Source: Truepera sp.
GTDB taxonomy: Bacteria; Deinococcota; Deinococci; Deinococcales; Trueperaceae
Direction: 5' to 3'
DNA: 64,000 nt
NCBI GenBank assembly: GCA_965218435.1
Contig: CBDCKW010000005.1
Coordinates: 128,001 to 192,000 of the forward strand
In this document: piece after piece, positions 1 to 64,000 of the stretch
Position numbering within the stretch: the stretch's first letter is position 1
How the letters are laid out: each line of letters begins with the position of its first letter
The notes under the pieces: model-generated
The model's database searches: none
Told to the model about the DNA's origin: nothing
What the model saw: the letters and a program-made list of their open reading frames with translations, nothing else
Made by a program: the position numbers and the translations under genes

Positions 1-762
1 GAGCATGGCGACGCCTTCGGCGAGTGGGCCGCAGCACGCTTTCGCGCTCAGGTAGCGCGGGGCGCAGGTGGACTCAAAATCTGGAAACCCTTCGGGCTGC
101 ATGTCAAAGACCAGCACGATAAACTCGTCGCCGTAGATGACGAACGCTTGGGGCCGTTATGGGAAACCGTCGGTGAGCTGAACGTTCCGGTCATCATCCA
201 CGTCGCCGACCCCGCCGCTTTTTTTGACCCGTTAGACGCGCACAATGAACGCTGGGAAGAGCTGCACACCCAACCCGACTGGCAGTTTACGAGTCCGCCG
301 TATCCAAGCTTTATGACGATCATGGAAGACTTTGCCAAGCTGGTGCGGCAGCACCCAAACACCACCTTTATCGGCGCGCATGTGGGGTGTTACGCCGAAA
401 ATCTGGGCTGGGTCGGGGCGCTATTAGATGAATGTCCGAACTTCTACGTTGATATCAGCGCCCGCCTAGGTGAGTTGGGGCGGCAGCCTTACTCGGCGCG
501 GCGCTTTTTTATCCGCTACCAAGACCGCATCTTGTTCGGCACCGACGCCGACGCCGAACCTGAAACCTACCGGCACTACTACCGGCTGCTCGAGACCGAC
601 GACGAATACGTCAACTACAACTTGAGCGAGGTGCCGCAGCAGGGCCGTTGGTACGCTTATGGGCTTTATCTGCCGGACGAGGTACTCAGAAAGGTCTATC
701 ACCAGAACGCCGAGCGCGTCATTTTGCGTTCGCAGACGCACGTATTAGAGGAGCAGCGATGA
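1..762 (+). CDS. Amidohydrolase family protein (Amidohydro_2-like), 5' end outside the window
   Basis: Frame open from base 1 (EHGDAFGEW...GLKIWK...); motifs IHVADP, GAHVG, VDISAR, ILFGTD; stop overlaps next ATG (ATGA). Confidence 0.85.
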   Translation, partial: EHGDAFGEWAAARFRAQVARGAGGLKIWKPFGLHVKDQHDKLVAVDDERLGPLWETVGELNVPVIIHVADPAAFFDPLDAHNERWEELHTQPDWQFTSPPYPSFMTIMEDFAKLVRQHPNTTFIGAHVGCYAENLGWVGALLDECPNFYVDISARLGELGRQPYSARRFFIRYQDRILFGTDADAEPETYRHYYRLLETDDEYVNYNLSEVPQQGRWYAYGLYLPDEVLRKVYHQNAERVILRSQTHVLEEQR

Positions 763-1793
763 CGGGGCAGGTCAAAACGGGGATGTATACCTATGGGGAG
801 ATTATGTCGCAACCGGACGCGTGGCGAAAAACGCTCGCGTACTTGGCGGCGCACACTGAAAAGATAACGGGACTCGAGCCTCAAACGTTTGACGAGGTAA
901 TCTTTACGGGCTGCGGTTCGACCTACTATCTGGCGCTCGCAGCGGCGGCGCTCGTGCAAGAACTGACCGGGGTACGCGCTAAGGCTCTGCCCGCTTCGGA
1001 AGTGTGGCTCTATCCGGCGTCAGCTTACCGGGTAGGTGCAAGAACCTTACTCGTCGCCGTCAGCCGTTCGGGAACGACGACTGAAACCATGCGGGCGGTC
1101 GAGAGCTTTAGAGCGCACGGCAAAGGCAGCGTTATTACGCTCAGCTGTTACCCGGAAGCTGCGCTGGCTTCACTCGGTAACCTCAATTTAGTGCTCGAGG
1201 CCGGTCAAGAAGAGAGTGTCGCACAGACCCGCGCCTTCAGCACGCTCTACCTGGCAACCGTTTTTTTGGCACACTGCTGGGCACAAGAGCCTGACGCGGC
1301 GCTGCACAAATTGCCCGACGTGTGTACCCGGTTGCTGAGCGATTACGCGCCGCTGGCTGAACGTTTGGGTCAAGACACCGACTTGGAGCGCTTCTACTTC
1401 CTCGGTTCCGGCCCCCGTTACGGGCTCGCGTGCGAGTTGAGCCTCAAGCTGAAAGAGATGACCCTTAGCCACAGCGAACCGTTTCACTTTTTGGAGTTTC
1501 GCCACGGCCCTCAGTCAATGGTCACGGACACCACGCTGATAGTCGGGCTCGTTTCAGAAGCCAACGGCGACAAAGAACGTGCCGTGTTGAAAGAGATGCA
1601 GGCACGCGGCGCTCGAGTCTTGAGCTTGGCAAATACAGACGCCGATGTGACCTTCGGTTCGGACGTAGCCGAAGCTTTGCGTAACCTCCTTTATCTGCCG
1701 GTGGTGCAACTTTTGGCGTTTCACCGTTCACTTGCCAAGGGCTTAAACCCCGATAGGCCCAACAATTTGGAGGCTGTCGTGATGCTCGAGTAA
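759..1793 (+). CDS. SIS-domain sugar-phosphate isomerase/deaminase (GlmS C-terminal/AgaS/FrlB-like)
   Basis: EIMSQPDAW, TGCGST, SRSGTTTE, EESVAQT, LKLKE, EFRHGP, GLNPDRP motifs; no glutaminase domain. Confidence 0.9.
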   Translation: MTGQVKTGMYTYGEIMSQPDAWRKTLAYLAAHTEKITGLEPQTFDEVIFTGCGSTYYLALAAAALVQELTGVRAKALPASEVWLYPASAYRVGARTLLVAVSRSGTTTETMRAVESFRAHGKGSVITLSCYPEAALASLGNLNLVLEAGQEESVAQTRAFSTLYLATVFLAHCWAQEPDAALHKLPDVCTRLLSDYAPLAERLGQDTDLERFYFLGSGPRYGLACELSLKLKEMTLSHSEPFHFLEFRHGPQSMVTDTTLIVGLVSEANGDKERAVLKEMQARGARVLSLANTDADVTFGSDVAEALRNLLYLPVVQLLAFHRSLAKGLNPDRPNNLEAVVMLE

Positions 1794-1843
1794 ACCTCTC
1801 AAACCGCCCCGCGCTCTACACCACCCTTATAGGAGGCATAAAG

Positions 1844-3046
1844 ATGAAACAGGTTTTAGCACTTATTGGCTTCTCGGTCTTGGCTGCAGCGTCTGCCCAA
1901 ACGACGATCAGCTACGCCATTTGGGACAACAACCAGCTCCCGGCACACGAGCAGATCGCCGCCGCTTTTGAAAAAGAGCACCCCGACATCAAGGTTGATA
2001 TTCAGGTCGTGCCCTGGGGCAACTACTGGGACAAACTGCAAACGGCAGTCGCGGGCGGTGAAGCCTACGACGTTTTTTGGATGAACGGCCCGAACTTTCC
2101 TGTTTACGCCTCTAAAGGTGTCTTGATGGATTTGCAAGACCAAGTAGCGGCGGACAGCGTAGATATGAGCGTTTATCCGGAGTCGCTCGTCGACCTCTAT
2201 ACTTTCGACGGTGACGTTTACGGCCTACCCAAAGATTTCGACACTATCGCGCTCTACTACAACAAAGACCTGTTCGACGCGGCCGGTATGGACTACCCTA
2301 CAGGCGACTGGACGTGGGACAACCTCAAAAGCGCCGCACAAGACCTGACTAAAGACGGTAACTGGGGTTTCGCTTCAACCACCGCCGATCAAGAAGGCTA
2401 CTGGAACTTCATCTACGAAAACGGCGGTCAGGTGATTAACGAAGATGGCACCAAAGTTCTGCTCGATCAGCCTGCCGCTTGTGACGCCATCGACTATCTT
2501 TACAGCTTCGTTGCAGACGGCCTTTCACCCGACGGCGCAACGATGTCGTCAATCAGTCCCTCGACTCAGCTTTTCCCCGGTGGCCGGGTTGCGATGATGG
2601 CAGGCGGCTCGTGGCTGGCAAAGACTTACGCCGACGCCGAACCCAATATTGACGTAGCTCCGCTGCCCAAAGAAAAAAAGCGTGCCAGCATCATTCACGG
2701 TCTCAGCAACGTCGTCTGGTCGAAAACGCAGCACCCCGGTGAAGCGTGGCAATTCGTCAAGTTTTTAGGCAGCGACCAGGCGGCGACCATTCTGGCGCAG
2801 TCCGGGACGGTCATCCCAGCCTATAACGGCTTTCAAGACGCCTGGGTCGAGTCGGTTCCGGATATGAACCTGCAGGTTTTTATGGACGCCACCAAGTACG
2901 CCGTACCCTACCCGACGGCGGCGCAGGGCATGGAGTGGAACGCCAAGGTTACCGAAGTTTTAGGCGAAGTTTGGAACGGCAACCAGCCTATAGACGGAGC
3001 CTGCAAGCGAGCTGCTGAAGCTGCCGACGCCGTGCTGAATCAGTAG
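1844..3046 (+). CDS. Carbohydrate ABC transporter substrate-binding protein
   Basis: Signal peptide, RBS AGGAGG, LYYNKDLFDAAG and WTWD motifs. Confidence 0.92.
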   Translation: MKQVLALIGFSVLAAASAQTTISYAIWDNNQLPAHEQIAAAFEKEHPDIKVDIQVVPWGNYWDKLQTAVAGGEAYDVFWMNGPNFPVYASKGVLMDLQDQVAADSVDMSVYPESLVDLYTFDGDVYGLPKDFDTIALYYNKDLFDAAGMDYPTGDWTWDNLKSAAQDLTKDGNWGFASTTADQEGYWNFIYENGGQVINEDGTKVLLDQPAACDAIDYLYSFVADGLSPDGATMSSISPSTQLFPGGRVAMMAGGSWLAKTYADAEPNIDVAPLPKEKKRASIIHGLSNVVWSKTQHPGEAWQFVKFLGSDQAATILAQSGTVIPAYNGFQDAWVESVPDMNLQVFMDATKYAVPYPTAAQGMEWNAKVTEVLGEVWNGNQPIDGACKRAAEAADAVLNQ

Positions 3047-3251
3047 CCTTCTGCAGTTCGTTTTCGGCAGCTAAGTTTTAAGAATGGGGATACAGAATGC
3101 AGAATAAACCAAGCATTTTGCGCTCTATATTCCTGACCCGGCATTTTTGCACCTACCGACGGCTTGTGTAGGTCGATCAAACGGGGTTCAAAAAGGTGAG
3201 AGGCGCAGTATTTTCTCACCTCAGTTTTTAACTCTCTTAAGGAGTTGCACC

Positions 3252-4145
3252 GTGGCGCTTCAAGCAAAGAGTAAAAAGGCTCGTCTCGAGGCCATCTGGG
3301 GTTACGTGATGATCGCGCCGCTGGTGCTGGGTCTCGGCGTGTTTTTTTACCTGGCCCTGGGCGCTTCGTTTTTTGTCAGCTTGACCGAGTGGGACGTGCT
3401 GAACGTACCCAAATGGGTGGGTCTGGAAAACTACCGCACCCTTTTCGCCGACGCGACCTTTCGGCGGGCGCTCCTAAATACCGCTTACTACACCCTGCTG
3501 AGCGTCCCCATCGGCGTTCTCGTGTCACTGGTGCTGGCGGTCGCACTTAACACCAACCTGCGTTTTCGCAACGTCTATCGGCTCGTTTTCTTTTTGCCCG
3601 TCCTGACCATGCCGGTTGCTATCGGGGTCGTGTGGAACTGGATTTACAACCCGGATTTCGGACTTTTCAATCAGCTGTTGGGGCTCTTTGACGGCCCCCG
3701 GATCAAATGGCTGACCGACCCGCACTTCGCCATGCCCGCGCTCGTGATCTTGTCGGTCTGGCAGGGCTCGGGCTACGGCATGATCATCTTTTTAGCGGGC
3801 CTGCAAAATATCCCCAAAGAGTATTACGAGGCGGCACAGATTGACGGCGCGACCGGCTGGCACCGCTTTCTTCACGTGACGCTGCCGCTCTTGAGTCCGA
3901 CCATGTTTTTCGTCACGGTCACGTCTCTGATCAGCGCGTTTCAGATTTTCGACATCGTGTACGCGATGACGGCGGGGCAAGCTTCGGATACGCTCCGCAC
4001 CGTTGTTTACATGATCTACGAGGAGGGCTTCAAGTATTTCCGGATGGGGCACGCTACCGCGATTGCCTGGATTTTGTTCGCCGTTATTTTGGTCGTTACC
4101 GCCTTGCAGCTGCGGTTACAGCGGCGCTGGGTTCACTATGAATAG
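3252..4145 (+). CDS. Carbohydrate ABC transporter permease (MalF-like)
   Basis: WVGLENY, EAA loop YYEAAQIDGA; GTG start after AAGGAG chosen. Confidence 0.92.
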   Translation: MALQAKSKKARLEAIWGYVMIAPLVLGLGVFFYLALGASFFVSLTEWDVLNVPKWVGLENYRTLFADATFRRALLNTAYYTLLSVPIGVLVSLVLAVALNTNLRFRNVYRLVFFLPVLTMPVAIGVVWNWIYNPDFGLFNQLLGLFDGPRIKWLTDPHFAMPALVILSVWQGSGYGMIIFLAGLQNIPKEYYEAAQIDGATGWHRFLHVTLPLLSPTMFFVTVTSLISAFQIFDIVYAMTAGQASDTLRTVVYMIYEEGFKYFRMGHATAIAWILFAVILVVTALQLRLQRRWVHYE

Positions 4146-4168
4146 TTCACTGCGAGTAAGGGGGACGT

Positions 4169-5056
4169 GTGCAAAAGTCGGTTCGTAGAACAAACGTTAA
4201 AGCTATAGGGGACTCGAGCGACCGGCGGCGTCATTTGGGCAACCACGCGCGTTTCGGCTTGCTGCACTTTGTCTTGATCGTGGCAGGTATCACCGCGCTC
4301 ATCCCTTTTATCTGGATGATTTCAACCTCGCTCAAGGGGCAGATGGAAGTCTTGAGCGCGACGCCGACCTTCTGGCCCGAAGCGTGGCGCTGGCAAAACT
4401 ATAAAGAAGTGTTCGAGCAGGTTCCCTTCGGGCGTTTTTATCTCAACACAATTATTGTGACGGTCGCGCGGGTGATCGGCCAGGTCTTTTTTGCCGCGCT
4501 CGCTGCCTTCGCCTTTGCGCGCCTAAAGTTTCCCGGTCGCAACCTGCTCTTTTTCGGCGTCCTCGCCGTGATGATGGTGCCGGGGCAAGTGACGCTCGTG
4601 CCCAACTATGTGCTCCTCAAGTATCTAGGCTGGCTCGACTCGTATCAGGGGCTCATCGTCCCGAGTTTGTTCAGCGCCTTCGGCACCTTTTTGCTGCGGC
4701 AGTTTTACCTGTCGTTGCCGCAAAACCTCATTGACGCGGCCGTTTTAGAAGGCTGTAACCCGCTCCAGGTCTTTTGGCACGTCGCCTTGCCGCTGTCACG
4801 TTCGATTATGGTCGCTTTCGGCGTGCTCGTGACGCTCTGGTCGTGGAACGATTTTTTGTGGCCGCTGATTATCACTAACTCGACCGACATGCAGATGCTC
4901 TCGGTCGGCATCGCCTACTTTCAGGGGCAGTTCGTCAGCAACTTCGCGGTGATGATGGCGGCGGCGACGCTCGCGACCTTGCCGATGGTCATCGTGTTCA
5001 TCTTCGCCCAGCGGTTTTTAATCGAAGGTATCACCATGAGCGGGATGAAGCTGTAA
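4169..5056 (+). CDS. Carbohydrate ABC transporter permease (MalG-like)
   Basis: WMISTSLK, DAAVLEGC EAA loop, WNDFLWPL, EGITMSGMK. Confidence 0.92.
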   Translation: MQKSVRRTNVKAIGDSSDRRRHLGNHARFGLLHFVLIVAGITALIPFIWMISTSLKGQMEVLSATPTFWPEAWRWQNYKEVFEQVPFGRFYLNTIIVTVARVIGQVFFAALAAFAFARLKFPGRNLLFFGVLAVMMVPGQVTLVPNYVLLKYLGWLDSYQGLIVPSLFSAFGTFLLRQFYLSLPQNLIDAAVLEGCNPLQVFWHVALPLSRSIMVAFGVLVTLWSWNDFLWPLIITNSTDMQMLSVGIAYFQGQFVSNFAVMMAAATLATLPMVIVFIFAQRFLIEGITMSGMKL

Positions 5057-5125
5057 GGGGGCTCGAGATGAACTAGCCCGCGTCCCGGAAAAACACCCGA
5101 AATCTGATTTTTCAAGGAGGAAAGC

Positions 5126-6373
5126 ATGAAAAAAGGTCTTATCGTACTCGTCCTCTCCCTGCTGCTGAGCACTGCGCTGGCGCAGACCAACATCACCTTT
5201 ATGGCCTGGGGCTCACCCGAAGAGCTGGCCGTTTGGAAAACCATTGCCAGCGAGTTTAACGACGCCAATCCCGACATCAAGGTTGCGGTAGACGTCAGCG
5301 ACTGGGACGCGTACTTCAACAAGCTGCAAACGCTCTTTGCGGGCGGCACACCGCCCGACGTGTTTGCGATGGACGCACCGCTTTACCCCGACTGGCAGTC
5401 GCGGGGCGTCCTGAAAAATCTGCAACCTTATCTTGACGCCGACCCCGAGGTGTTGGACGGCGTGTATCCGGTGACGCTTAAAGCTTACGAAACCGAAGAG
5501 GGTTACTTCGGCCTGCCCCGGGACTTTCAGACCATCGTCCTCTACTACAACAAAGATATGTTCGACGCAGCGGGCGTGGCTTACCCTACTGCCGATTGGA
5601 CCTTGACGGATTTACGTGAAGCTGCCCAAAAACTTACCTCAGACGCCGACGGCGACGGCATCACCGATCACTGGGGCTTCTGGTCAGACTTTTACGATAT
5701 GGAACTCTTTTGGGGTCCAGCCATTTGGGGTGCGGGCGGACAGGTCATCAATGCCGACCACACCCAAACGCTGCTCGCCGAGGGACCAGCTGGGGACGTG
5801 TGGCACCTGATGAGCGACATGATCTTTGAGGACGGGTCGGTGCCGACCACAGGTCAGGCCGAGCAGTACGGCTCCGACATGTTTTTAGCGGGTCGCGCCG
5901 CGATGACGACCATCGGGCACTGGTCGGTGCCGGAGTACACCGCACAAGGGCTCAACTTCAACGTCGCGCCTTTTCCGATGGGTAGTGAGAAACGCGCGAC
6001 CAGCGTGAACAGTGCCGGATTTGTGATTGCCGACGCTTCAAAAAATGCTGACGCCGCCTGGAAATTCGTCAAGTACGCGGTCGGACCGGCGGGACAAAAA
6101 CGGTTGGCTGAACTCGGCTTTGCGATTCCGGTCTTGAAGTCCGTGGCAGAGAGTCCGGTGTTTTTAGAGCAAAAGGACAGCAGCATCAATCAGCAGGTGT
6201 ACTTAGACGCTTTAGATTATGCCGTCCCCAAACCTTCATTTAAGGGTTACGGCGAGTGGTCGGCAGCTGTCGGCGACACGCTGGCGCAGGTGTGGACGGG
6301 TGACATGAGTATCGACGACGCGCTTTCCGAACTCGTCCCGCTCGCCGACGACGTGTTGGCCGCCAATCAGTAG
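5126..6373 (+). CDS. Second carbohydrate ABC transporter substrate-binding protein
   Basis: Signal peptide, RBS AAGGAGG, LYYNKDMFDAAG; paralogous to 1844-3046. Confidence 0.92.
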   Translation: MKKGLIVLVLSLLLSTALAQTNITFMAWGSPEELAVWKTIASEFNDANPDIKVAVDVSDWDAYFNKLQTLFAGGTPPDVFAMDAPLYPDWQSRGVLKNLQPYLDADPEVLDGVYPVTLKAYETEEGYFGLPRDFQTIVLYYNKDMFDAAGVAYPTADWTLTDLREAAQKLTSDADGDGITDHWGFWSDFYDMELFWGPAIWGAGGQVINADHTQTLLAEGPAGDVWHLMSDMIFEDGSVPTTGQAEQYGSDMFLAGRAAMTTIGHWSVPEYTAQGLNFNVAPFPMGSEKRATSVNSAGFVIADASKNADAAWKFVKYAVGPAGQKRLAELGFAIPVLKSVAESPVFLEQKDSSINQQVYLDALDYAVPKPSFKGYGEWSAAVGDTLAQVWTGDMSIDDALSELVPLADDVLAANQ

Positions 6374-6413
6374 CCGTTGACAGGTCATTTCAGTTTAGGT
6401 ACGAGAGGCCACG

Positions 6414-7295
6414 ATGCAGAGCGGGATTAAACCGATGGGGCGGGAGCGGCTTTGGCTGCTTCTGCTCCTTGCGCCAACGCTCTTAGGGTTGCTCTTTGGC
6501 GCGGTCGGCTCGGTCGCTGCAAGCGCCGCCATCAGTCTGCTCAACTGGGATTTGTTGACGCCGCCGACGTGGGCGGGGTTGCAGAACTATCTGGCTTTGC
6601 CTTCTGATAGGCTTTTTCTCGAGTCCTTACGCATCACCACGCAGTTTGCAGCGATGTACGTGCCGGGTGTGATCATCTTGTCGCTCGTCGTGGCACTGCT
6701 CTTAAACCGTAAAATCCGTGGCGTCAGCTTTTTTCGGGTGCTGTTCTTTTTACCCGTAATTTCGTCGTCGGTGGCGATCGGACTCTTGTGGACGTGGATT
6801 TACGCGCAGGACAACGGGCTCTTAAACACCATCATCACATCACTAGGCGGGAGTCCGGTGCGCTGGCTGGGGCGCGATATGGCGCTCTATTCGGTGACGG
6901 TCGTCAATATCTGGGGGGCGGTCGGGGAAGGAATGATCATCTTTCTGGCAGGCTTGCAAGCCGTACCACGCGATTACTACGAAGCTGCCAAACTCGATGG
7001 CGCAACCGGGTGGCAGCGGCTCACCAACGTCACGCTGCCGTTAATCGTCCCGAGCATCTTTTTTCAGGCAGTGATTTCGACCATCAACGCCTTTCAGGTG
7101 TTCGAGTACATCTATATCCTGACGCGCACCTCGAGCGGTGGCTCCACCACCCCCACGCTTGTTTTTACGATCTACCGCAACGGGTTTAACTACTTCCGCA
7201 TGGGTCAGGCGAGTGCTCAAGCCATCGTGCTGGCGCTGATTATCTTCGTTTTGACCCTGATTTACTTCCGCATTCAGCGGCGCTGGGTGGTGTGA
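6414..7295 (+). CDS. Carbohydrate ABC transporter permease
   Basis: WAGLQNY, YYEAAKLDGA EAA loop. Confidence 0.92.
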   Translation: MQSGIKPMGRERLWLLLLLAPTLLGLLFGAVGSVAASAAISLLNWDLLTPPTWAGLQNYLALPSDRLFLESLRITTQFAAMYVPGVIILSLVVALLLNRKIRGVSFFRVLFFLPVISSSVAIGLLWTWIYAQDNGLLNTIITSLGGSPVRWLGRDMALYSVTVVNIWGAVGEGMIIFLAGLQAVPRDYYEAAKLDGATGWQRLTNVTLPLIVPSIFFQAVISTINAFQVFEYIYILTRTSSGGSTTPTLVFTIYRNGFNYFRMGQASAQAIVLALIIFVLTLIYFRIQRRWVV

Positions 7296-7296
7296 T

Positions 7297-8127
7297 GTGA
7301 CGATAAAGACTCGAGACCACCTCTTCGACGCTCTAACCTACGCGCTCCTCATCCTCGGCGCGCTCATCATGGCCGGCCCGTTCGTCTGGATGATTTCGAC
7401 CTCGCTTAAAGAACCCGCCGACCAGTTTTCTAAAACGCTCATCCCCGACCCTGTAACGCTCAAAAACTACACCGGCTTGTGGGACGCGCTGCCCTTTACC
7501 CGGCTCATCTGGAACAGCTTCAAAATTGCCTCGCTCTCGACCTTGGGCCAACTCTTGACCTGTTCGATGGCGGGCTTCGCCTTCGCCGCCGTAAAATTCC
7601 GGGGCCGTAACGCGCTTTTCGTACTGCTCCTGGTCACGTTGATGATTCCCTTTCAGGTGACCTTGATTCCCAACTTCATCATCTACCGCTTTTTAGGACT
7701 TTACGGCACGCAGATTCCTTTGTATCTGCCTGCGTTTTTGGGCGGCGCGTTCGGGACGTTTCTGTTACGGCAGTATTTTTTGACGATTCCGGGTGAACTG
7801 GCAGAAGCGGCCCGGATTGACGGCGCGTCTCTCTGGACGATCTACTGGCGTATCTACCTGCCGCTGGCGCGTCCGGCACTGGCGGCGCTGGCGATTTTTA
7901 CCTTTTTGTTCTCGTGGAACGATCTTTTCGGCCCCTTGATTTACCTGCCAAGCGATTTGGAGAAGACCACTTTGCCCGTCGGTTTAGCCCTGTTTCAGGC
8001 ACAGTACAGCGGGCGCTGGGCGGTGATGATGGCGGGCGTCACGGTCAGCATCGCGCCGATTGTGATTGTGTTTTTCTTTGCGCAAAAGCAGTTTATCGAA
8101 GGGATTGCGCTCTCTGGGGTGAAGTGA
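7297..8127 (+). CDS. Carbohydrate ABC transporter permease
   Basis: EAARIDGA EAA loop, WNDLFGPL, EGIALSGVK. Confidence 0.92.
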   Translation: MTIKTRDHLFDALTYALLILGALIMAGPFVWMISTSLKEPADQFSKTLIPDPVTLKNYTGLWDALPFTRLIWNSFKIASLSTLGQLLTCSMAGFAFAAVKFRGRNALFVLLLVTLMIPFQVTLIPNFIIYRFLGLYGTQIPLYLPAFLGGAFGTFLLRQYFLTIPGELAEAARIDGASLWTIYWRIYLPLARPALAALAIFTFLFSWNDLFGPLIYLPSDLEKTTLPVGLALFQAQYSGRWAVMMAGVTVSIAPIVIVFFFAQKQFIEGIALSGVK

Positions 8128-8220
8128 AAGTCGGTAGTCAGCATTCAGTAGCTTCAAACCATGCCGACTACTGACTACTCCGCATGACGTCCCTATAAAC
8201 CCATTTCAAAGGAGAAAGAG

Positions 8221-9552
8221 ATGCCCAAAGTAACGCTTATCGGCGCAGGCAGCGCGGTGTTTGCTGCTGAAATTATTAAAGATATTCTGGCGACCCCGGG
8301 ACTCGAGACCGGCACCTTTGCGCTTGTAGATATAGACGAGGGACGGCTCGAGGTTGCTCACCAGATGGCTGAGTGGCTGATTAACAAAACCGGCCGTCAC
8401 TGGTCGGTCGAAGCGTCAACCGATAGAACGAAACTCTTACCCGGTACGGACTACCTCATCAACTCGATTGAGGTTTCAGGGCTCGAGAATGTCCGATACG
8501 ACTACGACATCCCCATGAAGTACGGCGTCGATCAGTGCATCGGCGACACCATCGGGCCGGGGGGTCTGTTCAAAGCTTTACGGACGCTGCCCGCGTGGAC
8601 GGAGATTTTACGGGACACCGAACGCCTCGTGCCGAACGCGCTCGTGCTGAACTACACCAACCCGATGTCTTTAACGGTTTTGACCGGCATCAGAGCGTCA
8701 AACTTACCGATTGTCGGGCTTTGCCACAGCATTCAGCACACGACGCATCAGCTTGCCGAATACTTAGATATCCCTTACGACGAAATCGACTGGCAAGGCG
8801 CGGGCATCAACCATTTGGCGTGGATTGTGCGGCTCGAGCGCGCCGGACAAAACCTCTACCCGGTATTACAGGAGCGGCTCGAGAAGCACCCTGAAATTTA
8901 CGAACGCGACCCGGTGCGCTTCGAGATGATGAAACACCTGGGCGCGTTCGTCACCGAATCGAGCGGGCACACCTCCGAATACACGGCGTACTTCCGCAAA
9001 CGCCCCGACCTCATCAAAAAGTACATGCGGAACGGGTACGAGGGCGAGAGCGGCTACTACGCGAACAACTGGCCACGGTGGAGAGAAGAATATCTGTACG
9101 AGTTAGAAAACGCGATGGCGGGCAGAGAAGACTTCGATATGAAACGCGGCCCCGAGTACGCGTCGTACATCATCGAGGCGATGGAGACAGGCAAACCGCA
9201 AGTGATTTACGGCAACGTGCCGAACACCGGCTTAATCGACAACTTACCGCAAGGCGTGGTTGAAGTCGCGTGCCTGGTCGATAAAAAGGGCGTTCAGCCG
9301 ACGCATTTCGGCTCACTGCCGACGCATTTAGCCGCGTTAGACCAACAGCATATGGCGTTTCACGACCTCGTGGCGACAGCAGTTTTAGAAGAAGACCGTG
9401 AAGCCGCCGTTCACGCGCTGATGATTGATCCTTTGACGGCAGCGGTGTGTTCGCTCGAGGAAATTCGCAGCATGTTTGACGAAATGGCGGCGGCGCAAAA
9501 GGATTATCTACCGGCGTTTATGAACCCTGAACCGGAAACGGTCAACGCTTGA
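8221..9552 (+). CDS. melA: Glycoside hydrolase family 4 (NAD+-dependent alpha-galactosidase-like)
   Basis: IGAGS Rossmann motif, QCIGDTIGPGG, LNYTNP, GLCHS, GINHLAW, TESSGH. Confidence 0.85.
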   Translation: MPKVTLIGAGSAVFAAEIIKDILATPGLETGTFALVDIDEGRLEVAHQMAEWLINKTGRHWSVEASTDRTKLLPGTDYLINSIEVSGLENVRYDYDIPMKYGVDQCIGDTIGPGGLFKALRTLPAWTEILRDTERLVPNALVLNYTNPMSLTVLTGIRASNLPIVGLCHSIQHTTHQLAEYLDIPYDEIDWQGAGINHLAWIVRLERAGQNLYPVLQERLEKHPEIYERDPVRFEMMKHLGAFVTESSGHTSEYTAYFRKRPDLIKKYMRNGYEGESGYYANNWPRWREEYLYELENAMAGREDFDMKRGPEYASYIIEAMETGKPQVIYGNVPNTGLIDNLPQGVVEVACLVDKKGVQPTHFGSLPTHLAALDQQHMAFHDLVATAVLEEDREAAVHALMIDPLTAAVCSLEEIRSMFDEMAAAQKDYLPAFMNPEPETVNA

Positions 9553-9570
9553 GGGCGCTGACATAACGAG

Positions 9571-10023
9571 ATGAACATGCCTCCTTTCGGTCTGCTTTTC
9601 GCCGCGCTCAGCTTGTTCGGCTGTGCGCCTAAAGTGTCCCAAGTAGCTGTGGCCTCGAGCCCAACCTCACCTGTCGCCGTTATCCAGACCTACTACGCGG
9701 CCATCAACGCCCATGAGTTTTGGCAGGCTTACGGGTTGTGGGGCGACAACGGTGCGGAGAGCGGGCAGACGCTCAGGGAATTTACGGCGGGCTTTAAGGA
9801 GACCGAGAGCGTCGCCGTAAAAGTCGGCCAACCGGGGCGTGTCGAGGGGGCGGCGGGCTCGAGATACGTCACCATCCCGGTTACGATTTCAGCCATCACG
9901 ACCGGCGGACAAACCCAGCGTTTTACGGGCAGTTACACGCTGCGGCGCACGGTAGTAGACGGCAGTACGGCGAAGCAGCGCCGCTGGCATTTCTTTTCGG
10001 CAGACATTTCCGCTGCGCCGTAA
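9571..10023 (+). CDS. Hypothetical lipoprotein
   Basis: Lipobox-like LFGC; YYAAIN and EGAAGSRYVTIPV motifs recalled from a conserved hypothetical family. Confidence 0.75.
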   Translation: MNMPPFGLLFAALSLFGCAPKVSQVAVASSPTSPVAVIQTYYAAINAHEFWQAYGLWGDNGAESGQTLREFTAGFKETESVAVKVGQPGRVEGAAGSRYVTIPVTISAITTGGQTQRFTGSYTLRRTVVDGSTAKQRRWHFFSADISAAP

Positions 10024-10254
10024 ACCCATTGAGCGGCTCCCCCGTAAACGCTCAAAAAGGTGACGCTATGTAAAAAATCTTGATAGCTTTTTACGGTTTT
10101 GTCCGCTAAGGTAACGGTGCGTCAGAAAAGACCTAAACCTGGCGCTCGAGTGGCGGGGTACGTCAAACTCACTCCGTGTTCCCTGTCTGCACGCCGCTGC
10201 TGCTTGAACCTACAAGCATCATGCGTGTCACGGAGGTCTGTAAAAGGAGCTTTG

Positions 10255-11640
10255 ATGAAACACTTGTGGATTTTAGCACTGGGGCTGCTGGCGGCTTGTG
10301 GGGGTACACCTGTCTCGACGCCTGAAACGGAGCTGTTTACAGCGGCGACCGTGACGCTCACCCCGACCTCGTACCGGACGACCGGGGGCGCGGACGGCGG
10401 GCAAAGCGTCAATAACCTTAAAGTCAGAGACCAGTCCGGAAGTCAAAACACTTGGACGAAATACGTGGAGTTTCAAACTCCCGGCAAGAATTATATCGGC
10501 ACCCGGAGTTACACGCTGCCTGCGGACGTTGACCCGTCAGCACTAACCAGCCTGCAGGTCCAAGCGAACTTTTTAGGCCCGAGCAAAGCGGCGCAGGCTT
10601 GGCGTTGGCGGCTATACAACTTCTCGAGCGGTCGCTGGGACTTACTCGGTGACAACAGCGGCTCGAGCTGGAACGCCTGGAAACTCTTGAGCTTCGACGC
10701 TTCCGGCACGCTCGACAACTATGTGAGCAACTCACGTGAAATCCGCGTCCGCACCGATTCGGCCAACGCCAGCGACGACGCCGACTTAGATTATGAGGCG
10801 GTGACAGTAACGCACGGCAGCACCCCGCCGCCCCCACCTCCTGCGGGCAGTTGGTGGAAACCGCAAAAAGGGCTCTCGTGGTGGTGGCAGCTCGAGAACG
10901 CCGCCAACCTCAACGCCGGTTTGAACGTCGACGTGTACGACATCGACCTCTTTGAAGGCAACGACGCGGGCAAAATCGCGGTGCTTAAAAGCAAGGGGTA
11001 CAACGTCATCTGCTACTTCAGTGCCGGAACGTATGAGGACTTTCGCCCCGACAAAGACGACCTGCTGAGAAACAACAAGCTCGCGCTGATTGATGGTTCA
11101 AATCTACCGCAGTTCCCCGAAGAAGCGTGGCTTGCTATCGGCAACACGCAGGCGCTCGAGACCATCATCAAACCCGTGATGCGGGCGCGGCTTCACCTTG
11201 CCAAGTCTGCCGGGTGTGACGCGGTAGAGCCCGACAATGTAGACGGTTACGACAACAGCGAAACGCAAGGGCAGATTACGAAGGCGCAGCAGCTCGCTTA
11301 CAACCGCTGGGTTGCGGGTGAAGCGCACAACCGGGGCTTAAGCGTTGGTCTTAAAAATGCGACGGCTCTCTTGAGCGACCTTGAGAGCGACTTCGACTTT
11401 GCCGTCAACGAGCAGTGCTACGCCTACAGCGAGTGCGGCGGGTACACCAGCACATTCTTGGCTCAAAACAAGCCCGTCTTTAATCAGGAATACCTCGACC
11501 CCGATGACGCGGGGGGCAGCGTAGGACAGACAAAGTATCAAAATACCGCTTGCCCGTATTTTCGGGATCGGCAGATCGCTTCGCTGTGGAAACGAGGGTT
11601 GAATCTGAACGGTCAGGATGTTGTTCAGTGTCAGCCCTAG
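10255..11640 (+). CDS. Lipoprotein with N-terminal beta-rich domain, Pro linker and GH114 endo-alpha-1,4-galactosaminidase domain
   Basis: LAAC lipobox; PPPPPP linker; WWWQL, YDIDLF, ICYFSAG, EPDNVD, GLKN, AVNEQC motifs typical of GH114. Confidence 0.85.
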   Translation: MKHLWILALGLLAACGGTPVSTPETELFTAATVTLTPTSYRTTGGADGGQSVNNLKVRDQSGSQNTWTKYVEFQTPGKNYIGTRSYTLPADVDPSALTSLQVQANFLGPSKAAQAWRWRLYNFSSGRWDLLGDNSGSSWNAWKLLSFDASGTLDNYVSNSREIRVRTDSANASDDADLDYEAVTVTHGSTPPPPPPAGSWWKPQKGLSWWWQLENAANLNAGLNVDVYDIDLFEGNDAGKIAVLKSKGYNVICYFSAGTYEDFRPDKDDLLRNNKLALIDGSNLPQFPEEAWLAIGNTQALETIIKPVMRARLHLAKSAGCDAVEPDNVDGYDNSETQGQITKAQQLAYNRWVAGEAHNRGLSVGLKNATALLSDLESDFDFAVNEQCYAYSECGGYTSTFLAQNKPVFNQEYLDPDDAGGSVGQTKYQNTACPYFRDRQIASLWKRGLNLNGQDVVQCQP

Positions 11641-11666
11641 CGCACCGCGAGCGTTCGTTTAAGCGT

Positions 11667-11695
11667 GGGGCGTCGGCTACCCTGACGCCCCTTTT
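11667..11695 (+). terminator. Probable intrinsic terminator or stabilising hairpin
   Basis: GGGGCGTC-N9-GACGCCCC followed by TTTT, between the GH114 and DUF4832 genes. Confidence 0.6.
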
Positions 11696-11715
11696 AAGGC
11701 AAAGGAAGGGATGAC

Positions 11716-13356
11716 ATGAACCGTTTTTGGAAAACGTCCAGTTTAGCCTTAGGTGCTTTGCTACTTATGACTGCGTGCGCTCAGAGCGGCGGACAGGCAG
11801 CGACGAATGAAGCTGTAATGACCTACAAACCGAGCAGCGCCGACTTCGCCAACCCCGAGCGCGGCTTTTACGCCGATTCGTACTTTAATACCGAAGAAGA
11901 CCTCAACGCTTTAGACGCGGCGGCGCTGGTGCAAGAAAAAGCTGCGGCGGGCTATCAAGTCTCGCTGATTCACCGCACCTACTACCTGCCGGACTACCGT
12001 GACGTAAAGCATCTACCGGCTGACTTTTTAACGCTGGTCGGAAACGACCTGGCGTCGGCAAGAGCGGCGGGCGTCAAGCTCATCTTGCGCTTTGCCTACC
12101 GGCCCAACGCCAACTATGAGGGTGAACCGGTCTACCGCGACCCCACCCGCAGCACGATTTTGCAGCACCTGGACGACTTGAAACCTGTTCTCAAGGCTCA
12201 TGCAGGCGTGATCGCTTATGTAGACGCCGGGTTGCTCGGGCCGTGGGGCGAGTGGCACAGCGCCACGCCGAACAACAGCGATAAAGACCCGAGCAACGAC
12301 CCTGACGGCCCGTTGATGGACGAACTTTACGGCTCTCCCGACCCGGTGAGTAAAAAACCCGGCGGCAACCCGCAAGACCCGAACTACGACCTGCTCAACT
12401 GGGACCGCAAACTGCCGAACGCGATCACGGAAGAGATAGTGAAAAAGCTCTTAGAGGTCGTCCCCGCCTCGCGCCCGATAGGGATTCGCTATCCACTGGC
12501 GAAAGCCGCACTGCTCGAGGGCAAAGTCAAAGCTTCGCTGACCGAACCCTTGAACGAAACCACAGCCTATCAAAACACCATGCGTGCCCGTTTGAGCGCA
12601 ACGAACGACTGCTTTTTGGCGAGCGTAGACGACTCCGGCACCTACTATTACGGCGGCATTCCGGGCCTGACGACGCCAAAACAAATTGCGGCGCAGATAA
12701 GGCGCGAAAAAGACTACCTCAGCCAAGACAATCTTTACGTTCCGATAGGCGGCGAAACCTGCGCCGACGAGCCGTATACCAACCCGGCGTTTGGGAGCTT
12801 TCCGGCGTATGCCAAGCATGAACTGGCGCAGATGCACTGGACAACACTTAACAGCGACTACAACGAAAACACCCTAAAAGCTCTGGGAAACTATCTGAAA
12901 ACGGTCAAGAGAAAACTCGGCTACCGCTTCGTGCTGCAAAGCTCGCGGTTGCCGCGAGCTGCCGCCGCAGGCGCAAATGTGACGCTCAGCTTGACCGTAA
13001 AAAACGTCGGTTACGCGAGCCCGTTTAATCCGCGTGGCTTAGCGGTCGTGTTCCGAGATGCGGACGGTACGCTCACCACCCGCCCAATCAAAATCAACCG
13101 TCAAAGCCACACCGACCCGCGTTTTTGGCAACCCGGAAAAACGCAGAACGTCACGCTCACGATGCCTGCTCCGGACGCACCGGGAGACTTTGAAGTGCTG
13201 CTGGGTCTGCCCGACCCGCTTTTAGCCAACGTCGTCAGCTATAAAGCAGACGGCGCGACGGTTAGCGGACATTACAGCATTCGTCTGGCGAACGCAGGCG
13301 TGTGGGAAGCCACTACGGGTTTGAACAAATTAGCGCATACCTTAACCGTTCGCTAG
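11716..13356 (+). CDS. DUF4874/DUF4832-domain lipoprotein (putative glycoside hydrolase)
   Basis: Lipobox TAC; NPERGFY, KLILRFAY, GPWGEWH, NDCFLAS, GGETC, LGYRF motifs. Confidence 0.8.
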   Translation: MNRFWKTSSLALGALLLMTACAQSGGQAATNEAVMTYKPSSADFANPERGFYADSYFNTEEDLNALDAAALVQEKAAAGYQVSLIHRTYYLPDYRDVKHLPADFLTLVGNDLASARAAGVKLILRFAYRPNANYEGEPVYRDPTRSTILQHLDDLKPVLKAHAGVIAYVDAGLLGPWGEWHSATPNNSDKDPSNDPDGPLMDELYGSPDPVSKKPGGNPQDPNYDLLNWDRKLPNAITEEIVKKLLEVVPASRPIGIRYPLAKAALLEGKVKASLTEPLNETTAYQNTMRARLSATNDCFLASVDDSGTYYYGGIPGLTTPKQIAAQIRREKDYLSQDNLYVPIGGETCADEPYTNPAFGSFPAYAKHELAQMHWTTLNSDYNENTLKALGNYLKTVKRKLGYRFVLQSSRLPRAAAAGANVTLSLTVKNVGYASPFNPRGLAVVFRDADGTLTTRPIKINRQSHTDPRFWQPGKTQNVTLTMPAPDAPGDFEVLLGLPDPLLANVVSYKADGATVSGHYSIRLANAGVWEATTGLNKLAHTLTVR

Positions 13357-13393
13357 CCCCGAGACGCGAGTTTCAGGTACGCTCTAACTCACC

Positions 13394-14548
13394 GTGCGCC
13401 GGCCCAAACTGCTCTACTTTTGCTACTACGCGGCGATGGCCTCGCTCCTGCCGTTTTTGGTGCTTTACTACGTGCAGCTCGGTTTTACTGGGCGGCAGGT
13501 CGGCGTGCTCAGCGCCCTGTTGCCGGTGACGACCGTCCTCGGCGTGCCCTTATGGAGCGCAGCGGCGGACGCTTCGGGGCACTACCGAGGCATTATCTTG
13601 CTGAGTGTCGGCGCGGCCATGGTGTGGACCCTGGCCGCGTCTTCGGCGACGAGTTATCTAGGTCTACTCGGAATCGTTGGGGCGCTCTCATTTTGTGTCG
13701 CGCCGATTATGCCGCTGACCGACACGGTGGTCTTGACGCTTTTACAGAACGAGCGGCACCGTTACGGCAACCTGCGGCTTTGGGGAGCGGTTGGTTGGGG
13801 CGTCGGGGCACCGCTGACGGGTTGGTTGGTCGGTCGGGGTGAAGCAGGTGGGCTGCGCTGGGCGTTTTGGGTGGCCGCTGCGCTGCTCGGCTCCCTCTGG
13901 GCGGTAGCCTACACGCTGCCGAGGCTCGAGCCCGCCCCACTTCAAAAATTCCGCAGTATCCGAGGTTTAGTTTCTCCGGTGTGGCTGGGGTTTCTCCTGA
14001 TCGGGTTGACCGGCGGCGTCTGCCTCGCGGTCAGCAGCAATTTTTTATACTTGCATATGACCGCTCTAGGGATGCCCGCCTCGTTCGTCGGATTCGCGCT
14101 GACCTCGGCGACCTTAAGTGAAGTTCCGGTCTTTTTCTTTTCAAGCCGACTTTTACGCCGTTACAACGCCCGCATCCTTCTCGTGAGCGCCTTGACCGTC
14201 TTTGCGGCGCGGCTTTTTCTTTACAGCGTCTTCGCCGCGCCCTGGCCCATTTTGGCGCTGCAACTGCTGCACGGCCCCAGCTTTTCGCTGCTCTGGACCG
14301 CAGGCGTCGCCTACGCCGACCGGCACGCACCTGAGGGCTTTAGAGCGACGGCGCAAGGGCTTTTTAGTACGGCCTTGCTGGGTTGGGGCGGCGTGATCGG
14401 CGCACTTATCGGCGGCACACTTTACGACGCGTACGGGGCGGCCGTGATGTTCCGGTGGGTTGCCGTGGGCACCGCCGCCGTTTGCCTCGGCGTTTCGGTA
14501 TGGAGCGGTCGGCTGTGGACACCTGAACGTATGCAAAAGGAGACTTGA
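13394..14548 (+). CDS. MFS transporter (MFS_1_like)
   Basis: About 12 hydrophobic segments; YGNLRLWGAVGW, SEVP, QLLHG, ATAQG motifs. Confidence 0.88.
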   Translation: MRRPKLLYFCYYAAMASLLPFLVLYYVQLGFTGRQVGVLSALLPVTTVLGVPLWSAAADASGHYRGIILLSVGAAMVWTLAASSATSYLGLLGIVGALSFCVAPIMPLTDTVVLTLLQNERHRYGNLRLWGAVGWGVGAPLTGWLVGRGEAGGLRWAFWVAAALLGSLWAVAYTLPRLEPAPLQKFRSIRGLVSPVWLGFLLIGLTGGVCLAVSSNFLYLHMTALGMPASFVGFALTSATLSEVPVFFFSSRLLRRYNARILLVSALTVFAARLFLYSVFAAPWPILALQLLHGPSFSLLWTAGVAYADRHAPEGFRATAQGLFSTALLGWGGVIGALIGGTLYDAYGAAVMFRWVAVGTAAVCLGVSVWSGRLWTPERMQKET

Positions 14549-15483
14549 TAATGCCTGAGTTTGACCTCCTTGTCGTTGGTGAAATCAATCCCGACCTCAT
14601 CTTGCGTGGGGGCGACCTGACGCCCACTTTCGGTCAGGCTGAAAAGCTGGTAGACGCGGCAGCACTTACCATCGGTTCGTCTTCGGTGATGGTCGCCTGC
14701 GGCGCGGCGCGTCTGGGCCTCCGCACCGCTTTCGTCGGGGTGGTTGGGGATGACGTATTCGGCCGCTTTATGTTGGACGCACTGCGTGGCCGCGGCGTCG
14801 CTACCACGGGTTGCTTGGTCGACGCGTCGGTGCCGACGGGGTTTAGCGTCATCCTCTCACAACCTGCCGACCGCGCCATTTTGACCTATCCAGGGAGTAT
14901 CGCTCGGCTTAGGTTGAGGGATATTGATCCGAATATTTTACGGCGTGCGCGTCACCTGCACGTCGGCGGTTATTTTCTCTTGGACGCGCTCCGTCCCGAC
15001 CTATCCGAGCTATTTGGGCGGGCTAAGGCACAGGGACTCAGTACCTCGTTAGATACCAACTGGGACCCGAGTGGCCGCTGGAACGTTGACCCGGAGAAAC
15101 TCTGGCCGGTCTGCGACGTATTCTTGCCGAATGAAGCCGAAGCGTGCCACATCGCCCGGACAGAAACGCTGGGGGCGGCGCTAGACGTTTTGGGTACGCA
15201 GCTACCAACCCTTGCAGTTAAAACCGGTGTGCGCGGGGGAATTGCACGGCAAGGTAGTCAAACCGTTTCAGCCGCCCCGCTCGAGATAGACGTCGTGGAT
15301 ACGACTGGAGCAGGTGATTCGTTTGATGCCGGCTTTCTCTACGGCTATCTTGCCGGGAAATCATTAGAAGAAAGTTTGCGCCTCGCCTGCGCGTGTGGAT
15401 CACTTTCGGCACGGGGTGTGGGCGGCACCGAACGCCAGCCGACGCTACCAGAGGTAGAGCAGGCACTTGCTATATCTGAATAA
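14545..15483 (+). CDS. PfkB-family carbohydrate kinase
   Basis: GVVGDDVFG, PNEAEA and DTTGAGDSFDAG signature. Confidence 0.92.
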   Translation: MIMPEFDLLVVGEINPDLILRGGDLTPTFGQAEKLVDAAALTIGSSSVMVACGAARLGLRTAFVGVVGDDVFGRFMLDALRGRGVATTGCLVDASVPTGFSVILSQPADRAILTYPGSIARLRLRDIDPNILRRARHLHVGGYFLLDALRPDLSELFGRAKAQGLSTSLDTNWDPSGRWNVDPEKLWPVCDVFLPNEAEACHIARTETLGAALDVLGTQLPTLAVKTGVRGGIARQGSQTVSAAPLEIDVVDTTGAGDSFDAGFLYGYLAGKSLEESLRLACACGSLSARGVGGTERQPTLPEVEQALAISE

Positions 15484-15674
15484 CAGGACAAGGGAAGTGT
15501 TGGAGTTGACGCGATTTAGAGGCTCGTCCATATCGAGAGTGGTCGGACAAGATTTTATCTAAACATCCTTGCCCACGGGTTATCAGTCGGTAAAAGTTGA
15601 ACGGTGAAGCGTTCTCTTCCGTCACCGAACTGTATCGTTGAACGACACGACTAAACGACGCACCGTCTAAAGCC

Positions 15675-15885
15675 GGTGTGGTCTTAATCGGCCTAAGTAG
15701 ACATCGAAAGCAGGAACTACAATTTTGCGGGAGAAAGGTCTACGATGGGCAAGCGGGTGACGAAGCAGTACGACGTGGAGTTCAAGCTCGGTGCGGTGGA
15801 GCTGATAGAGCAGCAGGGTTACAGTGTGCCAGCAGCGGGAAGAAAACAAGCGCCTGAGGATGGAAACCGAGATCTTAAAAAATCG
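15675..15885 (+). mobile_element. IS3-family remnant (orfA fragments)
   Basis: ATG at 15745 reads MGKRVTKQYDVEFKLGAVELIEQQGYSV; then EENKRLRMETEILK with an A-run; internal deletion; boundaries approximate. Confidence 0.6.
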
Positions 15886-16093
15886 GTCATGGTGGCAAGC
15901 CACCACCCAGAAAGATGAAAATAGGGTGCGTCCTCCGACGTGAGAGCTCGTCAATGGCCTTGGTGCTGTGAGCCCGATAAAAAATCGGAGCCTGGCGGTC
16001 TGCAGGAACCCAGGAATGTTGCCTTGAGCACGTGGAGGAAAGTCTACATATTAGCACTTCCATAAATTATTGGTCTAACTCATAGCCACAGTG

Positions 16094-17291
16094 TAGGGCA
16101 AACGCACTAGCTCACTCCGCTCAGGCCCAGGAGACTTAGGAGATAGTCGTCGTTGAGTAAGGCTCTGAACCGCTTGCGCCGCTTGGAGGCGGTGAAGCTG
16201 GTATCGAGATTGATAAGGTTAAGGGCCAAACGGCGTAGTGAAGCCAAGTTCTGAGCAGCAAAGCCTTTGCGCGTGCGTGAGGCGTCCTCACGGAATAGGA
16301 CGTCGAGTGGGTGATGCTGCTGGTTTTCAATCGACCAGTGCTTTCTGACCTTGCTAAGTGCTTCGGAAGCAGAGAAGGTGTGTGAGGTAAGGAAGAAGCG
16401 GCGTTGGTAGGATTCTTGACCGTATCTCAACACGTGGGTATCGACGACGATGACCGCGCTGAGTTGTGCCCAATCTGAAAGTCCACAATCTGCTTTTTCG
16501 AGATAGCTCAGATCCCGCATCACCCAGCAGGTTCTGGTTTCCTGCCGCCCGTGTGCCACATCGAAAGTTTCAGCCCTGTCCAACGCCCCGACTTCTTTAA
16601 GCTGGTAATCGAACAGCCAACCAACCTCGTTAAACAACACGCCATGATTGGCTTTGAGTGACAAGACATACTCAGCCCCCTGGGTTGTGATGTGCTCGGC
16701 AACCTCCTTGTGACAACCCGCCGCGTCAATGCTTACGCTAGCACCCTCCAGGTCAAGTAGGTCTAGCAGCTCGGGAATGAGGCTGAGTTCATTTGCGTTG
16801 TTTTTAAGGGCAAGCTGTGCCAGTACAAGTTCATTCTCACTTGCCCAGGCGCTCAACATCGTTATAGCAGCCCGGCCAGGCTCGCACTTACTTTTCCCCT
16901 TCGACTTGGAACCGCGCAACATCTTTCCGTCAATGCTGATGAGCTTTTCCTCGCTCAGCTGACTTACCGTATGCATCCAGCGTATAAAGCATGTCTGCCA
17001 AGCAGCGGGATCGAGTTGTGCAAACACGCGGGTAAAGGTGTCGTGAGATGGGATACCGTGGGGCAACGCTAGAAACTTTCTCAAAAAGTCTTCTTTCATA
17101 ACCCCGTAATCTGCTATCTCTTCCCAGGTTTCTGACTTGGCGATGACGGCGCATACGGTTATCACCACAATGTCTATCAGTTTGTGCAGCTTTAGGGGGT
17201 GCTCTCTGCGTGGGTCGGGTAATTCGGTAAACGCCTCTAGTATGTTCGTGACCATCCCACAGCTTAGAGCATGGCTAGTGCGTTTGCCCTA
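16094..17291 (-). mobile_element. ISAs1-family insertion sequence, complete
   Basis: 18-bp perfect inverted repeats TAGGGCAAACGCACTAGC; flanked by a 9-bp near-duplication GCCACAGTG/GCCGCAGTG. Confidence 0.93.
16107..17255 (-). CDS. ISAs1-family transposase
   Basis: LPDPR, GIPSHDTF, IDGK, SIDAAGC, LKAN, HGRQETR, HWSIEN, LDVLFRED motifs. Confidence 0.95.
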   Translation of the reverse strand: MVTNILEAFTELPDPRREHPLKLHKLIDIVVITVCAVIAKSETWEEIADYGVMKEDFLRKFLALPHGIPSHDTFTRVFAQLDPAAWQTCFIRWMHTVSQLSEEKLISIDGKMLRGSKSKGKSKCEPGRAAITMLSAWASENELVLAQLALKNNANELSLIPELLDLLDLEGASVSIDAAGCHKEVAEHITTQGAEYVLSLKANHGVLFNEVGWLFDYQLKEVGALDRAETFDVAHGRQETRTCWVMRDLSYLEKADCGLSDWAQLSAVIVVDTHVLRYGQESYQRRFFLTSHTFSASEALSKVRKHWSIENQQHHPLDVLFREDASRTRKGFAAQNLASLRRLALNLINLDTSFTASKRRKRFRALLNDDYLLSLLGLSGVS

Positions 17292-17640
17292 GCCGCAGTG
17301 CTTGAAGGTGTTGAGGACGTTTTCAGGCGTAACAGTTTTGACGGCATTACAAAAGGCTTCAACGAGTTCGCCAAGGGTAGCAGGGCGAAGGCTTTTGACG
17401 AAGGCTTTGAGCTTGGCAAAGAGATGTTCGATGGGGTTCAGGTCAGGTGAGTAAGTTGGGAGCTATAAGAGTTCACAACCATACGTTTCGACCAGCTCGC
17501 TGACTTCTGCACCATGATGCACACTCCAGTTGTCCATCACGATGACACTGCCCTCGCTAAGGGTTGGAAGCAGGACAAACTCGAGAAAGCTCAGGAAAGC
17601 GTTTTTGTTTACTGTGTCCGAGCGGATGTTCAGAGATTCG
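17292..17640 (-). pseudogene. IS630-family transposase C-terminal remnant
   Basis: VMDNWSVHH...ELL*LPTYSPDLNPIEHLFAKLK...TFKHCG; in-frame TAG at 17463-17465; the last codons (YELDQ*) lie on the far side of the ISAs1 (about 16066-16093). Confidence 0.85.
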
Positions 17641-17979
17641 ACGCTGGCTCGGCGCTCGTTGTAAGCCTTCTGTAGAAGTACGAAACTCTCTCTGCGGATT
17701 TCGCTATAAACAGCCTCTATTTGATCCCTATCAGGAGCTTTTTGTCGATTCTCACTCACTCCATACCCTCCATCCAGTTCTACGTGTCCCTTCGTCTCCA
17801 ATCTCCTACAGCCGTCGCTTCGACTCTTCGAACAGGTAAGCGTTCATCTGTACAAGATCGGCTGCGCGACCTGTGTCACCCTTTGGCTTGTCTAGTTGAC
17901 AATTTGGTTTAATTTTCATACCTTTAGCTTGAGCCGCTCAAGAAACATGGTTTTGAATCTTTCAGCTACGGTTCGAGAC

Positions 17980-18492
17980 TTAATTTCTAGTGGTAGAGTG
18001 TATCGCTTTCAGGGCTATCTGCTCAATTTCACCTTTAGTTAGGTGGAGACGGTTATTTGCACTTTTCCATACTTCTAATTGACGGCGGTAACGGTCGAGT
18101 GTAGGGAAATGGCTGTTACGCACGTGCAAACCTTCGTAGTGTTCACCATCTTCGCAGAGGTAACGGGCGTATGCAAGTTGTCCCAGCTCGTCGTTGCTAT
18201 CGAAACCTTCAAATTCGATCTGCCATGCGTCTACCTCGGGTTTTTCGCTTAGCTGTTCGTAAGCATATTTCAGGTTGCTGAACATTTGCAGTATGTCGTG
18301 TACTTCGGTACAGTCGTCTTCGCTCAAAGTGTCCTAGTAAATACGTTGACTCATGCCGTCATACTCGAGCTCATAACCCGATTCAAGTGCTATACGTGCT
18401 TTTTCTAAGCTACCGCGTTCGTCGGGGTAAAGCGCCTCGAGGATGCGGTACTGATTTGAAAGTATCCAGCGTTCAGTTCTTGTAAGTTTCAT
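17980..18492 (-). pseudogene. YfbU-family protein with an in-frame TAG
   Basis: MKLTRTERWILSNQYRILEAL...GYELEY...IY*DTLSEDDC...FEGFDSNDE...RNSHFPTLDRYRR. Confidence 0.8.
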
Positions 18493-18571
18493 CCTGACCT
18501 CTCAAAAAGTCTTGTCTCATCATATATACTGTCATGCTGTGCGTTTACAGATAGCGTCTAAGGAGATACAC

Positions 18572-18850
18572 ATGTCCGGGCAAGCCTCAATTCCTACAGT
18601 TTCTTTCATCGTCATCGAGGTCTCCGAAGAATCTCCAAAAGGGTTAGGGCAGCTGCGGTTTCGGATCGCTCCTCGAAAGGGTGAGAACATAACTTTAGAA
18701 GACAAAGAGGGTCAAGCACAAAACTATGAAGTTTTAGCTGTTATCCACCCATCGGAAATTGCAGCAACTGCAGGTGATCTGCTGGTTCGTCATACCGGTA
18801 GCGATGCTGATTCTCGCAGTTCGTTTAGACGTAATTTCTTTGTTATGTAG
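18572..18850 (+). CDS. Hypothetical protein
   Basis: ATG after AAGGAG; 92 codons; no family recognised. Confidence 0.6.
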   Translation: MSGQASIPTVSFIVIEVSEESPKGLGQLRFRIAPRKGENITLEDKEGQAQNYEVLAVIHPSEIAATAGDLLVRHTGSDADSRSSFRRNFFVM

Positions 18851-19200
18851 CTTTTAAGGGTCTTTTGGCTCGATCCCACAGTCTCCCCGAGACCCGCTAC
18901 GACTAAAGGAGCTTAACTCCGTGAGATAGCCCCGCACAAAAGGCTGCGTCGGTGAACACGCAACTATCTTGTTACCAAGCCTTTTATCCGACTTTCCATC
19001 AACCCGAACAATCTAAGGTTTTTCGGTGCAATCGCTCGAAGACCCTTGTTCTACTCTTGCATCATTTTACAGGTCGAGGAAAGAAGAGCGTGTAAACCAG
19101 TAGCAAGAAAGCATTGACAAAACTGCATCCACACAATAAGGGACACTTACGAGCTAAATCCATACATTTACATTTAAGCTAAAGTTTTTATCAAAACAGC

Positions 19201-19229
19201 TTGACATGACTTAACATTAAGTTTAGACT
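19201..19229 (+). promoter_or_regulatory. Sigma-70-type promoter of the ubiquitin-like operon with a palindromic operator in the spacer
   Basis: TTGACA-17 bp-TAGACT; spacer contains ACTTAA-CA-TTAAGT (19209-19222). Confidence 0.7.
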
Positions 19230-19382
19230 TATAAAGGTGATGGGTGACCATTGCCCAAATAAAAGTGCGGACAGTTGCAGCTGCCCGCCAAAACCTGAAA
19301 CCCGGCCAGGCCGCGTCTCACGCAACGCTAGCCTACGGCCACAAGTTGTCAGCTGTCAATTTCAGCGATGAGGGGTGATTGC

Positions 19383-19661
19383 ATGAGTGCTAGCCAGATT
19401 CACGACCAGAGAAAGCCGGAGAAGCCCGGTAAACCCAAAAAGCTGAATATCTTTATCAACCAGAAAAAGCTCGAGGTCGAAGCTGATGAGATGACCCCAC
19501 GTCAGCTGCTGAAGCTTGCTAATGAGAGCCCGGAAGAAGTTGTTCTGGCGCTCAAGGAGAAAGGTCAGCTGACCAAGTACGAGGGCCTCGATGAAAAGAT
19601 CCCCCTCCAGAACGGCATGCACTTCGTCACGATGGACACGACGCCCACGCCGGTGAGCTGA
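19383..19661 (+). CDS. Ubiquitin-like (multi-ubiquitin family beta-grasp) protein
   Basis: LNIFINQKKLEV..EMTPRQLLKLA..DEKIPLQNGMHFVT pattern; first gene of an operon with E2-like and E1 genes; ends ...PTPVS. Confidence 0.75.
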   Translation: MSASQIHDQRKPEKPGKPKKLNIFINQKKLEVEADEMTPRQLLKLANESPEEVVLALKEKGQLTKYEGLDEKIPLQNGMHFVTMDTTPTPVS

Positions 19662-20038
19662 TGTCCGCACAAGAAACGCTGATGGCAGACCTCGAGGCGC
19701 GAGGCTACATCGTCGAAGCTATCAACGCAGGAGGACAACCTTTTGTCCTCCTCAAAGACTTCACGGTGCAGTCCGGTCGGTTCGAGGGCAAAGTCATCGA
19801 CATCGGGCTTGAAGTCCAGCCCAGCTATCCACAACACCTCGCGTCAGCCCTGCACATCAGGGCGGAGCCGAAACTTCTGTCCCCTGGCCCCCACCCGCAT
19901 AACTACAATGTTCTAGAGGGCAACAGTCCGCTCGGCCCAGCGTGGCAATACTGGAGCTTTAACTTTACCGACGCCTGGCGAGGAGGGCAAAGAGCGAGCC
20001 TAAACTCGATCATCAACGGGGTGATGCACCATGCCTGA
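19661..20038 (+). CDS. E2/UBC-like protein (prokaryotic E2 family E-like), no cysteine
   Basis: VLLKDFTVQSGRF, PSYP and WQYWS motifs; translationally coupled to the Ubl gene (TGATG) and overlapping the E1 gene. Confidence 0.65.
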   Translation: MSAQETLMADLEARGYIVEAINAGGQPFVLLKDFTVQSGRFEGKVIDIGLEVQPSYPQHLASALHIRAEPKLLSPGPHPHNYNVLEGNSPLGPAWQYWSFNFTDAWRGGQRASLNSIINGVMHHA

Positions 20039-21431
20039 GCTCGAGTACAGCGTCGCTATGACTCAGAAGACGCACGACGAACTCGCCGGATTTTTGCTGC
20101 GCGAAGACCTGCAAGAGGATCTGGTGTTCGCGCTCTACACACCGTCGCAGGGTGAGACGCGCTTCACCGCCCTGATCAGTGACATCATCTTTCCGCAAGA
20201 AGGCGAGCGCGAGGTTCACGGAAACGTCTCCTTCCATCAGCCCTATCTCGAGCGCGTTTACAGCGAGGCGCTCCTTCAAGAGAAAGGCGTCGTTTTTCTG
20301 CACAGCCACCTGGGCCCGGGCTGGCAGGGGATGAGCAGGGACGACGTTCACGCTGACACGCGCGTCGCCCTTAGCGCCGTTCCCACGACTTCCCTTCCGC
20401 TCCTTAGCATGACGTTAGGAACCGATGGCACCTGGAGTGCCAGAGCCTGGAGGAACGATGACGGCACGCCCAGCATGCGCTGGTGCGCGAACGTCCGGGT
20501 CGTCGGTACTCAGCTCAAGACCGACTTCGCGGATTGCGTGCGCCCGAAACCGCAACCGACCGAACGACAGAGGCGCACGGTCGCTGTCTGGGGCGAGGCG
20601 GAGCAAGCGAAGATGACACGGCTAACGGTCGGGATTGTGGGGCTCGGAAGTGTCGGCAGCCAGGTGTGCGAGCAGCTGGCCCGCTCCGGGTTCACCCGGC
20701 TCGTCTTCATCGACCACGACCGGGTCGAGGTGCACAACCTCGACCGCCTGGCGGGCGCGTTCCCGGAAAACCTGGGCGAGCTGAAGGTAGACGTAGCGGC
20801 CCGCAACGCCAAGCGGTCGAACACGGCCGACTCGGTGTCGGTAAGATCTGTACCGATGAAACTTACGAGCTCCGAAGGCTACCGCGCCGCCCTGGACTGC
20901 GACGTCCTGTTCAGCTGCGTAGATAGGCCACAGCCGCGCCGCCTGCTCGACCACCTGGCTTACGCTCACCTGATCCCTGTCATCGACGGCGGCATCCGAG
21001 TCAAGCATAAGGCTGGGGCGTTTTCGACGGTGAACTGGCAGGTACAGACGGTCGGACCCGGGCGTCCGTGCCTGGAGTGCGTCGGTGCGTACGACCCCGG
21101 TGAGGCCGACATGGATGCCAAGGGACTACTGGACGACCCCACCTATCTCGCAGGTCTCGGCAGTCGCAAGGGTGCGCGGGCCAGTGAGAACGTCTACACT
21201 TTCAGTAGCGCGGTGGCGTCCACGGAAATGATGCAACTCTTTGTGCTGGTGACTGGTCTGCAAAACTTTGGAATTCAGCGGTTCGACTTCCGCGCGGGCG
21301 TCACCGAGTCTTATCTAGAAGAGTCGCGTGACCTTTCGTGCTCGTGCAAAGACGACCTTCTCGGCACCGGAGACACGGTAGTGGACTGGCTCGCTCACGA
21401 CTTGGCCCTTGAGGCGCAGCACCAGAAGTAA
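20031..21431 (+). CDS. JAB/MPN-like peptidase fused to a ThiF/E1 adenylyltransferase
   Basis: N-terminal QED and HSHLGPGWQGMSRDD JAB-like motif; C-terminal GLGSVG, IDHDRVEVHNLDRL, SCVD, CLEC and CSC. Confidence 0.88.
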   Translation: MPELEYSVAMTQKTHDELAGFLLREDLQEDLVFALYTPSQGETRFTALISDIIFPQEGEREVHGNVSFHQPYLERVYSEALLQEKGVVFLHSHLGPGWQGMSRDDVHADTRVALSAVPTTSLPLLSMTLGTDGTWSARAWRNDDGTPSMRWCANVRVVGTQLKTDFADCVRPKPQPTERQRRTVAVWGEAEQAKMTRLTVGIVGLGSVGSQVCEQLARSGFTRLVFIDHDRVEVHNLDRLAGAFPENLGELKVDVAARNAKRSNTADSVSVRSVPMKLTSSEGYRAALDCDVLFSCVDRPQPRRLLDHLAYAHLIPVIDGGIRVKHKAGAFSTVNWQVQTVGPGRPCLECVGAYDPGEADMDAKGLLDDPTYLAGLGSRKGARASENVYTFSSAVASTEMMQLFVLVTGLQNFGIQRFDFRAGVTESYLEESRDLSCSCKDDLLGTGDTVVDWLAHDLALEAQHQK

Positions 21432-21498
21432 CTTAGGCTAGCTTTCTGGGCAGGGCGGATGTTGAGCCCTGTTCATCTTTTTCTATTAGGATACGGTC

Positions 21499-22602
21499 AT
21501 GAATGTTAATTATATCGGCCCACTCCGGGAACAGGTGGGCCTGTCCCAGACGGAGCTAGGCGAAAAGGTCGGCGTGACGCGCCAGACCATCGCCGTTTGG
21601 GAAAGGGGGGAGCGCCTCCCGTCGCTCGGTCAGCTCAGTCGCATCGCGGGCGCACTGGGCGTCTCACTCGACGTTTTCCTCCGGGCAGCCGAAGAGGAAG
21701 GTCCTACTCTGCTATTTCGGGCGGACGACGCAAGGGCACTAAACCCTTCCCTGCGCGCGCTCATTCAGCAGCGCGTGGAAGACTACGCCGATCTGGAGGC
21801 TTCGCTCAAGGAGACGCCGACGCTTCCTCCAGCCTACCCGCTCGACGAGTTCGACGCGGCGAAGGTCGAGCGGATTGCTACCCAGGTGCGCGATTTTCTG
21901 GGCGTCGAGGATGCGCCGCTCGGGGACGTAATCAGCCTTCTAGAGGACAAAGGCTTCAAAGTAGTTGTCACGCCCTTACCCAAGAGCGTAAGCGGCTTCT
22001 CGGCCTATACCGAAGCCTGGGGGGCTGTCATCATCGTCAATGCCAGCCATCCGGTGGACAGACAGTACTTTACGGCGCTTCATGAACTCGCCCACCTGAT
22101 CTGCCACCGTAAAGACTACAACCATCAAGAGATCAGGGAAGCGAAAGATCCTCGTGAGAAGATCGCCAACCGGATGGCAGGGGCCGTCCTCATCTCCCGC
22201 GAGATGATGGAACGTGAACTCCGCGGCTATCAGCATGCCTGGATTCCAACTCCCGTTCTTGCCAACCTCAAGCAGCGCTATAGCATGAGCATGGCCACGG
22301 TCCTTATGCGCGCCCGGGATCTCGGCATGATTACTGCACGGCAAGCTGGACAGCAGCTAGGCAAACTCAAAAAGTTGCGTGACGAAGATGGGAGTGAGCC
22401 TTCGAAACTCAAGCGTCAAGCGGACCAATTTGAGTCTGACATCTTTGTTGCTTATAACCGCTTGGAGCGGCTGGTGTACGAGGCCGCCAGCAAAGAGCTC
22501 ATCACTCGGTCCCGAGCTGCGGAAATTTTAAGCAAACCGCTGCTAGAAGTCCGGAAACAGCTTGAAGGCTGGCGATCTGAGCAGAGCCCGATCGAAAGTT
22601 GA
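21499..22602 (+). CDS. XRE-HTH / ImmA-IrrE-family zinc metallopeptidase fusion
   Basis: LSQTELGEKVGVTRQTIAVWERG HTH; FTALHELAH zincin motif; EKIANRMAG. Confidence 0.92.
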   Translation: MNVNYIGPLREQVGLSQTELGEKVGVTRQTIAVWERGERLPSLGQLSRIAGALGVSLDVFLRAAEEEGPTLLFRADDARALNPSLRALIQQRVEDYADLEASLKETPTLPPAYPLDEFDAAKVERIATQVRDFLGVEDAPLGDVISLLEDKGFKVVVTPLPKSVSGFSAYTEAWGAVIIVNASHPVDRQYFTALHELAHLICHRKDYNHQEIREAKDPREKIANRMAGAVLISREMMERELRGYQHAWIPTPVLANLKQRYSMSMATVLMRARDLGMITARQAGQQLGKLKKLRDEDGSEPSKLKRQADQFESDIFVAYNRLERLVYEAASKELITRSRAAEILSKPLLEVRKQLEGWRSEQSPIES

Positions 22603-23079
22603 TCCTTCTTGCCGACGCCAATATTCTCTTCGACTTTGGCTGAGTCGAAGACGGACTTTACCATTTGGCGTCTCTAGGGCCGCTCGAGGTTTTAGAGAAC
22701 GTCCGCGACGAAATTCGAGAAGATGACATCCTGCAAATCCTGGTCGACCTCCGTGTCACTATCGTGCCGTTGCAGGACGGCTGGAGTGACGTGATTCGTA
22801 GCGAAAAAAGGGGCGGTCTCAGCCTGCCAGACGCCACCTGTCTCCACTACGCGCGCACCTACGGACGGACGGTTTTGACGAGCGAACAGACTTTGAGAAA
22901 ACGCTGTCAGCAAAATAGTGTGGACGTTCACGGTAGCTTATGGGTTATCAAACAGCTCCACGAAAGACGTCAGTGCGCACCTTTTGTGCGTATGGTTGGA
23001 GTCTTGGCTTGAAGACGACGCCCGACTTCCCCAGGATGTGCTTGCGGGAATCCGTGTACTGCTCGGCTGCTCTAGCTGA
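22599..23079 (+). pseudogene. PIN-domain protein, broken
   Basis: TTG start overlapping the upstream stop: MILLADANILFDFG*(TGA 22641)...GLSLPDATCL...VLTSEQTLRK...HGSLWV; frameshift near 22980 before ...DARLP. Confidence 0.75.
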
Positions 23080-23200
23080 AAATGAGAGGGGAGAGCCGAT
23101 CACGGGTTCCACCGAGTTATAGCTATCTGAACCTTTGTTCATCACTACAACCTCTGAGCCCGACCGCCTGATGCAGTGCCTAGCCTGAGCCTAATGTCGC

Positions 23201-23587
23201 TTATACAATTCGCCAGGGAACCCGCACGAGACCTTCAATGTAACCGAAGTGTTTATCGAACTCGAGGAGCGGTACCTGATGCCGCAACGCGACCTGAGCG
23301 ATAAGGCCGTCTGTCGCAGGGATCGTCAGACCTTGACTCCGCAACTCCGCGAGCCGCTCACCAGCTGTCCGATAGTCGCTCTCCTCAGTTTTGAGCCGGA
23401 GCGTGGAGCGCATCAAATTACGTACGTCTTCTTCATCGGGACGTACGTTTTGCACCACTTCGAGTTCGACCATGCCGCAGACCGCTGCGTTTCCGTCGGC
23501 TAGAGCCGCGTCGACCCGCGCGGCTAACGGTTCTTGCCCCTGAAAGAAGGCAATCCAGGCACTGGTGTCGATCAAAACTTCAGCCAT
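23201..23587 (-). CDS. vapC: VapC PIN-domain toxin
   Basis: LIDTSAW, ELE, DGLIA, FDKHF acidic active-site motifs. Confidence 0.9.
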   Translation of the reverse strand: MAEVLIDTSAWIAFFQGQEPLAARVDAALADGNAAVCGMVELEVVQNVRPDEEDVRNLMRSTLRLKTEESDYRTAGERLAELRSQGLTIPATDGLIAQVALRHQVPLLEFDKHFGYIEGLVRVPWRIV

Positions 23588-23795
23588 TAGGCTCGAGTTC
23601 ACCCAGCTCGGCCGCTTCGATCTCTTCACTGCTGGTGATCTCGACCTTACCCCTAAGGGCACGGAACCGGTCGAGTCGGCGGCGGCGCAGATACTCACTC
23701 ACCGCCGTACTTATGGCTTGCGTCATATTGGTCGTGTGGGTAACCTCGAGCAGTTCTTGCAGCGTCTCGTCGTTTAGCGTAACAGACGTTCGCAT
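23580..23795 (-). CDS. vapB: VapB antitoxin (ribbon-helix-helix type)
   Basis: MRTSVTLNDETLQE...AISTAVSEYLRR; overlaps vapC. Confidence 0.88.
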   Translation of the reverse strand: MRTSVTLNDETLQELLEVTHTTNMTQAISTAVSEYLRRRRLDRFRALRGKVEITSSEEIEAAELGELEPNG

Positions 23796-23962
23796 AGGTT
23801 CCTTTCTTCATCATCTTATTGAGAATTCAGCTGTTGTACCTGCAAAGCACAGCGCACCATTTTAGTATACTCTAGCCGCAACATGATTGCACCAAAACTA
23901 CCTGCGTTCGAGATATTAAAAGGGGTGAACCTTTCCGAGTTGTAGTTCAACATTTACCTATT

Positions 23963-23990
23963 CCCCCACCTAACTGACCTTATGTTGGTA
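23963..23990. other. Possible dif-like 28-bp tyrosine-recombinase site
   Basis: CCCCCACCTAA-CTGACC-TTATGTTGGTA (11-6-11; arms 7/11 inverted), about 95 bp upstream of the recombinase. Confidence 0.45.
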
Positions 23991-24085
23991 GTATTGACAG
24001 ATGGGGAAGAGGTGCACGATGAAGCGTGGGTATACCTTATATATAGAGATGTATCTTAGCGGCAAGTCCGCTCGAGGTCGGGTCA

Positions 24086-25477
24086 GTGCCTGACCTCGAG
24101 CCCAGACACCTCACGGCTGAACAGAAGCGCCAGCTCGAGGTCGCTCTCAGAGCGGTTTATCCCACCGAGGCCATACCCAGTCTCAGCGACCTCCGGCGCG
24201 ATCCGGCGCGACTCGCTTCACTATCCGAGCTTGTTGCGCTGTTTGGTGAACAGCTGCCGGAGCGCCAGCAAGCGTCGCTCGTTCGCACCTTGGGGTTACA
24301 GGGCCTACCAGCTGAAACGTTAGCGCAAGTTGGCTTCGACTTGGGGGTTACCCGCGAGCGCGTTCGGGCAATTAGCAAGCAAGCACTTACGAATCTCAAA
24401 AAGGTGGCGCTTGCGACCGGCGTACAGGTCGAGACGCTGCTCGAGCCACCCACCAGCGGGGCGGGCGTAAGTCTCGAGCTTTATCAGGGGAGCGCCACCG
24501 AGCGGGCCGTCCAGTGGGCGTCGTTTCCTTCAGATGATCTCCGGCGTTTGGCTGTCGCGGCCGCCGGAGCGCGTGATGCTGAAGGGTTATGGCGGCTAAC
24601 CGACGCGTACCTTACACTACACGGCACGAAAGGTTCAGCAGTCAGTGAGCGCACCCGCGATGCGTACCGGCGTGGCCTCGTCGACCTGATCAAAGACTGG
24701 CAGGGTGAGAGCCTGCTCCGGCCTAGCCGCGACGCCGGTGTGGTGTGGGTCAGGCAGCTCGAGGCGAAACCGGTGCGCGATCCTAGGACGGGCGAACCAA
24801 AACGCGACGCCGTCTCGGGAAGCCTTAAGGTGCTGAGCCCAGCCACCGTTCAGGCAAAACTTGCTGCGGCCAGAGCGCTCTACCGGGCGCTCCGCTGGGC
24901 GGGCGCGACAACCGCAACCCCGTTTGAAAACGTCAAAGTCACCAAAGACCCGGTGCCAGCCTGGGAAAAGCGCAGCGCATATACACCTGAAGAGATCGAA
25001 GCACTCCTGGAGGTCGCCGAGGGTCCCGACAAGGTGATGGTCTTGTTAGGAGCGCACGCAGGGTTGCGGATCGCTGAGATGACAGCGCTCAGATGGCCAG
25101 ATCTCGACTGGCGCAGCAAAGAACTTGTGGTGCGCCAGGGTAAAGGGGGCAAGACCGCGCGCGTGGCGATGACGCGGCGGCTGCGTGAGACGCTACGGGA
25201 CTGTCCACACGACGCGGCCGACCTTAACGGCTTTGTTCTTCCCTTCCGTACGTACCGGGCGCGCGAACGTTTTCAAAAGCTCTGTCTCCTTGCCGGGGTC
25301 GAGTACAGCGGCAAAGAAGTGCACGGCCTGAGACACGGAGCGGGTACCCGGACGTACCTGCAGTTCAGGGATCTGGGCCGCGTGGCGCAGCACCTGCGGC
25401 AAGCGAGCGTCGATACCGCCCGGCGTTACGCCAAGATGGCCGACCGGGTCGTCGGTGAGGGTATCGAGGAGTGGTGA
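24086..25477 (+). CDS. Tyrosine recombinase with an N-terminal sigma-70 region-4-like HTH
   Basis: ETLAQVGFDLGVTRERVRAISKQALTNLK; catalytic GLRIAE, GKGGK, HGLRH, RRYA. Confidence 0.9.
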   Translation: MPDLEPRHLTAEQKRQLEVALRAVYPTEAIPSLSDLRRDPARLASLSELVALFGEQLPERQQASLVRTLGLQGLPAETLAQVGFDLGVTRERVRAISKQALTNLKKVALATGVQVETLLEPPTSGAGVSLELYQGSATERAVQWASFPSDDLRRLAVAAAGARDAEGLWRLTDAYLTLHGTKGSAVSERTRDAYRRGLVDLIKDWQGESLLRPSRDAGVVWVRQLEAKPVRDPRTGEPKRDAVSGSLKVLSPATVQAKLAAARALYRALRWAGATTATPFENVKVTKDPVPAWEKRSAYTPEEIEALLEVAEGPDKVMVLLGAHAGLRIAEMTALRWPDLDWRSKELVVRQGKGGKTARVAMTRRLRETLRDCPHDAADLNGFVLPFRTYRARERFQKLCLLAGVEYSGKEVHGLRHGAGTRTYLQFRDLGRVAQHLRQASVDTARRYAKMADRVVGEGIEEW

Positions 25478-25589
25478 GCAGTAACCTGCCGCCCGGAGAA
25501 GATTTATTCCAGGTGGCTAACCCCTGGCGTACTCAAACAAATTTTCTCTCCAGTTTGCCCTACTTAAAGACGTCAGAAGACTCGAGGCT

Positions 25590-26142
25590 GGGGCACGGAC
25601 GAGGTTGCTCACCGGATGCTCCTCACCTCGACGCCGTGAGGCACCTCGCCCCACCCCCGGTCGGCCGTGACCGCGACGGCACCCAGAAGCCGGGCCGTCG
25701 CGAGGCAGGCGCGGTCGGCCAGCGAGAGCCCGTGCGTCTTCGTCTGTCGGTACAGTTCCCCCGCTAGTTGCGCCTCTTGCGGCGTAAAAGGAGTCACGCT
25801 TAGTCCTAAGAGTCAACTCCTGGAGGAGCGTGTCGACCGGCCGTTCCCTAGCCACAGACTTCTGCACCACTTCAGCAAAATTGACGCTGTTCATCACTGC
25901 GCCGTCAAGGCTCACGTTCTCCGCCCCCGGTTCGCGTTGTAAAAGTGCCAGGACTGCCGAGGCGTCCGTCACTTCACGGCGACTCACGGCGCGCCTCCTC
26001 ACGGCGCTCTTCGATCAGCTCATCGGCTAGACTCACCCCTAGGTCGGCGTAGCGGTTTTGCAACCGCTCGAGCAACGCCTTGCGGGGTTCAATTACCAGG
26101 CGACCCCCTCGAGCCAGGCGACCACTTCGTCGCCATTCTCGA
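25590..26142 (-). repeat. Inverted copy of 30485-31039 (partial antitoxin, frameshifted vapC, first codons of recombinase 2)
   Basis: Near-identical reverse complement; this copy lacks 2 bp (GC) in vapC. Confidence 0.92.
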
Positions 26143-27036
26143 AATGTGCGTGTCGTTTTGCCCGTAAAAGAGGGTTTTAACAGGCAAAACGACCCTTTCC
26201 GCAGCCAGCTAGAAATTATGGAGTTGGATAGCGGTCACAGACATATTATTCATAGTGAAGACAGTGTGTTCGAAGCGCCGAATTGGACGCGCGACGGCAA
26301 AGAGCTGATCTACAACCAGGCCGGACGCCTATACCGCTTTGATTTAACCACCAAATCGTCCTCGGTCATCGACACGGGAGAGGTCCTTAGAAACAACAAT
26401 GACCATGTGCTCTCTTTCGACGGACAGACGCTCGCTATTAGCAGTCAAGACGAGAAAAATGGTTCACTGATCTACACGGTCCCTACCAGAGGTGGTACAC
26501 CCAAGCTAGTGACGCCAACCGGGCCGTCTTATCTCCACGGCTGGTCACCTGACGGCAAATTGTTGGTTTATACCGGTCAGCGAAATGGTGAGTTCAACAT
26601 CTACGCTATTTCTGCCGAAGGCGGTGAGGAAATTCAGCTAACGAACACGGCGGGACTAGACGATGGTCCTGAATATACGCCAGACGGCCAATTTATTTAC
26701 TTTAATTCTGTTCGTACCGGGCGGATGCATATCTGGCGGATGAAAGCTGACGGTAGTGCTCAAGAGCAACTCACAGATGACGAATATGACAACTGGTTTC
26801 CCCATATTTCTCCTGAGGGCAAGCAAATCATCTTCTTGACCTACCTTGTAGGTGAGGTGGAACCAAGCGATCATCCAGCTGCTAAACGGGCCTACCTGCG
26901 GACTATGCCCCTAAACGGAGGCACGCCAAAAGTAGTGACTTATCTTTATGGGGGGCAAGGGACAATGAACGTCCCTTCTTGGTCGCCAGACGGTATGCGA
27001 GTAGCTTTTGTTAGCAATACCGTTCCTGAGTCCTAG
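26143..27036 (+). pseudogene. TolB-like beta-propeller (PD40 repeat) protein, 5'-truncated
   Basis: [55 protein letters not shown]; frame starts at the duplication breakpoint. Confidence 0.8.
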
Positions 27037-27226
27037 AGCACGATCTAGTCGCGGGACAGAATCTTGTCACAAATTTTTAGCGACGATACAGCCTGAGACA
27101 GGCCGCTTTTGACCTGGAAGGTTTGGGCGTAGGGGATAATTTGTCAGCGTGTGAAGCTCAGCGGGTACCTCGACATTTTGTTTCCTTGTAGTTAAGACGG
27201 TTGCGCTCAACTACCGGCAAATAAAT

Positions 27227-27960
27227 TACCCCGTTTGCTACCCAAAGAGGAGTTTAGAGTGAATGAGATTTTGAGCGGCTATCTTGAGGTTGACCCGAGA
27301 CCGAAGTGAGTGGAAGTTTTTAATCTGGGCGGCGTGCAGCGTAAGAGAGCCGATAAGCACGCTAAAACTCGTTTCGATGCGCTTACGAATGCGGTTAAGC
27401 GTCTTGTTTCAACAACTTGGGCCAGTCATGTTTTTGCGGTTGTGTGTCGTGATCTGCTCGTAGCCCAGATACGCTTTGTCACCGATGATAAGCTCAGTCA
27501 TAGCTTCGATAAGTTTAGGGACAAGCGCAGCTTCATGATGATGGGCAGCGGCAAAACTCCAGCGTTTGAAGAGACCCTGCACGTTGACCAAAGCGTGCAG
27601 TTTAAAACCGTAGACCATGATCGTGGGCGTACGTTGCCGCCCCGTCACAACCCAATAGCGCTGCCAAAAGACAACCTGCCAGTAAACGCGTAAGTGCGAC
27701 TCTCGAGAGCGGGCTGCCTGTTCACTATCAAAAGGGCGCTGCAGATTTTCGATAAAGGGCTCGGTTATTGTTTGGGCCGCGACGAGCTTGTCTTTGGTGT
27801 CGGTCACGAGATGAAACTGGAAGAGGGTCATGCCCTTGAACATTTGGAGGGTGTAGGGCTCGAGCACGTTGATGCCGATGTCCAGAGCTTGGGGGATGCA
27901 GCCGTCAAGCGCCTCGGTGAAGTGATCGAAACGACTGAAACCTTTGAAACCTACGCTATG
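27227..27960 (-). pseudogene. IS982-family transposase remnant
   Basis: YGFKLHALV, AAHHHE, IGDKAY, RKNM, RKRIETSFS motifs with stops; boundaries approximate. Confidence 0.7.
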
Positions 27961-27985
27961 AGGTCAGTCTGCATAAGATCTGACC

Positions 27986-28716
27986 TTAAAGCGCGGTTTT
28001 AAGAAGCCAAAGGATAAGCAGGTGGCCGGGGTAGAAGCCGTAGAAGAACCATTTAAGTCTCGGTAAATAGGGCAGCTGGACGGTGCGCACAGCGTAGATG
28101 AGTGGGATAGCCAGCCACGCCGCCAACGACGCCTCCTGAGGACTGTTGATGGTGACCAGCAGCACGATCATAAGCACACCGTTTACGACGGTCGGGCGTT
28201 TGAGAAAAAGCATCATGCTGGGGATCAGCAACACCCCGAGCGGCCCGTACTCGACGCTGATGCCTAGGAGCAGCCCTAGATAGAGGCCCGCGAGCCAGCT
28301 TGTCCCTGCCCCACCCAGCCTTCCGGCAGGTGACGGGCAAACCACGCCCGTAGGGGGAGGAAACTCGAGCCCAGCAGCAGCGTGAAGAAGATGTTGAGGG
28401 GCAGAACCTGACGGCCCAAGGCGAGCATGGCAGGCACCTGTGAGACGAGTCCAAAGAGCAGTAGCGGTAGGGCGTACCGCTCGGGCTTTACGTAACGAAC
28501 AGCGATGTTGTAGGCGATTAGGAAAGCAAACAGGGGAAAGGCGATGCGTCCTAGCGTAAAGGCCCACGGTTGGAACGTCCAGAAGGTATGGTTGGCATGG
28601 TCTAAAATCATCAGGGCGATCGCGAGCCACTTGAGGAGCGTCTGCTACGACGGGCTTAACGTCAGCCACGTTGGTTGCATATGAAGCGTCTGGGGTCGGC
28701 TGAGGGTGCTGGCCAT
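27986..28716 (-). pseudogene. traX: TraX-family membrane protein, broken
   Basis: LKWLAIALMILDH, GRIAFPLFAF, LNIFFTL, VEYG, FYGFYPGHLLILW; in-frame TAG and a frameshift. Confidence 0.8.
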
Positions 28717-29146
28717 CCGGTTAGCGTAGGGCGTTTCCAGGATGTACCGGGAAGACTTCGGGGGAACTAGGGTGTGCGTCATAGCTTTACCCTAGAAGAC
28801 CGCCATAAAGTCTGCTCGATTAAGGATGTAGCGCAGCGAAACGTGGTGCATGATACGACCACGTACCTGAGGCATTCGGGGCCAGTGACGGTGCTAGTAT
28901 TGCAGAATCGGCAACTTCGGAAGCTTGTCTGGTTCGCCCCTGAACTATTGCCTTACCGGTTGAGCGAGACGCTGGTGCTCGAGCGGACCAGGGTTCAGCA
29001 GCATAAGCTTTACCGAGGGAGCAAGCAGATGGTATCGACTAGCGTCATTGTATTTAAGCAAGTGGCAGGTGCCGGGCACGCATAAAGGGTGACGTTAACG
29101 CAGACTCGTTTTTGCTGGGAGAATAAAATCGTCGTGAAAATATATT

Positions 29147-29174
29147 GGTTAACATAAACCGCTTTATGTTAAAC
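29147..29174. other. dif-like symmetric 28-bp tyrosine-recombinase site
   Basis: GGTTAACATAA-ACCGCT-TTATGTTAAAC; right arm matches the XerD arm TTATGTTAAAT at 10/11. Confidence 0.7.
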
Positions 29175-29193
29175 AGCTTTATATGTATTTCAC

Positions 29194-30322
29194 CTAAGTA
29201 CGGGACAAATCAAAGGAAAAAGGCTTCCTGAGCGAGAATAGCTGTGTGAAAGAATCTCGTGGAAGCCATTATCAGCATAAGACAAGCCTGAAACAAATAC
29301 TAGCGGCAAAGTTGCCTATGAATGGAGCAAGGCTGACATGCCTGAGCACGTTGCTACTCGTACTGATTCAAGAGAAGACGGTCAACCTAGTAAGTCTGAG
29401 CTTAGCATTTCAGGGTAGAGCGGAGCCAGAATCAGCGTACCGTCGCATCAAGCGATTTTTTACAGAAGTACGCTTAGACAAGGTGAAAGTTGCTCAGTTT
29501 ATCCTCAACTTGCTACCACCACCGCCTTACACCGTCTGCGTTGACCGCACGAACTGGCAGTTTGGCAGCCTCGACATCAACATTCTAGTGATTGCCATAG
29601 CCCATAGAGGTGTTGCTTTTCCTATCGTATGGTCGTTTCTGAATAAAGGTGGAAATTCATCTAGTGAAGAACGTATCAGCCTGCTCCAATGTTTTTTCGA
29701 GCTTATAGCCTCCAAAGACGTAGCGTTTTTCTTGGCTGATAGGGAGTTTATCGGAGTAACCTGGATTAACTATCTGGATAAACGCCAGGTTCCTTTTGCC
29801 ATTCGTATCCGTAAAGACAGCCTATGTGACAACTGGTGTCCCGTTCGTGCGCTTTTCGCCCACTTAGCTATAGGCGAACTCAAGGTTCTAAACAATAGCT
29901 ATGGCTTTTACGGCTGTAACTTGCGTGCCGCTGGTATGAAGCTCTCTGGTAGCGATTACCTCATAGTTGTCACCAACCGTGCGCCTGCTCAAGCCTTTGT
30001 GGTTTACAAGCGTAGGTGGGAGATCGAAATGCTTTTTTCCGCCTTGAAAACAACCGGCTTTGAGCTTGAAGCTAGCCACCTTACTCGGCTTTATAAACTC
30101 GATACCCTTTTTACCCTCTTGGCTCTGGCTTTTACCTGGGCGCATCATGTAGGTGAATGGCTCCACGACAGCAAACGAAAGCTTCTGCGTATCAAGTCTC
30201 ACCTACGCAGAGAAAAGTCTTTCTTCCGTCACGGTCTTGACTATCTCAGGCATCTGCTTAAGAATCTACACCTCAAGCATGACGACCTGCTTCTCTGTAT
30301 TCACTTTTTGTCCCGTACTTAG
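29194..30322 (+). mobile_element. IS4-family insertion sequence, complete
   Basis: 16-bp inverted repeats CTAAGTACGGGACAAA; 9-bp target duplication GTATTTCAC (29185-29193 and 30323-30331). Confidence 0.93.
29246..30322 (+). CDS. IS4-family DDE transposase
   Basis: VDRTNWQFG, LADREFIG, YKRRWEIEMLFSALK (YREK-like). Confidence 0.92.
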   Translation: MKESRGSHYQHKTSLKQILAAKLPMNGARLTCLSTLLLVLIQEKTVNLVSLSLAFQGRAEPESAYRRIKRFFTEVRLDKVKVAQFILNLLPPPPYTVCVDRTNWQFGSLDINILVIAIAHRGVAFPIVWSFLNKGGNSSSEERISLLQCFFELIASKDVAFFLADREFIGVTWINYLDKRQVPFAIRIRKDSLCDNWCPVRALFAHLAIGELKVLNNSYGFYGCNLRAAGMKLSGSDYLIVVTNRAPAQAFVVYKRRWEIEMLFSALKTTGFELEASHLTRLYKLDTLFTLLALAFTWAHHVGEWLHDSKRKLLRIKSHLRREKSFFRHGLDYLRHLLKNLHLKHDDLLLCIHFLSRT

Positions 30323-30399
30323 GTATTTCACAAGCATATTTTGAGTAGGAAATCGGAGCGAAAAAGGAATTGTCAGTGAAATTAGGAGTACACTGGAGT

Positions 30400-30653
30400 G
30401 TGGAAACTTCCCAGTTGCAGAATATCAGATTCGATGCTCAAGGAAGAGCACTTATCCCCAAAGGTATGCGCGACGCACTTCATATCGAGAATGGCGACGA
30501 AGTGGTCGCCTGGCTCGAGGGGGTCGCCTGGTAATTGAACCCCGCAAGGCGTTGCTCGAGCGGTTGCAAAACCGCTACGCCGACCTAGGGGTGAGTCTAG
30601 CCGATGAGCTGATCGAAGAGCGCCGTGAGGAGGCGCGCCGTGAGTCGCCGTGA
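30400..30653 (+). pseudogene. AbrB/MazE-type antitoxin with a 1-bp frameshift
   Basis: FDAQGRALIPKGMRDALHIENGDEV..LE / GRLVIEP..SLADELIEERR; G5 run at 30519-30523 is one base short. Confidence 0.8.
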
Positions 30654-31020
30654 AGTGACGGACGCCTCGGCAGTCCTGGCACTTTTACAACGCGAACCGG
30701 GGGCGGAGAACGTGAGCCTTGACGGCGCAGTGATGAACAGCGTCAATTTTGCTGAAGTGGTGCAGAAGTCTGTGGCTAGGGAACGGCCGGTCGACACGCT
30801 CCTCCAGGAGTTGACGCTCTTAGGACTAAGCGTGACTCCTTTTACGCCGCAAGAGGCGCAACTAGCGGGGGAACTGTACCGACAGACGAAGACGCACGGG
30901 CTCTCGCTGGCCGACCGCGCCTGCCTCGCGACGGCCCGGCTTCTGGGTGCCGTCGCGGTCACGGCCGACCGGGGGTGGGGCGAGGTGCCTCACGGCGTCG
31001 AGGTGAGGAGCATCCGGTGA
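30640..31020 (+). CDS. vapC: VapC PIN-domain toxin
   Basis: DASAVLALL, VNFAEV, GLSLADRACLA, TADRGW. Confidence 0.88.
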   Translation: MSRREVTDASAVLALLQREPGAENVSLDGAVMNSVNFAEVVQKSVARERPVDTLLQELTLLGLSVTPFTPQEAQLAGELYRQTKTHGLSLADRACLATARLLGAVAVTADRGWGEVPHGVEVRSIR

Positions 31021-32834
31021 GCAACCTCGTCCGTGCCCCCTCGCTGAGTCTCTTAGAGCGCACCCGCGACCTCGCCACCCTCTCGGAGGACGAACTCAAA
31101 CGTCTGGCCGCCGAAGCCGCTCGTGACCGCGACGCCGAAGTTTTGTGGGCGCTCTTAGAGGCGCACCTGACGCTGCATGGTTCTTCGGGTTCACGGGTGT
31201 CGAGACACACGCTCGAGGCGTAACGCCGGGGTGCTCTATGTCCGGGAACTCGAGGGCCGTTTGAAACCTGCCTCGGTCGGCGTCAAGCTGGCGGCGGCCA
31301 AAGCGTTTTACGCTGCGCTCAGATGGTCGGGCGCAACCGATACGGCCCCCTTTGCCGACGTCCGGGCCGCCGTCGACAAAACTCCCTCCTGGGAGAAACG
31401 CGACGCCTACACCCGGACCGAGGTCCACTGGCTCGAGCGTACGAGCGAGAGTTATACCTTACCCTAATTGCCAGTAAGACTCAGTCGAGGTTGGAGAGAA
31501 CGAGCGCGAGTAAAGAGGCGTTGAGCTTGATAAAGAAGCCCTGATTGGTGCGAGCTCTGAGCCGTTGCGTGCCCATACTCTCTAGCTGGCTGTTGAGGGT
31601 TTCAATGCTTTTGCGGTAACGCTGAAGCGCGAAGAACTCAGCGAGTGTATTTTGCTCTTTCATATTCTTACGACGTGACGGCACAAGCTTAACCCCGGTG
31701 TCTGCAACACTGTTATAGGCTTTATCAGCGTAGACACGTGCGCCTTGGGGTAAGGCGTAGCACAGCTCATGAACTGGTGTGAGGTCGTATAGCAGGCCCA
31801 AGAGGGCCGGGGCACTGCCCCCTATGCTGATGACTCGCTTCTAAAAGAGCAAAGCTTACCGGGATACCTGCAGGCGTACAGACCAGATGCAGTCGCCAGC
31901 CGAAGAATTTCTCTTTTTTAGCAGCGCAGTAGCCGCAGAACGCCTTACCCCTGACTTTTTTGCAGCGTCTAGCGCGAACCCGCTTGCACACAGGCAAAGG
32001 CACGCTATCGATGATAAACACGTCGCCTTGTGTAAACAACACAGCAAGCAAACCAAGCAACCCTTCGAACCAAGCCGCTAGAGCATGGAGTCGTCGGTTA
32101 TAACGTGACACGCTTAAACGCGGCACATAACCTGAGCGGACCATGACGCACAGGGCGCGTTCCTGATGGTTCTGAAAATACTTCGCTGCCACCACCGCAA
32201 CGGTCAAAACTTCCGGATCGCTAACGGTGGCAAGCGGGTGACTGTAATGCCCGAGTTCTTCCAAGGTCTCCGCAATAACGCTATATGCAGCTATGATAAA
32301 GCTGTCGTCCATGTGCCGTGCCTCCTCAAACTCATGTCCTCAAACATCAGTTTAGGAGTCACCCACATGGATGGCAACTGGTAATTACGGTATACCTTAT
32401 ATATGGTGCTTTTGGGCGCACACGCTGGCCTGAGGGTTAGTGAGATGACCGCGCTGAAGTGGGAGGACATCGACCTCAGCAGTGGAACGCTCAAGGTCGT
32501 GGCGGGTAAGGGGGGTAAGACCGCGCGGGTCAACCTCTCCTCCACCCTGGTCGAGGCGCTCGAGCACGTCCCACTAGAAAAGCGCAAAGGCTATCTCCTG
32601 CCTGCACGCTCGCGGATTGCCGTGTACAAAAGGCTCGAGGCAGCGTGCCGGGTCGCCAAGGTCAAGTTCAAAGGGGTTCATGCCTTAAGACATGCTGCGG
32701 GAACAAGACTCAGAGATGAGACCGGAGATTTGGCGTTGGTTGCCGACCACTTACGGCACTCATCGCTCGATACCGCGCGCGGCTACGCCAAAGCCAGCAA
32801 CCAGCAGCTTAAAAAGGCGGTCGGGGACTGGTAA
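31017..32834 (+). pseudogene. Second tyrosine recombinase, interrupted by a stop, a deletion and IS982
   Basis: N-part homologous to 24086-25477 (LTLHG, KLAAA, ALRW, WEKR.AY); C-part 32403-32834 has GLRVSE, GKGGK, HALRH, HLRH, RGYA. Confidence 0.88.
31461..32391 (-). mobile_element. IS982-family insertion sequence (transposase disrupted)
   Basis: Inverted repeats ACCCTAATTGCCAGT / ACTGGTAATTACGGT; 7-bp target duplication ATACCTT; IIDS.P, FFGWRLH, ADKAY, RKSIET motifs. Confidence 0.9.
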
Positions 32835-32987
32835 CACGCACGACTACAGGCAGTCGTGCGCAAATAGCAGTATTGGTTCAGAAGTCTAGAGACAGCGGGT
32901 GTAAAGCGCAGCGACTTTCCTAAAGAGTCACGCCTGGACAACTTTTTTTCTAAGCGAGCGGGAAACCTCAATTCCGACTGAATGACT

Positions 32988-33021
32988 GTTGTGCGTTTCT
33001 CGCGCTCATTAAACGCATAAC
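32988..33021 (+). repeat. Junction motif copy 1
   Basis: GTTGTGCG-TTTCTC-GCGCTCA-TTAAA-CGCATAAC. Confidence 0.75.
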
Positions 33022-33126
33022 GCAGCTTTGACCACTGCCATGATCCGGGCACGGGTCCGCGCCCGGGCGATTGCCACGTTCCTTGCAACCACCTCGGGAA
33101 GCGTCTCCAAAGTGGGCAGTAGAAAG

Positions 33127-33786
33127 TCACCGGGGTTGGGACACGATCGACCGAAAGCGCCGGTCATCGCTCTGCATCCTCGGATCGAGGGTAGGGTCGG
33201 CATACATGGGAGGGCAGCCGTGATCGATGGCGTCGGAGCGCAGTTCGTAGTGCCAGGGTTCGTTGCTGTAGATCTGGCACAGTCCGTATTTGGCACCGTG
33301 TTCGGACAGCCACGCCGTGGCGTCGAAGTGCCCGATGTCGATTGCGTCCCCGGACACGTGAGCCGACGTACCTGCGGTGGCGACCCATCGGGCAGCTTTC
33401 TCTTCAGAGCCGTACTCGGAGACCGCCTCACGAAGAAGCTGATTCTGGTACTCCGGGGAACGCCAGCCGCTGTTGACGTAGAACGTGACGTCGGCGTCAG
33501 CGGCATCCGTCGCCGCTTCACGCAGCGCCCGGCGCAGATCGGGGTTGAGGTTGGCAACGCCGGGATACTCGTCATCAAATACGGTTACGCCGTCAGGGAC
33601 GGCACCGTCAGCCTCGGTAGGCGTGCCACCGTCGTCGCCGCGAAGGACGTCGCCGACCGAGGACGCCGATGACGATGACTGATAGACGAGGGTTCCGATG
33701 ATCGCAGCGGTGACGACGACTAGGCCGACGGCGGTGGGCTTGAGAGTCTTGCGGGACCTTGTTCGTGCTGGTTCGTTGTAGGGCAT
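33127..33786 (-). CDS. vanY: D,D-carboxypeptidase (M15B), VanY-like
   Basis: N-terminal TM; SGWRS, SAHVSGDAID, EPWH motifs. Confidence 0.85.
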   Translation of the reverse strand: MPYNEPARTRSRKTLKPTAVGLVVVTAAIIGTLVYQSSSSASSVGDVLRGDDGGTPTEADGAVPDGVTVFDDEYPGVANLNPDLRRALREAATDAADADVTFYVNSGWRSPEYQNQLLREAVSEYGSEEKAARWVATAGTSAHVSGDAIDIGHFDATAWLSEHGAKYGLCQIYSNEPWHYELRSDAIDHGCPPMYADPTLDPRMQSDDRRFRSIVSQPR

Positions 33787-33873
33787 GCCTCCAGTTAAGG
33801 TAGTGTGGTGTTATCAACGCGTATGTGGTTTTCGGTATGCCGACGATATGCGCCAACTTATAGAATTGAGAGC

Positions 33874-34566
33874 ATGCGCGTGTTGGTTGTTGAGGACGAG
33901 CCCTACATGGCGGAGGCCATCCGCGACGGTCTACGCCTGGAAGCGATCGCGACCGACATCGCCGGTAATGGCGACGTCGCTTTGGAGTTGCTTAGCATCA
34001 ACACCTACGACATTGCCGTCCTCGACCGCGATATCCCTGGCCCCTCCGGCGACGAGATCGCCAAACGCATCGTCGCCTCCGGCGGCATGCCGATCCTGAT
34101 GCTCACTGCTGCGGACCGGCTCGACGATAAAGCCTCCGGGTTCGAGCTAGGAGCTGACGACTACCTCACGAAGCCGTTCGAACTGCGAGAGCTCGTGCTC
34201 AGGCTCAGAGCACTCGACCGCAGGCGGGCGCACAGCAGGCCACCCGTGTGGGAAATCGCAGGTCTGCGGCTCGATCCGTTCCGCAGAGAGGTCTACCGCG
34301 ACGGCCGCTACGTCGCGCTGACCCGGAAGCAGTTCGCCGTGCTCGAGGTCCTCGTTACCGCCGAAGGCGGTGTCATCAGCGCCGAAGAGCTCTTGGAACG
34401 GGCATGGGACGAGAACGCCGACCCGTTCACCAACGCCGTGCGCATCACGGTCTCAGCCCTACGCAAACGACTCGGCGAACCCTGGCTGATCGCCACGGTG
34501 CCCGGCGTCGGCTACCACATTGACACCGGACCAGACACCGGCAGCAGGGGCGGCAACGATGGCTAG
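33874..34566 (+). CDS. vanR: Response regulator VanR (OmpR family, actinobacterial type)
   Basis: MRVLVVEDE, LDRDIPGPSGD, DYLTKPF, AWDENADPFTNAVRITVS; TAGAAT 7 nt upstream suggests a leaderless transcript. Confidence 0.9.
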   Translation: MRVLVVEDEPYMAEAIRDGLRLEAIATDIAGNGDVALELLSINTYDIAVLDRDIPGPSGDEIAKRIVASGGMPILMLTAADRLDDKASGFELGADDYLTKPFELRELVLRLRALDRRRAHSRPPVWEIAGLRLDPFRREVYRDGRYVALTRKQFAVLEVLVTAEGGVISAEELLERAWDENADPFTNAVRITVSALRKRLGEPWLIATVPGVGYHIDTGPDTGSRGGNDG

Positions 34567-35701
34567 AGCGCCTGGGTTGAGCGTTCGCCTCAAACTCACC
34601 CTCAGCTACGCCGGGTTCCTGATGCTCGCGGGTGCCTTGCTACTCGCGGTCGTGTGGGTGTTCCTTCTGCGTTACGTACCCAACGATGCGATCGTCTTCC
34701 CCGGTCGCCAGCTGTCCGAAAATGCGATCAGAACCCCTGGTTTCTCCCCTAGTCTCTTCTTTCCCGGTCGGTCCGATCTCATACGGGCGTTTGCTCCGAA
34801 AGCAGCCGCCGTGCTGACGTTCCTGCTGGTGTTTGGTCTCGTGGGAGGATGGGTCCTCGCCGACCGCATGCTCGCCCCGCTGGCTCGCCTTACCGACGCT
34901 ACGCGCCTGGCAGAGAGCGGATCGCTCTCCCACCGGATCCGGCTACCGGGCCGCAACGATGAGTTCCGCGAGCTCGCCGACGCCTTCGACGCCATGCTCG
35001 CACGGCTCGAGGCGCACGACGCCGAACAGCGGAGGTTCGCCGCCAACGCCTCTCACGAACTGCGCACCCCACTGGCGATCACGCAGACTCTTCTCGAGGT
35101 CGCTCGCAACGATCCCAACCACCACACCAGCGAACTTGTCGAACGCCTCCTCGCTGTCAACGCCCGAGCGATCGACCTCACCGAAGCATTGCTCCTGCTC
35201 AGCCGCTCAGACCAGCGGTCGTTCACCCGCGAGCACGTCGATCTCTCCCTCCTCGCGGAAGAAGCCACCGAAACACTCCTCCCCCTCGCGGAAAAGCGTG
35301 GCGTCACCATTCAGACCTCCGGGGAGATCAGTGCCACGAGCGGTTCACATGCTCTCTTGCTGCAGATGACCACAAACTTGCTGCACAACGCCATCGTCCA
35401 CAATCTCCCCGAACATGGCACCGTGCAGGTCACCACCGCCAGCCGCCTCGAGTCCGTCACGCTTACTGTCGAAAATACTGGCGACAAGCTCACACCACAG
35501 CTGGTCTCGATACTCACCGAACCGTTCCAGCGCGGTACCGAACGCATCCGCAGCGATCATGCGGGTGTCGGCCTGGGCCTGGCAATCGTCAAGAGCATCA
35601 CCCAAGCACACGACGGCACCCTTACCTTTGCCCCCCGTCCCGCTGGCGGACTTCGCGTCACGGTGCAGCTACCCGGCGCGCTACCGCACACCAACAGCTG
35701 A
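34559..35701 (+). CDS. vanS: Sensor histidine kinase VanS (actinobacterial type)
   Basis: GLSVRLKLTLSYAGFL, HAMP, ANASHELRTPL, NAIVHN, GVGLGL. Confidence 0.9.
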   Translation: MARAPGLSVRLKLTLSYAGFLMLAGALLLAVVWVFLLRYVPNDAIVFPGRQLSENAIRTPGFSPSLFFPGRSDLIRAFAPKAAAVLTFLLVFGLVGGWVLADRMLAPLARLTDATRLAESGSLSHRIRLPGRNDEFRELADAFDAMLARLEAHDAEQRRFAANASHELRTPLAITQTLLEVARNDPNHHTSELVERLLAVNARAIDLTEALLLLSRSDQRSFTREHVDLSLLAEEATETLLPLAEKRGVTIQTSGEISATSGSHALLLQMTTNLLHNAIVHNLPEHGTVQVTTASRLESVTLTVENTGDKLTPQLVSILTEPFQRGTERIRSDHAGVGLGLAIVKSITQAHDGTLTFAPRPAGGLRVTVQLPGALPHTNS

Positions 35702-35845
35702 CATGTAGGAGAATAGCCGCACGCCACGAGAGGAATGGCCAGGGCTAGGGGATAAGGCCGGCAGGCGCGTAAGCGTCACGGCTTGCTGATTCGCCAGGTC
35801 GTTCGACAAGGACGCTGGCGGCACTTTCCCGTTTACCTTGCTCAA

Positions 35846-36454
35846 CTATAGGATGGGAAAATCAAAGTACGTGTTTGGATAAGGTTCATCTTTCAGGGTG
35901 TAATGCCACCACTCAAAAGCGTACGACTTAAAGCCGCACCCCTCCATAATCGAACAAAGGTGGCGACGATTTTTCGCTTCAGCATGCGTGACGCCTTTTG
36001 CGCCATGATGCGAAACTAAATCCATCAGATCATAGTTACCGCCCATTAAAACAAGGTCACCGATATCTAGATGATAAAGCGTCAAATCGACTGTACTGCC
36101 CCGACTATGGCCCGATTTAGCGGCTACATATCCCTTTTCAAACATCGCGGCTCGATCAATATTCGGATAGTGCCTTCGTTTCGTCCGGCCATCCTCCGGC
36201 TGTTTCGACCAGCGCATAAAACAATCGACGGCGCGTTGAGGGCGATAACCATCCCAAAGGAGCAAGCCAAAACCAAGGGCCGCGGCATCGTCTCGAGCTC
36301 TTTCCAGGGCAGCGCACAACGCCCTCGTACCGACAATTCGGTTTACCAGATATCCGTCCACCGGTTTGCCGGTGAAGTTGTCCCAGGTGGCGTACTTGGC
36401 ATCCCAACGGATGCCGGACACCAGCTCGTCCACGAACACGAAGTCGTCGTTCAT
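35846..36454 (-). CDS. vanX: D-Ala-D-Ala dipeptidase
   Basis: WDAKYATWDNFTGKPVDGY, WDGYRP, SGHSRGSTVD, EWWHY; 202 aa. Confidence 0.97.
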   Translation of the reverse strand: MNDDFVFVDELVSGIRWDAKYATWDNFTGKPVDGYLVNRIVGTRALCAALERARDDAAALGFGLLLWDGYRPQRAVDCFMRWSKQPEDGRTKRRHYPNIDRAAMFEKGYVAAKSGHSRGSTVDLTLYHLDIGDLVLMGGNYDLMDLVSHHGAKGVTHAEAKNRRHLCSIMEGCGFKSYAFEWWHYTLKDEPYPNTYFDFPIL

Positions 36455-37491
36455 TGCTTTACCCCGTGCAGTGTCATCGACACGAGTTGATCGATCACGT
36501 CAGACAGCGGCAGTCCTGCGGCGGCCATCATCCTGGGATAGCGGCTGTACGATGTCATGCCCGGCAAGGTGTTGACCTCATTGAGTACCACCTGCCCGTC
36601 TTCCTTGAGAAACATGTCCACGCGGGCAAGTCCTTGGCAGCCTAGGGTATGGTAGATGGCCTTAGCGGTCTCTTGGACGAGCCGGCGCGATTCTTCGGAG
36701 ATGTCGGCAGGAACGATGAATGTCGAATTCTCCGAGCCGGTCTCGGGTGAGTTCTCCTGGTGGATCCTGAAAAATCCGTGCGAGAGAGCGACGCGGTCCA
36801 CCTCGCCCGCAACCAAGTTAAATCGCTCCCCTAGGATCGCGCAGCCGATCTCGCTTCCGAAAACAGCCTCCTCGATAAGGACTTTCGAGTCGTACTGTCG
36901 TGCGTTTTCCAGCGCGCTCTGCAACTTATCTTTTCCGGTGACTTTGCTGACGCCGAAAGATGATCCCGAACGGGCCGGCTTCACGAAAATGGGGTAAGGA
37001 AGCTGGTCGGGGTTAACCGTTTCGTTCCCTAAGACGACCCAAAAGTTCGGCGTGGCGATTCCCGCACTTCTAGCGACGATGTAGGCTAGGGTCTTGTCTA
37101 TGCACAGGGCCGAGCTCTGGACGTCGCAGCCGACATAAGGGATACCCGAGAGCTCTAGCAGACCCTGGATTGCACCGTCCTCGCCAAGCTTGCCATGGAG
37201 TACGGGGAAAACCAGGTCGAGGCGGACTGTTTCGTACTCTCCCTGCTCCAGAACCAGCAGGCCGTGCACGCGCCTGTCCGGTGACACTACAGCCGTCCGG
37301 TAGCAGCCGCTCTCCCAACCCGCGTCGGGGCCATCACAGAGATTCCACGCACCGCCCGCCGTAATACCGATCCAGTACGGTTCGTACTTCTCAGTGTCGA
37401 GGTTCTTCGCGACCTCTTGTGCAGACTTGACGGAGACGGGATGTTCTTCGGATGTTCCCCCGAATATGATTCCGATCTTCAACCTATCCAT
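36451..37491 (-). CDS. vanA: D-Ala-D-lactate ligase (VanA/VanO-like)
   Basis: EEHPVSVKSA, LHGKLGEDG, KPARSGSSFG, omega-loop GFFRIHQE, SYSRYPRMM. Confidence 0.93.
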   Translation of the reverse strand: MDRLKIGIIFGGTSEEHPVSVKSAQEVAKNLDTEKYEPYWIGITAGGAWNLCDGPDAGWESGCYRTAVVSPDRRVHGLLVLEQGEYETVRLDLVFPVLHGKLGEDGAIQGLLELSGIPYVGCDVQSSALCIDKTLAYIVARSAGIATPNFWVVLGNETVNPDQLPYPIFVKPARSGSSFGVSKVTGKDKLQSALENARQYDSKVLIEEAVFGSEIGCAILGERFNLVAGEVDRVALSHGFFRIHQENSPETGSENSTFIVPADISEESRRLVQETAKAIYHTLGCQGLARVDMFLKEDGQVVLNEVNTLPGMTSYSRYPRMMAAAGLPLSDVIDQLVSMTLHGVKQ

Positions 37492-38515
37492 GCCGCTTCC
37501 TGCTTTCAAAGTTCAAGCAGTTGATAAGACTGTTTTCAACGGAGTCGTTCAGGGCGTGATCGGTGTAATAAGCGGTGTGCGGAGTTATAAGCACATTCGG
37601 CAGGCTTTGTAGTCGCAACATCACCTTGTTTTCGATGGGCTTGTCTCGGCAATCGGCGTAGAAGATTCCTTCCTCTCCTTCAAGGACATCCAATGCCGCA
37701 CCGCCCAACCTGCCGCTTTCCAACGCTGGAATAAGGGCCTCGGTATCAAGAAGTGAACCGCGTCCAGTATTAATAATGAATGCACCAGCTTTCATCTGCG
37801 CGATACGTTGGCGATTTAGGAGATGGTGCGTGGCCACGGTAAGAGGGGTGTGGAGCGTGACAATATCGCTCTGCCATAGCAGTTCTTTAAGCGGAACGTA
37901 ATCGGCAGAGGTCTTAGGACGATGGTCATGAGCTAAGATTTGGCAGCCAAAGCCCCGCAGTCTATTTATGACCGCTGCGCCAATGCTTCCTGTTCCAATG
38001 ACCCCAATAGTCAGATCGCGCAATTCTTTCCCGCGTACGTCATTCAATCTGTAATCATGGATATCTGTACGGCAGATAGTGGATTTTGCCTGTCGCACCA
38101 CCATCAGCATCAGCATTAAGGTGTAATCAGCCACGCTATCGGGCGAACAGGCGACATTCTCAACGGATATGCCGACGCTCTCCGCGTATTTCACATCGAT
38201 ATGGTTATATCCAACGCTTCTCGTGGAGATATACATTACACCGGCTCGGCTAAGCGCAAGAAGCGTGGAATTTGTGATTTGGGTTTTATGACTGACGCTG
38301 ATGCATCGGTTTCCAAATGCCAGTTCAATGGTGGCTTCAGATACTGCTGCCTCGGTGATGGTTAGCAGTACGCCAAAGCGAGGTGCTATCTCTCGAAGCA
38401 AGGTGGCCTCGTCTGGCCCGCATCCGTAGATTGTGATTCCCATTCTTGGGACGGCCGCAGCCACCAGCGATTGGGTGCAGCGGGCCGCTGTTTGGACTGG
38501 TTCGCTGTGGGTCAT
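37484..38515 (-). CDS. vanH: D-lactate dehydrogenase
   Basis: ITIYGCGPDEA, STRSVGYNHID, SPDSVADYT, NTGRG, PHTAYYTDHAL. Confidence 0.95.
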   Translation of the reverse strand: MTHSEPVQTAARCTQSLVAAAVPRMGITIYGCGPDEATLLREIAPRFGVLLTITEAAVSEATIELAFGNRCISVSHKTQITNSTLLALSRAGVMYISTRSVGYNHIDVKYAESVGISVENVACSPDSVADYTLMLMLMVVRQAKSTICRTDIHDYRLNDVRGKELRDLTIGVIGTGSIGAAVINRLRGFGCQILAHDHRPKTSADYVPLKELLWQSDIVTLHTPLTVATHHLLNRQRIAQMKAGAFIINTGRGSLLDTEALIPALESGRLGGAALDVLEGEEGIFYADCRDKPIENKVMLRLQSLPNVLITPHTAYYTDHALNDSVENSLINCLNFESRKRHG

Positions 38516-38756
38516 GCCCCCAGTTAAGGCAGTTTGGTGTTGCCAGCACGTATCTGGTTTTTGATATGCCGACGATAGGTTATCGGCCGGTAATATGCGA
38601 GAGCATGCGTGTGCGCCAGCCCCCCGCCCGTCCAGCGCCCTTGTAGTCGGCGATCAACGCCGCAACCTCAGCGGGGGACAGGCACCGTTGGATGCAGCGC
38701 AGCTCGCAGATGTTGGGGTTGTGTCAATTTGTTTAAAACGAAGTGACATGGCACCA

Positions 38757-39030
38757 GGCATTGCCACGTTAAGTTTGTCTACCGCCCAGGTTCATGCTAG
38801 GGTTGGCGACTCGTGCGTACCGACCTCTACAAAGTCACCGCTTCCCGACCCAGATCATCAGCCGTCGCATGTGGCTTTATCATCGCTTCGACATGTCGTT
38901 TCGGGCGGTAGAAGAGCTGCTGTTCGAACGGGGTATCGTGCTGAGCTACGAGACCGTGAGGCGCTAGTGCCTCGAGTTCGGCGAGTACGACCGTCGCTTA
39001 AAGCGTCGCAGGGCACAAGCGGCCTTCCGG
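38757..39030 (+). mobile_element. IS6-family remnant
   Basis: Terminal-repeat-like GGCATTGCCACGTTAAGTT, then HRFPTQIIS..WLYHRF..EELLFERGIVLSYETVRR*C; end approximate. Confidence 0.75.
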
Positions 39031-39126
39031 CCCGTTCGCAGCACAAGGGACATGTTCTATGGTCCTGGCGGTCTTTACGCGAGATGACCATCTTTGGCGC
39101 TATACTGTGAAGTGTCAGGAGCACCT

Positions 39127-39393
39127 ATGGACGCAAGCCTTGCCAATCTGCCTAAGCTCACCGGACTTCCCCCAAGTTTTCCTCAGAACGGTGCGATCAA
39201 CATCGTTCTCGAGCAAGGTGTGCCTACCTTTCGGGCCTCGCCCGCGGTTGTCAGCCGCGTCGAGCAGCTTCTTGAAAAGGAGCAGGAGGGCGGGTTGAGC
39301 AGGGCGAAAGCGGATGAACTTTCTCGTTACGAAGAGGTGGACGACTACCTCAGCCACCTGAACCGGGTTGTCCGGAACTTGCAGAGCGCTTAA
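39127..39393 (+). CDS. Small hypothetical protein (putative antitoxin partner of the HNH gene)
   Basis: FRASPAVVSRVEQLLEKE..GLS..ADEL..Y...DDYLS pattern, directly upstream of an HNH gene. Confidence 0.65.
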   Translation: MDASLANLPKLTGLPPSFPQNGAINIVLEQGVPTFRASPAVVSRVEQLLEKEQEGGLSRAKADELSRYEEVDDYLSHLNRVVRNLQSA

Positions 39394-39399
39394 GGCGGG

Positions 39400-39852
39400 G
39401 TGGCGCGCCCCAAAGTACCTGATGTTTCAAAGGCCGAGGTCAGGACACGAGCAGCGTCTCTGTATGAATACTGCCACACGGACGAAACCCGGCAGTATGT
39501 GCCCTTTACCTTCGATCACGTCGTGCCTGTAAGTCTGGGTGGTAACACCACAGAGGAAAATCTGGCCCTTGCTTGCTTTCATTGCAATCGCCGTAAGGGC
39601 AATGCTGTACGCGCCGCTGATCCCACCACTGGGCAGGACGTACCGCTCTTCAACCCTAGAATGGACGTCTGGCAAGAACACTTTGTCTGGTCGGCCGACG
39701 GGCAGGAGATCGTTGCGCTGACCGTTACAGGGTGAGCGACTCTTCATGCTCTTGATCTCAACCGCGAGCGCGTCAAACGCATCCGCGAAGCTGACATAGC
39801 GGTCGGGCGGCACCCGCCCGTCGGCGATCCGGTTCGGACAGACGAAGGCTGA
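39400..39852 (+). pseudogene. HNH endonuclease with an in-frame TGA
   Basis: YEYCH, DHVVP, NLALACFHCNRRK, LFNPR..WQEHF; TGA at 39733 then ATLHALDLN. Confidence 0.8.
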
Positions 39853-39863
39853 CTTTCTGCATT

Positions 39864-39888
39864 TGAACGCGCTCATTAAACGCACAAC
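39864..39888 (+). repeat. Junction motif copy 2
   Basis: TGAAC-GCGCTCA-TTAAA-CGCACAAC; 12 bp after the HNH stop and supplies the SDR stop codon. Confidence 0.75.
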
Positions 39889-40814
39889 GCTGTCGAATAC
39901 CCCAGAGGAGGTTGTTCTCTTCGCCGACCGTCTGCCCATCTTAGGCTCACATCCCACAAACGCTCCTGCGCCTCAACATCCTCGGCAAGGGGGTTCACGG
40001 CTTCGCGCTTGCAAAGTGGGCCATAGTACGCGCCCGTAATGGTTCCTGCCTCTGGCGCGGAGGCCAAGTAGACCGCCGGGGCCGCCCCCTGTTGCAGCGT
40101 GACGCGGTTGAACAGGCGGCGCACAGGCGCAGCCAGCCGGTACACAGGCCCGTTGTTGGTCGAAAAGCCGGTGACGACCGTGCCGGGATGCACCGCATTG
40201 GCGACGACGCCCGTACCCGCGAGCCTTCTTGCTAAGGCGAACGCGTGGAGCACGTTCGCCAGCTTGCTCTGGCTGTAAACGCCCCACCCCAGACCGGTGC
40301 TACCCCTGCCCTCGGTGGCCCAGTTGCTCCTGAACTCAAGGTCCTCCCAGTGCATGCGACCCTCGTGGTGGGCGCTCGAGGCTTGGTTGATGATGCGGGC
40401 CTCGCCGTGCTCGGCGGCGGTGCGCTTAAGCAGCTCGAGCAGGTCGTGGGTAAGCAGGAAGTAGCTGAGGTGGTTGAGCGCCCAGGTCATCTCGATCCCG
40501 TCTGCGCTCTCCTTATGCTCCGTAAACCAGGCCCCGGCATTGTTCATTAGCACGTCGAGTCGGCAGAGGTCGCGCTTAAGTGCCTCCGTCAACCTACGTA
40601 CCTCTGTCTGCACGGACAAGTCGGCGGCGTAGAAGCGCACGTTCGGGTTGCCCGTCTCCCAGCGAAGGCGGGCAGCAGTCGCCGCGCACTTTACGTCATT
40701 GCGGCTGACGAGGACGAGGTCGCCACCTTGCTGAGCAAGGTTTCTGGCGATGGCCTCGCCGAGGCCGTTCGTTGCGCCGGTGACGAGGACGGTTTTTCCT
40801 TCCATTGCCTTCAT
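39876..40814 (-). CDS. Short-chain dehydrogenase/reductase (retinol dehydrogenase-like)
   Basis: TGATNGLG, NNAG, YSQSK, VHPG. Confidence 0.9.
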   Translation of the reverse strand: MKAMEGKTVLVTGATNGLGEAIARNLAQQGGDLVLVSRNDVKCAATAARLRWETGNPNVRFYAADLSVQTEVRRLTEALKRDLCRLDVLMNNAGAWFTEHKESADGIEMTWALNHLSYFLLTHDLLELLKRTAAEHGEARIINQASSAHHEGRMHWEDLEFRSNWATEGRGSTGLGWGVYSQSKLANVLHAFALARRLAGTGVVANAVHPGTVVTGFSTNNGPVYRLAAPVRRLFNRVTLQQGAAPAVYLASAPEAGTITGAYYGPLCKREAVNPLAEDVEAQERLWDVSLRWADGRRREQPPLGYSTALCV

Positions 40815-40948
40815 CTCAGGTGTCCTTTCTGCGTGCTGGCTCGACCCGCTGAGCGGCTCGGCCTCGATGCCTCTGGTCCCCTCCCACCATCGTCGAGGAG
40901 GTCCCCAGAGTTCCCTCATCAGACAAACGCTGAGTTAACTTGGAAGGG

Positions 40949-41878
40949 TCAGGGCATCTCCGAGAACCAACGGATGAGCACCCAGTTGACTTCGTCCGGC
41001 TTCTCCTGATGAACGAAGTGACCTGCGTCCAACATGATGGTCCGTGGTTCGGTCTGCGTCCACCCCCCGTTGCGCGCGTGCCCAGAGGCGAGCAGGAAGC
41101 GGTCGTTTCGACCATGAACGATCAGCGTGGGCGCTTGCACTTTGGGTAGCGCTTCGTCGACGGCGTAGGGCGGCCTCGGGTAATTAAGTTGATAGAACGC
41201 GGTGACGGCCTGGTGGTCGGTGCGCGCGTCGGCGGCCAGATAGAGCGGCCAACCGGGCGGGTCGCGCAGCACGCCGATGGGTCCGACGCGAAAGGCGGAG
41301 CGGGCGTCAGGTCGCTGCATCTTCCGAGCGTACGCGCTCGCCTCGTGCTGGGCGGGGTTCGCGGTGAGTTCTTGGGCGAAGGCGTTCGGGTGCGGCACGC
41401 TTAAGACGGTAAGCTTAGCGGTCATCTCCGGGTGCAGGGTGGCAAACAGCCAGGCGACGAGCGCCCCGGAGTCGTGTCCGACGATGTGCGCCCGCCCGTA
41501 TCCCTCTTGGCGAACGACCGCCGCGATATCTTCGACCACCTCGCGTGTGGCGTAGCCCTCCCTCGCCGCAGGCTTGTCGGAGCGGTTGAAGCCGCGCTGG
41601 TCGATAGCGACCACCCGGAAACCGGCCTCAGCCAGCGGCCCTAACTGGTGACGCCACGAGTACCAGAACTCAGGGATGCCGTGAATAAGCACCACGAGGG
41701 GACCCCTGCCTAAGCCGACGTAGTGCGTTCTCACGCCGTCACGTTCGGCGAAACGATGTTCGACCCGTCCGGCGATCCCGCCGAACTGGCGAACCGCGCC
41801 AGTCGCTAAGGCGACCGAGGTCAGCGCGAGACCGACGTAAGTGATCACCCGCACCGGACGCACCTCAGCCCTCGGCAT
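40949..41878 (-). CDS. Alpha/beta hydrolase (epoxide hydrolase-like)
   Basis: HGIPEFWYSWRHQ, DQRGFNRS, GHDSG, GHFVHQE. Confidence 0.9.
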   Translation of the reverse strand: MPRAEVRPVRVITYVGLALTSVALATGAVRQFGGIAGRVEHRFAERDGVRTHYVGLGRGPLVVLIHGIPEFWYSWRHQLGPLAEAGFRVVAIDQRGFNRSDKPAAREGYATREVVEDIAAVVRQEGYGRAHIVGHDSGALVAWLFATLHPEMTAKLTVLSVPHPNAFAQELTANPAQHEASAYARKMQRPDARSAFRVGPIGVLRDPPGWPLYLAADARTDHQAVTAFYQLNYPRPPYAVDEALPKVQAPTLIVHGRNDRFLLASGHARNGGWTQTEPRTIMLDAGHFVHQEKPDEVNWVLIRWFSEMP

Positions 41879-43301
41879 GGAAAGACGGGCGGGCTTGGAG
41901 GGCTCGAACCGCCTCCTCTGAAAGCGCCGGACCGGGAGGCGTGACTTTACGCTGCCAGGTGCCCCCAAGAACCCGCAGCACGGAACTCGGCTTCATGAGC
42001 GCGGTGGGGGGCTCGAGCATGTTGATCATCCGCTGGTAGGTCGTACTTAAAACTTCGTCGTGCAGCGCCTGCTTGAGAAACACGTCACTGTAGCGGTGGA
42101 TGAAGCGGGTGCCAAAACCGGCTTTTGCCCCATTTAGCGTGACGCCTTGCCAGCGCAGGTCCTCGCCCGTGGCGATCATCCAGGGTGCCGCCACCACCTT
42201 AGCGACAGCTCTCTGAACGCGCCGCGCGAAGCGTTCGCCGGTCACATCCGAAGTGGACTGTAAAACCCGCCGAAGCGCGAGTGCTTCCAGCGCCCGTGTG
42301 GAGATGCCCTGACCGTAGATCGGGTTGAAGGCGCACACCGCATCCCCCATGACGACGAACCCGGCGGGACGGCGGGAAAGCTTCTCGAAGCGGCGCAGAC
42401 GGTTTGTCGGGGTGCGGTAGCCCCGGATGGGCGTGAGCGGCTCGGCGACGCGGACGGCTTCAAAGAGACTCGGGTCGGGCAGCTCGCGCACCCAAGCCAT
42501 AAAGCCTGCCTCGTCCGTCGGCGGGTGATGTCCAGCGAACCCCGCGATGGTGACGTGCCAGGTGTCGTGCTCGACCGGCAGGATGAGGCCCGCCCGTGGG
42601 TTGTGCGGCGGACGCCCGTTGATGAGCAGCCCGGCCCACTCGGCAGGAAAGTCGGCGGGCTTTTTGTAAAAGCGCGAGGCGTAGCCGAGGCCGGAGTTGA
42701 TGGTTTCTTCGGGCGGCGCGTCGTACCCTAGCGCCTCCAGCCACTCGGGAGCTTTCGAGGTGCGCCCGCTCAAATCAACGACGAGGTCGGCGTGGTGCTG
42801 CTCGGGTTCCCGCCGGCCGTCCCGGTAGCGCACGTTGACGCCGGTCACGCGGCGCTTGTCGGGCGTGGCAACGAGTTCGGTCACCTCAGCTTGGCTGACG
42901 ATCTTGACGTTGTGGACTGCTTTAAGGCGCTCCCTAACGTGGTGCTCGAGCAGCACCCGGCTTACCCAAGCCCCGTCAACGTCCATCTCATACAGCGGCA
43001 GCTTACCGGCGGGCGACACGATGGCGAGGGACCCTTGGGTGGTCGCGCCCGCTGCTCGCAGGTCCTGCATGATGCCGGGGAAAAGCTCGGCGATGATCTG
43101 CTGACCCCGTACCAGGATGCCGTGCGCATGGCGTGACTGCGGCACGCCGCTGCGGTGTTCCGGAACATCAGGGAAAGCGTCGCGGTCCAAAACCGTCACA
43201 CGCTCGAAACGCTCCGAAAGCACCCGTGCGGCGAGCAGCCCGCCCATGCTCCCGCCGATGACGACGGCGTGACCTCTATCTGCCTTTGTCCTTGTGGTCA
43301 T
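41865..43301 (-). CDS. FAD-dependent monooxygenase/oxidoreductase
   Basis: GGSMGGL, GVPQSRHAH, DLSGR, GDAVCAFNPIYGQG. Confidence 0.9.
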   Translation of the reverse strand: MTTRTKADRGHAVVIGGSMGGLLAARVLSERFERVTVLDRDAFPDVPEHRSGVPQSRHAHGILVRGQQIIAELFPGIMQDLRAAGATTQGSLAIVSPAGKLPLYEMDVDGAWVSRVLLEHHVRERLKAVHNVKIVSQAEVTELVATPDKRRVTGVNVRYRDGRREPEQHHADLVVDLSGRTSKAPEWLEALGYDAPPEETINSGLGYASRFYKKPADFPAEWAGLLINGRPPHNPRAGLILPVEHDTWHVTIAGFAGHHPPTDEAGFMAWVRELPDPSLFEAVRVAEPLTPIRGYRTPTNRLRRFEKLSRRPAGFVVMGDAVCAFNPIYGQGISTRALEALALRRVLQSTSDVTGERFARRVQRAVAKVVAAPWMIATGEDLRWQGVTLNGAKAGFGTRFIHRYSDVFLKQALHDEVLSTTYQRMINMLEPPTALMKPSSVLRVLGGTWQRKVTPPGPALSEEAVRALQARPSFHAEG

Positions 43302-43436
43302 CTCATTCTCCGTAGATAGGTGACGGCGTTCGCCGCCTGAGCTTTGATCGTCCTGCTAGACTTTCGCTTGCCTTCCCCTCCCTTTTATAAGTGAGTTATC
43401 ACTAACATACGAAGAAATAAAAAAGCTACTAGGGAT

Positions 43437-43982
43437 TCAGAAGAATTTATGGTCTATGTGAATGAGCTCCGGGAAATCAATGGCAGTCGCAATCGTCATC
43501 AGCATTCCCTGGGCAAAGAAGGCGCTCACCTTTACGTCCGGGGCGTTAGAAGCACTTTTAACGAACGCGTAAAGCTCCGCGTAACGCTTCCGTACCGTCG
43601 TTCGCACCTCATCGTCGGCGGAGGCAGCGAAACTGTGAAGCAACACTAGCAGCTCGCTGCGGCGCTCCAACAATCCGGCGTACGCCGTCCCCATTGCCTC
43701 AAGCGGACACCCCGTATTCTCTACCAGTGCGCTTTGAAAAGTGTCTTGCACCCGGTCACAGACGCGCAAGGCGCTAACCAAGAAAAGCTCCTTCTTCGTT
43801 CCAAATAGCTTGAAGATGTAGGGTTGCGAGATACCTACCTGCTTTGCGATCCTTTCTGTCGAGCTGCCGTGAAGGCCGTGCTCCGCGAACTCTTCGATGG
43901 CCGCTTCGATGATCGCCTCCCGGCGCTCGTCGGCCCCGATACGTTGTGGAGTGGTCCTTCTAGACACAAGGTTAGTGTACAC
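43437..43982 (-). CDS. TetR-family transcriptional regulator
   Basis: RREAIIEAAIEEFA..STERIAKQVGISQPYIFKLFGTKKELF. Confidence 0.92.
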   Translation of the reverse strand: MYTNLVSRRTTPQRIGADERREAIIEAAIEEFAEHGLHGSSTERIAKQVGISQPYIFKLFGTKKELFLVSALRVCDRVQDTFQSALVENTGCPLEAMGTAYAGLLERRSELLVLLHSFAASADDEVRTTVRKRYAELYAFVKSASNAPDVKVSAFFAQGMLMTIATAIDFPELIHIDHKFF

Positions 43983-44405
43983 TTACTAACAAATCACGTC
44001 AAGTATTAAGGTAAATGCTAAAGACGATTATTGACTAACTGGTTCGTCCGATTAAAACGATACAAGTCGCGTAGGCAGTTACTCTGTCTGTAATAGGAGG
44101 AATTAGTTGCCACTAGAATGTGAAACTTAGAGGATGAACCATAACGTTATCATCGCGCTCAACTCACCCATTGCCTCGTGAGATAATGTGGCCCCCTTAG
44201 TATCAGTCAAAAAAGTAGGCACTCGTTATAAGAGAAGCCCCAGCCAATGCCAGAGTATTTAAGAACTAAGTAGGTGCGTAGCAATAACCTGAACCAAAAA
44301 AGGTTCGCAAAGCCTGTTTCAGACGCAAAATCTTCTCTGAAATAGTTTAGGTTTCTTAGACCGAAGCACTTGACAGCCACTCAAGTATCATGATGATGCA
44401 TTCTA

Positions 44406-44435
44406 GGCAGCGGCAGCGGCAGCGGCAGCGGCAGC
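44406..44435 (+). repeat. Hexanucleotide tandem repeat (GGCAGC)x5
   Basis: Directly visible. Confidence 0.9.
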
Positions 44436-44457
44436 GGTAGTGCTACTGCATCTACTA

Positions 44458-44490
44458 AAATTGAACTCGCTTTAGTAGCGAGTTCAATTT
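44458..44490. terminator. Perfect 14-bp hairpin, probable bidirectional terminator
   Basis: AAATTGAACTCGCT-TTAGT-AGCGAGTTCAATTT, 38 bp past the ABC gene stop. Confidence 0.8.
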
Positions 44491-44528
44491 AGGCATTATG
44501 GGCAGTAATTAGCTGACATAACTACAGC

Positions 44529-46283
44529 CTAATTCAGTGCTAAGCCGTACTGCGCGTCGTAGAGGCGGCGATAGAGGCCCTGACGACTCACCAGCTCCTG
44601 GTGCCGCCCCTCTTCAGCAATGCCCGATTCATCGACGACGACGATGCGGTCGGCGTCTTGAATGGTTGCCAAGCGGTGCGCGATGACAAGCGTCGTACGG
44701 CCCCGCGAAAGTTCAGCAAGTGACGCCTGGATCGCCCGCTCGGTCTCGGTATCGAGAGCTGAGGTCGCCTCGTCCAAAATTAGGATGGGTGGGTTTTTAA
44801 GAAACATCCGGGCAATCGCGAGACGCTGCTTTTGCCCCCCCGAGAGCCTGACGCCGCGTTCGCCGATCACTGTGTCGAGACCGTCAGGGAGGGACGCGAT
44901 CACCGCCTCCAGCCGCGCTCGCCGCGCCGCCTCGAGGATCTCTCGCTCGCCGGCGTCTAGGCGACCATAAGCGATATTTTCACGCACGGTTCCAGCGAAC
45001 AAGAACACATCCTGCTGCACCACGCCGATCTGCGCCCGGAGCGAGGCGAGGGTCATATCGCGGACGTCGATGCCGTCGATTGTAACGCTCCCACCCGTGA
45101 CTTCATAAAAACGAGGCAACAGCGAACAAATCGTCGTCTTCCCTGCCCCCGAAGGTCCGACAAACGCAACCGTCTCACCGGTGTGGATGGCCAGATCAAT
45201 TCCCTTTAGCACAGGCTTGCCCCGACCGTAGCCAAAACTTACGTTGTTGTAGCGGATCTCCCCGGTGAGCATGGGTGCAAGCTTTGCACCGGGGAGGTCG
45301 GCAATCTCGGGTACCGTATCCAAAAGTTCACTGTAGCGCCGAAAGCCCGCAATGCCTTTAGGATAGACCTCGATGACCGCGTTGATCTTTTCGATAGGTT
45401 GAAAAAAGATGCCGACCAGTAAGATAAACGAGACAAAGCCGCCCGCGCTCAGTTGGCCTGTGAGCACGAAGTAACTCCCCGCAACCATCACAATCAGCTG
45501 CGTAAGGCGCATGGAGAGGTACGAAAGCGAGGTACTCGCCGCCATGATGCGGTAGGCCTCGAGCTTCGTTTTGCGGTAAAGGTCGTTGTCACGGGCAAAG
45601 AGCCTACGTTCGTGCGCCTCGTTAGCAAACGCCTGTACCACCCGGATACCGCCGACGTTCTCTTCGATCCGGGCGTTGAAATCCCCGACCCGGCTAAACA
45701 GGTCTTGCCAGTTGCGCGTCATCCGCCCCCCGTAACGTGTGGTTACCCAACCTGTAAGCGGCACAACTAAAAGTGTCACTAAAGCCAGGGGCGCATTGAC
45801 AGTAAACATCACGATAAACGCACCCAAGAGCGTCATGATGGCAATAAACACGTCTTCAGGGCCGTGATGGGCGACTTCGCCGATCTCTTCTAAATCTTTG
45901 GTCAACCGGGCGACCAAACGCCCCGTTTTTTGAGAGTCAAAAAACCCGAACGAGAGGCGCTGCAGATGATCGAACGCTTTGCGGCGCATTTCCGTCTCGA
46001 TATTGATTCCGAGCATGTGCCCCCAATAGGTTACGACTACTTTGAGCCCTGCGTTAATGCAGTAGATAACGAGCAGTCCCACCGCCGCTAAGGTGATGAG
46101 CTGCCAATTCTCCCCCGGTAATAGACGGTCGATAAACACCTTGACTGCGATGGCAAAGCCTAGCTCGAGCAGACCTGACGCAACGGCACTTGAAAAATCA
46201 AGATAGAAAAGCCCTCGGTGAGGACGGTAATAGGCAAAAAACCGTTTGATAAGGCTCGTAGGAGCTGAAGGAGGGTGCTGCAT
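44529..46283 (-). CDS. ABC exporter, fused permease/ATPase
   Basis: AHHGPED, GPSGAGKT, LSGGQKQR, ILDEATSALD. Confidence 0.93.
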   Translation of the reverse strand: MQHPPSAPTSLIKRFFAYYRPHRGLFYLDFSSAVASGLLELGFAIAVKVFIDRLLPGENWQLITLAAVGLLVIYCINAGLKVVVTYWGHMLGINIETEMRRKAFDHLQRLSFGFFDSQKTGRLVARLTKDLEEIGEVAHHGPEDVFIAIMTLLGAFIVMFTVNAPLALVTLLVVPLTGWVTTRYGGRMTRNWQDLFSRVGDFNARIEENVGGIRVVQAFANEAHERRLFARDNDLYRKTKLEAYRIMAASTSLSYLSMRLTQLIVMVAGSYFVLTGQLSAGGFVSFILLVGIFFQPIEKINAVIEVYPKGIAGFRRYSELLDTVPEIADLPGAKLAPMLTGEIRYNNVSFGYGRGKPVLKGIDLAIHTGETVAFVGPSGAGKTTICSLLPRFYEVTGGSVTIDGIDVRDMTLASLRAQIGVVQQDVFLFAGTVRENIAYGRLDAGEREILEAARRARLEAVIASLPDGLDTVIGERGVRLSGGQKQRLAIARMFLKNPPILILDEATSALDTETERAIQASLAELSRGRTTLVIAHRLATIQDADRIVVVDESGIAEEGRHQELVSRQGLYRRLYDAQYGLALN

Positions 46284-46435
46284 ATTAGACCTCACGTCAT
46301 TGGGTTGCTCTGTCTTGACTTCACTCCACTAGGCGCGGCGTGAAGGTCGTCCTGAACTATACCCCTGTGCGCCAGGCTCATTGAAGAGGCGAGAGCAGTT
46401 CACGACTAGGGTTGAAAATGTCTCTATAGAAACCT

Positions 46436-46467
46436 TTGTGCGACAGTTGCGCTCAAGTACCGCATAA
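46436..46467 (+). repeat. Junction motif copy 3
   Basis: TTGTGCG-ACAGTT-GCGCTCA-AGTAC-CGCATAA; same spacing as copy 1. Confidence 0.75.
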
Positions 46468-46492
46468 AACCAAGCAAAGCATTTGTTACCGG

Positions 46493-47263
46493 TCAACGAG
46501 ACAGCACTGCACGAGCCGCCTCAGTAAGCGTCTCCATAGCTCGGCGGTAGGGACTCGGGCCGTAACTAATACGTGCTACACCGAGGTCTGCAAGCTGTGT
46601 AGGTGAGAGTGTCGTGGGCAAAACCATAATGTTGATAGGTAGCGGTGAACGGTCGCACAGCATCTCGATACTCCGCGTATCGGTCAGCCCAGGCACAAAA
46701 AATCCGTTTGCGCCCGCATCAGCGTACGCTTCGGCGCGGCTTAAAGCTTCCTCGAGGGCCTCTCGGTTGTAATCTGCCGTATCGCGTTTTAAGAAAATGT
46801 CGGTTCGAGCATTTATAAAAAGCCGAACGCCCGCGTACTCGGCGGCTTCACGCGCCGCACGGATACGTTCATGTTGGTCTTCAACCGAGTAGAGTCCTTC
46901 ACCCCCGATAATTTGGTCCTCGAGGTTGACACCGACAGCGCCTGCAGCGATAACTTGGGCGATTGTTTCAGCGACCATCGCCGGTTGCGAGCCGTAGCCG
47001 CTTTCGATATCACAGCTTACAAGGAGATCAACGCCGGCGACGATCCGTTCAAGGTTTTCAAGCAGCAGTTTTAACGGCAGGTTTTCGCCGTCGCTGAAAC
47101 CGTGCGCTGCCGCAACTGACCAGCTACCCGTTGCAAGGGCTTCAGCCCCAGAATCTGCGACTGCTTTGGCGCTGCCCACGTCCCAGACGTTAAACAGTGT
47201 GAGCGGCTTTCCCTTGACGTGTAAACCGTTAAATCGTTGGGCGTAGCTGTTCTGGTTTGCCAT
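46493..47263 (-). CDS. Isocitrate lyase/PEP mutase family protein
   Basis: NVWDVGSA, DIESGYG, NLEDQ, INARTD. Confidence 0.9.
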   Translation of the reverse strand: MANQNSYAQRFNGLHVKGKPLTLFNVWDVGSAKAVADSGAEALATGSWSVAAAHGFSDGENLPLKLLLENLERIVAGVDLLVSCDIESGYGSQPAMVAETIAQVIAAGAVGVNLEDQIIGGEGLYSVEDQHERIRAAREAAEYAGVRLFINARTDIFLKRDTADYNREALEEALSRAEAYADAGANGFFVPGLTDTRSIEMLCDRSPLPINIMVLPTTLSPTQLADLGVARISYGPSPYRRAMETLTEAARAVLSR

Positions 47264-48305
47264 CTTTATCTCCTTTTTCATGCTCGAGCAACCACTCTTT
47301 GCGCGTTATGCCGCCGCCGTAACCACCTAACGCACCATTAGCGCGGACAACGCGGTGACACGGAACAACCAGCACGAGCTGATTGGCACCGTTGGCCTGC
47401 GCCACCGCCCACATTGCCGACGGCTTTCCTACGGTTGCGGCTACGTCGGCATAAGACCGCGTTTCACCGTAAGGAATCTCTCCCAGCGCTCTCCATACGC
47501 TCTTTTGAAACGGTGATCCAAACGTTTTCACTGGCGTCTCAAATGCGCTAAGTTCTCCCTGAAAGTATCTATTTAACTCCTGCTCAATCCTATAGGGGAT
47601 GTTTGTCCAGGGACGATGACTGACTTTGTTTTTGAGTGTAGCTGTTCAAGTTCACGTTCTAAACCACGCCGGTCAACAAACTCGAGTAGATAGAGGGCCT
47701 TATCATCGGCAACCGCAAACATCGGGCCGAGCTGGGTGTCAATCCACGCTGCCTTGAGCACAGCACCGCTATGCTGGCTGGGAGCTTCACCTAAAATACG
47801 TGAGAACGCCTCTCTGAATCCGCTCCCCGACTCGTAACCGGTGCTGAGTTGAGCTCCAATAACACTCTCCCCGGCTTTGATCTGCGCGAGTGCTAGACCC
47901 ATACGCCGAGCCCGCGCGTACGCGACAAAGGTCATGCCGAACCGTTTTTTGAACTGCCGACGTGCCGTAGAAGCGTCTACCACTCACTAGCGCCCGAAAA
48001 TCCTCTTCACGCCAGCGTTTCTCCGGTTCAGCCTCAACTGCATTAACGAGTGTTTGCACCGTTTTGCTCATGTGATTGGGGTGCGATAGCGGGCGGCAGC
48101 GTTTACAGGGGCGGAACGCGGCTAAAAGGGCCTCTTGCGCTGTCCGGTAAAACTCGCAGTTTTCAAACTTGGGCTTTCTAGCAGGACAGGTTGGGCGGCA
48201 GAACACCCTCGTCGTTTTGACACCGACGTAAAAGATGCCCTCGTATTCAGGCTGCTTGGCGAGGAGTGCCTGATAGTAGGTGTGTTTGTCTGCAACGCTC
48301 AGCAT
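47229..48305 (-). pseudogene. ada: Ada-type bifunctional regulator/O6-methylguanine methyltransferase with two frameshifts
   Basis: VKTTRVFCRPTCP..FRPCKRC (Ada Zn domain), AraC HTH, VPCHRV; frameshifts near 47985 and 47590. Confidence 0.88.
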
Positions 48306-48432
48306 AAGTAGTTGGCTCTTCCTTCCTTTCCGCTCCAGGATAAGAGAACCGTAAGCGTTTTGCCGCCGATTTCCAGGCACTGATTTTCGTCTTTGATACG
48401 GTAGATCGGCCCAGGCGCAGTATGAGGTATCG

Positions 48433-48460
48433 GCCCTGAACGCGCTCAATCACCGCACAG
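48433..48460 (+). repeat. Junction motif copy 4
   Basis: GCCCTGAAC-GCGCTCA-ATCAC-CGCACAG; 25/28 identical to copy 6. Confidence 0.7.
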
Positions 48461-48604
48461 GCTAGCCTGAAGTCAAGGGCTTCTCGGCCGTTAACCTAGA
48501 GGTGCTTGAAGCGATGTACAAAGCACGTTATTGCCCGTTCGCATAACATCAGGCGGAATTGAACCGGCACCTGCGAACCCATCCTAAACGTTATGGTGAG
48601 GTTT

Positions 48605-49102
48605 ATGTACGGCTTCGACCCGCTGCGCCTCGAACCGAACGCCTCCCTCAACCGCGTCCGGATCGTAGACTTACCTAACGCCCCGCCGCCCGACTTCGTG
48701 CGCGGCAGAACGGCTCACGAACTGCTCTCGAATGCCGCTATCGCCGCTCGGGTTCGCCAACATGCCTTGGACCTAGGTCTTACTCACGCCGTTGGAACGC
48801 CCGATGCGCCCCTACTGCGGCGGTTCAACGGCTGTTTCGACGCGAAGAACCCAGCGGTGCGGGAGGCCGCGGTCCGGCTCGCCGAGGCTTCTGGACAGGC
48901 GCTCGCAAGCTTCGTGGCGACACTGCACCGAGGCGATGCGGTCAATCGCACCGCCCGGCCCGAATGGGGTGACGACGTCTGGGCACATTGGGCGACGGTG
49001 CGGCGGGTCAAGCTCGGAGGCGGCCTGGTGAGTGGGCAGTTCGGCGACATCATGGCGCGAACGTACCTGCCCGAGTTGGGCGTCCCGGGCGTGCAGCTCG
49101 AG
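48605..49102 (+). pseudogene. Hypothetical protein, apparently 3'-truncated
   Basis: ASLNRVRIVDLP...RPEWGDDVWAHWATVRRVKLGGGLVSG; frame then runs antisense into the next gene. Confidence 0.55.
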
Positions 49103-49501
49103 CGTGCTTACCCCACTGAGATTGACGGTGTAGTCTTCGACTTCACGGGTTGTGGTCGGCGGGCTGAAGTTAAACTGCTGACGCACGATCTCCTGTATGG
49201 GCGACCCGCTACGCGGCGACCAGAGCAGCACCAGCTCCTGGGTGCGCTCTCGCTCATGCTCGTCGAACACCATATGGATGCGCCGGAGTTGCTGCGGCTT
49301 GTCGAACAGTAGACGGATGCGCTGCTCCCCGGTTCGTGCGGCGCGCCAGCTGTTCTCGCTGTCAGGTATCAGCGCTGCCTCTACTGGGTGCGCCGGATCC
49401 TCGGAAGTGACCTCGACCTGGGCAAGCCGCTCCAGGTTTAGCCACTCCCCTTCGGTTAGAGAGGGGTTATGTACGTCCTGAGCGAGTACCTTCTTACGCA
49501 T
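49097..49501 (-). pseudogene. Putative carbohydrate-binding-fold protein, apparently 3'-truncated
   Basis: WLNLERLAQVEVTSEDPAHPVE..WRAA..GEQRIRL.FD..EIVRQQFNFSP..EDY...LEL; family recalled, expected C-terminus missing. Confidence 0.65.
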
Positions 49502-49634
49502 CGTTCACCTCACGCGAGAATATCGTGCGCCGACCGCCCCTCTCGCGGATTGGTGCCCGGCTCGGTAAACCTCGCCAGCCCGCCGCACCGAACCCAGTGG
49601 AGAACCGTTGGGCGCTTTTGGGAGAGTCACAAGC

Positions 49635-51446
49635 CTATGCACTTGCTTCCCCTTCATCCGCCCAGAGCCGCCGCATCTCCTCGCTCTTGCCGAGCAGGTC
49701 GTCGAGGCTACCCGTCGCTTCGACCCGCCCGTCCTTGAGCAAGATGATGTGATCCGCCTGGCGCAGCACCGAGCGTCTATGCGAGACCGCCAGACATGTC
49801 CGTTTCCGCGCCAGCACCCGTCCCCAGAGCGTCCGCTCTGTCTCGACATCAAGCGCGCTCGAGAGGTCGTCGAAGACTAGCAGCTCCGGCTCGCGGACGA
49901 ACATCCGGGCCGCGGCGGAACGCTGCACCTGCCCGCCGGAGAGCTTAGCGCCTCTCGGCCCAATAGGAGTGTCCAGCCCCTCTTCGAGGGCCGCCACGTC
50001 TCGCTCCATCACAGCGGTATGGAGGGCCGTAGACAGGCTCACGCCGTCTTCAGGGAGCCCCATGAGGATGTTGTCGCGCAGCTTTTCGCTGAACAGGCGC
50101 GGCACTTGCGCGGTGTAAGCACTACGGGGCGGCACGAAGAAGTCGGCCGGATCGTCGACCGTGACGCCGTTCCAGCGGATCTCACCGGCGTCTTTAGGTA
50201 GTAGTCCTAGGAGCACCTTGAGCAGGGTAGTCTTGCCGGATCCGACGCGCCCAGTGATGACGGTCAAGGTACCCCGTGGGATGCTCAGGGTCACGTCCTC
50301 GACGCCGTGCTCCGTCCCCGAGTAGTGGTAGCTGAGGCCCGTGACTGTGAGCACTTCGAGCTTTTCGGGCAGGCGCTGCTGGCTAGGTGAAGCACTCGGC
50401 AACTCACCCCACAGGTGAATCGGGCCGTGCTCGACCAGCGTTCCCGGAGCCGCGCCGGGCATGAGTTCGAGCAGCCGCGTCAGCGAGACGCCCGTCTGCC
50501 GGTATAGCGTTAGGTAGTTCCCGAACATGTTGGTGACGGTCGCCAGCCAGCCGAGGTAGGAGACGAACAGGGAAAAATCGCCCACGCTGAAGCTTGCCTC
50601 TGCCCCCGGTTGGTTTCGCACCATCCCGGCTAGGACCAGGAGCAGCACCCCGGTCGCCAGGTTGGCACTGTTGGTCGAGAGCGATTCGAGCAAACGGCTG
50701 AAGAGCAGGTCCTGCAAGGTAGCCCGGCGGCGCGCTTCGTTGACCCCCCGGAAGTAGCTGATGATGTGGGACCTCGTGCCCGCGATCTTGACTGCTTGGA
50801 CCGCCCCGAACATCTCGCCGAGCAGGTTGGTCACCGCACCGATGGCCTCCTGGTTGGCTTTGCGGTAGCGTTCGATGCGCGTCCCAGCCAGGTTGACGAC
50901 CACCAGCGTGAGTACCAGCGGTATAAAGACGGCCAGCGTCAGGCGGGCGTTGATGCTGGCTAAGACGCTGAGCCCGATGACAGTGACGAGCAGCTGCCCT
51001 ACCGGGTCAAGGGTCCAGCTCAAAAAGTTGGGCAAGGCCCCGACGTCGTCCCGGAAGCGGCTGATGGCCTCGCCCGGCGAGGTCGGCACAGCGCGGGCAC
51101 CGGGGTGCTTGAGGATGCGCGCCAGCAAGTTCTTGCGCAAGAGCGTCGAGACAATCAAGCGCAAGCTGACCTCGGCGGCGACCGCTCCGATGATTGCCGT
51201 CTGCCTGGCGACGGCGATACCGGCCAAAAGCGCAAGCAGCGTCCACAAGCCGAGAGAGACCGTCGCTTCGCCCGTGAGCTTGTCGAACACTTGCTTGACC
51301 ACCAGCCCCGGGAGTAGCGGAAAAAGGTAAAACATAACGCTGGCGAGGAGCCCACTCGTTAGATAGAGCCACGGGCGGTAGCGTGCCAATCGCACGATAT
51401 ACCGCCAGGTGGGTAAGCTAGCGATACTCTCCGTACTGGTGCTCAC
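49635..51446 (-). CDS. ABC exporter subunit (permease/ATPase)
   Basis: [26 protein letters not shown] (degenerate Walker B). Confidence 0.92.
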
Positions 51447-53206
51447 GCCAGCGCCTCTTCGAGTCCTGTCCGCAGCAAGCCAGCGAAGTGCGATGAAGGG
51501 TTAGCAGCCAGCGCCTTGCGATTGCCGAACTCGATACAGCGCCCCCCGTCCAAGATCATGATCTCGTCCACCCGCTGCACCGTCGCCAGTCGGTGGGCGA
51601 TGATGATGGCGGTCCGGCCTTCCAGCAGGCGGTCGATGGCACGCCCGAGTTGCTGCTCTGTGGCAGGGTCAAGCCGGGACGAAGCCTCGTCGAGGATCAC
51701 CAAGCCGGGGTCTTTCAGGAACACCCGCACGAACGCCAAAAGTTGCGCCTGCCCCGCCGAGAGGTCGCTCCCACCGGGGGCGAGGCGGCTGTCGAGTCCC
51801 TCGGGCAACGACCGGTACCAGGGGCCGAGCCCGACTTCGTGCAATACCGCGAGCATGCGCTCGTCATAGACGTTGGGGTCAAAAAGCGAAAGGTTTTCGC
51901 GCACAGTCGCGTGGAAGAGCTGGATCTCCTGCGTCACCATCCCGACACCTTTGTGGACGGCCCCGGCTCGCAACTCGGGCAGCGGAACGCCGCCAAGGTG
52001 GATCGTGCCCCCGGTCGGATCGTAAAGCCTCAGCAGCAGCCGGGTGAGCGTCGTCTTGCCGCTACCCGTGCGTCCCAGCAGCCCCAGCTTCGCGCCCGGG
52101 CGGAGCATGAACGACACATCCTGGAGCACCCACTCGGGTTCCTCCTGGTCTTCAGCCACTGGGTAGCGGAAGGATACGCTCCGGAACGAGACTGCGGGCG
52201 CATCTTCAGTCAGCCCGAGCGTCCCGGCGTCCTCGAGCCGCGCCCTTGTGCCCAGCAGATCGGAGATGCGGAGGATCGATGCGCCCGCCTGCTGCAAGTC
52301 CTGGACCTGCCGCCCGATGACCTCGATGGGGCCGGTCAGGAGCTGGGTGTAACGGAATATCAGGAACACTGTGCCGATGGTGATCTCACCCCGCTGAAAG
52401 AGGATCGCCCCGCCGCCCAGGGCGATGACCGACCCTAGCGAGAACAGCACCGCCGAAAGGCTAAAGGTGCTCACGCCGATCAGGCTCGCCTTAAGTTGCG
52501 TGCGCAGGACCTTCCGGGCCTGCTCGAAAAAGCGGCGCATGACGTAGGCGGTTGCCCCGCTCGAGCGCACGTCTTCCGTGCCGGCCAGGCGCTCCTCCAA
52601 GAAACCAAACAGCTCCGCGTCGGCTTCTCTCGAGGCGCGGAAGTGGGGCACAGCCACGTCCCTCGACACGTAGACAACCACAAAGGTCAGGACTGTGAAC
52701 AGTACTAAAGCTGCGCCCACCCTCCAATCTATCCAGGCGAGGGCGACGAGCACGCCGAGCATCAGCAGGCCGTTGCCGAGCAGGTCCACGGCGAAGCGGG
52801 AAAAGAAGTTCTTGAGCCGCCCCACGTCCCCGTCGATCCGCTCGATGAGCGCCCCGGGCGTCTGGCCGTTATGGAAGGTCATATCGAGGCCGAGGACGTG
52901 CTCGGTCAGGTCCGCCCGGAGTTCGTTGGTCGCCCTGAGTCCTAAGTTCTCGGCGACGTATGCTTCGACTACAGACAGCAGCTGGACGCCGATGGTGAGC
53001 ACCAGAAACAGGACCGCCAGACGAACGAGCACGGCGTACGAACCACCGCCGGTAGCGGCGTTGATGAACTGCGAAAGGAGGTATGGGCTTACGAGCTGTA
53101 ATCCCACTCCGGCGAGCAGGAAGGCGAGCAGCAGGAGCGCTTGACGCCAGAATGGACCCACGTAGCCCACCAGGACGGAGCGGTACTGACCCAGGCCTAC
53201 CCCCAT
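51443..53206 (-). CDS. ABC exporter subunit (permease/ATPase), heterodimer partner
   Basis: [29 protein letters not shown]-coupled to the previous gene. Confidence 0.92.
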
Positions 53207-53527
53207 AAGGGTTCCCACACGCACACAGGCGTAGATAAAGAAAGCACCTCGAACATTATGACAGGAATTCGGTTACAACGGCCTAGGTCAGGTCCCTCGA
53301 TTAGCGAGCGCAGCCTCTAAAGTCAAGCTTAGGGCTTTCCGGTAGAGGGCTAGCTCCTGTCGACTTTGGTCTCGGAGTAAACCAGCACCACATGGATGGT
53401 CGTACCTGCGAAGTGTTGAAGTTGAATGAACCCACAAACCTTCAGGAGCCGACCGCCCTAGTGGTGCACCGTCTCCCACGGCCTTAATGGGCGGCCCAAG
53501 CGCCAGGCGGAAGGGTCGCGGCAGCGC

Positions 53528-54568
53528 CTACTCGTCCCAACCGGTATGGAGCCGAGGCTGCTCCCAGCTTCCGTCCGGCTCCCAGCGGATGAACGTCCCG
53601 TCGAACGGCCAGGCGCGGGATTCGATTAGGGAGAGGACCCGGGCGCGAGCACTCTCCACATGGTCGGCAGTTTCTGCCGAGATGACCCCCCACCTGATCC
53701 CTTCTCGGTATTCCGTCTCGTCCTTCCACGCCCAGGTCAAATCCGGCGCGACGTCCAGGTCGAGCTCGAGGTCAAACGTGTCGAAGCCTAGCGCAGAGCG
53801 CACGAAGGGCAGTTGGAAGTTGACGTACCAGCCGACGAACGCGCCCGTCTCGTGGTGCCAGCACACCCAAGTAGCAAAGTAGTTCCCGGGCCGAATGAGC
53901 TTCAGGACGCGCAGGCGACTCCAAACGGTGTCACCCATTGACCAAGCGCCGCTGTGCTGTTCTTCCCACCTCGAGGTACGCGGCGCGTTCCCCGCCATCA
54001 CCTGCAAGAACAGGGTGCTGATCTTGCACTGCGCGCCCGGGGTGAGCAGGAGCGCCGTCAGCTCGGGCGTGTCCTGGACGACCGTGACGGGCCTAGCACA
54101 GACGACTTTTTCGTTCAGCACCTCGTGGAACGTGACGGCCTCACCCGGACTCCAGTAGTGGCTCACTCCGACCTCACCCACCGTTCTTAGCACGTCGAGC
54201 ACCCTCGACACCTGGCGATCGTTCGCCACGCTGTCTAACGGCAGCCAGGCCACCTCCTGCAACATCCGCACGTCCGCCGCCAGATGCGCCTCTTCCGGGT
54301 CATGCCCCAGCAAGGCGGTCTGGCCCGCGTCCGCCTCGAGCAGGTGGCAAAGGCTTGCGCCGCCTCCGTACAGCTCCTCGAACAAGAAGCGCACGACCCG
54401 GGCGTCCAGCCCGGTCTCCTCGCGGACCTCACGCACGGCCGCTTCTTCGGGCGTTTCGCCCGGCTCGACGCCGCCGGGCAGCGTCCAGTAGGTGCGCCCG
54501 CCGTGCTCATGGCGCACCATCAGGATGTCGTTTCCGAGAATGATGGCCGCGCAAGCTCTTGGTCGCAC
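53528..54568 (-). CDS. NUDIX hydrolase fused in frame to a DUF402-like domain
   Basis: Nudix box GGVEPGETPEEAAVREVREETGL; C-part WYVNFQLP..DTFDLELDL..WKDETE. Confidence 0.8.
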   Translation of the reverse strand: MRPRACAAIILGNDILMVRHEHGGRTYWTLPGGVEPGETPEEAAVREVREETGLDARVVRFLFEELYGGGASLCHLLEADAGQTALLGHDPEEAHLAADVRMLQEVAWLPLDSVANDRQVSRVLDVLRTVGEVGVSHYWSPGEAVTFHEVLNEKVVCARPVTVVQDTPELTALLLTPGAQCKISTLFLQVMAGNAPRTSRWEEQHSGAWSMGDTVWSRLRVLKLIRPGNYFATWVCWHHETGAFVGWYVNFQLPFVRSALGFDTFDLELDLDVAPDLTWAWKDETEYREGIRWGVISAETADHVESARARVLSLIESRAWPFDGTFIRWEPDGSWEQPRLHTGWDE

Positions 54569-54667
54569 CCTCCGGCTCCTTCTCAAGGCTGGGATTGAAA
54601 TGGCGCTTGACTACAGTAGGATAAGCCCTAACGCGGCCCCCAGACTTGGCGGGCGAGGAGGCCACAC

Positions 54668-55495
54668 GTGAGGATCGCGACCTACAACCTCTGGAACTCC
54701 CGCGTCCGCTGGCCGGAGCGGTTGGACGCGGCGGTCGAAGAGCTCGTGCGCCTCGATGCCGACGTCGTTGCCCTACAGGAGGTGGCGGCGCGGGTGGAGG
54801 AGCACGACGGGCGCGACGCTGCTGCATTACTCGCGGAGCGGTGCGGTTACGGCCACGTCGTGACCCGGCTCTACCCAAACGACCCGGACGAGGGAGTGGC
54901 GTTCCTGAGCAAGCAGCCGCTACGCGCCGTCGAGGCCGGGTGGGACACCGGCCTGTCGGCGCTGGCGAACTGCGGGCTCCGGGCGCGCGTGAGCGTCGGC
55001 GGCACTAAGGTCGTGCTCACGAACGTCCACCTCGACTGGGAGAACATCGCCGCCAGGGAGGCGCAGACTGCGCAAGTGATGGCGTGGATCGAGATGCGCT
55101 CGGAGGCGGGGTGTTACGAGGTGCTGTGCGGCGACTTCAACGCCACGCCGGACTCGAGCGTCTACCGGTTCCTGATGGGTCAGCAGACGCTGCAGGGTAG
55201 GGGACCCGGCCCCGGCTGGCATGACCTGGCGCGTTCTCACGCCGAGAGGAATGGCAGATCGCCCGAGCCCACGCTCGACTTCTGGCATAACCCGCGCTGG
55301 CGGGACGCACCGACGCTCGAGGTGCCGATGCGTGTTGACTGGCTGCTCCTGCGGGACCTCTTTAACACGGCCCTGCCCTACCCCAGCGTGCCGGACGCTG
55401 GCATTTTCGGCACCCACCCGACACCTCAGATGCAGGTGGTCCCTAGGGACCACTACGGCGTTTACGCGAACCTCTATTTCGGTAGACGGGACTGA
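54668..55495 (+). CDS. Endonuclease/exonuclease/phosphatase (EEP) family protein
   Basis: ATYNLW, VALQEV, NVHL, GDFN, VDW, DHYGV. Confidence 0.9.
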   Translation: MRIATYNLWNSRVRWPERLDAAVEELVRLDADVVALQEVAARVEEHDGRDAAALLAERCGYGHVVTRLYPNDPDEGVAFLSKQPLRAVEAGWDTGLSALANCGLRARVSVGGTKVVLTNVHLDWENIAAREAQTAQVMAWIEMRSEAGCYEVLCGDFNATPDSSVYRFLMGQQTLQGRGPGPGWHDLARSHAERNGRSPEPTLDFWHNPRWRDAPTLEVPMRVDWLLLRDLFNTALPYPSVPDAGIFGTHPTPQMQVVPRDHYGVYANLYFGRRD

Positions 55496-55566
55496 GGGTG
55501 GCATGGATGTCCGGAAGGTTGCGGGTTGACAATGATTGATGATTGGCGTAGGTCGTCGCGTTACGC

Positions 55567-55586
55567 GCGCTCATTTCACGCATAAC
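55567..55586 (+). repeat. Junction motif copy 5
   Basis: GCGCTCA-TTTCA-CGCATAAC. Confidence 0.72.
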
Positions 55587-55761
55587 GCCGGCGGTAACCG
55601 GCGAGCATAGAATGCGACGTCAGAATGGCGACGACAATGGCACCTAAACCCGTGACAACCACCTAAGCCCTCTTGTACCAGGGCGTTGTGACAGGCACGG
55701 ACTTGGCGGCATTTGAGGTCCTACGCCGTCTGGACATTTGCTAGCTAGTGTGGCTGATGCG

Positions 55762-55862
55762 GCCTAACCCGGGAGTTAGCCTGCGAGAACTCGCCAAGAA
55801 GAAGCCGGAGCAGCTGCAGAACGCAACAGCGAGGGCTCGTCGGGTGCAACTCCGAGTTATGC
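55762..55862 (-). other. Integron attC-like recombination site
   Basis: Minus strand: R'' GCATAAC-5 bp-L'' GTTGCACC-CGAC...-L' GGCTAAC-6 bp-R' GTTAGGC; imperfect inverted repeat of 101 bp, 70 bp after the APH stop. Confidence 0.7.
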
Positions 55863-55931
55863 AGCCGGCGGCGCAGGCAACGACCCCTACCACATGGCAC
55901 CCACCTGAGCGAAGGTCTCACGACGATGCGG

Positions 55932-56930
55932 CTACCAGGCGAGCCCATCCAGGTGGTTGTGGCCTGAAAGCACGCGAGCAATGCGCTCCCGCGCCGCTTC
56001 ACGCTCGTCCGCTACGGGGTGATGGGTATAGAGCGCGAGCTCACACTGCATGTCATAGAAGAGCAACCGTTCCCGCAGATGCTCGCGCTCGAACAGTTCC
56101 GGATACGCGCCACGCAGCCATCCAGGGACATCAGTGAGGGTGGTCTCGTCGAGCCCTCGTCCGCCGGGTACGGGAGGGTACTCACTCGCCTTCGCACACC
56201 AGCGGAGGATGATATCGAGTTCGACATCCGCTGGCTGGGCCAACGCCTCGGCGAAATCGAGGAGACCGGTAACGCGTCCTTCGTCAACGATCACGTTGGA
56301 TCCATGTACGTCACCGTGGACAAGGACGGGTTCGTCGGCAGCGAACAACGCCAGCCGCTCCCGGACCCAGTCGGCGACGTCGGCGAGTAGGCGCGAGTCA
56401 CACCCGGGCCGTCGCCGCGCAGCCTCGACCTGACCGAGCACCGCATTCACCACAGGTGGGTGGTACGCAGCCCGCGGCTTCCCGGCGAGCGCATCGGCCA
56501 GCCACGGCGGCAGCAGGTCCGCCGAGACAGGAACCCGGTGCAGCGCACGCAACGCAACGCCGAGGCTTTCGATCATTGCTTTGCGCGTGGGCACGTCTGC
56601 CCCCGGCCACGCGTCGTGCAGGGTTCGCCCGGGCACGCGTTCGGAGACGCACCACGGGCCGTCGGGGCCGTCGCCGTGACCGAGGTGTCGGGCGTGTGGA
56701 ACCTCGCTGCCGGCGAGCAGGTTGACGACTGTGGCCTCGTGGCGAAACGAGTCGCGAAACTGTCCGTTGCTCAGCCGTACGACGTATTCGTCGCCGACCC
56801 ACACACGGCTAACCCAGCCGGCCTTTGGAAGAAATCGCCCGGTTCCCGGTAGCCCAGCGGCCGCCAGCGTCCTCAGCAGGGCTGGGTCACTGGCAGGCTC
56901 GTCAACAAACGCTGCTGAAAGCTCGCCCAC
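55932..56930 (-). CDS. Aminoglycoside phosphotransferase-family kinase
   Basis: HGDVHGSNV Brenner motif, LLDF. Confidence 0.85.
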   Translation of the reverse strand: MGELSAAFVDEPASDPALLRTLAAAGLPGTGRFLPKAGWVSRVWVGDEYVVRLSNGQFRDSFRHEATVVNLLAGSEVPHARHLGHGDGPDGPWCVSERVPGRTLHDAWPGADVPTRKAMIESLGVALRALHRVPVSADLLPPWLADALAGKPRAAYHPPVVNAVLGQVEAARRRPGCDSRLLADVADWVRERLALFAADEPVLVHGDVHGSNVIVDEGRVTGLLDFAEALAQPADVELDIILRWCAKASEYPPVPGGRGLDETTLTDVPGWLRGAYPELFEREHLRERLLFYDMQCELALYTHHPVADEREAARERIARVLSGHNHLDGLAW

Positions 56931-57395
56931 GCCTCACCTCTAGTAAGACTCCATATAGGATGATTATGCCGCTCTTTGTCCTTTTGCGTGTGAACGGCCC
57001 ATTTGCAGCATTGGTGGTTGCCTTTAATACGCTCGAATACCGCATAATATCGAGAAAACATGGTGAGATATCGTTGCAGCAGTTCAGTAACGATGTCTCA
57101 CCCAACGAAGATCGAAGTAGAAAGCCGCCTAAAACAGCGGAATATAGTGCTCGAGTTGTGAGCTATGGGCCACAAAAAGCTACAAGCTTATCTATGCAGC
57201 GGTATCCATAGTTAGTTTGTTCCATCTATTGCAAGGAAACGGGCTTGGACAGGCAAAAATCTACCGAATTGACGCTGCGGCTAGCGGGGCAAATTTTCGT
57301 GACCTTGATTGTCCGAACTATATGCTCAAAAACACCGCGAGGCAAGTGATGGCAAATAAAGAACCTACTTCGTAAAGTAAGTGCGAGGTGAACCC

Positions 57396-58370
57396 ATGAC
57401 CGAGCCTGACGCTTCCGCCCCTCTTCAACCCGTCACCAGCTTTGACAGCCCTACCCTCGAGTTTGACTTTCCCGGGCTCGAGATCGGCTGCGCTGAGTAC
57501 GAGGAGGGACCCACCGGCTGCACCGTTTTCCACTTCCCGCAGTCTGCAAGCATAGCGACCGACGTACGCGGCGGCCTGCCGGGCGTGTTCATGGCAGGTG
57601 ACGGTCCTACCGAGGCCATTTGCTTTGCGGGCGGCTCGCTCTACGGCCTTGAGGCGTGTACCGGGGTGACCGCCGAATGGCTAGCTCGCCGTCAGGCATC
57701 GGGCAAGTCGGCGAACATTTTTGATGACATCGCGGTCGTGCGGGGTGCCATCATCTTCGACTTTGCGCACCGCCAGAACTTTATCTATCCCGATCACGCC
57801 TTAGGACGTAGTGCCCTCCAGGTAGCTCGACCCGGCCGCTTTCCGTTAGGACAATGCGGGGCAGGACGCTCGGCTGATGTCGGCAATGGCCTCGACTGGC
57901 AAGGAGAAGAACCAGGGGGTCAAGGGGGTGCGGTACGCGACTTCGGCGAGGTCAAGCTAGCGGTATTCACCGTCGTTAACGCCATAGGTGCCGTTGTAAA
58001 CCGTAACGGCGAGGTGGCGCGGGGTCATCTCGACCGTCAGACCGGAGAGCGCAGCCACCTGAAAGACGACCTCGAGGCGACCCTGGGCGCGTCCGATTCG
58101 GGTCGGCCCACCCGAGCAACGACCCTGACGCTGGTCGTGACCAACGTCAAGCTGACGCCGACTGACCTCACACAGCTTGGGCGACAAGTCCATAGCTCGA
58201 TGGCCCGGGCGATTCAGCCGTTTCATACCAGCTTCGATGGCGATGTGCTGTTCACCGCCACAACTGGAACGCACGAGATGCATGAACTAAGCCCGGCGCA
58301 CCTCGGGGTCCTAGCCTCCGAGCTGGCTTGGGACGCCGTACTGAGGGCTGTCGGCGTCAACCCTCAGTAA
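57396..58370 (+). CDS. P1/S58 (DmpA-like) peptidase
   Basis: GPTGCTV, DVRGG, GGSLYGL, VNAIG, ATTL, HTSFDGD. Confidence 0.88.
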   Translation: MTEPDASAPLQPVTSFDSPTLEFDFPGLEIGCAEYEEGPTGCTVFHFPQSASIATDVRGGLPGVFMAGDGPTEAICFAGGSLYGLEACTGVTAEWLARRQASGKSANIFDDIAVVRGAIIFDFAHRQNFIYPDHALGRSALQVARPGRFPLGQCGAGRSADVGNGLDWQGEEPGGQGGAVRDFGEVKLAVFTVVNAIGAVVNRNGEVARGHLDRQTGERSHLKDDLEATLGASDSGRPTRATTLTLVVTNVKLTPTDLTQLGRQVHSSMARAIQPFHTSFDGDVLFTATTGTHEMHELSPAHLGVLASELAWDAVLRAVGVNPQ

Positions 58371-58417
58371 CCTCAGTTTTAACGCATCGTTACGGCCTAA
58401 AGGCTGCTCAAATGGTT

Positions 58418-58445
58418 GCCCTGAACGCGCTCAACCACCGCATAA
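58418..58445 (+). repeat. Junction motif copy 6
   Basis: GCCCTGAAC-GCGCTCA-ACCAC-CGCATAA. Confidence 0.75.
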
Positions 58446-58502
58446 ACGGTAACGACTCCTGGGCGTTATCGTTCAAGGTTTCACCAAGGGCTACGATGAA
58501 CC

Positions 58503-59552
58503 ATGCCTGCCACTCTGAACCGTAAACGCCTCGAGCTCGCATTTGACACTCTCGGCGCGGACGTCCGCGCGGGCCAAGCCTCAGCCACCGTCTTCGGCGT
58601 CGCCTCTGCTCACGAGACCGTGCGCCTAGAAGCTTTCGGGCAGACCTCCGGAACGCCCCTTACAACCGACCATATCTTCTTGCTGGCGTCGATCACCAAG
58701 CCCATCGTCGCAACCGCCGTGATGCAGCTCGTCGCCGACGGTCGTCTGCTGCTTAACGAACCCCTGGTCAAGCATCTACCCGAACTAGCAGCCCCCGGCA
58801 AACCGCAGCTCACTGCGTGGCACCTGCTCACGCACACCTCGGGTATCAGGGAGATCGACTGGCTTACAACGTTGCGGCAGCTTCCCGAGCGGGTGGTGAG
58901 TTTTGAGGTCGCCTGCGCTGAGATGCCGCTGTTTACACCGGGCTCGAGCTTTTCGTACAGCACCCTGACGTTCTACCTGCTCGCCGAACTCATCACCCGC
59001 GTTTCGGGTTTGCCATTTGCGGCGTACCTGGAGGTGCACATCTTTAGACCGCTTGGGATGAAAGACACGTCGTTCGACCCGCGTGGGCAACGCTCCCGGA
59101 TGGTCGAGGTCGAAAGGATCACCGGGCCAGGTGGCCCCTCTGCTGAGAGAGCGACGGACGCGTTTATCTCGTTCGCGATGCCGGGGGCGGGGTTATGGAG
59201 CACGGCTGAGGACCTCGTCCACTTTGGTCAGGCGCTCTTACGCCGTGACCCCGAGCTGTTACCGCCGACCTACGTCGAACTGATGAGCCGTGACCAAACA
59301 CACGGGCTGCTCGCGCCGGGGACCGTGTCAAGGCCCCAGCATCAGACGCTCGGCTGGCGCAAAGGTAAAGTTGATGGCTTCGACGTGGTGCCTGCCTCGT
59401 CCTCAGTGATCGAGCACGATGGGGCCACGGGCGGGCAGCTCTGGCTCGACCCGGAACACGACCTCGTGTTCGTTTACCTTACCAACCGTTTCGGGGCTGA
59501 CTCGAGCGTGCGGCAGCGGGCGCTTCAGGTGGTCTATAGTGCTTTGACTTAG
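58503..59552 (+). CDS. Serine hydrolase, beta-lactamase/class C-like fold
   Basis: SITK (SxxK), LLTHTSG, FSYS, HDGATG. Confidence 0.88.
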   Translation: MPATLNRKRLELAFDTLGADVRAGQASATVFGVASAHETVRLEAFGQTSGTPLTTDHIFLLASITKPIVATAVMQLVADGRLLLNEPLVKHLPELAAPGKPQLTAWHLLTHTSGIREIDWLTTLRQLPERVVSFEVACAEMPLFTPGSSFSYSTLTFYLLAELITRVSGLPFAAYLEVHIFRPLGMKDTSFDPRGQRSRMVEVERITGPGGPSAERATDAFISFAMPGAGLWSTAEDLVHFGQALLRRDPELLPPTYVELMSRDQTHGLLAPGTVSRPQHQTLGWRKGKVDGFDVVPASSSVIEHDGATGGQLWLDPEHDLVFVYLTNRFGADSSVRQRALQVVYSALT

Positions 59553-59594
59553 TAGGGGCGGTCTTGAAAGCAGCGTATTCGCAGGCGAAAGGAC

Positions 59595-60419
59595 ATGATG
59601 TCTCACCGATCTCTCGGAACTCTACCAGTCGAATATATCCGGGACGTCGTTTATGGCCGAGCCGACGAGACTGAGTTGCTTCTCGATATCGTCCAACCCT
59701 TAACAGTCAACGGTCCACGTCCTGCTATTGTCCAGCTTCACGGGGGCGGCTGGATCAAGGGCGAGAAAGAACCCGCTAGTAATCACACCCTCGCACAACA
59801 CGGCTTTTTTACCGTCAGCATCAACTACCGGCTTAGCCCAGCTCACATTTTCCCGGCTCACATCCACGACTGCAAGGCGGCGGTGCGCTGGTTACGGGCC
59901 AACGCCGAGCGCTACAAGATTGATCCCAACCGTATCGGTGTCTGGGGCGGCTCTGCGGGGGGTCATCTTGCGGCCCTGCTAGGCACCTCTTATGGCGTTA
60001 AGGAACTCGAGGGAACGAGCGGTTCGCCCGGTTTTTCCAGCCGTGTTCAGGCCGTAGTCTCGGTCTGTGGCGCGAGCGACCTAAGCCAACCACCTGACGG
60101 CTACTGGCAAAACGATCCAGCCTCTGAACCGTCACTACTCTTTGGCGGCTTGGTACGTGACAAGGCAGAACTGGTGAGGCTAGCCAACCCCATCACGCAT
60201 ATCCGCCCTGATACGCCGCCGATTCTACTGATTCATGGTGACGAGGACGAAGTCGCGCCATTTTTACACTCACAGCTTCTCGACGTGGCTTTGCGAGAAG
60301 CTGGTGCGGACGTCACGCTGGTTCGGGCTAAGGGGAAAGCTCACGGCTTCTCCGAACCCTGGCAACAGCGAATTGACACGCTCCGCTTAGAATTCTTCAA
60401 GAAGCATTTGCAAAAGTAG
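59595..60419 (+). CDS. Alpha/beta hydrolase (esterase/lipase)
   Basis: HGGGW, GGSAGG, HGDED, AHGF. Confidence 0.9.
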   Translation: MMSHRSLGTLPVEYIRDVVYGRADETELLLDIVQPLTVNGPRPAIVQLHGGGWIKGEKEPASNHTLAQHGFFTVSINYRLSPAHIFPAHIHDCKAAVRWLRANAERYKIDPNRIGVWGGSAGGHLAALLGTSYGVKELEGTSGSPGFSSRVQAVVSVCGASDLSQPPDGYWQNDPASEPSLLFGGLVRDKAELVRLANPITHIRPDTPPILLIHGDEDEVAPFLHSQLLDVALREAGADVTLVRAKGKAHGFSEPWQQRIDTLRLEFFKKHLQK

Positions 60420-60450
60420 ACGTGCTCAGTCAGTAGCAGGCTGTACATCT

Positions 60451-60518
60451 TTATGCAATACTGCGGCCCAATCCACGCACAAAACCCTCGGTTAAAGAAG
60501 CGCTCAAGTGCCGCATAA
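60451..60518 (+). repeat. Junction motif copies 7 and 8 (tandem)
   Basis: TTATGCA-N6-CGGCCCA-N5-CGCACAA (60451-60482) and GCGCTCA-AGTGC-CGCATAA (60500-60518). Confidence 0.7.
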
Positions 60519-60809
60519 AACTGCAACATAATGCACTTCATACCCTGCTGAAAATAGCTGTTTTCATCCTAGGTGGCGTGCCAAAGGCACCACGGTACCT
60601 AATGGCGAAGTCGGTTAAGCCCCAAACTTGGGCTTGCCGCGCGCACGGCCCTACAGCTCTCGTCATGGATGGTTTCACGCCACCTGCTGAGATTATGACC
60701 AGTCGCTCGAGGGCGTTTCGGACGGATTCGAGCGCTTCGCTTCCTCATCGAAGTTCACGTTCGGTCCTATGAGCTCCAGGCGGATCAGATCGTCAAGAAC
60801 GTGCGTCAC

Positions 60810-61685
60810 TTAGTCCCCTGCGAGGGCCGCTTTCAGGGAAGGGGCGTGCTCGCGCCGCCACTCGGCCGAGTCGGCGCTGAGGCTAGGGTGCTTCATATCC
60901 GTGAAGTCCCCGAGCGCGAGCAAGGGCGTCGTCTTCGGTGCAGATCGCAGTATCCACAACGTGGATTGCAGCATGAGGCTGAGTTGCTGCCGGACGCCAC
61001 GCGTGGCCCCAGGTGAGGTGGCGTAGCGCCGCGCGATCGCCTCGAAGTCCTCGGGCTCGCGTCCCGTGAGATCACGCACGACGCTCGTCGGGGCGTTCAC
61101 GGCGAATGCGCCACGCCGGTAGTCGCGGACGTACTGGGTGTACTGCGCGATGCCGAACTCGGAAAGGCCCATCCCGCGCAGCACCTTGGTGAGGACACCG
61201 ATGGGCGCGTTTACGTACCGCACCCGGCGGCCGAGCGCCCGGCCCAGCGCGGCGGCGAGGTCGTGCGGCGATAGCAACGCCGGTCCAGTCGGGCGGTACG
61301 TCCGGCCCGCGTGCCCCTCGGGGCGTGCGAGGATCTCAGCGGCGACCCGAGCCAGGTCCTCGTTCGAGGGTGGCGCGTTCTTCCCTTCGCCGTACGGCAG
61401 CATCAGGAGGCCGAACTGCGCCGCGAAGGCCAGGCCCGCCAGGTCGTTGTCGGCGAAGAAGCCGAGGTTGAGGGTCGTGACGCCCACGCCCGTGTCCGGC
61501 AACAGGGCGAAGAGGCGGTCGACGAGCCAGGTCTCGCGGGTGTGGAGCGACGGGTGGGTGGGGCTGGCGAGCCACTGGCTCATCACAACGAGCGACTCGA
61601 GCTTTACTTCGGCGGCAACGGTCGCGAAGGCAGTCGCCGAACGCAGCGCCCCCTCCTCTAAGGGAGTATTGAAGGGGTCGAACGC
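60810..61685 (-). pseudogene. NmrA-family NAD(P)-binding protein, 5'-truncated
   Basis: MSQWLAS, GFFADN, NAPPSNEDLARVA, YRPTGP; the N-terminal Rossmann motif is missing. Confidence 0.75.
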
Positions 61686-62424
61686 CCTTACAATCCGAAC
61701 CGTAAGGGTTAGGGCCATACGTGGGTAAGCACCTCGTGCAGGGAGTTCAAGACCCTTACCTGCCACGCCGTGATCCGTTCCCAGACAAGCTGATGAGCAC
61801 CAAGCTTTGCCCCAAACTTACTGCAACCAAGGCCATGCCTACGGTGGCAGCTGAGATTGACAAAGTCCGGCGAAGCCACCGTGCTATCTTCTATTGCAGA
61901 AGCGCAAGCAGAAGGCTTACCACTACCGAATGTATAGAGCTAGGCAAACCAAGTGTTGACCGTAAAACCTCGCCCGAAAAGCCGCATGGAATGGGTGATA
62001 CAACGTTTTGTCCCGCCGTACTGGTGTGGTCACTTGCTCGGGTACTTCAAGTCCCGGATGTATTCGGCCTTCTACCACTATTATCAAGACTTCGGTCTGA
62101 TCTGCTACAGCTGAGATTAGAAAACAACCTCTCCCCTATTTCTACGATAGGTAACTCCCGTCAGCATTTGAGCAGTTCTGCTCGTCTGCACAGCAACCTG
62201 ATAAATGACACTCACCCCCCAGAACGTGTTTCAAATGAAAGAGACGCGAATACCATCTATCTTGCTAGTGTCAGAGACAGCGCCGTGCTGGTGGTTTAAT
62301 TCCTCAAGTCACCAGATTTTTGCTGTAGGACAAGACCCGGGGGTTATTGCAACAACAACCGGAGGTGCGGGACAACCTTTTGTTTTACAAGGCTAAGCGC
62401 CCATGCGTACTTAGTTTTGGACTT

Positions 62425-62991
62425 TCAAGCCTTACTGTCTGGTCCCTTTCTAGTTCTCCTTCGAGAGCTTGGGCTTGTTTTTCTCCCCTTGTTGATAAAG
62501 CATACATTAAAATAAAGAACCCCGCCGCAAGCGAACGGGGTATTCCAGTCAAACAAGCTCCCCTGCTGCGTCTGGTGCAGTTGTTGATAGTGCTTTCCCT
62601 GCTTTCTTACATACGAGCCTATCAAGCCTTCATCACCATGTTTGCCTACGGTACTGGCAAAGTAGCCATCCGACCAGAACTCTCCCCCCCAAAGCTTCTT
62701 CTTGACTTGTGGACATTGCCGGAACACTTCACGTGCGGTAATACTTTTGATCGTTCGCACGATCTTTACAACCGTGTAAGTGGGCACCGATTGCACCAGA
62801 AAATGGACATGATCCTTGTCTGTGCCTATCTCTAAAAATATGATCTCGTAACGCTTCTCAATCTCCACGCAGACTTCTTTGAGCACGTTGTCAACTTCAT
62901 CGTCTATCACCGCGCGACGGTGCTTCGCCGGAAAAACTATGTGGTACATCAGAATATTTACGTTGTGGCTCTTGTGGATATACTTGCTCAC
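62425..62991 (-). CDS. tnpA: IS200/IS605 Y1 HUH transposase (frame reads through the right end)
   Basis: YHIVFPAKHR, DHVH (HUH), LWGGEFWSDGYF, YVRKQ. Confidence 0.9.
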   Translation of the reverse strand: MSKYIHKSHNVNILMYHIVFPAKHRRAVIDDEVDNVLKEVCVEIEKRYEIIFLEIGTDKDHVHFLVQSVPTYTVVKIVRTIKSITAREVFRQCPQVKKKLWGGEFWSDGYFASTVGKHGDEGLIGSYVRKQGKHYQQLHQTQQGSLFDWNTPFACGGVLYFNVCFINKGRKTSPSSRRRTRKGPDSKA

Positions 62992-63042
62992 CTTGTGAGT
63001 CTACGCCGCAAGCGGCGGGGAATCAGACCCCAAGAGATTCAA
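62511..63042 (-). mobile_element. IS200/IS605-family element
   Basis: Subterminal hairpins CCCCGCCGCAAGCGAACGGGG and CGCCGCAAGCGGCG at both ends; boundaries approximate. Confidence 0.8.
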
Positions 63043-63183
63043 AACATCCTATTCTTTACGGCCTGATTGTGTCGTATACAAATTGCAACGTGAGAACCGC
63101 GCTAGGGGAAAAAGTGCGTTATTGTCCCAGAGCGGGACAAAGGTTCAGTTATTGCGTTTACAGCGACCAAACAAGCACATTAT

Positions 63184-64000
63184 TTATTTCTCGAGTTCTC
63201 TCAATAAAGCTTTGAGCTGCTCGATGAGCGCCGACGTATCCGACTCACCAGGGCGATACTTGACCACGAGGTCGAACGCGCCTGAGTGCTTCTTTTTCAA
63301 TTCGAACGGCTTGACGGGTCGCCCACGAGTCCGCTTGGCTGTAGCCCCTTTTGGCAAAGCGGGTCCATGAAGTAACGTCTCGATCCGGGCTTGTCGCCGT
63401 TCGGAGTCGGCGATCTGCGCAACGGCTTCGGCTTGAGAGAAAAGCTGAGGCGATTCTTCGAGCATCTGCTGGACGTCTATGGGCATCTTGAGCAGTGCTA
63501 GTCGCCGCGACACGTAGCTCTTCGACTTTCCGGTGGCCTGTTCGAGTCCCCGAACGCTTGCACCTAGTTCTTTTTGGAGGTTAGCGAGCGCTCTCGCCTC
63601 GTCCATCAAGGTGAGGTCTTCGCGTTGTAGATTCTCGACAAGTTGAAGTTCTTTGATACGACTGCGGTCGTGTACCAGCTGTACCGGTGCCGCCTCGAGG
63701 CCCGCGAGTTGCGCCGCTCGAAAACGGCGTTCACCCGCTATAATGTAATACAGGTCATTTTCTCTATAGACGACAAGTGGCTGTAAGACACCGTGTTCTT
63801 GAAGCGATCGGGAAAGCTCTTTAAGCGCCTCCTCATCGAACACTTTTCGCGGCTGATCTGGGTCCGGCCGAATCCGGCTTAGCGGTACCAGCAGCGCGTT
63901 TTCATTACGGCCCTCTCGTTCAGCCAAAGGGTGGTCTCCCCCACTACGGTTTTCGGCCTTTACGTCCCCCTGAAGCCCACGTCTACGAGCTGGCACGTTT
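63184..64000 (-). CDS. parB: ParB/Spo0J partition protein, 5' end probably outside the window
   Basis: PDQPRKVFD, GVLQP, IIAGERRFRAA, ENLQREDL, HTH GKSKSYVS. Confidence 0.92.
   Translation of the reverse strand, partial: NVPARRRGLQGDVKAENRSGGDHPLAEREGRNENALLVPLSRIRPDPDQPRKVFDEEALKELSRSLQEHGVLQPLVVYRENDLYYIIAGERRFRAAQLAGLEAAPVQLVHDRSRIKELQLVENLQREDLTLMDEARALANLQKELGASVRGLEQATGKSKSYVSRRLALLKMPIDVQQMLEESPQLFSQAEAVAQIADSERRQARIETLLHGPALPKGATAKRTRGRPVKPFELKKKHSGAFDLVVKYRPGESDTSALIEQLKALLRELEK

Follow-up and report, generated by a model that had tools for sequence, protein, structure and literature searches.

Probable recombination sites of two classes in a cassette array of Truepera sp., and a candidate Xer-like recombinase

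Site architecture and cargo of the array

The oriented motif GCGCTCA-N5-CGCAYAA recurs between functionally unrelated genes in a 64,000-nucleotide stretch of Truepera sp. DNA (hereafter the window). What kind of site does it mark, and which enzyme acts on it? An earlier note, made from the sequence alone, had proposed sites of site-specific recombination linked to the recombinases of the window. The motif positions that it listed were confirmed, with exact copies at 33002, 39869, 46449, 55567, 58427 and 60500 and a copy with one mismatch at 48442. At up to two mismatches, the window held 11 matches against 1.5 ± 1.2 expected, a count that none of 100 shuffles reached.

We find that the motif is part of a 32-bp site, built as a 6-bp core between two 13-bp arms. 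They fall into two classes of shared orientation, with the core GCGCTC in class A and CGGCCC in class B. Performing a matrix scan, we located nine A and five B sites, all 14 on the plus strand between 32989 and 60518. The first 33 kb scored no higher than 9.5 bits (reversed control, 7.3), in agreement with the note's report of plus-strand copies only and none in that region. All three copies that it gave in a fuller form (32989, 46436 and 60451) are real, but the one at 60451 has the core CGGCCC and so belongs to class B. That second class, the B-A tandems and a further motif copy at 57029 had been missed in the inventory. The likeness it drew to the XerC arm of dif is not supported, since CGCATAA lies at the outer end of the arm and not next to the core. 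Searching Rfam gave no match in 30000-64000.

The array begins with an A site between two convergent gene ends (32989..33020, 39.1 bits). Its neighbor is R2, a plasmid-type tyrosine recombinase (31046..32834, plus strand) interrupted by an insertion sequence around 31454-32391. The first A-to-B module carries vanY, vanR/vanS, vanX, a D-Ala-D-Lac ligase gene and vanH (33127..38515); VanX, the ligase and vanH_gen pass their model cut-offs, and the nearest models are VanO-type. It ends at a partly degenerate B site (39015..39046, core CGGCCC, 15.1 bits), followed by a B-A linker remnant. The next, B-to-A module (39094..39735, plus strand) holds a small ORF and an HNH nuclease, resembling a toxin-antitoxin pair, and has a 71% homolog inside the cassette of genome G056 that carries R3, the recombinase described below. 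The A site at 39856..39887 contains the stop codon of an SDR gene in its right arm.

The cargo behind it comprises the SDR, an alpha/beta hydrolase, a FAD-binding protein and a TetR regulator (39876..43982, minus strand), up to a weak A site (44142..44173, 14.9 bits). An ABC exporter (44529..46295, minus) precedes an A site with both arms intact (46436..46467, 37.2 bits). PEP mutase and Ada follow (46493..48387, minus); a 72% paralog of this cargo, located on the chromosome, is without sites. A B-A tandem at 48394..48460 (weak B at 48394-48425, A at 48429-48460) leads to an unknown ORF, an ABC pair, a NUDIX/DUF402 gene and an endonuclease/exonuclease/phosphatase (48812..55495). Beyond the A site at 55554..55585, whose core begins at 55567, lies an APH-family phosphotransferase (55932..56930, minus). 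Three more tandems close the array: B 56982-57013 with A 57016-57047 (core ACGCTC) at 56982..57047, B 58380-58411 (core CGGCCT) with A 58414-58445 at 58380..58445, and B 60451-60482 with A 60487-60518 at 60451..60518, where the A core begins at 60500. Peptidase S58 (57381..58370, plus) lies between the first two, and a beta-lactamase-fold hydrolase with a BD-FAE esterase (58503..60419, plus) between the last two. The cargo identities were checked with Pfam and NCBIfam models, which upheld the labels given before.

A second site lies 34-38 bp upstream of 18 of 65 A sites, two of the 18 being one head-to-head pair, and downstream of none. Neighboring sites share their orientation in 50/58 cases. 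Some B-to-A segments are empty, with 2-6 bp separating the two sites; the others carry toxin-antitoxin pairs or R3.

Change of neighbors at the site centre

Comparing half-sites with homologous flanks, we found unrelated partners in 53 of 62 pairs (54 before one chance match in a conserved gene was removed). The eight pairs with conserved partners represent one segmental duplication, and other-side identity is at background. In most pairs, the homology breaks at the centre of the site rather than at its outer edge. Three environmental contigs from two runs begin to match the window at 55567 (twice) and 60500, in each case exactly where an A core starts. The core class was kept in every informative A/B pair, a small number. 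Within the arm that belongs to a module, the innermost 7 bp were more divergent than the flank predicts (24/133 vs 3.4); the point of exchange is thus slightly blurred. Among the 15 joints listed, out of 44 from four runs, none fell at a site and no excised junction appeared; these contigs drop rare variants. Together, the alignments show that modules change neighbors at the site centre, by a crossover probably centred on the 6-bp core between like cores. Module boundaries in relatives also fall on the sites, which bears out the earlier placement of recombination sites at cargo junctions.

The sites are unevenly spread over the genome. Above 19 bits, the 685-kb contig C5 has 36 (5.3 per 100 kb), the 3.9-Mb contig C9 has 13 (0.33 per 100 kb) and C7 has six. 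Contig C2 repeats 47592-64000 at 99.8% and runs on along C5; we took it for an assembly duplicate and left it out of the counts. At three chromosomal A-B islands, the flanks are adjacent in relatives, with 60-400 bp of unalignable DNA between the sites and the homology limits. In the family, 12 of 128 genomes have sites (backwards control, 0), in the same four genera as R3 plus one single match. Within the family of G146, one genome out of 19 matched the Trueperaceae-style pattern, and viral contigs gave 12 single site matches, by estimate roughly at chance level.

The candidate recombinase and the rival readings

R3 is a 296-aa Xer-like protein, intact at C5:584982-585872 in the genome of the window (G000), about 400 kb from the array described above. 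In 8 of 11 copies, R3 is preceded at 61-66 bp by an A-type site that belongs to the class found in the array; the other three have no clear upstream A site. A second site lies on the far side in 10 of 11. R3 occurs in 7 of 128 family genomes and all seven have sites, counts that are not independent because the genomes are related. Across 29 sequences, R144, K168, K171, H243, R246 and H269 are invariant and Y278 nearly so. With this R-K-H-R-H-Y set and no arm-binding domain, R3 qualifies as a simple tyrosine recombinase, and its predicted structure (pLDDT 84.9) best matches the XerA fold. It scores below the cut-offs for XerC (201.8 of 335) and XerD (195.3 of 329.6) and has a patchy distribution. 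Against the IntI model TIGR02249 (cut-off 265), R3, R2 and the remaining recombinase of the window, R1, reach 92.6, 33.2 and 46.6 bits, consistent with the note's call of a non-IntI enzyme. From gene position and co-occurrence, R3 is the best enzyme candidate, which would bind and cut the sites.

R3 orthologs in Bacilli reside in dense arrays of the same site design, again with two core classes; we counted 161 sites over 391 kb, against 2 in the control. An early regular expression for Bacillus-type sites matched once in 14 loci. Three of nine R3-positive Bacilli genomes gave no match to an initial site pattern, and sites were absent from 3 of 18 stretches that carry R3. The modules of one Bacilli array have a median length of 630 bp, and 22 of 22 with a single ORF share one direction. 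Genomes of a second R3 subclade have the palindromic core GCGCGC in 131 of 149 sites (781 kb; control, 1). The same system occurs in Trueperaceae relatives and in Bacilli and is apparently undescribed; our literature search found no paper describing the two-class site and R3 system.

The recombinases encoded in the window are probably not the array enzyme, and the link that the note had drawn to them is not supported. R1 (24086..25477, plus strand), a 463-aa HTH and tyrosine recombinase protein, shows no link to the sites and was rejected because of its distribution: a 79% ortholog occurs in G001, with one stray motif match, and in G005, a genome with many sites, the best match is 52% and a close ortholog is absent. 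R2, which is intact on contig C6, was favored at first and demoted after a metagenome scan. It might work the sites alone or share the work at sites of the A/B type: its gene end is followed by an A site three times in G000, and the four of 128 genomes that carry it all have sites, three of them being among the four site-bearing genomes without R3 (G002, G005, G057 and G058). However, the three A-site copies are one lineage, their flanks being 83-87% identical. In metagenomes, 0 of 15 C-terminally complete R2 loci had a site within 220 bp downstream, and 3 of 25 loci had any site. G058 has none within 20 kb around R2, and R2 was not found in G054, G055, G056, G008 and G059, which include the largest arrays. 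B-A tandems also occur in these five genomes (16/262 half-sites vs 0). We consider a role of R2 in recombining the sites quite unlikely.

Even less probable is that a chromosomal housekeeping recombinase works pdif-like sites, with R3 a mere passenger. Genomes with arrays but without R3, the dif-like 6-bp spacer and a conserved recombinase near the GC-skew peak of C9 would fit such an arrangement. Yet G003 and G004, with few sites or none, possess that chromosomal gene as well. Scanning for arm-matching sites scored nothing beside the gene or around the skew peak, and no chromosomal dif-like site scored near the terminus. Moreover, 116 of 128 family genomes lack any site, and R3 holds its site at a fixed distance. 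The partner switching and the environmental breakpoints largely refute a third proposal, in which the motif would serve as a transcription-factor operator or mark an IS or MITE end, and we give it hardly any weight. In its favor are the palindromic arms and the few sites found upstream of genes, but the sites at 32989 and 39856 are both between convergent gene ends, and an operator would not need two invariant central hexamers. IS and MITE ends are inverted repeats, but A and B point the same way, no common transposase lies between them and the interiors are unrelated. Our preferred explanation combines R3 with the A/B pairing: the window is probably a cassette array that belongs to a self-contained system of site-specific recombination.

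Proposed mechanism and comparison with known systems

In the mechanism that we propose, each site would be a double-stranded 13+6+13 target, and R3 alone would bind both arms and exchange strands in or near the 6-bp core. Since strand exchange requires the cores to match, pairing would join only A to A and B to B; the two classes presumably do not cross-react. A single crossover between co-oriented like sites would excise or integrate a run of modules, as a putative circle, while two crossovers (A x A and B x B) would swap one A-to-B cargo block for another. As B-to-A segments carry R3 itself, the enzyme would travel as a cassette and act in trans. New cargo would at first have to acquire arms.

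The system is neither an integron nor pdif. On Acinetobacter plasmids (PMC13141974), pdif modules are bounded by short sites that alternate in inverted orientation, with a 6-bp spacer and a requirement for like spacers; host XerC and XerD act on them, toxin-antitoxin and empty modules occur, and single modules are replaced via a cointegrate and two crossovers. Accessory modules between short sites, the 6-bp spacer and toxin-antitoxin and empty modules are found here too. Unlike in the pdif cases, one dedicated recombinase, itself a cassette, is linked to the sites, and arrays also occur on chromosomes; the sites are 32 bp, co-oriented and with two fixed cores, and differ from the 28-bp site with XerC and XerD arms by which pdif is recognized. 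Tn6022 (PMC11014353) likewise encodes a Xer-like (XerC-like) recombinase beside its own hybrid dif-like site and diversifies its cargo region, with one site per element and a need for host XerD. In contrast to Tn6022, there are tens of sites per genome here, in two classes and with near-symmetric arms. The build of the site is loxP- or dif-like. In engineered cassette exchange with heterospecific lox or FRT sites, the arms are 13 bp, the core sets the partner, and two non-matching cores flank the cassette. The system here is natural, and has a 6-bp core, degenerate arms and a Xer-like enzyme instead of Cre or Flp.

As in integrons (PMC4889954 and PMC8138268), the arrays are long and co-oriented, hold unrelated accessory genes and are presumably shuffled by a tyrosine recombinase. 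They differ in that R3 falls far below the IntI cut-off, that there appears to be no unique attI (the site upstream of R3 is of the array class), and that the window cargo is multi-gene and of mixed orientation. Statistically, the left arm of a site varies independently of the right (p 0.26-0.44), and the two are no more complementary than shuffled pairs, so a single-strand hairpin substrate was rejected. We tentatively propose, at slightly less than even confidence, a third class of bacterial gene-cassette system in Bacilli and Trueperaceae. It would be a natural cassette exchange with one self-carried Xer-like recombinase and two orthogonal addresses; empty B-A tandems would serve for docking or capture, multi-gene blocks such as the van cluster would be taken from ordinary DNA and passed between phyla, and the lineage with a palindromic A core would gain inversion. 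Cury et al. (PMC4889954) report no complete integrons in Firmicutes and call the reason unknown. The arrays appear to do the integron's job in Bacilli and Deinococcota without the attC hairpins and IntI that integron detection uses. As one of the cassettes holds an entire glycopeptide-resistance cluster, the system may be relevant to the movement of environmental resistance genes. A recombinase this small, with two orthogonal sites found in nature, could also become a tool for genome engineering.

Capture of integron cassettes at the arm end was also considered and kept as a lead only: attC-like flanks were weakly enriched (9/66 vs 29/517 controls), with unremarkable folding (z -0.9 to -1.9). 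Two modules look attC-like by eye, one at C5:440307 with L029 and the other at C5:409420.

Two-core sites and the order of the array

The earlier note had placed the motif GCGCTCA-N5-CGCAYAA at a series of gene boundaries, and these positions hold: we count 11 matches at ≤2 mismatches against 1.5 expected, a number reached in 0 of 100 shuffles. Exact copies number 18 in the source genome (G000), 13 of them on contig C5, of which the window covers positions 128001-192000. The site unit is a 32-bp imperfect palindrome, in which two 13-bp arms enclose a 6-bp core. Two core classes exist, A (GCGCTC) and B (CGGCCC), with 59 exact A and 35 exact B cores among 110 distinct sites from G000 and three compared genomes (G002, G004 and G005). 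A matrix scan finds nine A and five B sites in the window, all on the + strand and spanning 32989 to 60518; before 32989 it detects no site above 9.5 bits, and the reversed control reaches 7.3. At 39856-39887 the right arm of the A site contains the SDR gene's stop codon, the last SDR codons being supplied by the junction. A perfectly palindromic site with core GAGCTC stands head-to-head with an A site at L071:3281-3347, an arrangement that looks like the fusion of two right halves of A sites.

Across G000 and three stretches of G005, 50 of the 58 neighbouring sites ≤15 kb apart are co-oriented, and the transitions are A-B (23), A-A (11), short B-A (7), long B-A (6) and B-B (3). A second site lies 34-38 bp upstream of 18 of 65 A sites (two of the 18 form one head-to-head pair) versus 0 downstream. 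Cargo is carried by the long A-B and A-A segments and includes a vanY-vanRS-vanXAH cluster, whose closest models are VanO. The six long B-A segments represent four distinct modules, and every one of these carries a toxin-antitoxin-like pair: HNH, PIN/DUF2281, Phd/PIN-like and Xre/MbcA-like, the last two labels having been assigned by eye from the translated sequences. On C5, ~16-44 kb and 258-286 kb are copies of one large segmental duplication (97-100%), so that four sites are present twice.

The array lacks the IntI integrase and hairpin attC sites that define an integron, as well as the dif-like, inversely alternating sites that define the pdif modules of Acinetobacter plasmids, yet it works like both. 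Our literature search, mainly of openly available papers, found no description of such sites or arrays, and an earlier one may exist. We conclude that this is a real cassette array of a two-core, Xer-type system, apparently undescribed.

Partner switching at the site centre

Each site was divided into outward half-sites, giving 564 halves, and every half was compared with every other. Partners across the site were unrelated in 54 of 62 homologous half-site pairs (53 without one chance match in a conserved gene), and the 8 pairs with conserved partners are one segmental duplication on C5. Flank identity was ~0.8-0.9 on the pair's own side and at background on the other. The pairs come mostly from genomes whose sites have a palindromic core, and only six are A/B pairs; in all six, side and core class were kept. 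One chromosomal module (C9:3253475) is common to G000 and a palindromic-core site of G008. Within the window, matches to one contig from each of two environmental sequencing runs (X1 and X10) start at 55567 and a match to another X1 contig starts at 60500, each position being the first base of an A core. Three chromosomal A-B islands are insertions relative to relatives; at two matching places G005 carries a degenerate A site, with other DNA beyond. Taken as a whole, the sites are almost certainly recombination sites.

In the 19 pairs whose flanks are ≥93% identical, the six outermost bases of the arm travel with the module (4 mismatches in 114), and the inner seven are more divergent than expected (24 of 133 vs 3.4); two of the pairs share the far arm too. 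The exchange thus has its centre in the core without being fully sharp. The inner arm may have been blurred by conversion or branch migration. The left and right arms of sites are statistically independent, which argues against a hairpin substrate.

Candidate recombinases

The tyrosine recombinase R1 (463 aa with an HTH, 24086-25477), which the earlier note proposed for recombination assays, does not track the sites in its distribution, and we reject it as the enzyme. A scan of all tyrosine recombinases found R3, a 296-aa Xer-like protein encoded at C5:584982-585872 as part of a B-[toxin-antitoxin]-R3-A module; a second, frameshifted G000 copy lies beside another A site. R3 scores under the XerC, XerD, NF040815 and IntI cut-offs, keeps the catalytic residues and has a predicted XerA-like fold. 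It occurs in 7 of 128 Trueperaceae genomes and in none of 235 genomes drawn from four further families in that order. Of the 128, 12 have the A-type pattern (backwards control 0): all seven R3 carriers, four more genomes, showing no R3, of the same four genera, and one single hit. The B pattern occurs in five.

In 8 of 11 copies an A-type site precedes the R3 start by 61-66 bp, and 10 of 11 have a second site beyond the other end of the gene, which makes R3 a cassette in its own right. A conserved hairpin (CCTCCG...CGGAGG) covers its Shine-Dalgarno/ribosome-binding site in 10 of 11 copies (e.g. L092:2389-2440), suggesting translational repression. A transposase-like gene in two overlapping frames (C5:586037-587229, equal to L076:4037-5229) starts ~70 bp beyond the A site that adjoins R3; an IS might target these sites in the way that IS1202-family elements target pdif. 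Host genomes of a second R3 subclade in the tree use the palindromic core GCGCGC; selected stretches totalling 781 kb hold 149 sites (control 1), and the median module length is 2.1 kb.

We keep R2, a plasmid-type tyrosine recombinase present in the window as a copy (31046-32834) split by an insertion sequence at about 31454-32391, as a minor rival for the enzyme because it is found in 4 of 128 family genomes, all site-bearing. Three R2 copies in G000 are followed by an A site, but all three belong to a single lineage, and among metagenome loci a site lies within 220 bp in 0 of 15 complete R2 loci and any site in 3 of 25 R2 loci. In palindromic-core genomes 16 of 262 half-sites (control 0) are preceded by a second, degenerate site, whose best-preserved core is CGGGCC, so the tandem design is independent of R2. 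We consider the full model with R3 as the enzyme to be likely. At C5:368003-371386, immediately upstream of an R2 fragment and an A site, are two divergent tyrosine recombinases that are 77-82% identical; G005 has one ortholog.

Bacilli relatives, a proposed mechanism and possible cargo capture

The nearest named R3 relatives outside the family are from Bacillota (44-60% identity); in the tree, Trueperaceae R3 proteins group in a single supported clade (99/99) next to clades from Bacillota. Of 201 genomes sampled from the class to which G144 belongs, 9 have close orthologs (profile E below 1e-95). The two top pattern counts, 18 and 8, fall among these nine, as does one of the three genomes with a count of 4; three of the nine have none. 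Over 23 stretches picked for R3 or pattern matches and totalling 391 kb, a refined matrix, itself trained on them, gave 161 sites, against 2 in the reversed control. The Bacilli layout is again 13+6+13, with A-like (GCCCCC, GCACCC, GCGCCC) and B-like (CTGCCC, TGGCCC) cores and B-A tandems 46 bp apart. A site is present in 15 of 18 R3-bearing Bacilli stretches; in G469 and a Sporosarcina plasmid, R3 is flanked by a B site on one side and an A site on the other. Within 40 kb, one array packs 47 sites, with a median length of 630 bp over 35 modules; its single-ORF modules face one way in 22 of 22 cases. Two Ferroacidibacillus (Bacillota) sites, L187:2373 and 7879, are almost identical to the B site of Trueperaceae, which hints at modules moving between phyla.

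Simple tyrosine recombinases (Cre, Flp, Xer) bind two arms and require matching cores. By analogy, a crossover between direct sites with like cores would excise or integrate modules, and two crossovers would swap one A-B cassette. Toxin-antitoxin linkers would penalise module loss. For XerCD at pdif, one report confirms that the spacer rule holds and describes how single modules are replaced via a cointegrate (PMC13141974).

The PEP mutase-Ada block has a chromosomal paralog without sites; homology between the two stops just before the B arm, which fits capture of the block from ordinary DNA. Sequences resembling attC abut the outer end of the A arm exactly at the G/TT position (C5:440307, C5:409420 and L029:1488-1557). 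Their enrichment over control is weak, and an integron attC route to cargo capture is a weak lead. Elsewhere in the window, the copies of a 559-bp inverted duplication (99.5%; 25590-26146 and 30481-31039), which includes a PIN gene, flank a region between R1 and R2 that holds two IS remnants, and a bacterial ubiquitination-like operon at 19368-23012 comprises Multiubiquitin, Prok-E2_E, ThiF and HTH/IrrE-like peptidase genes.
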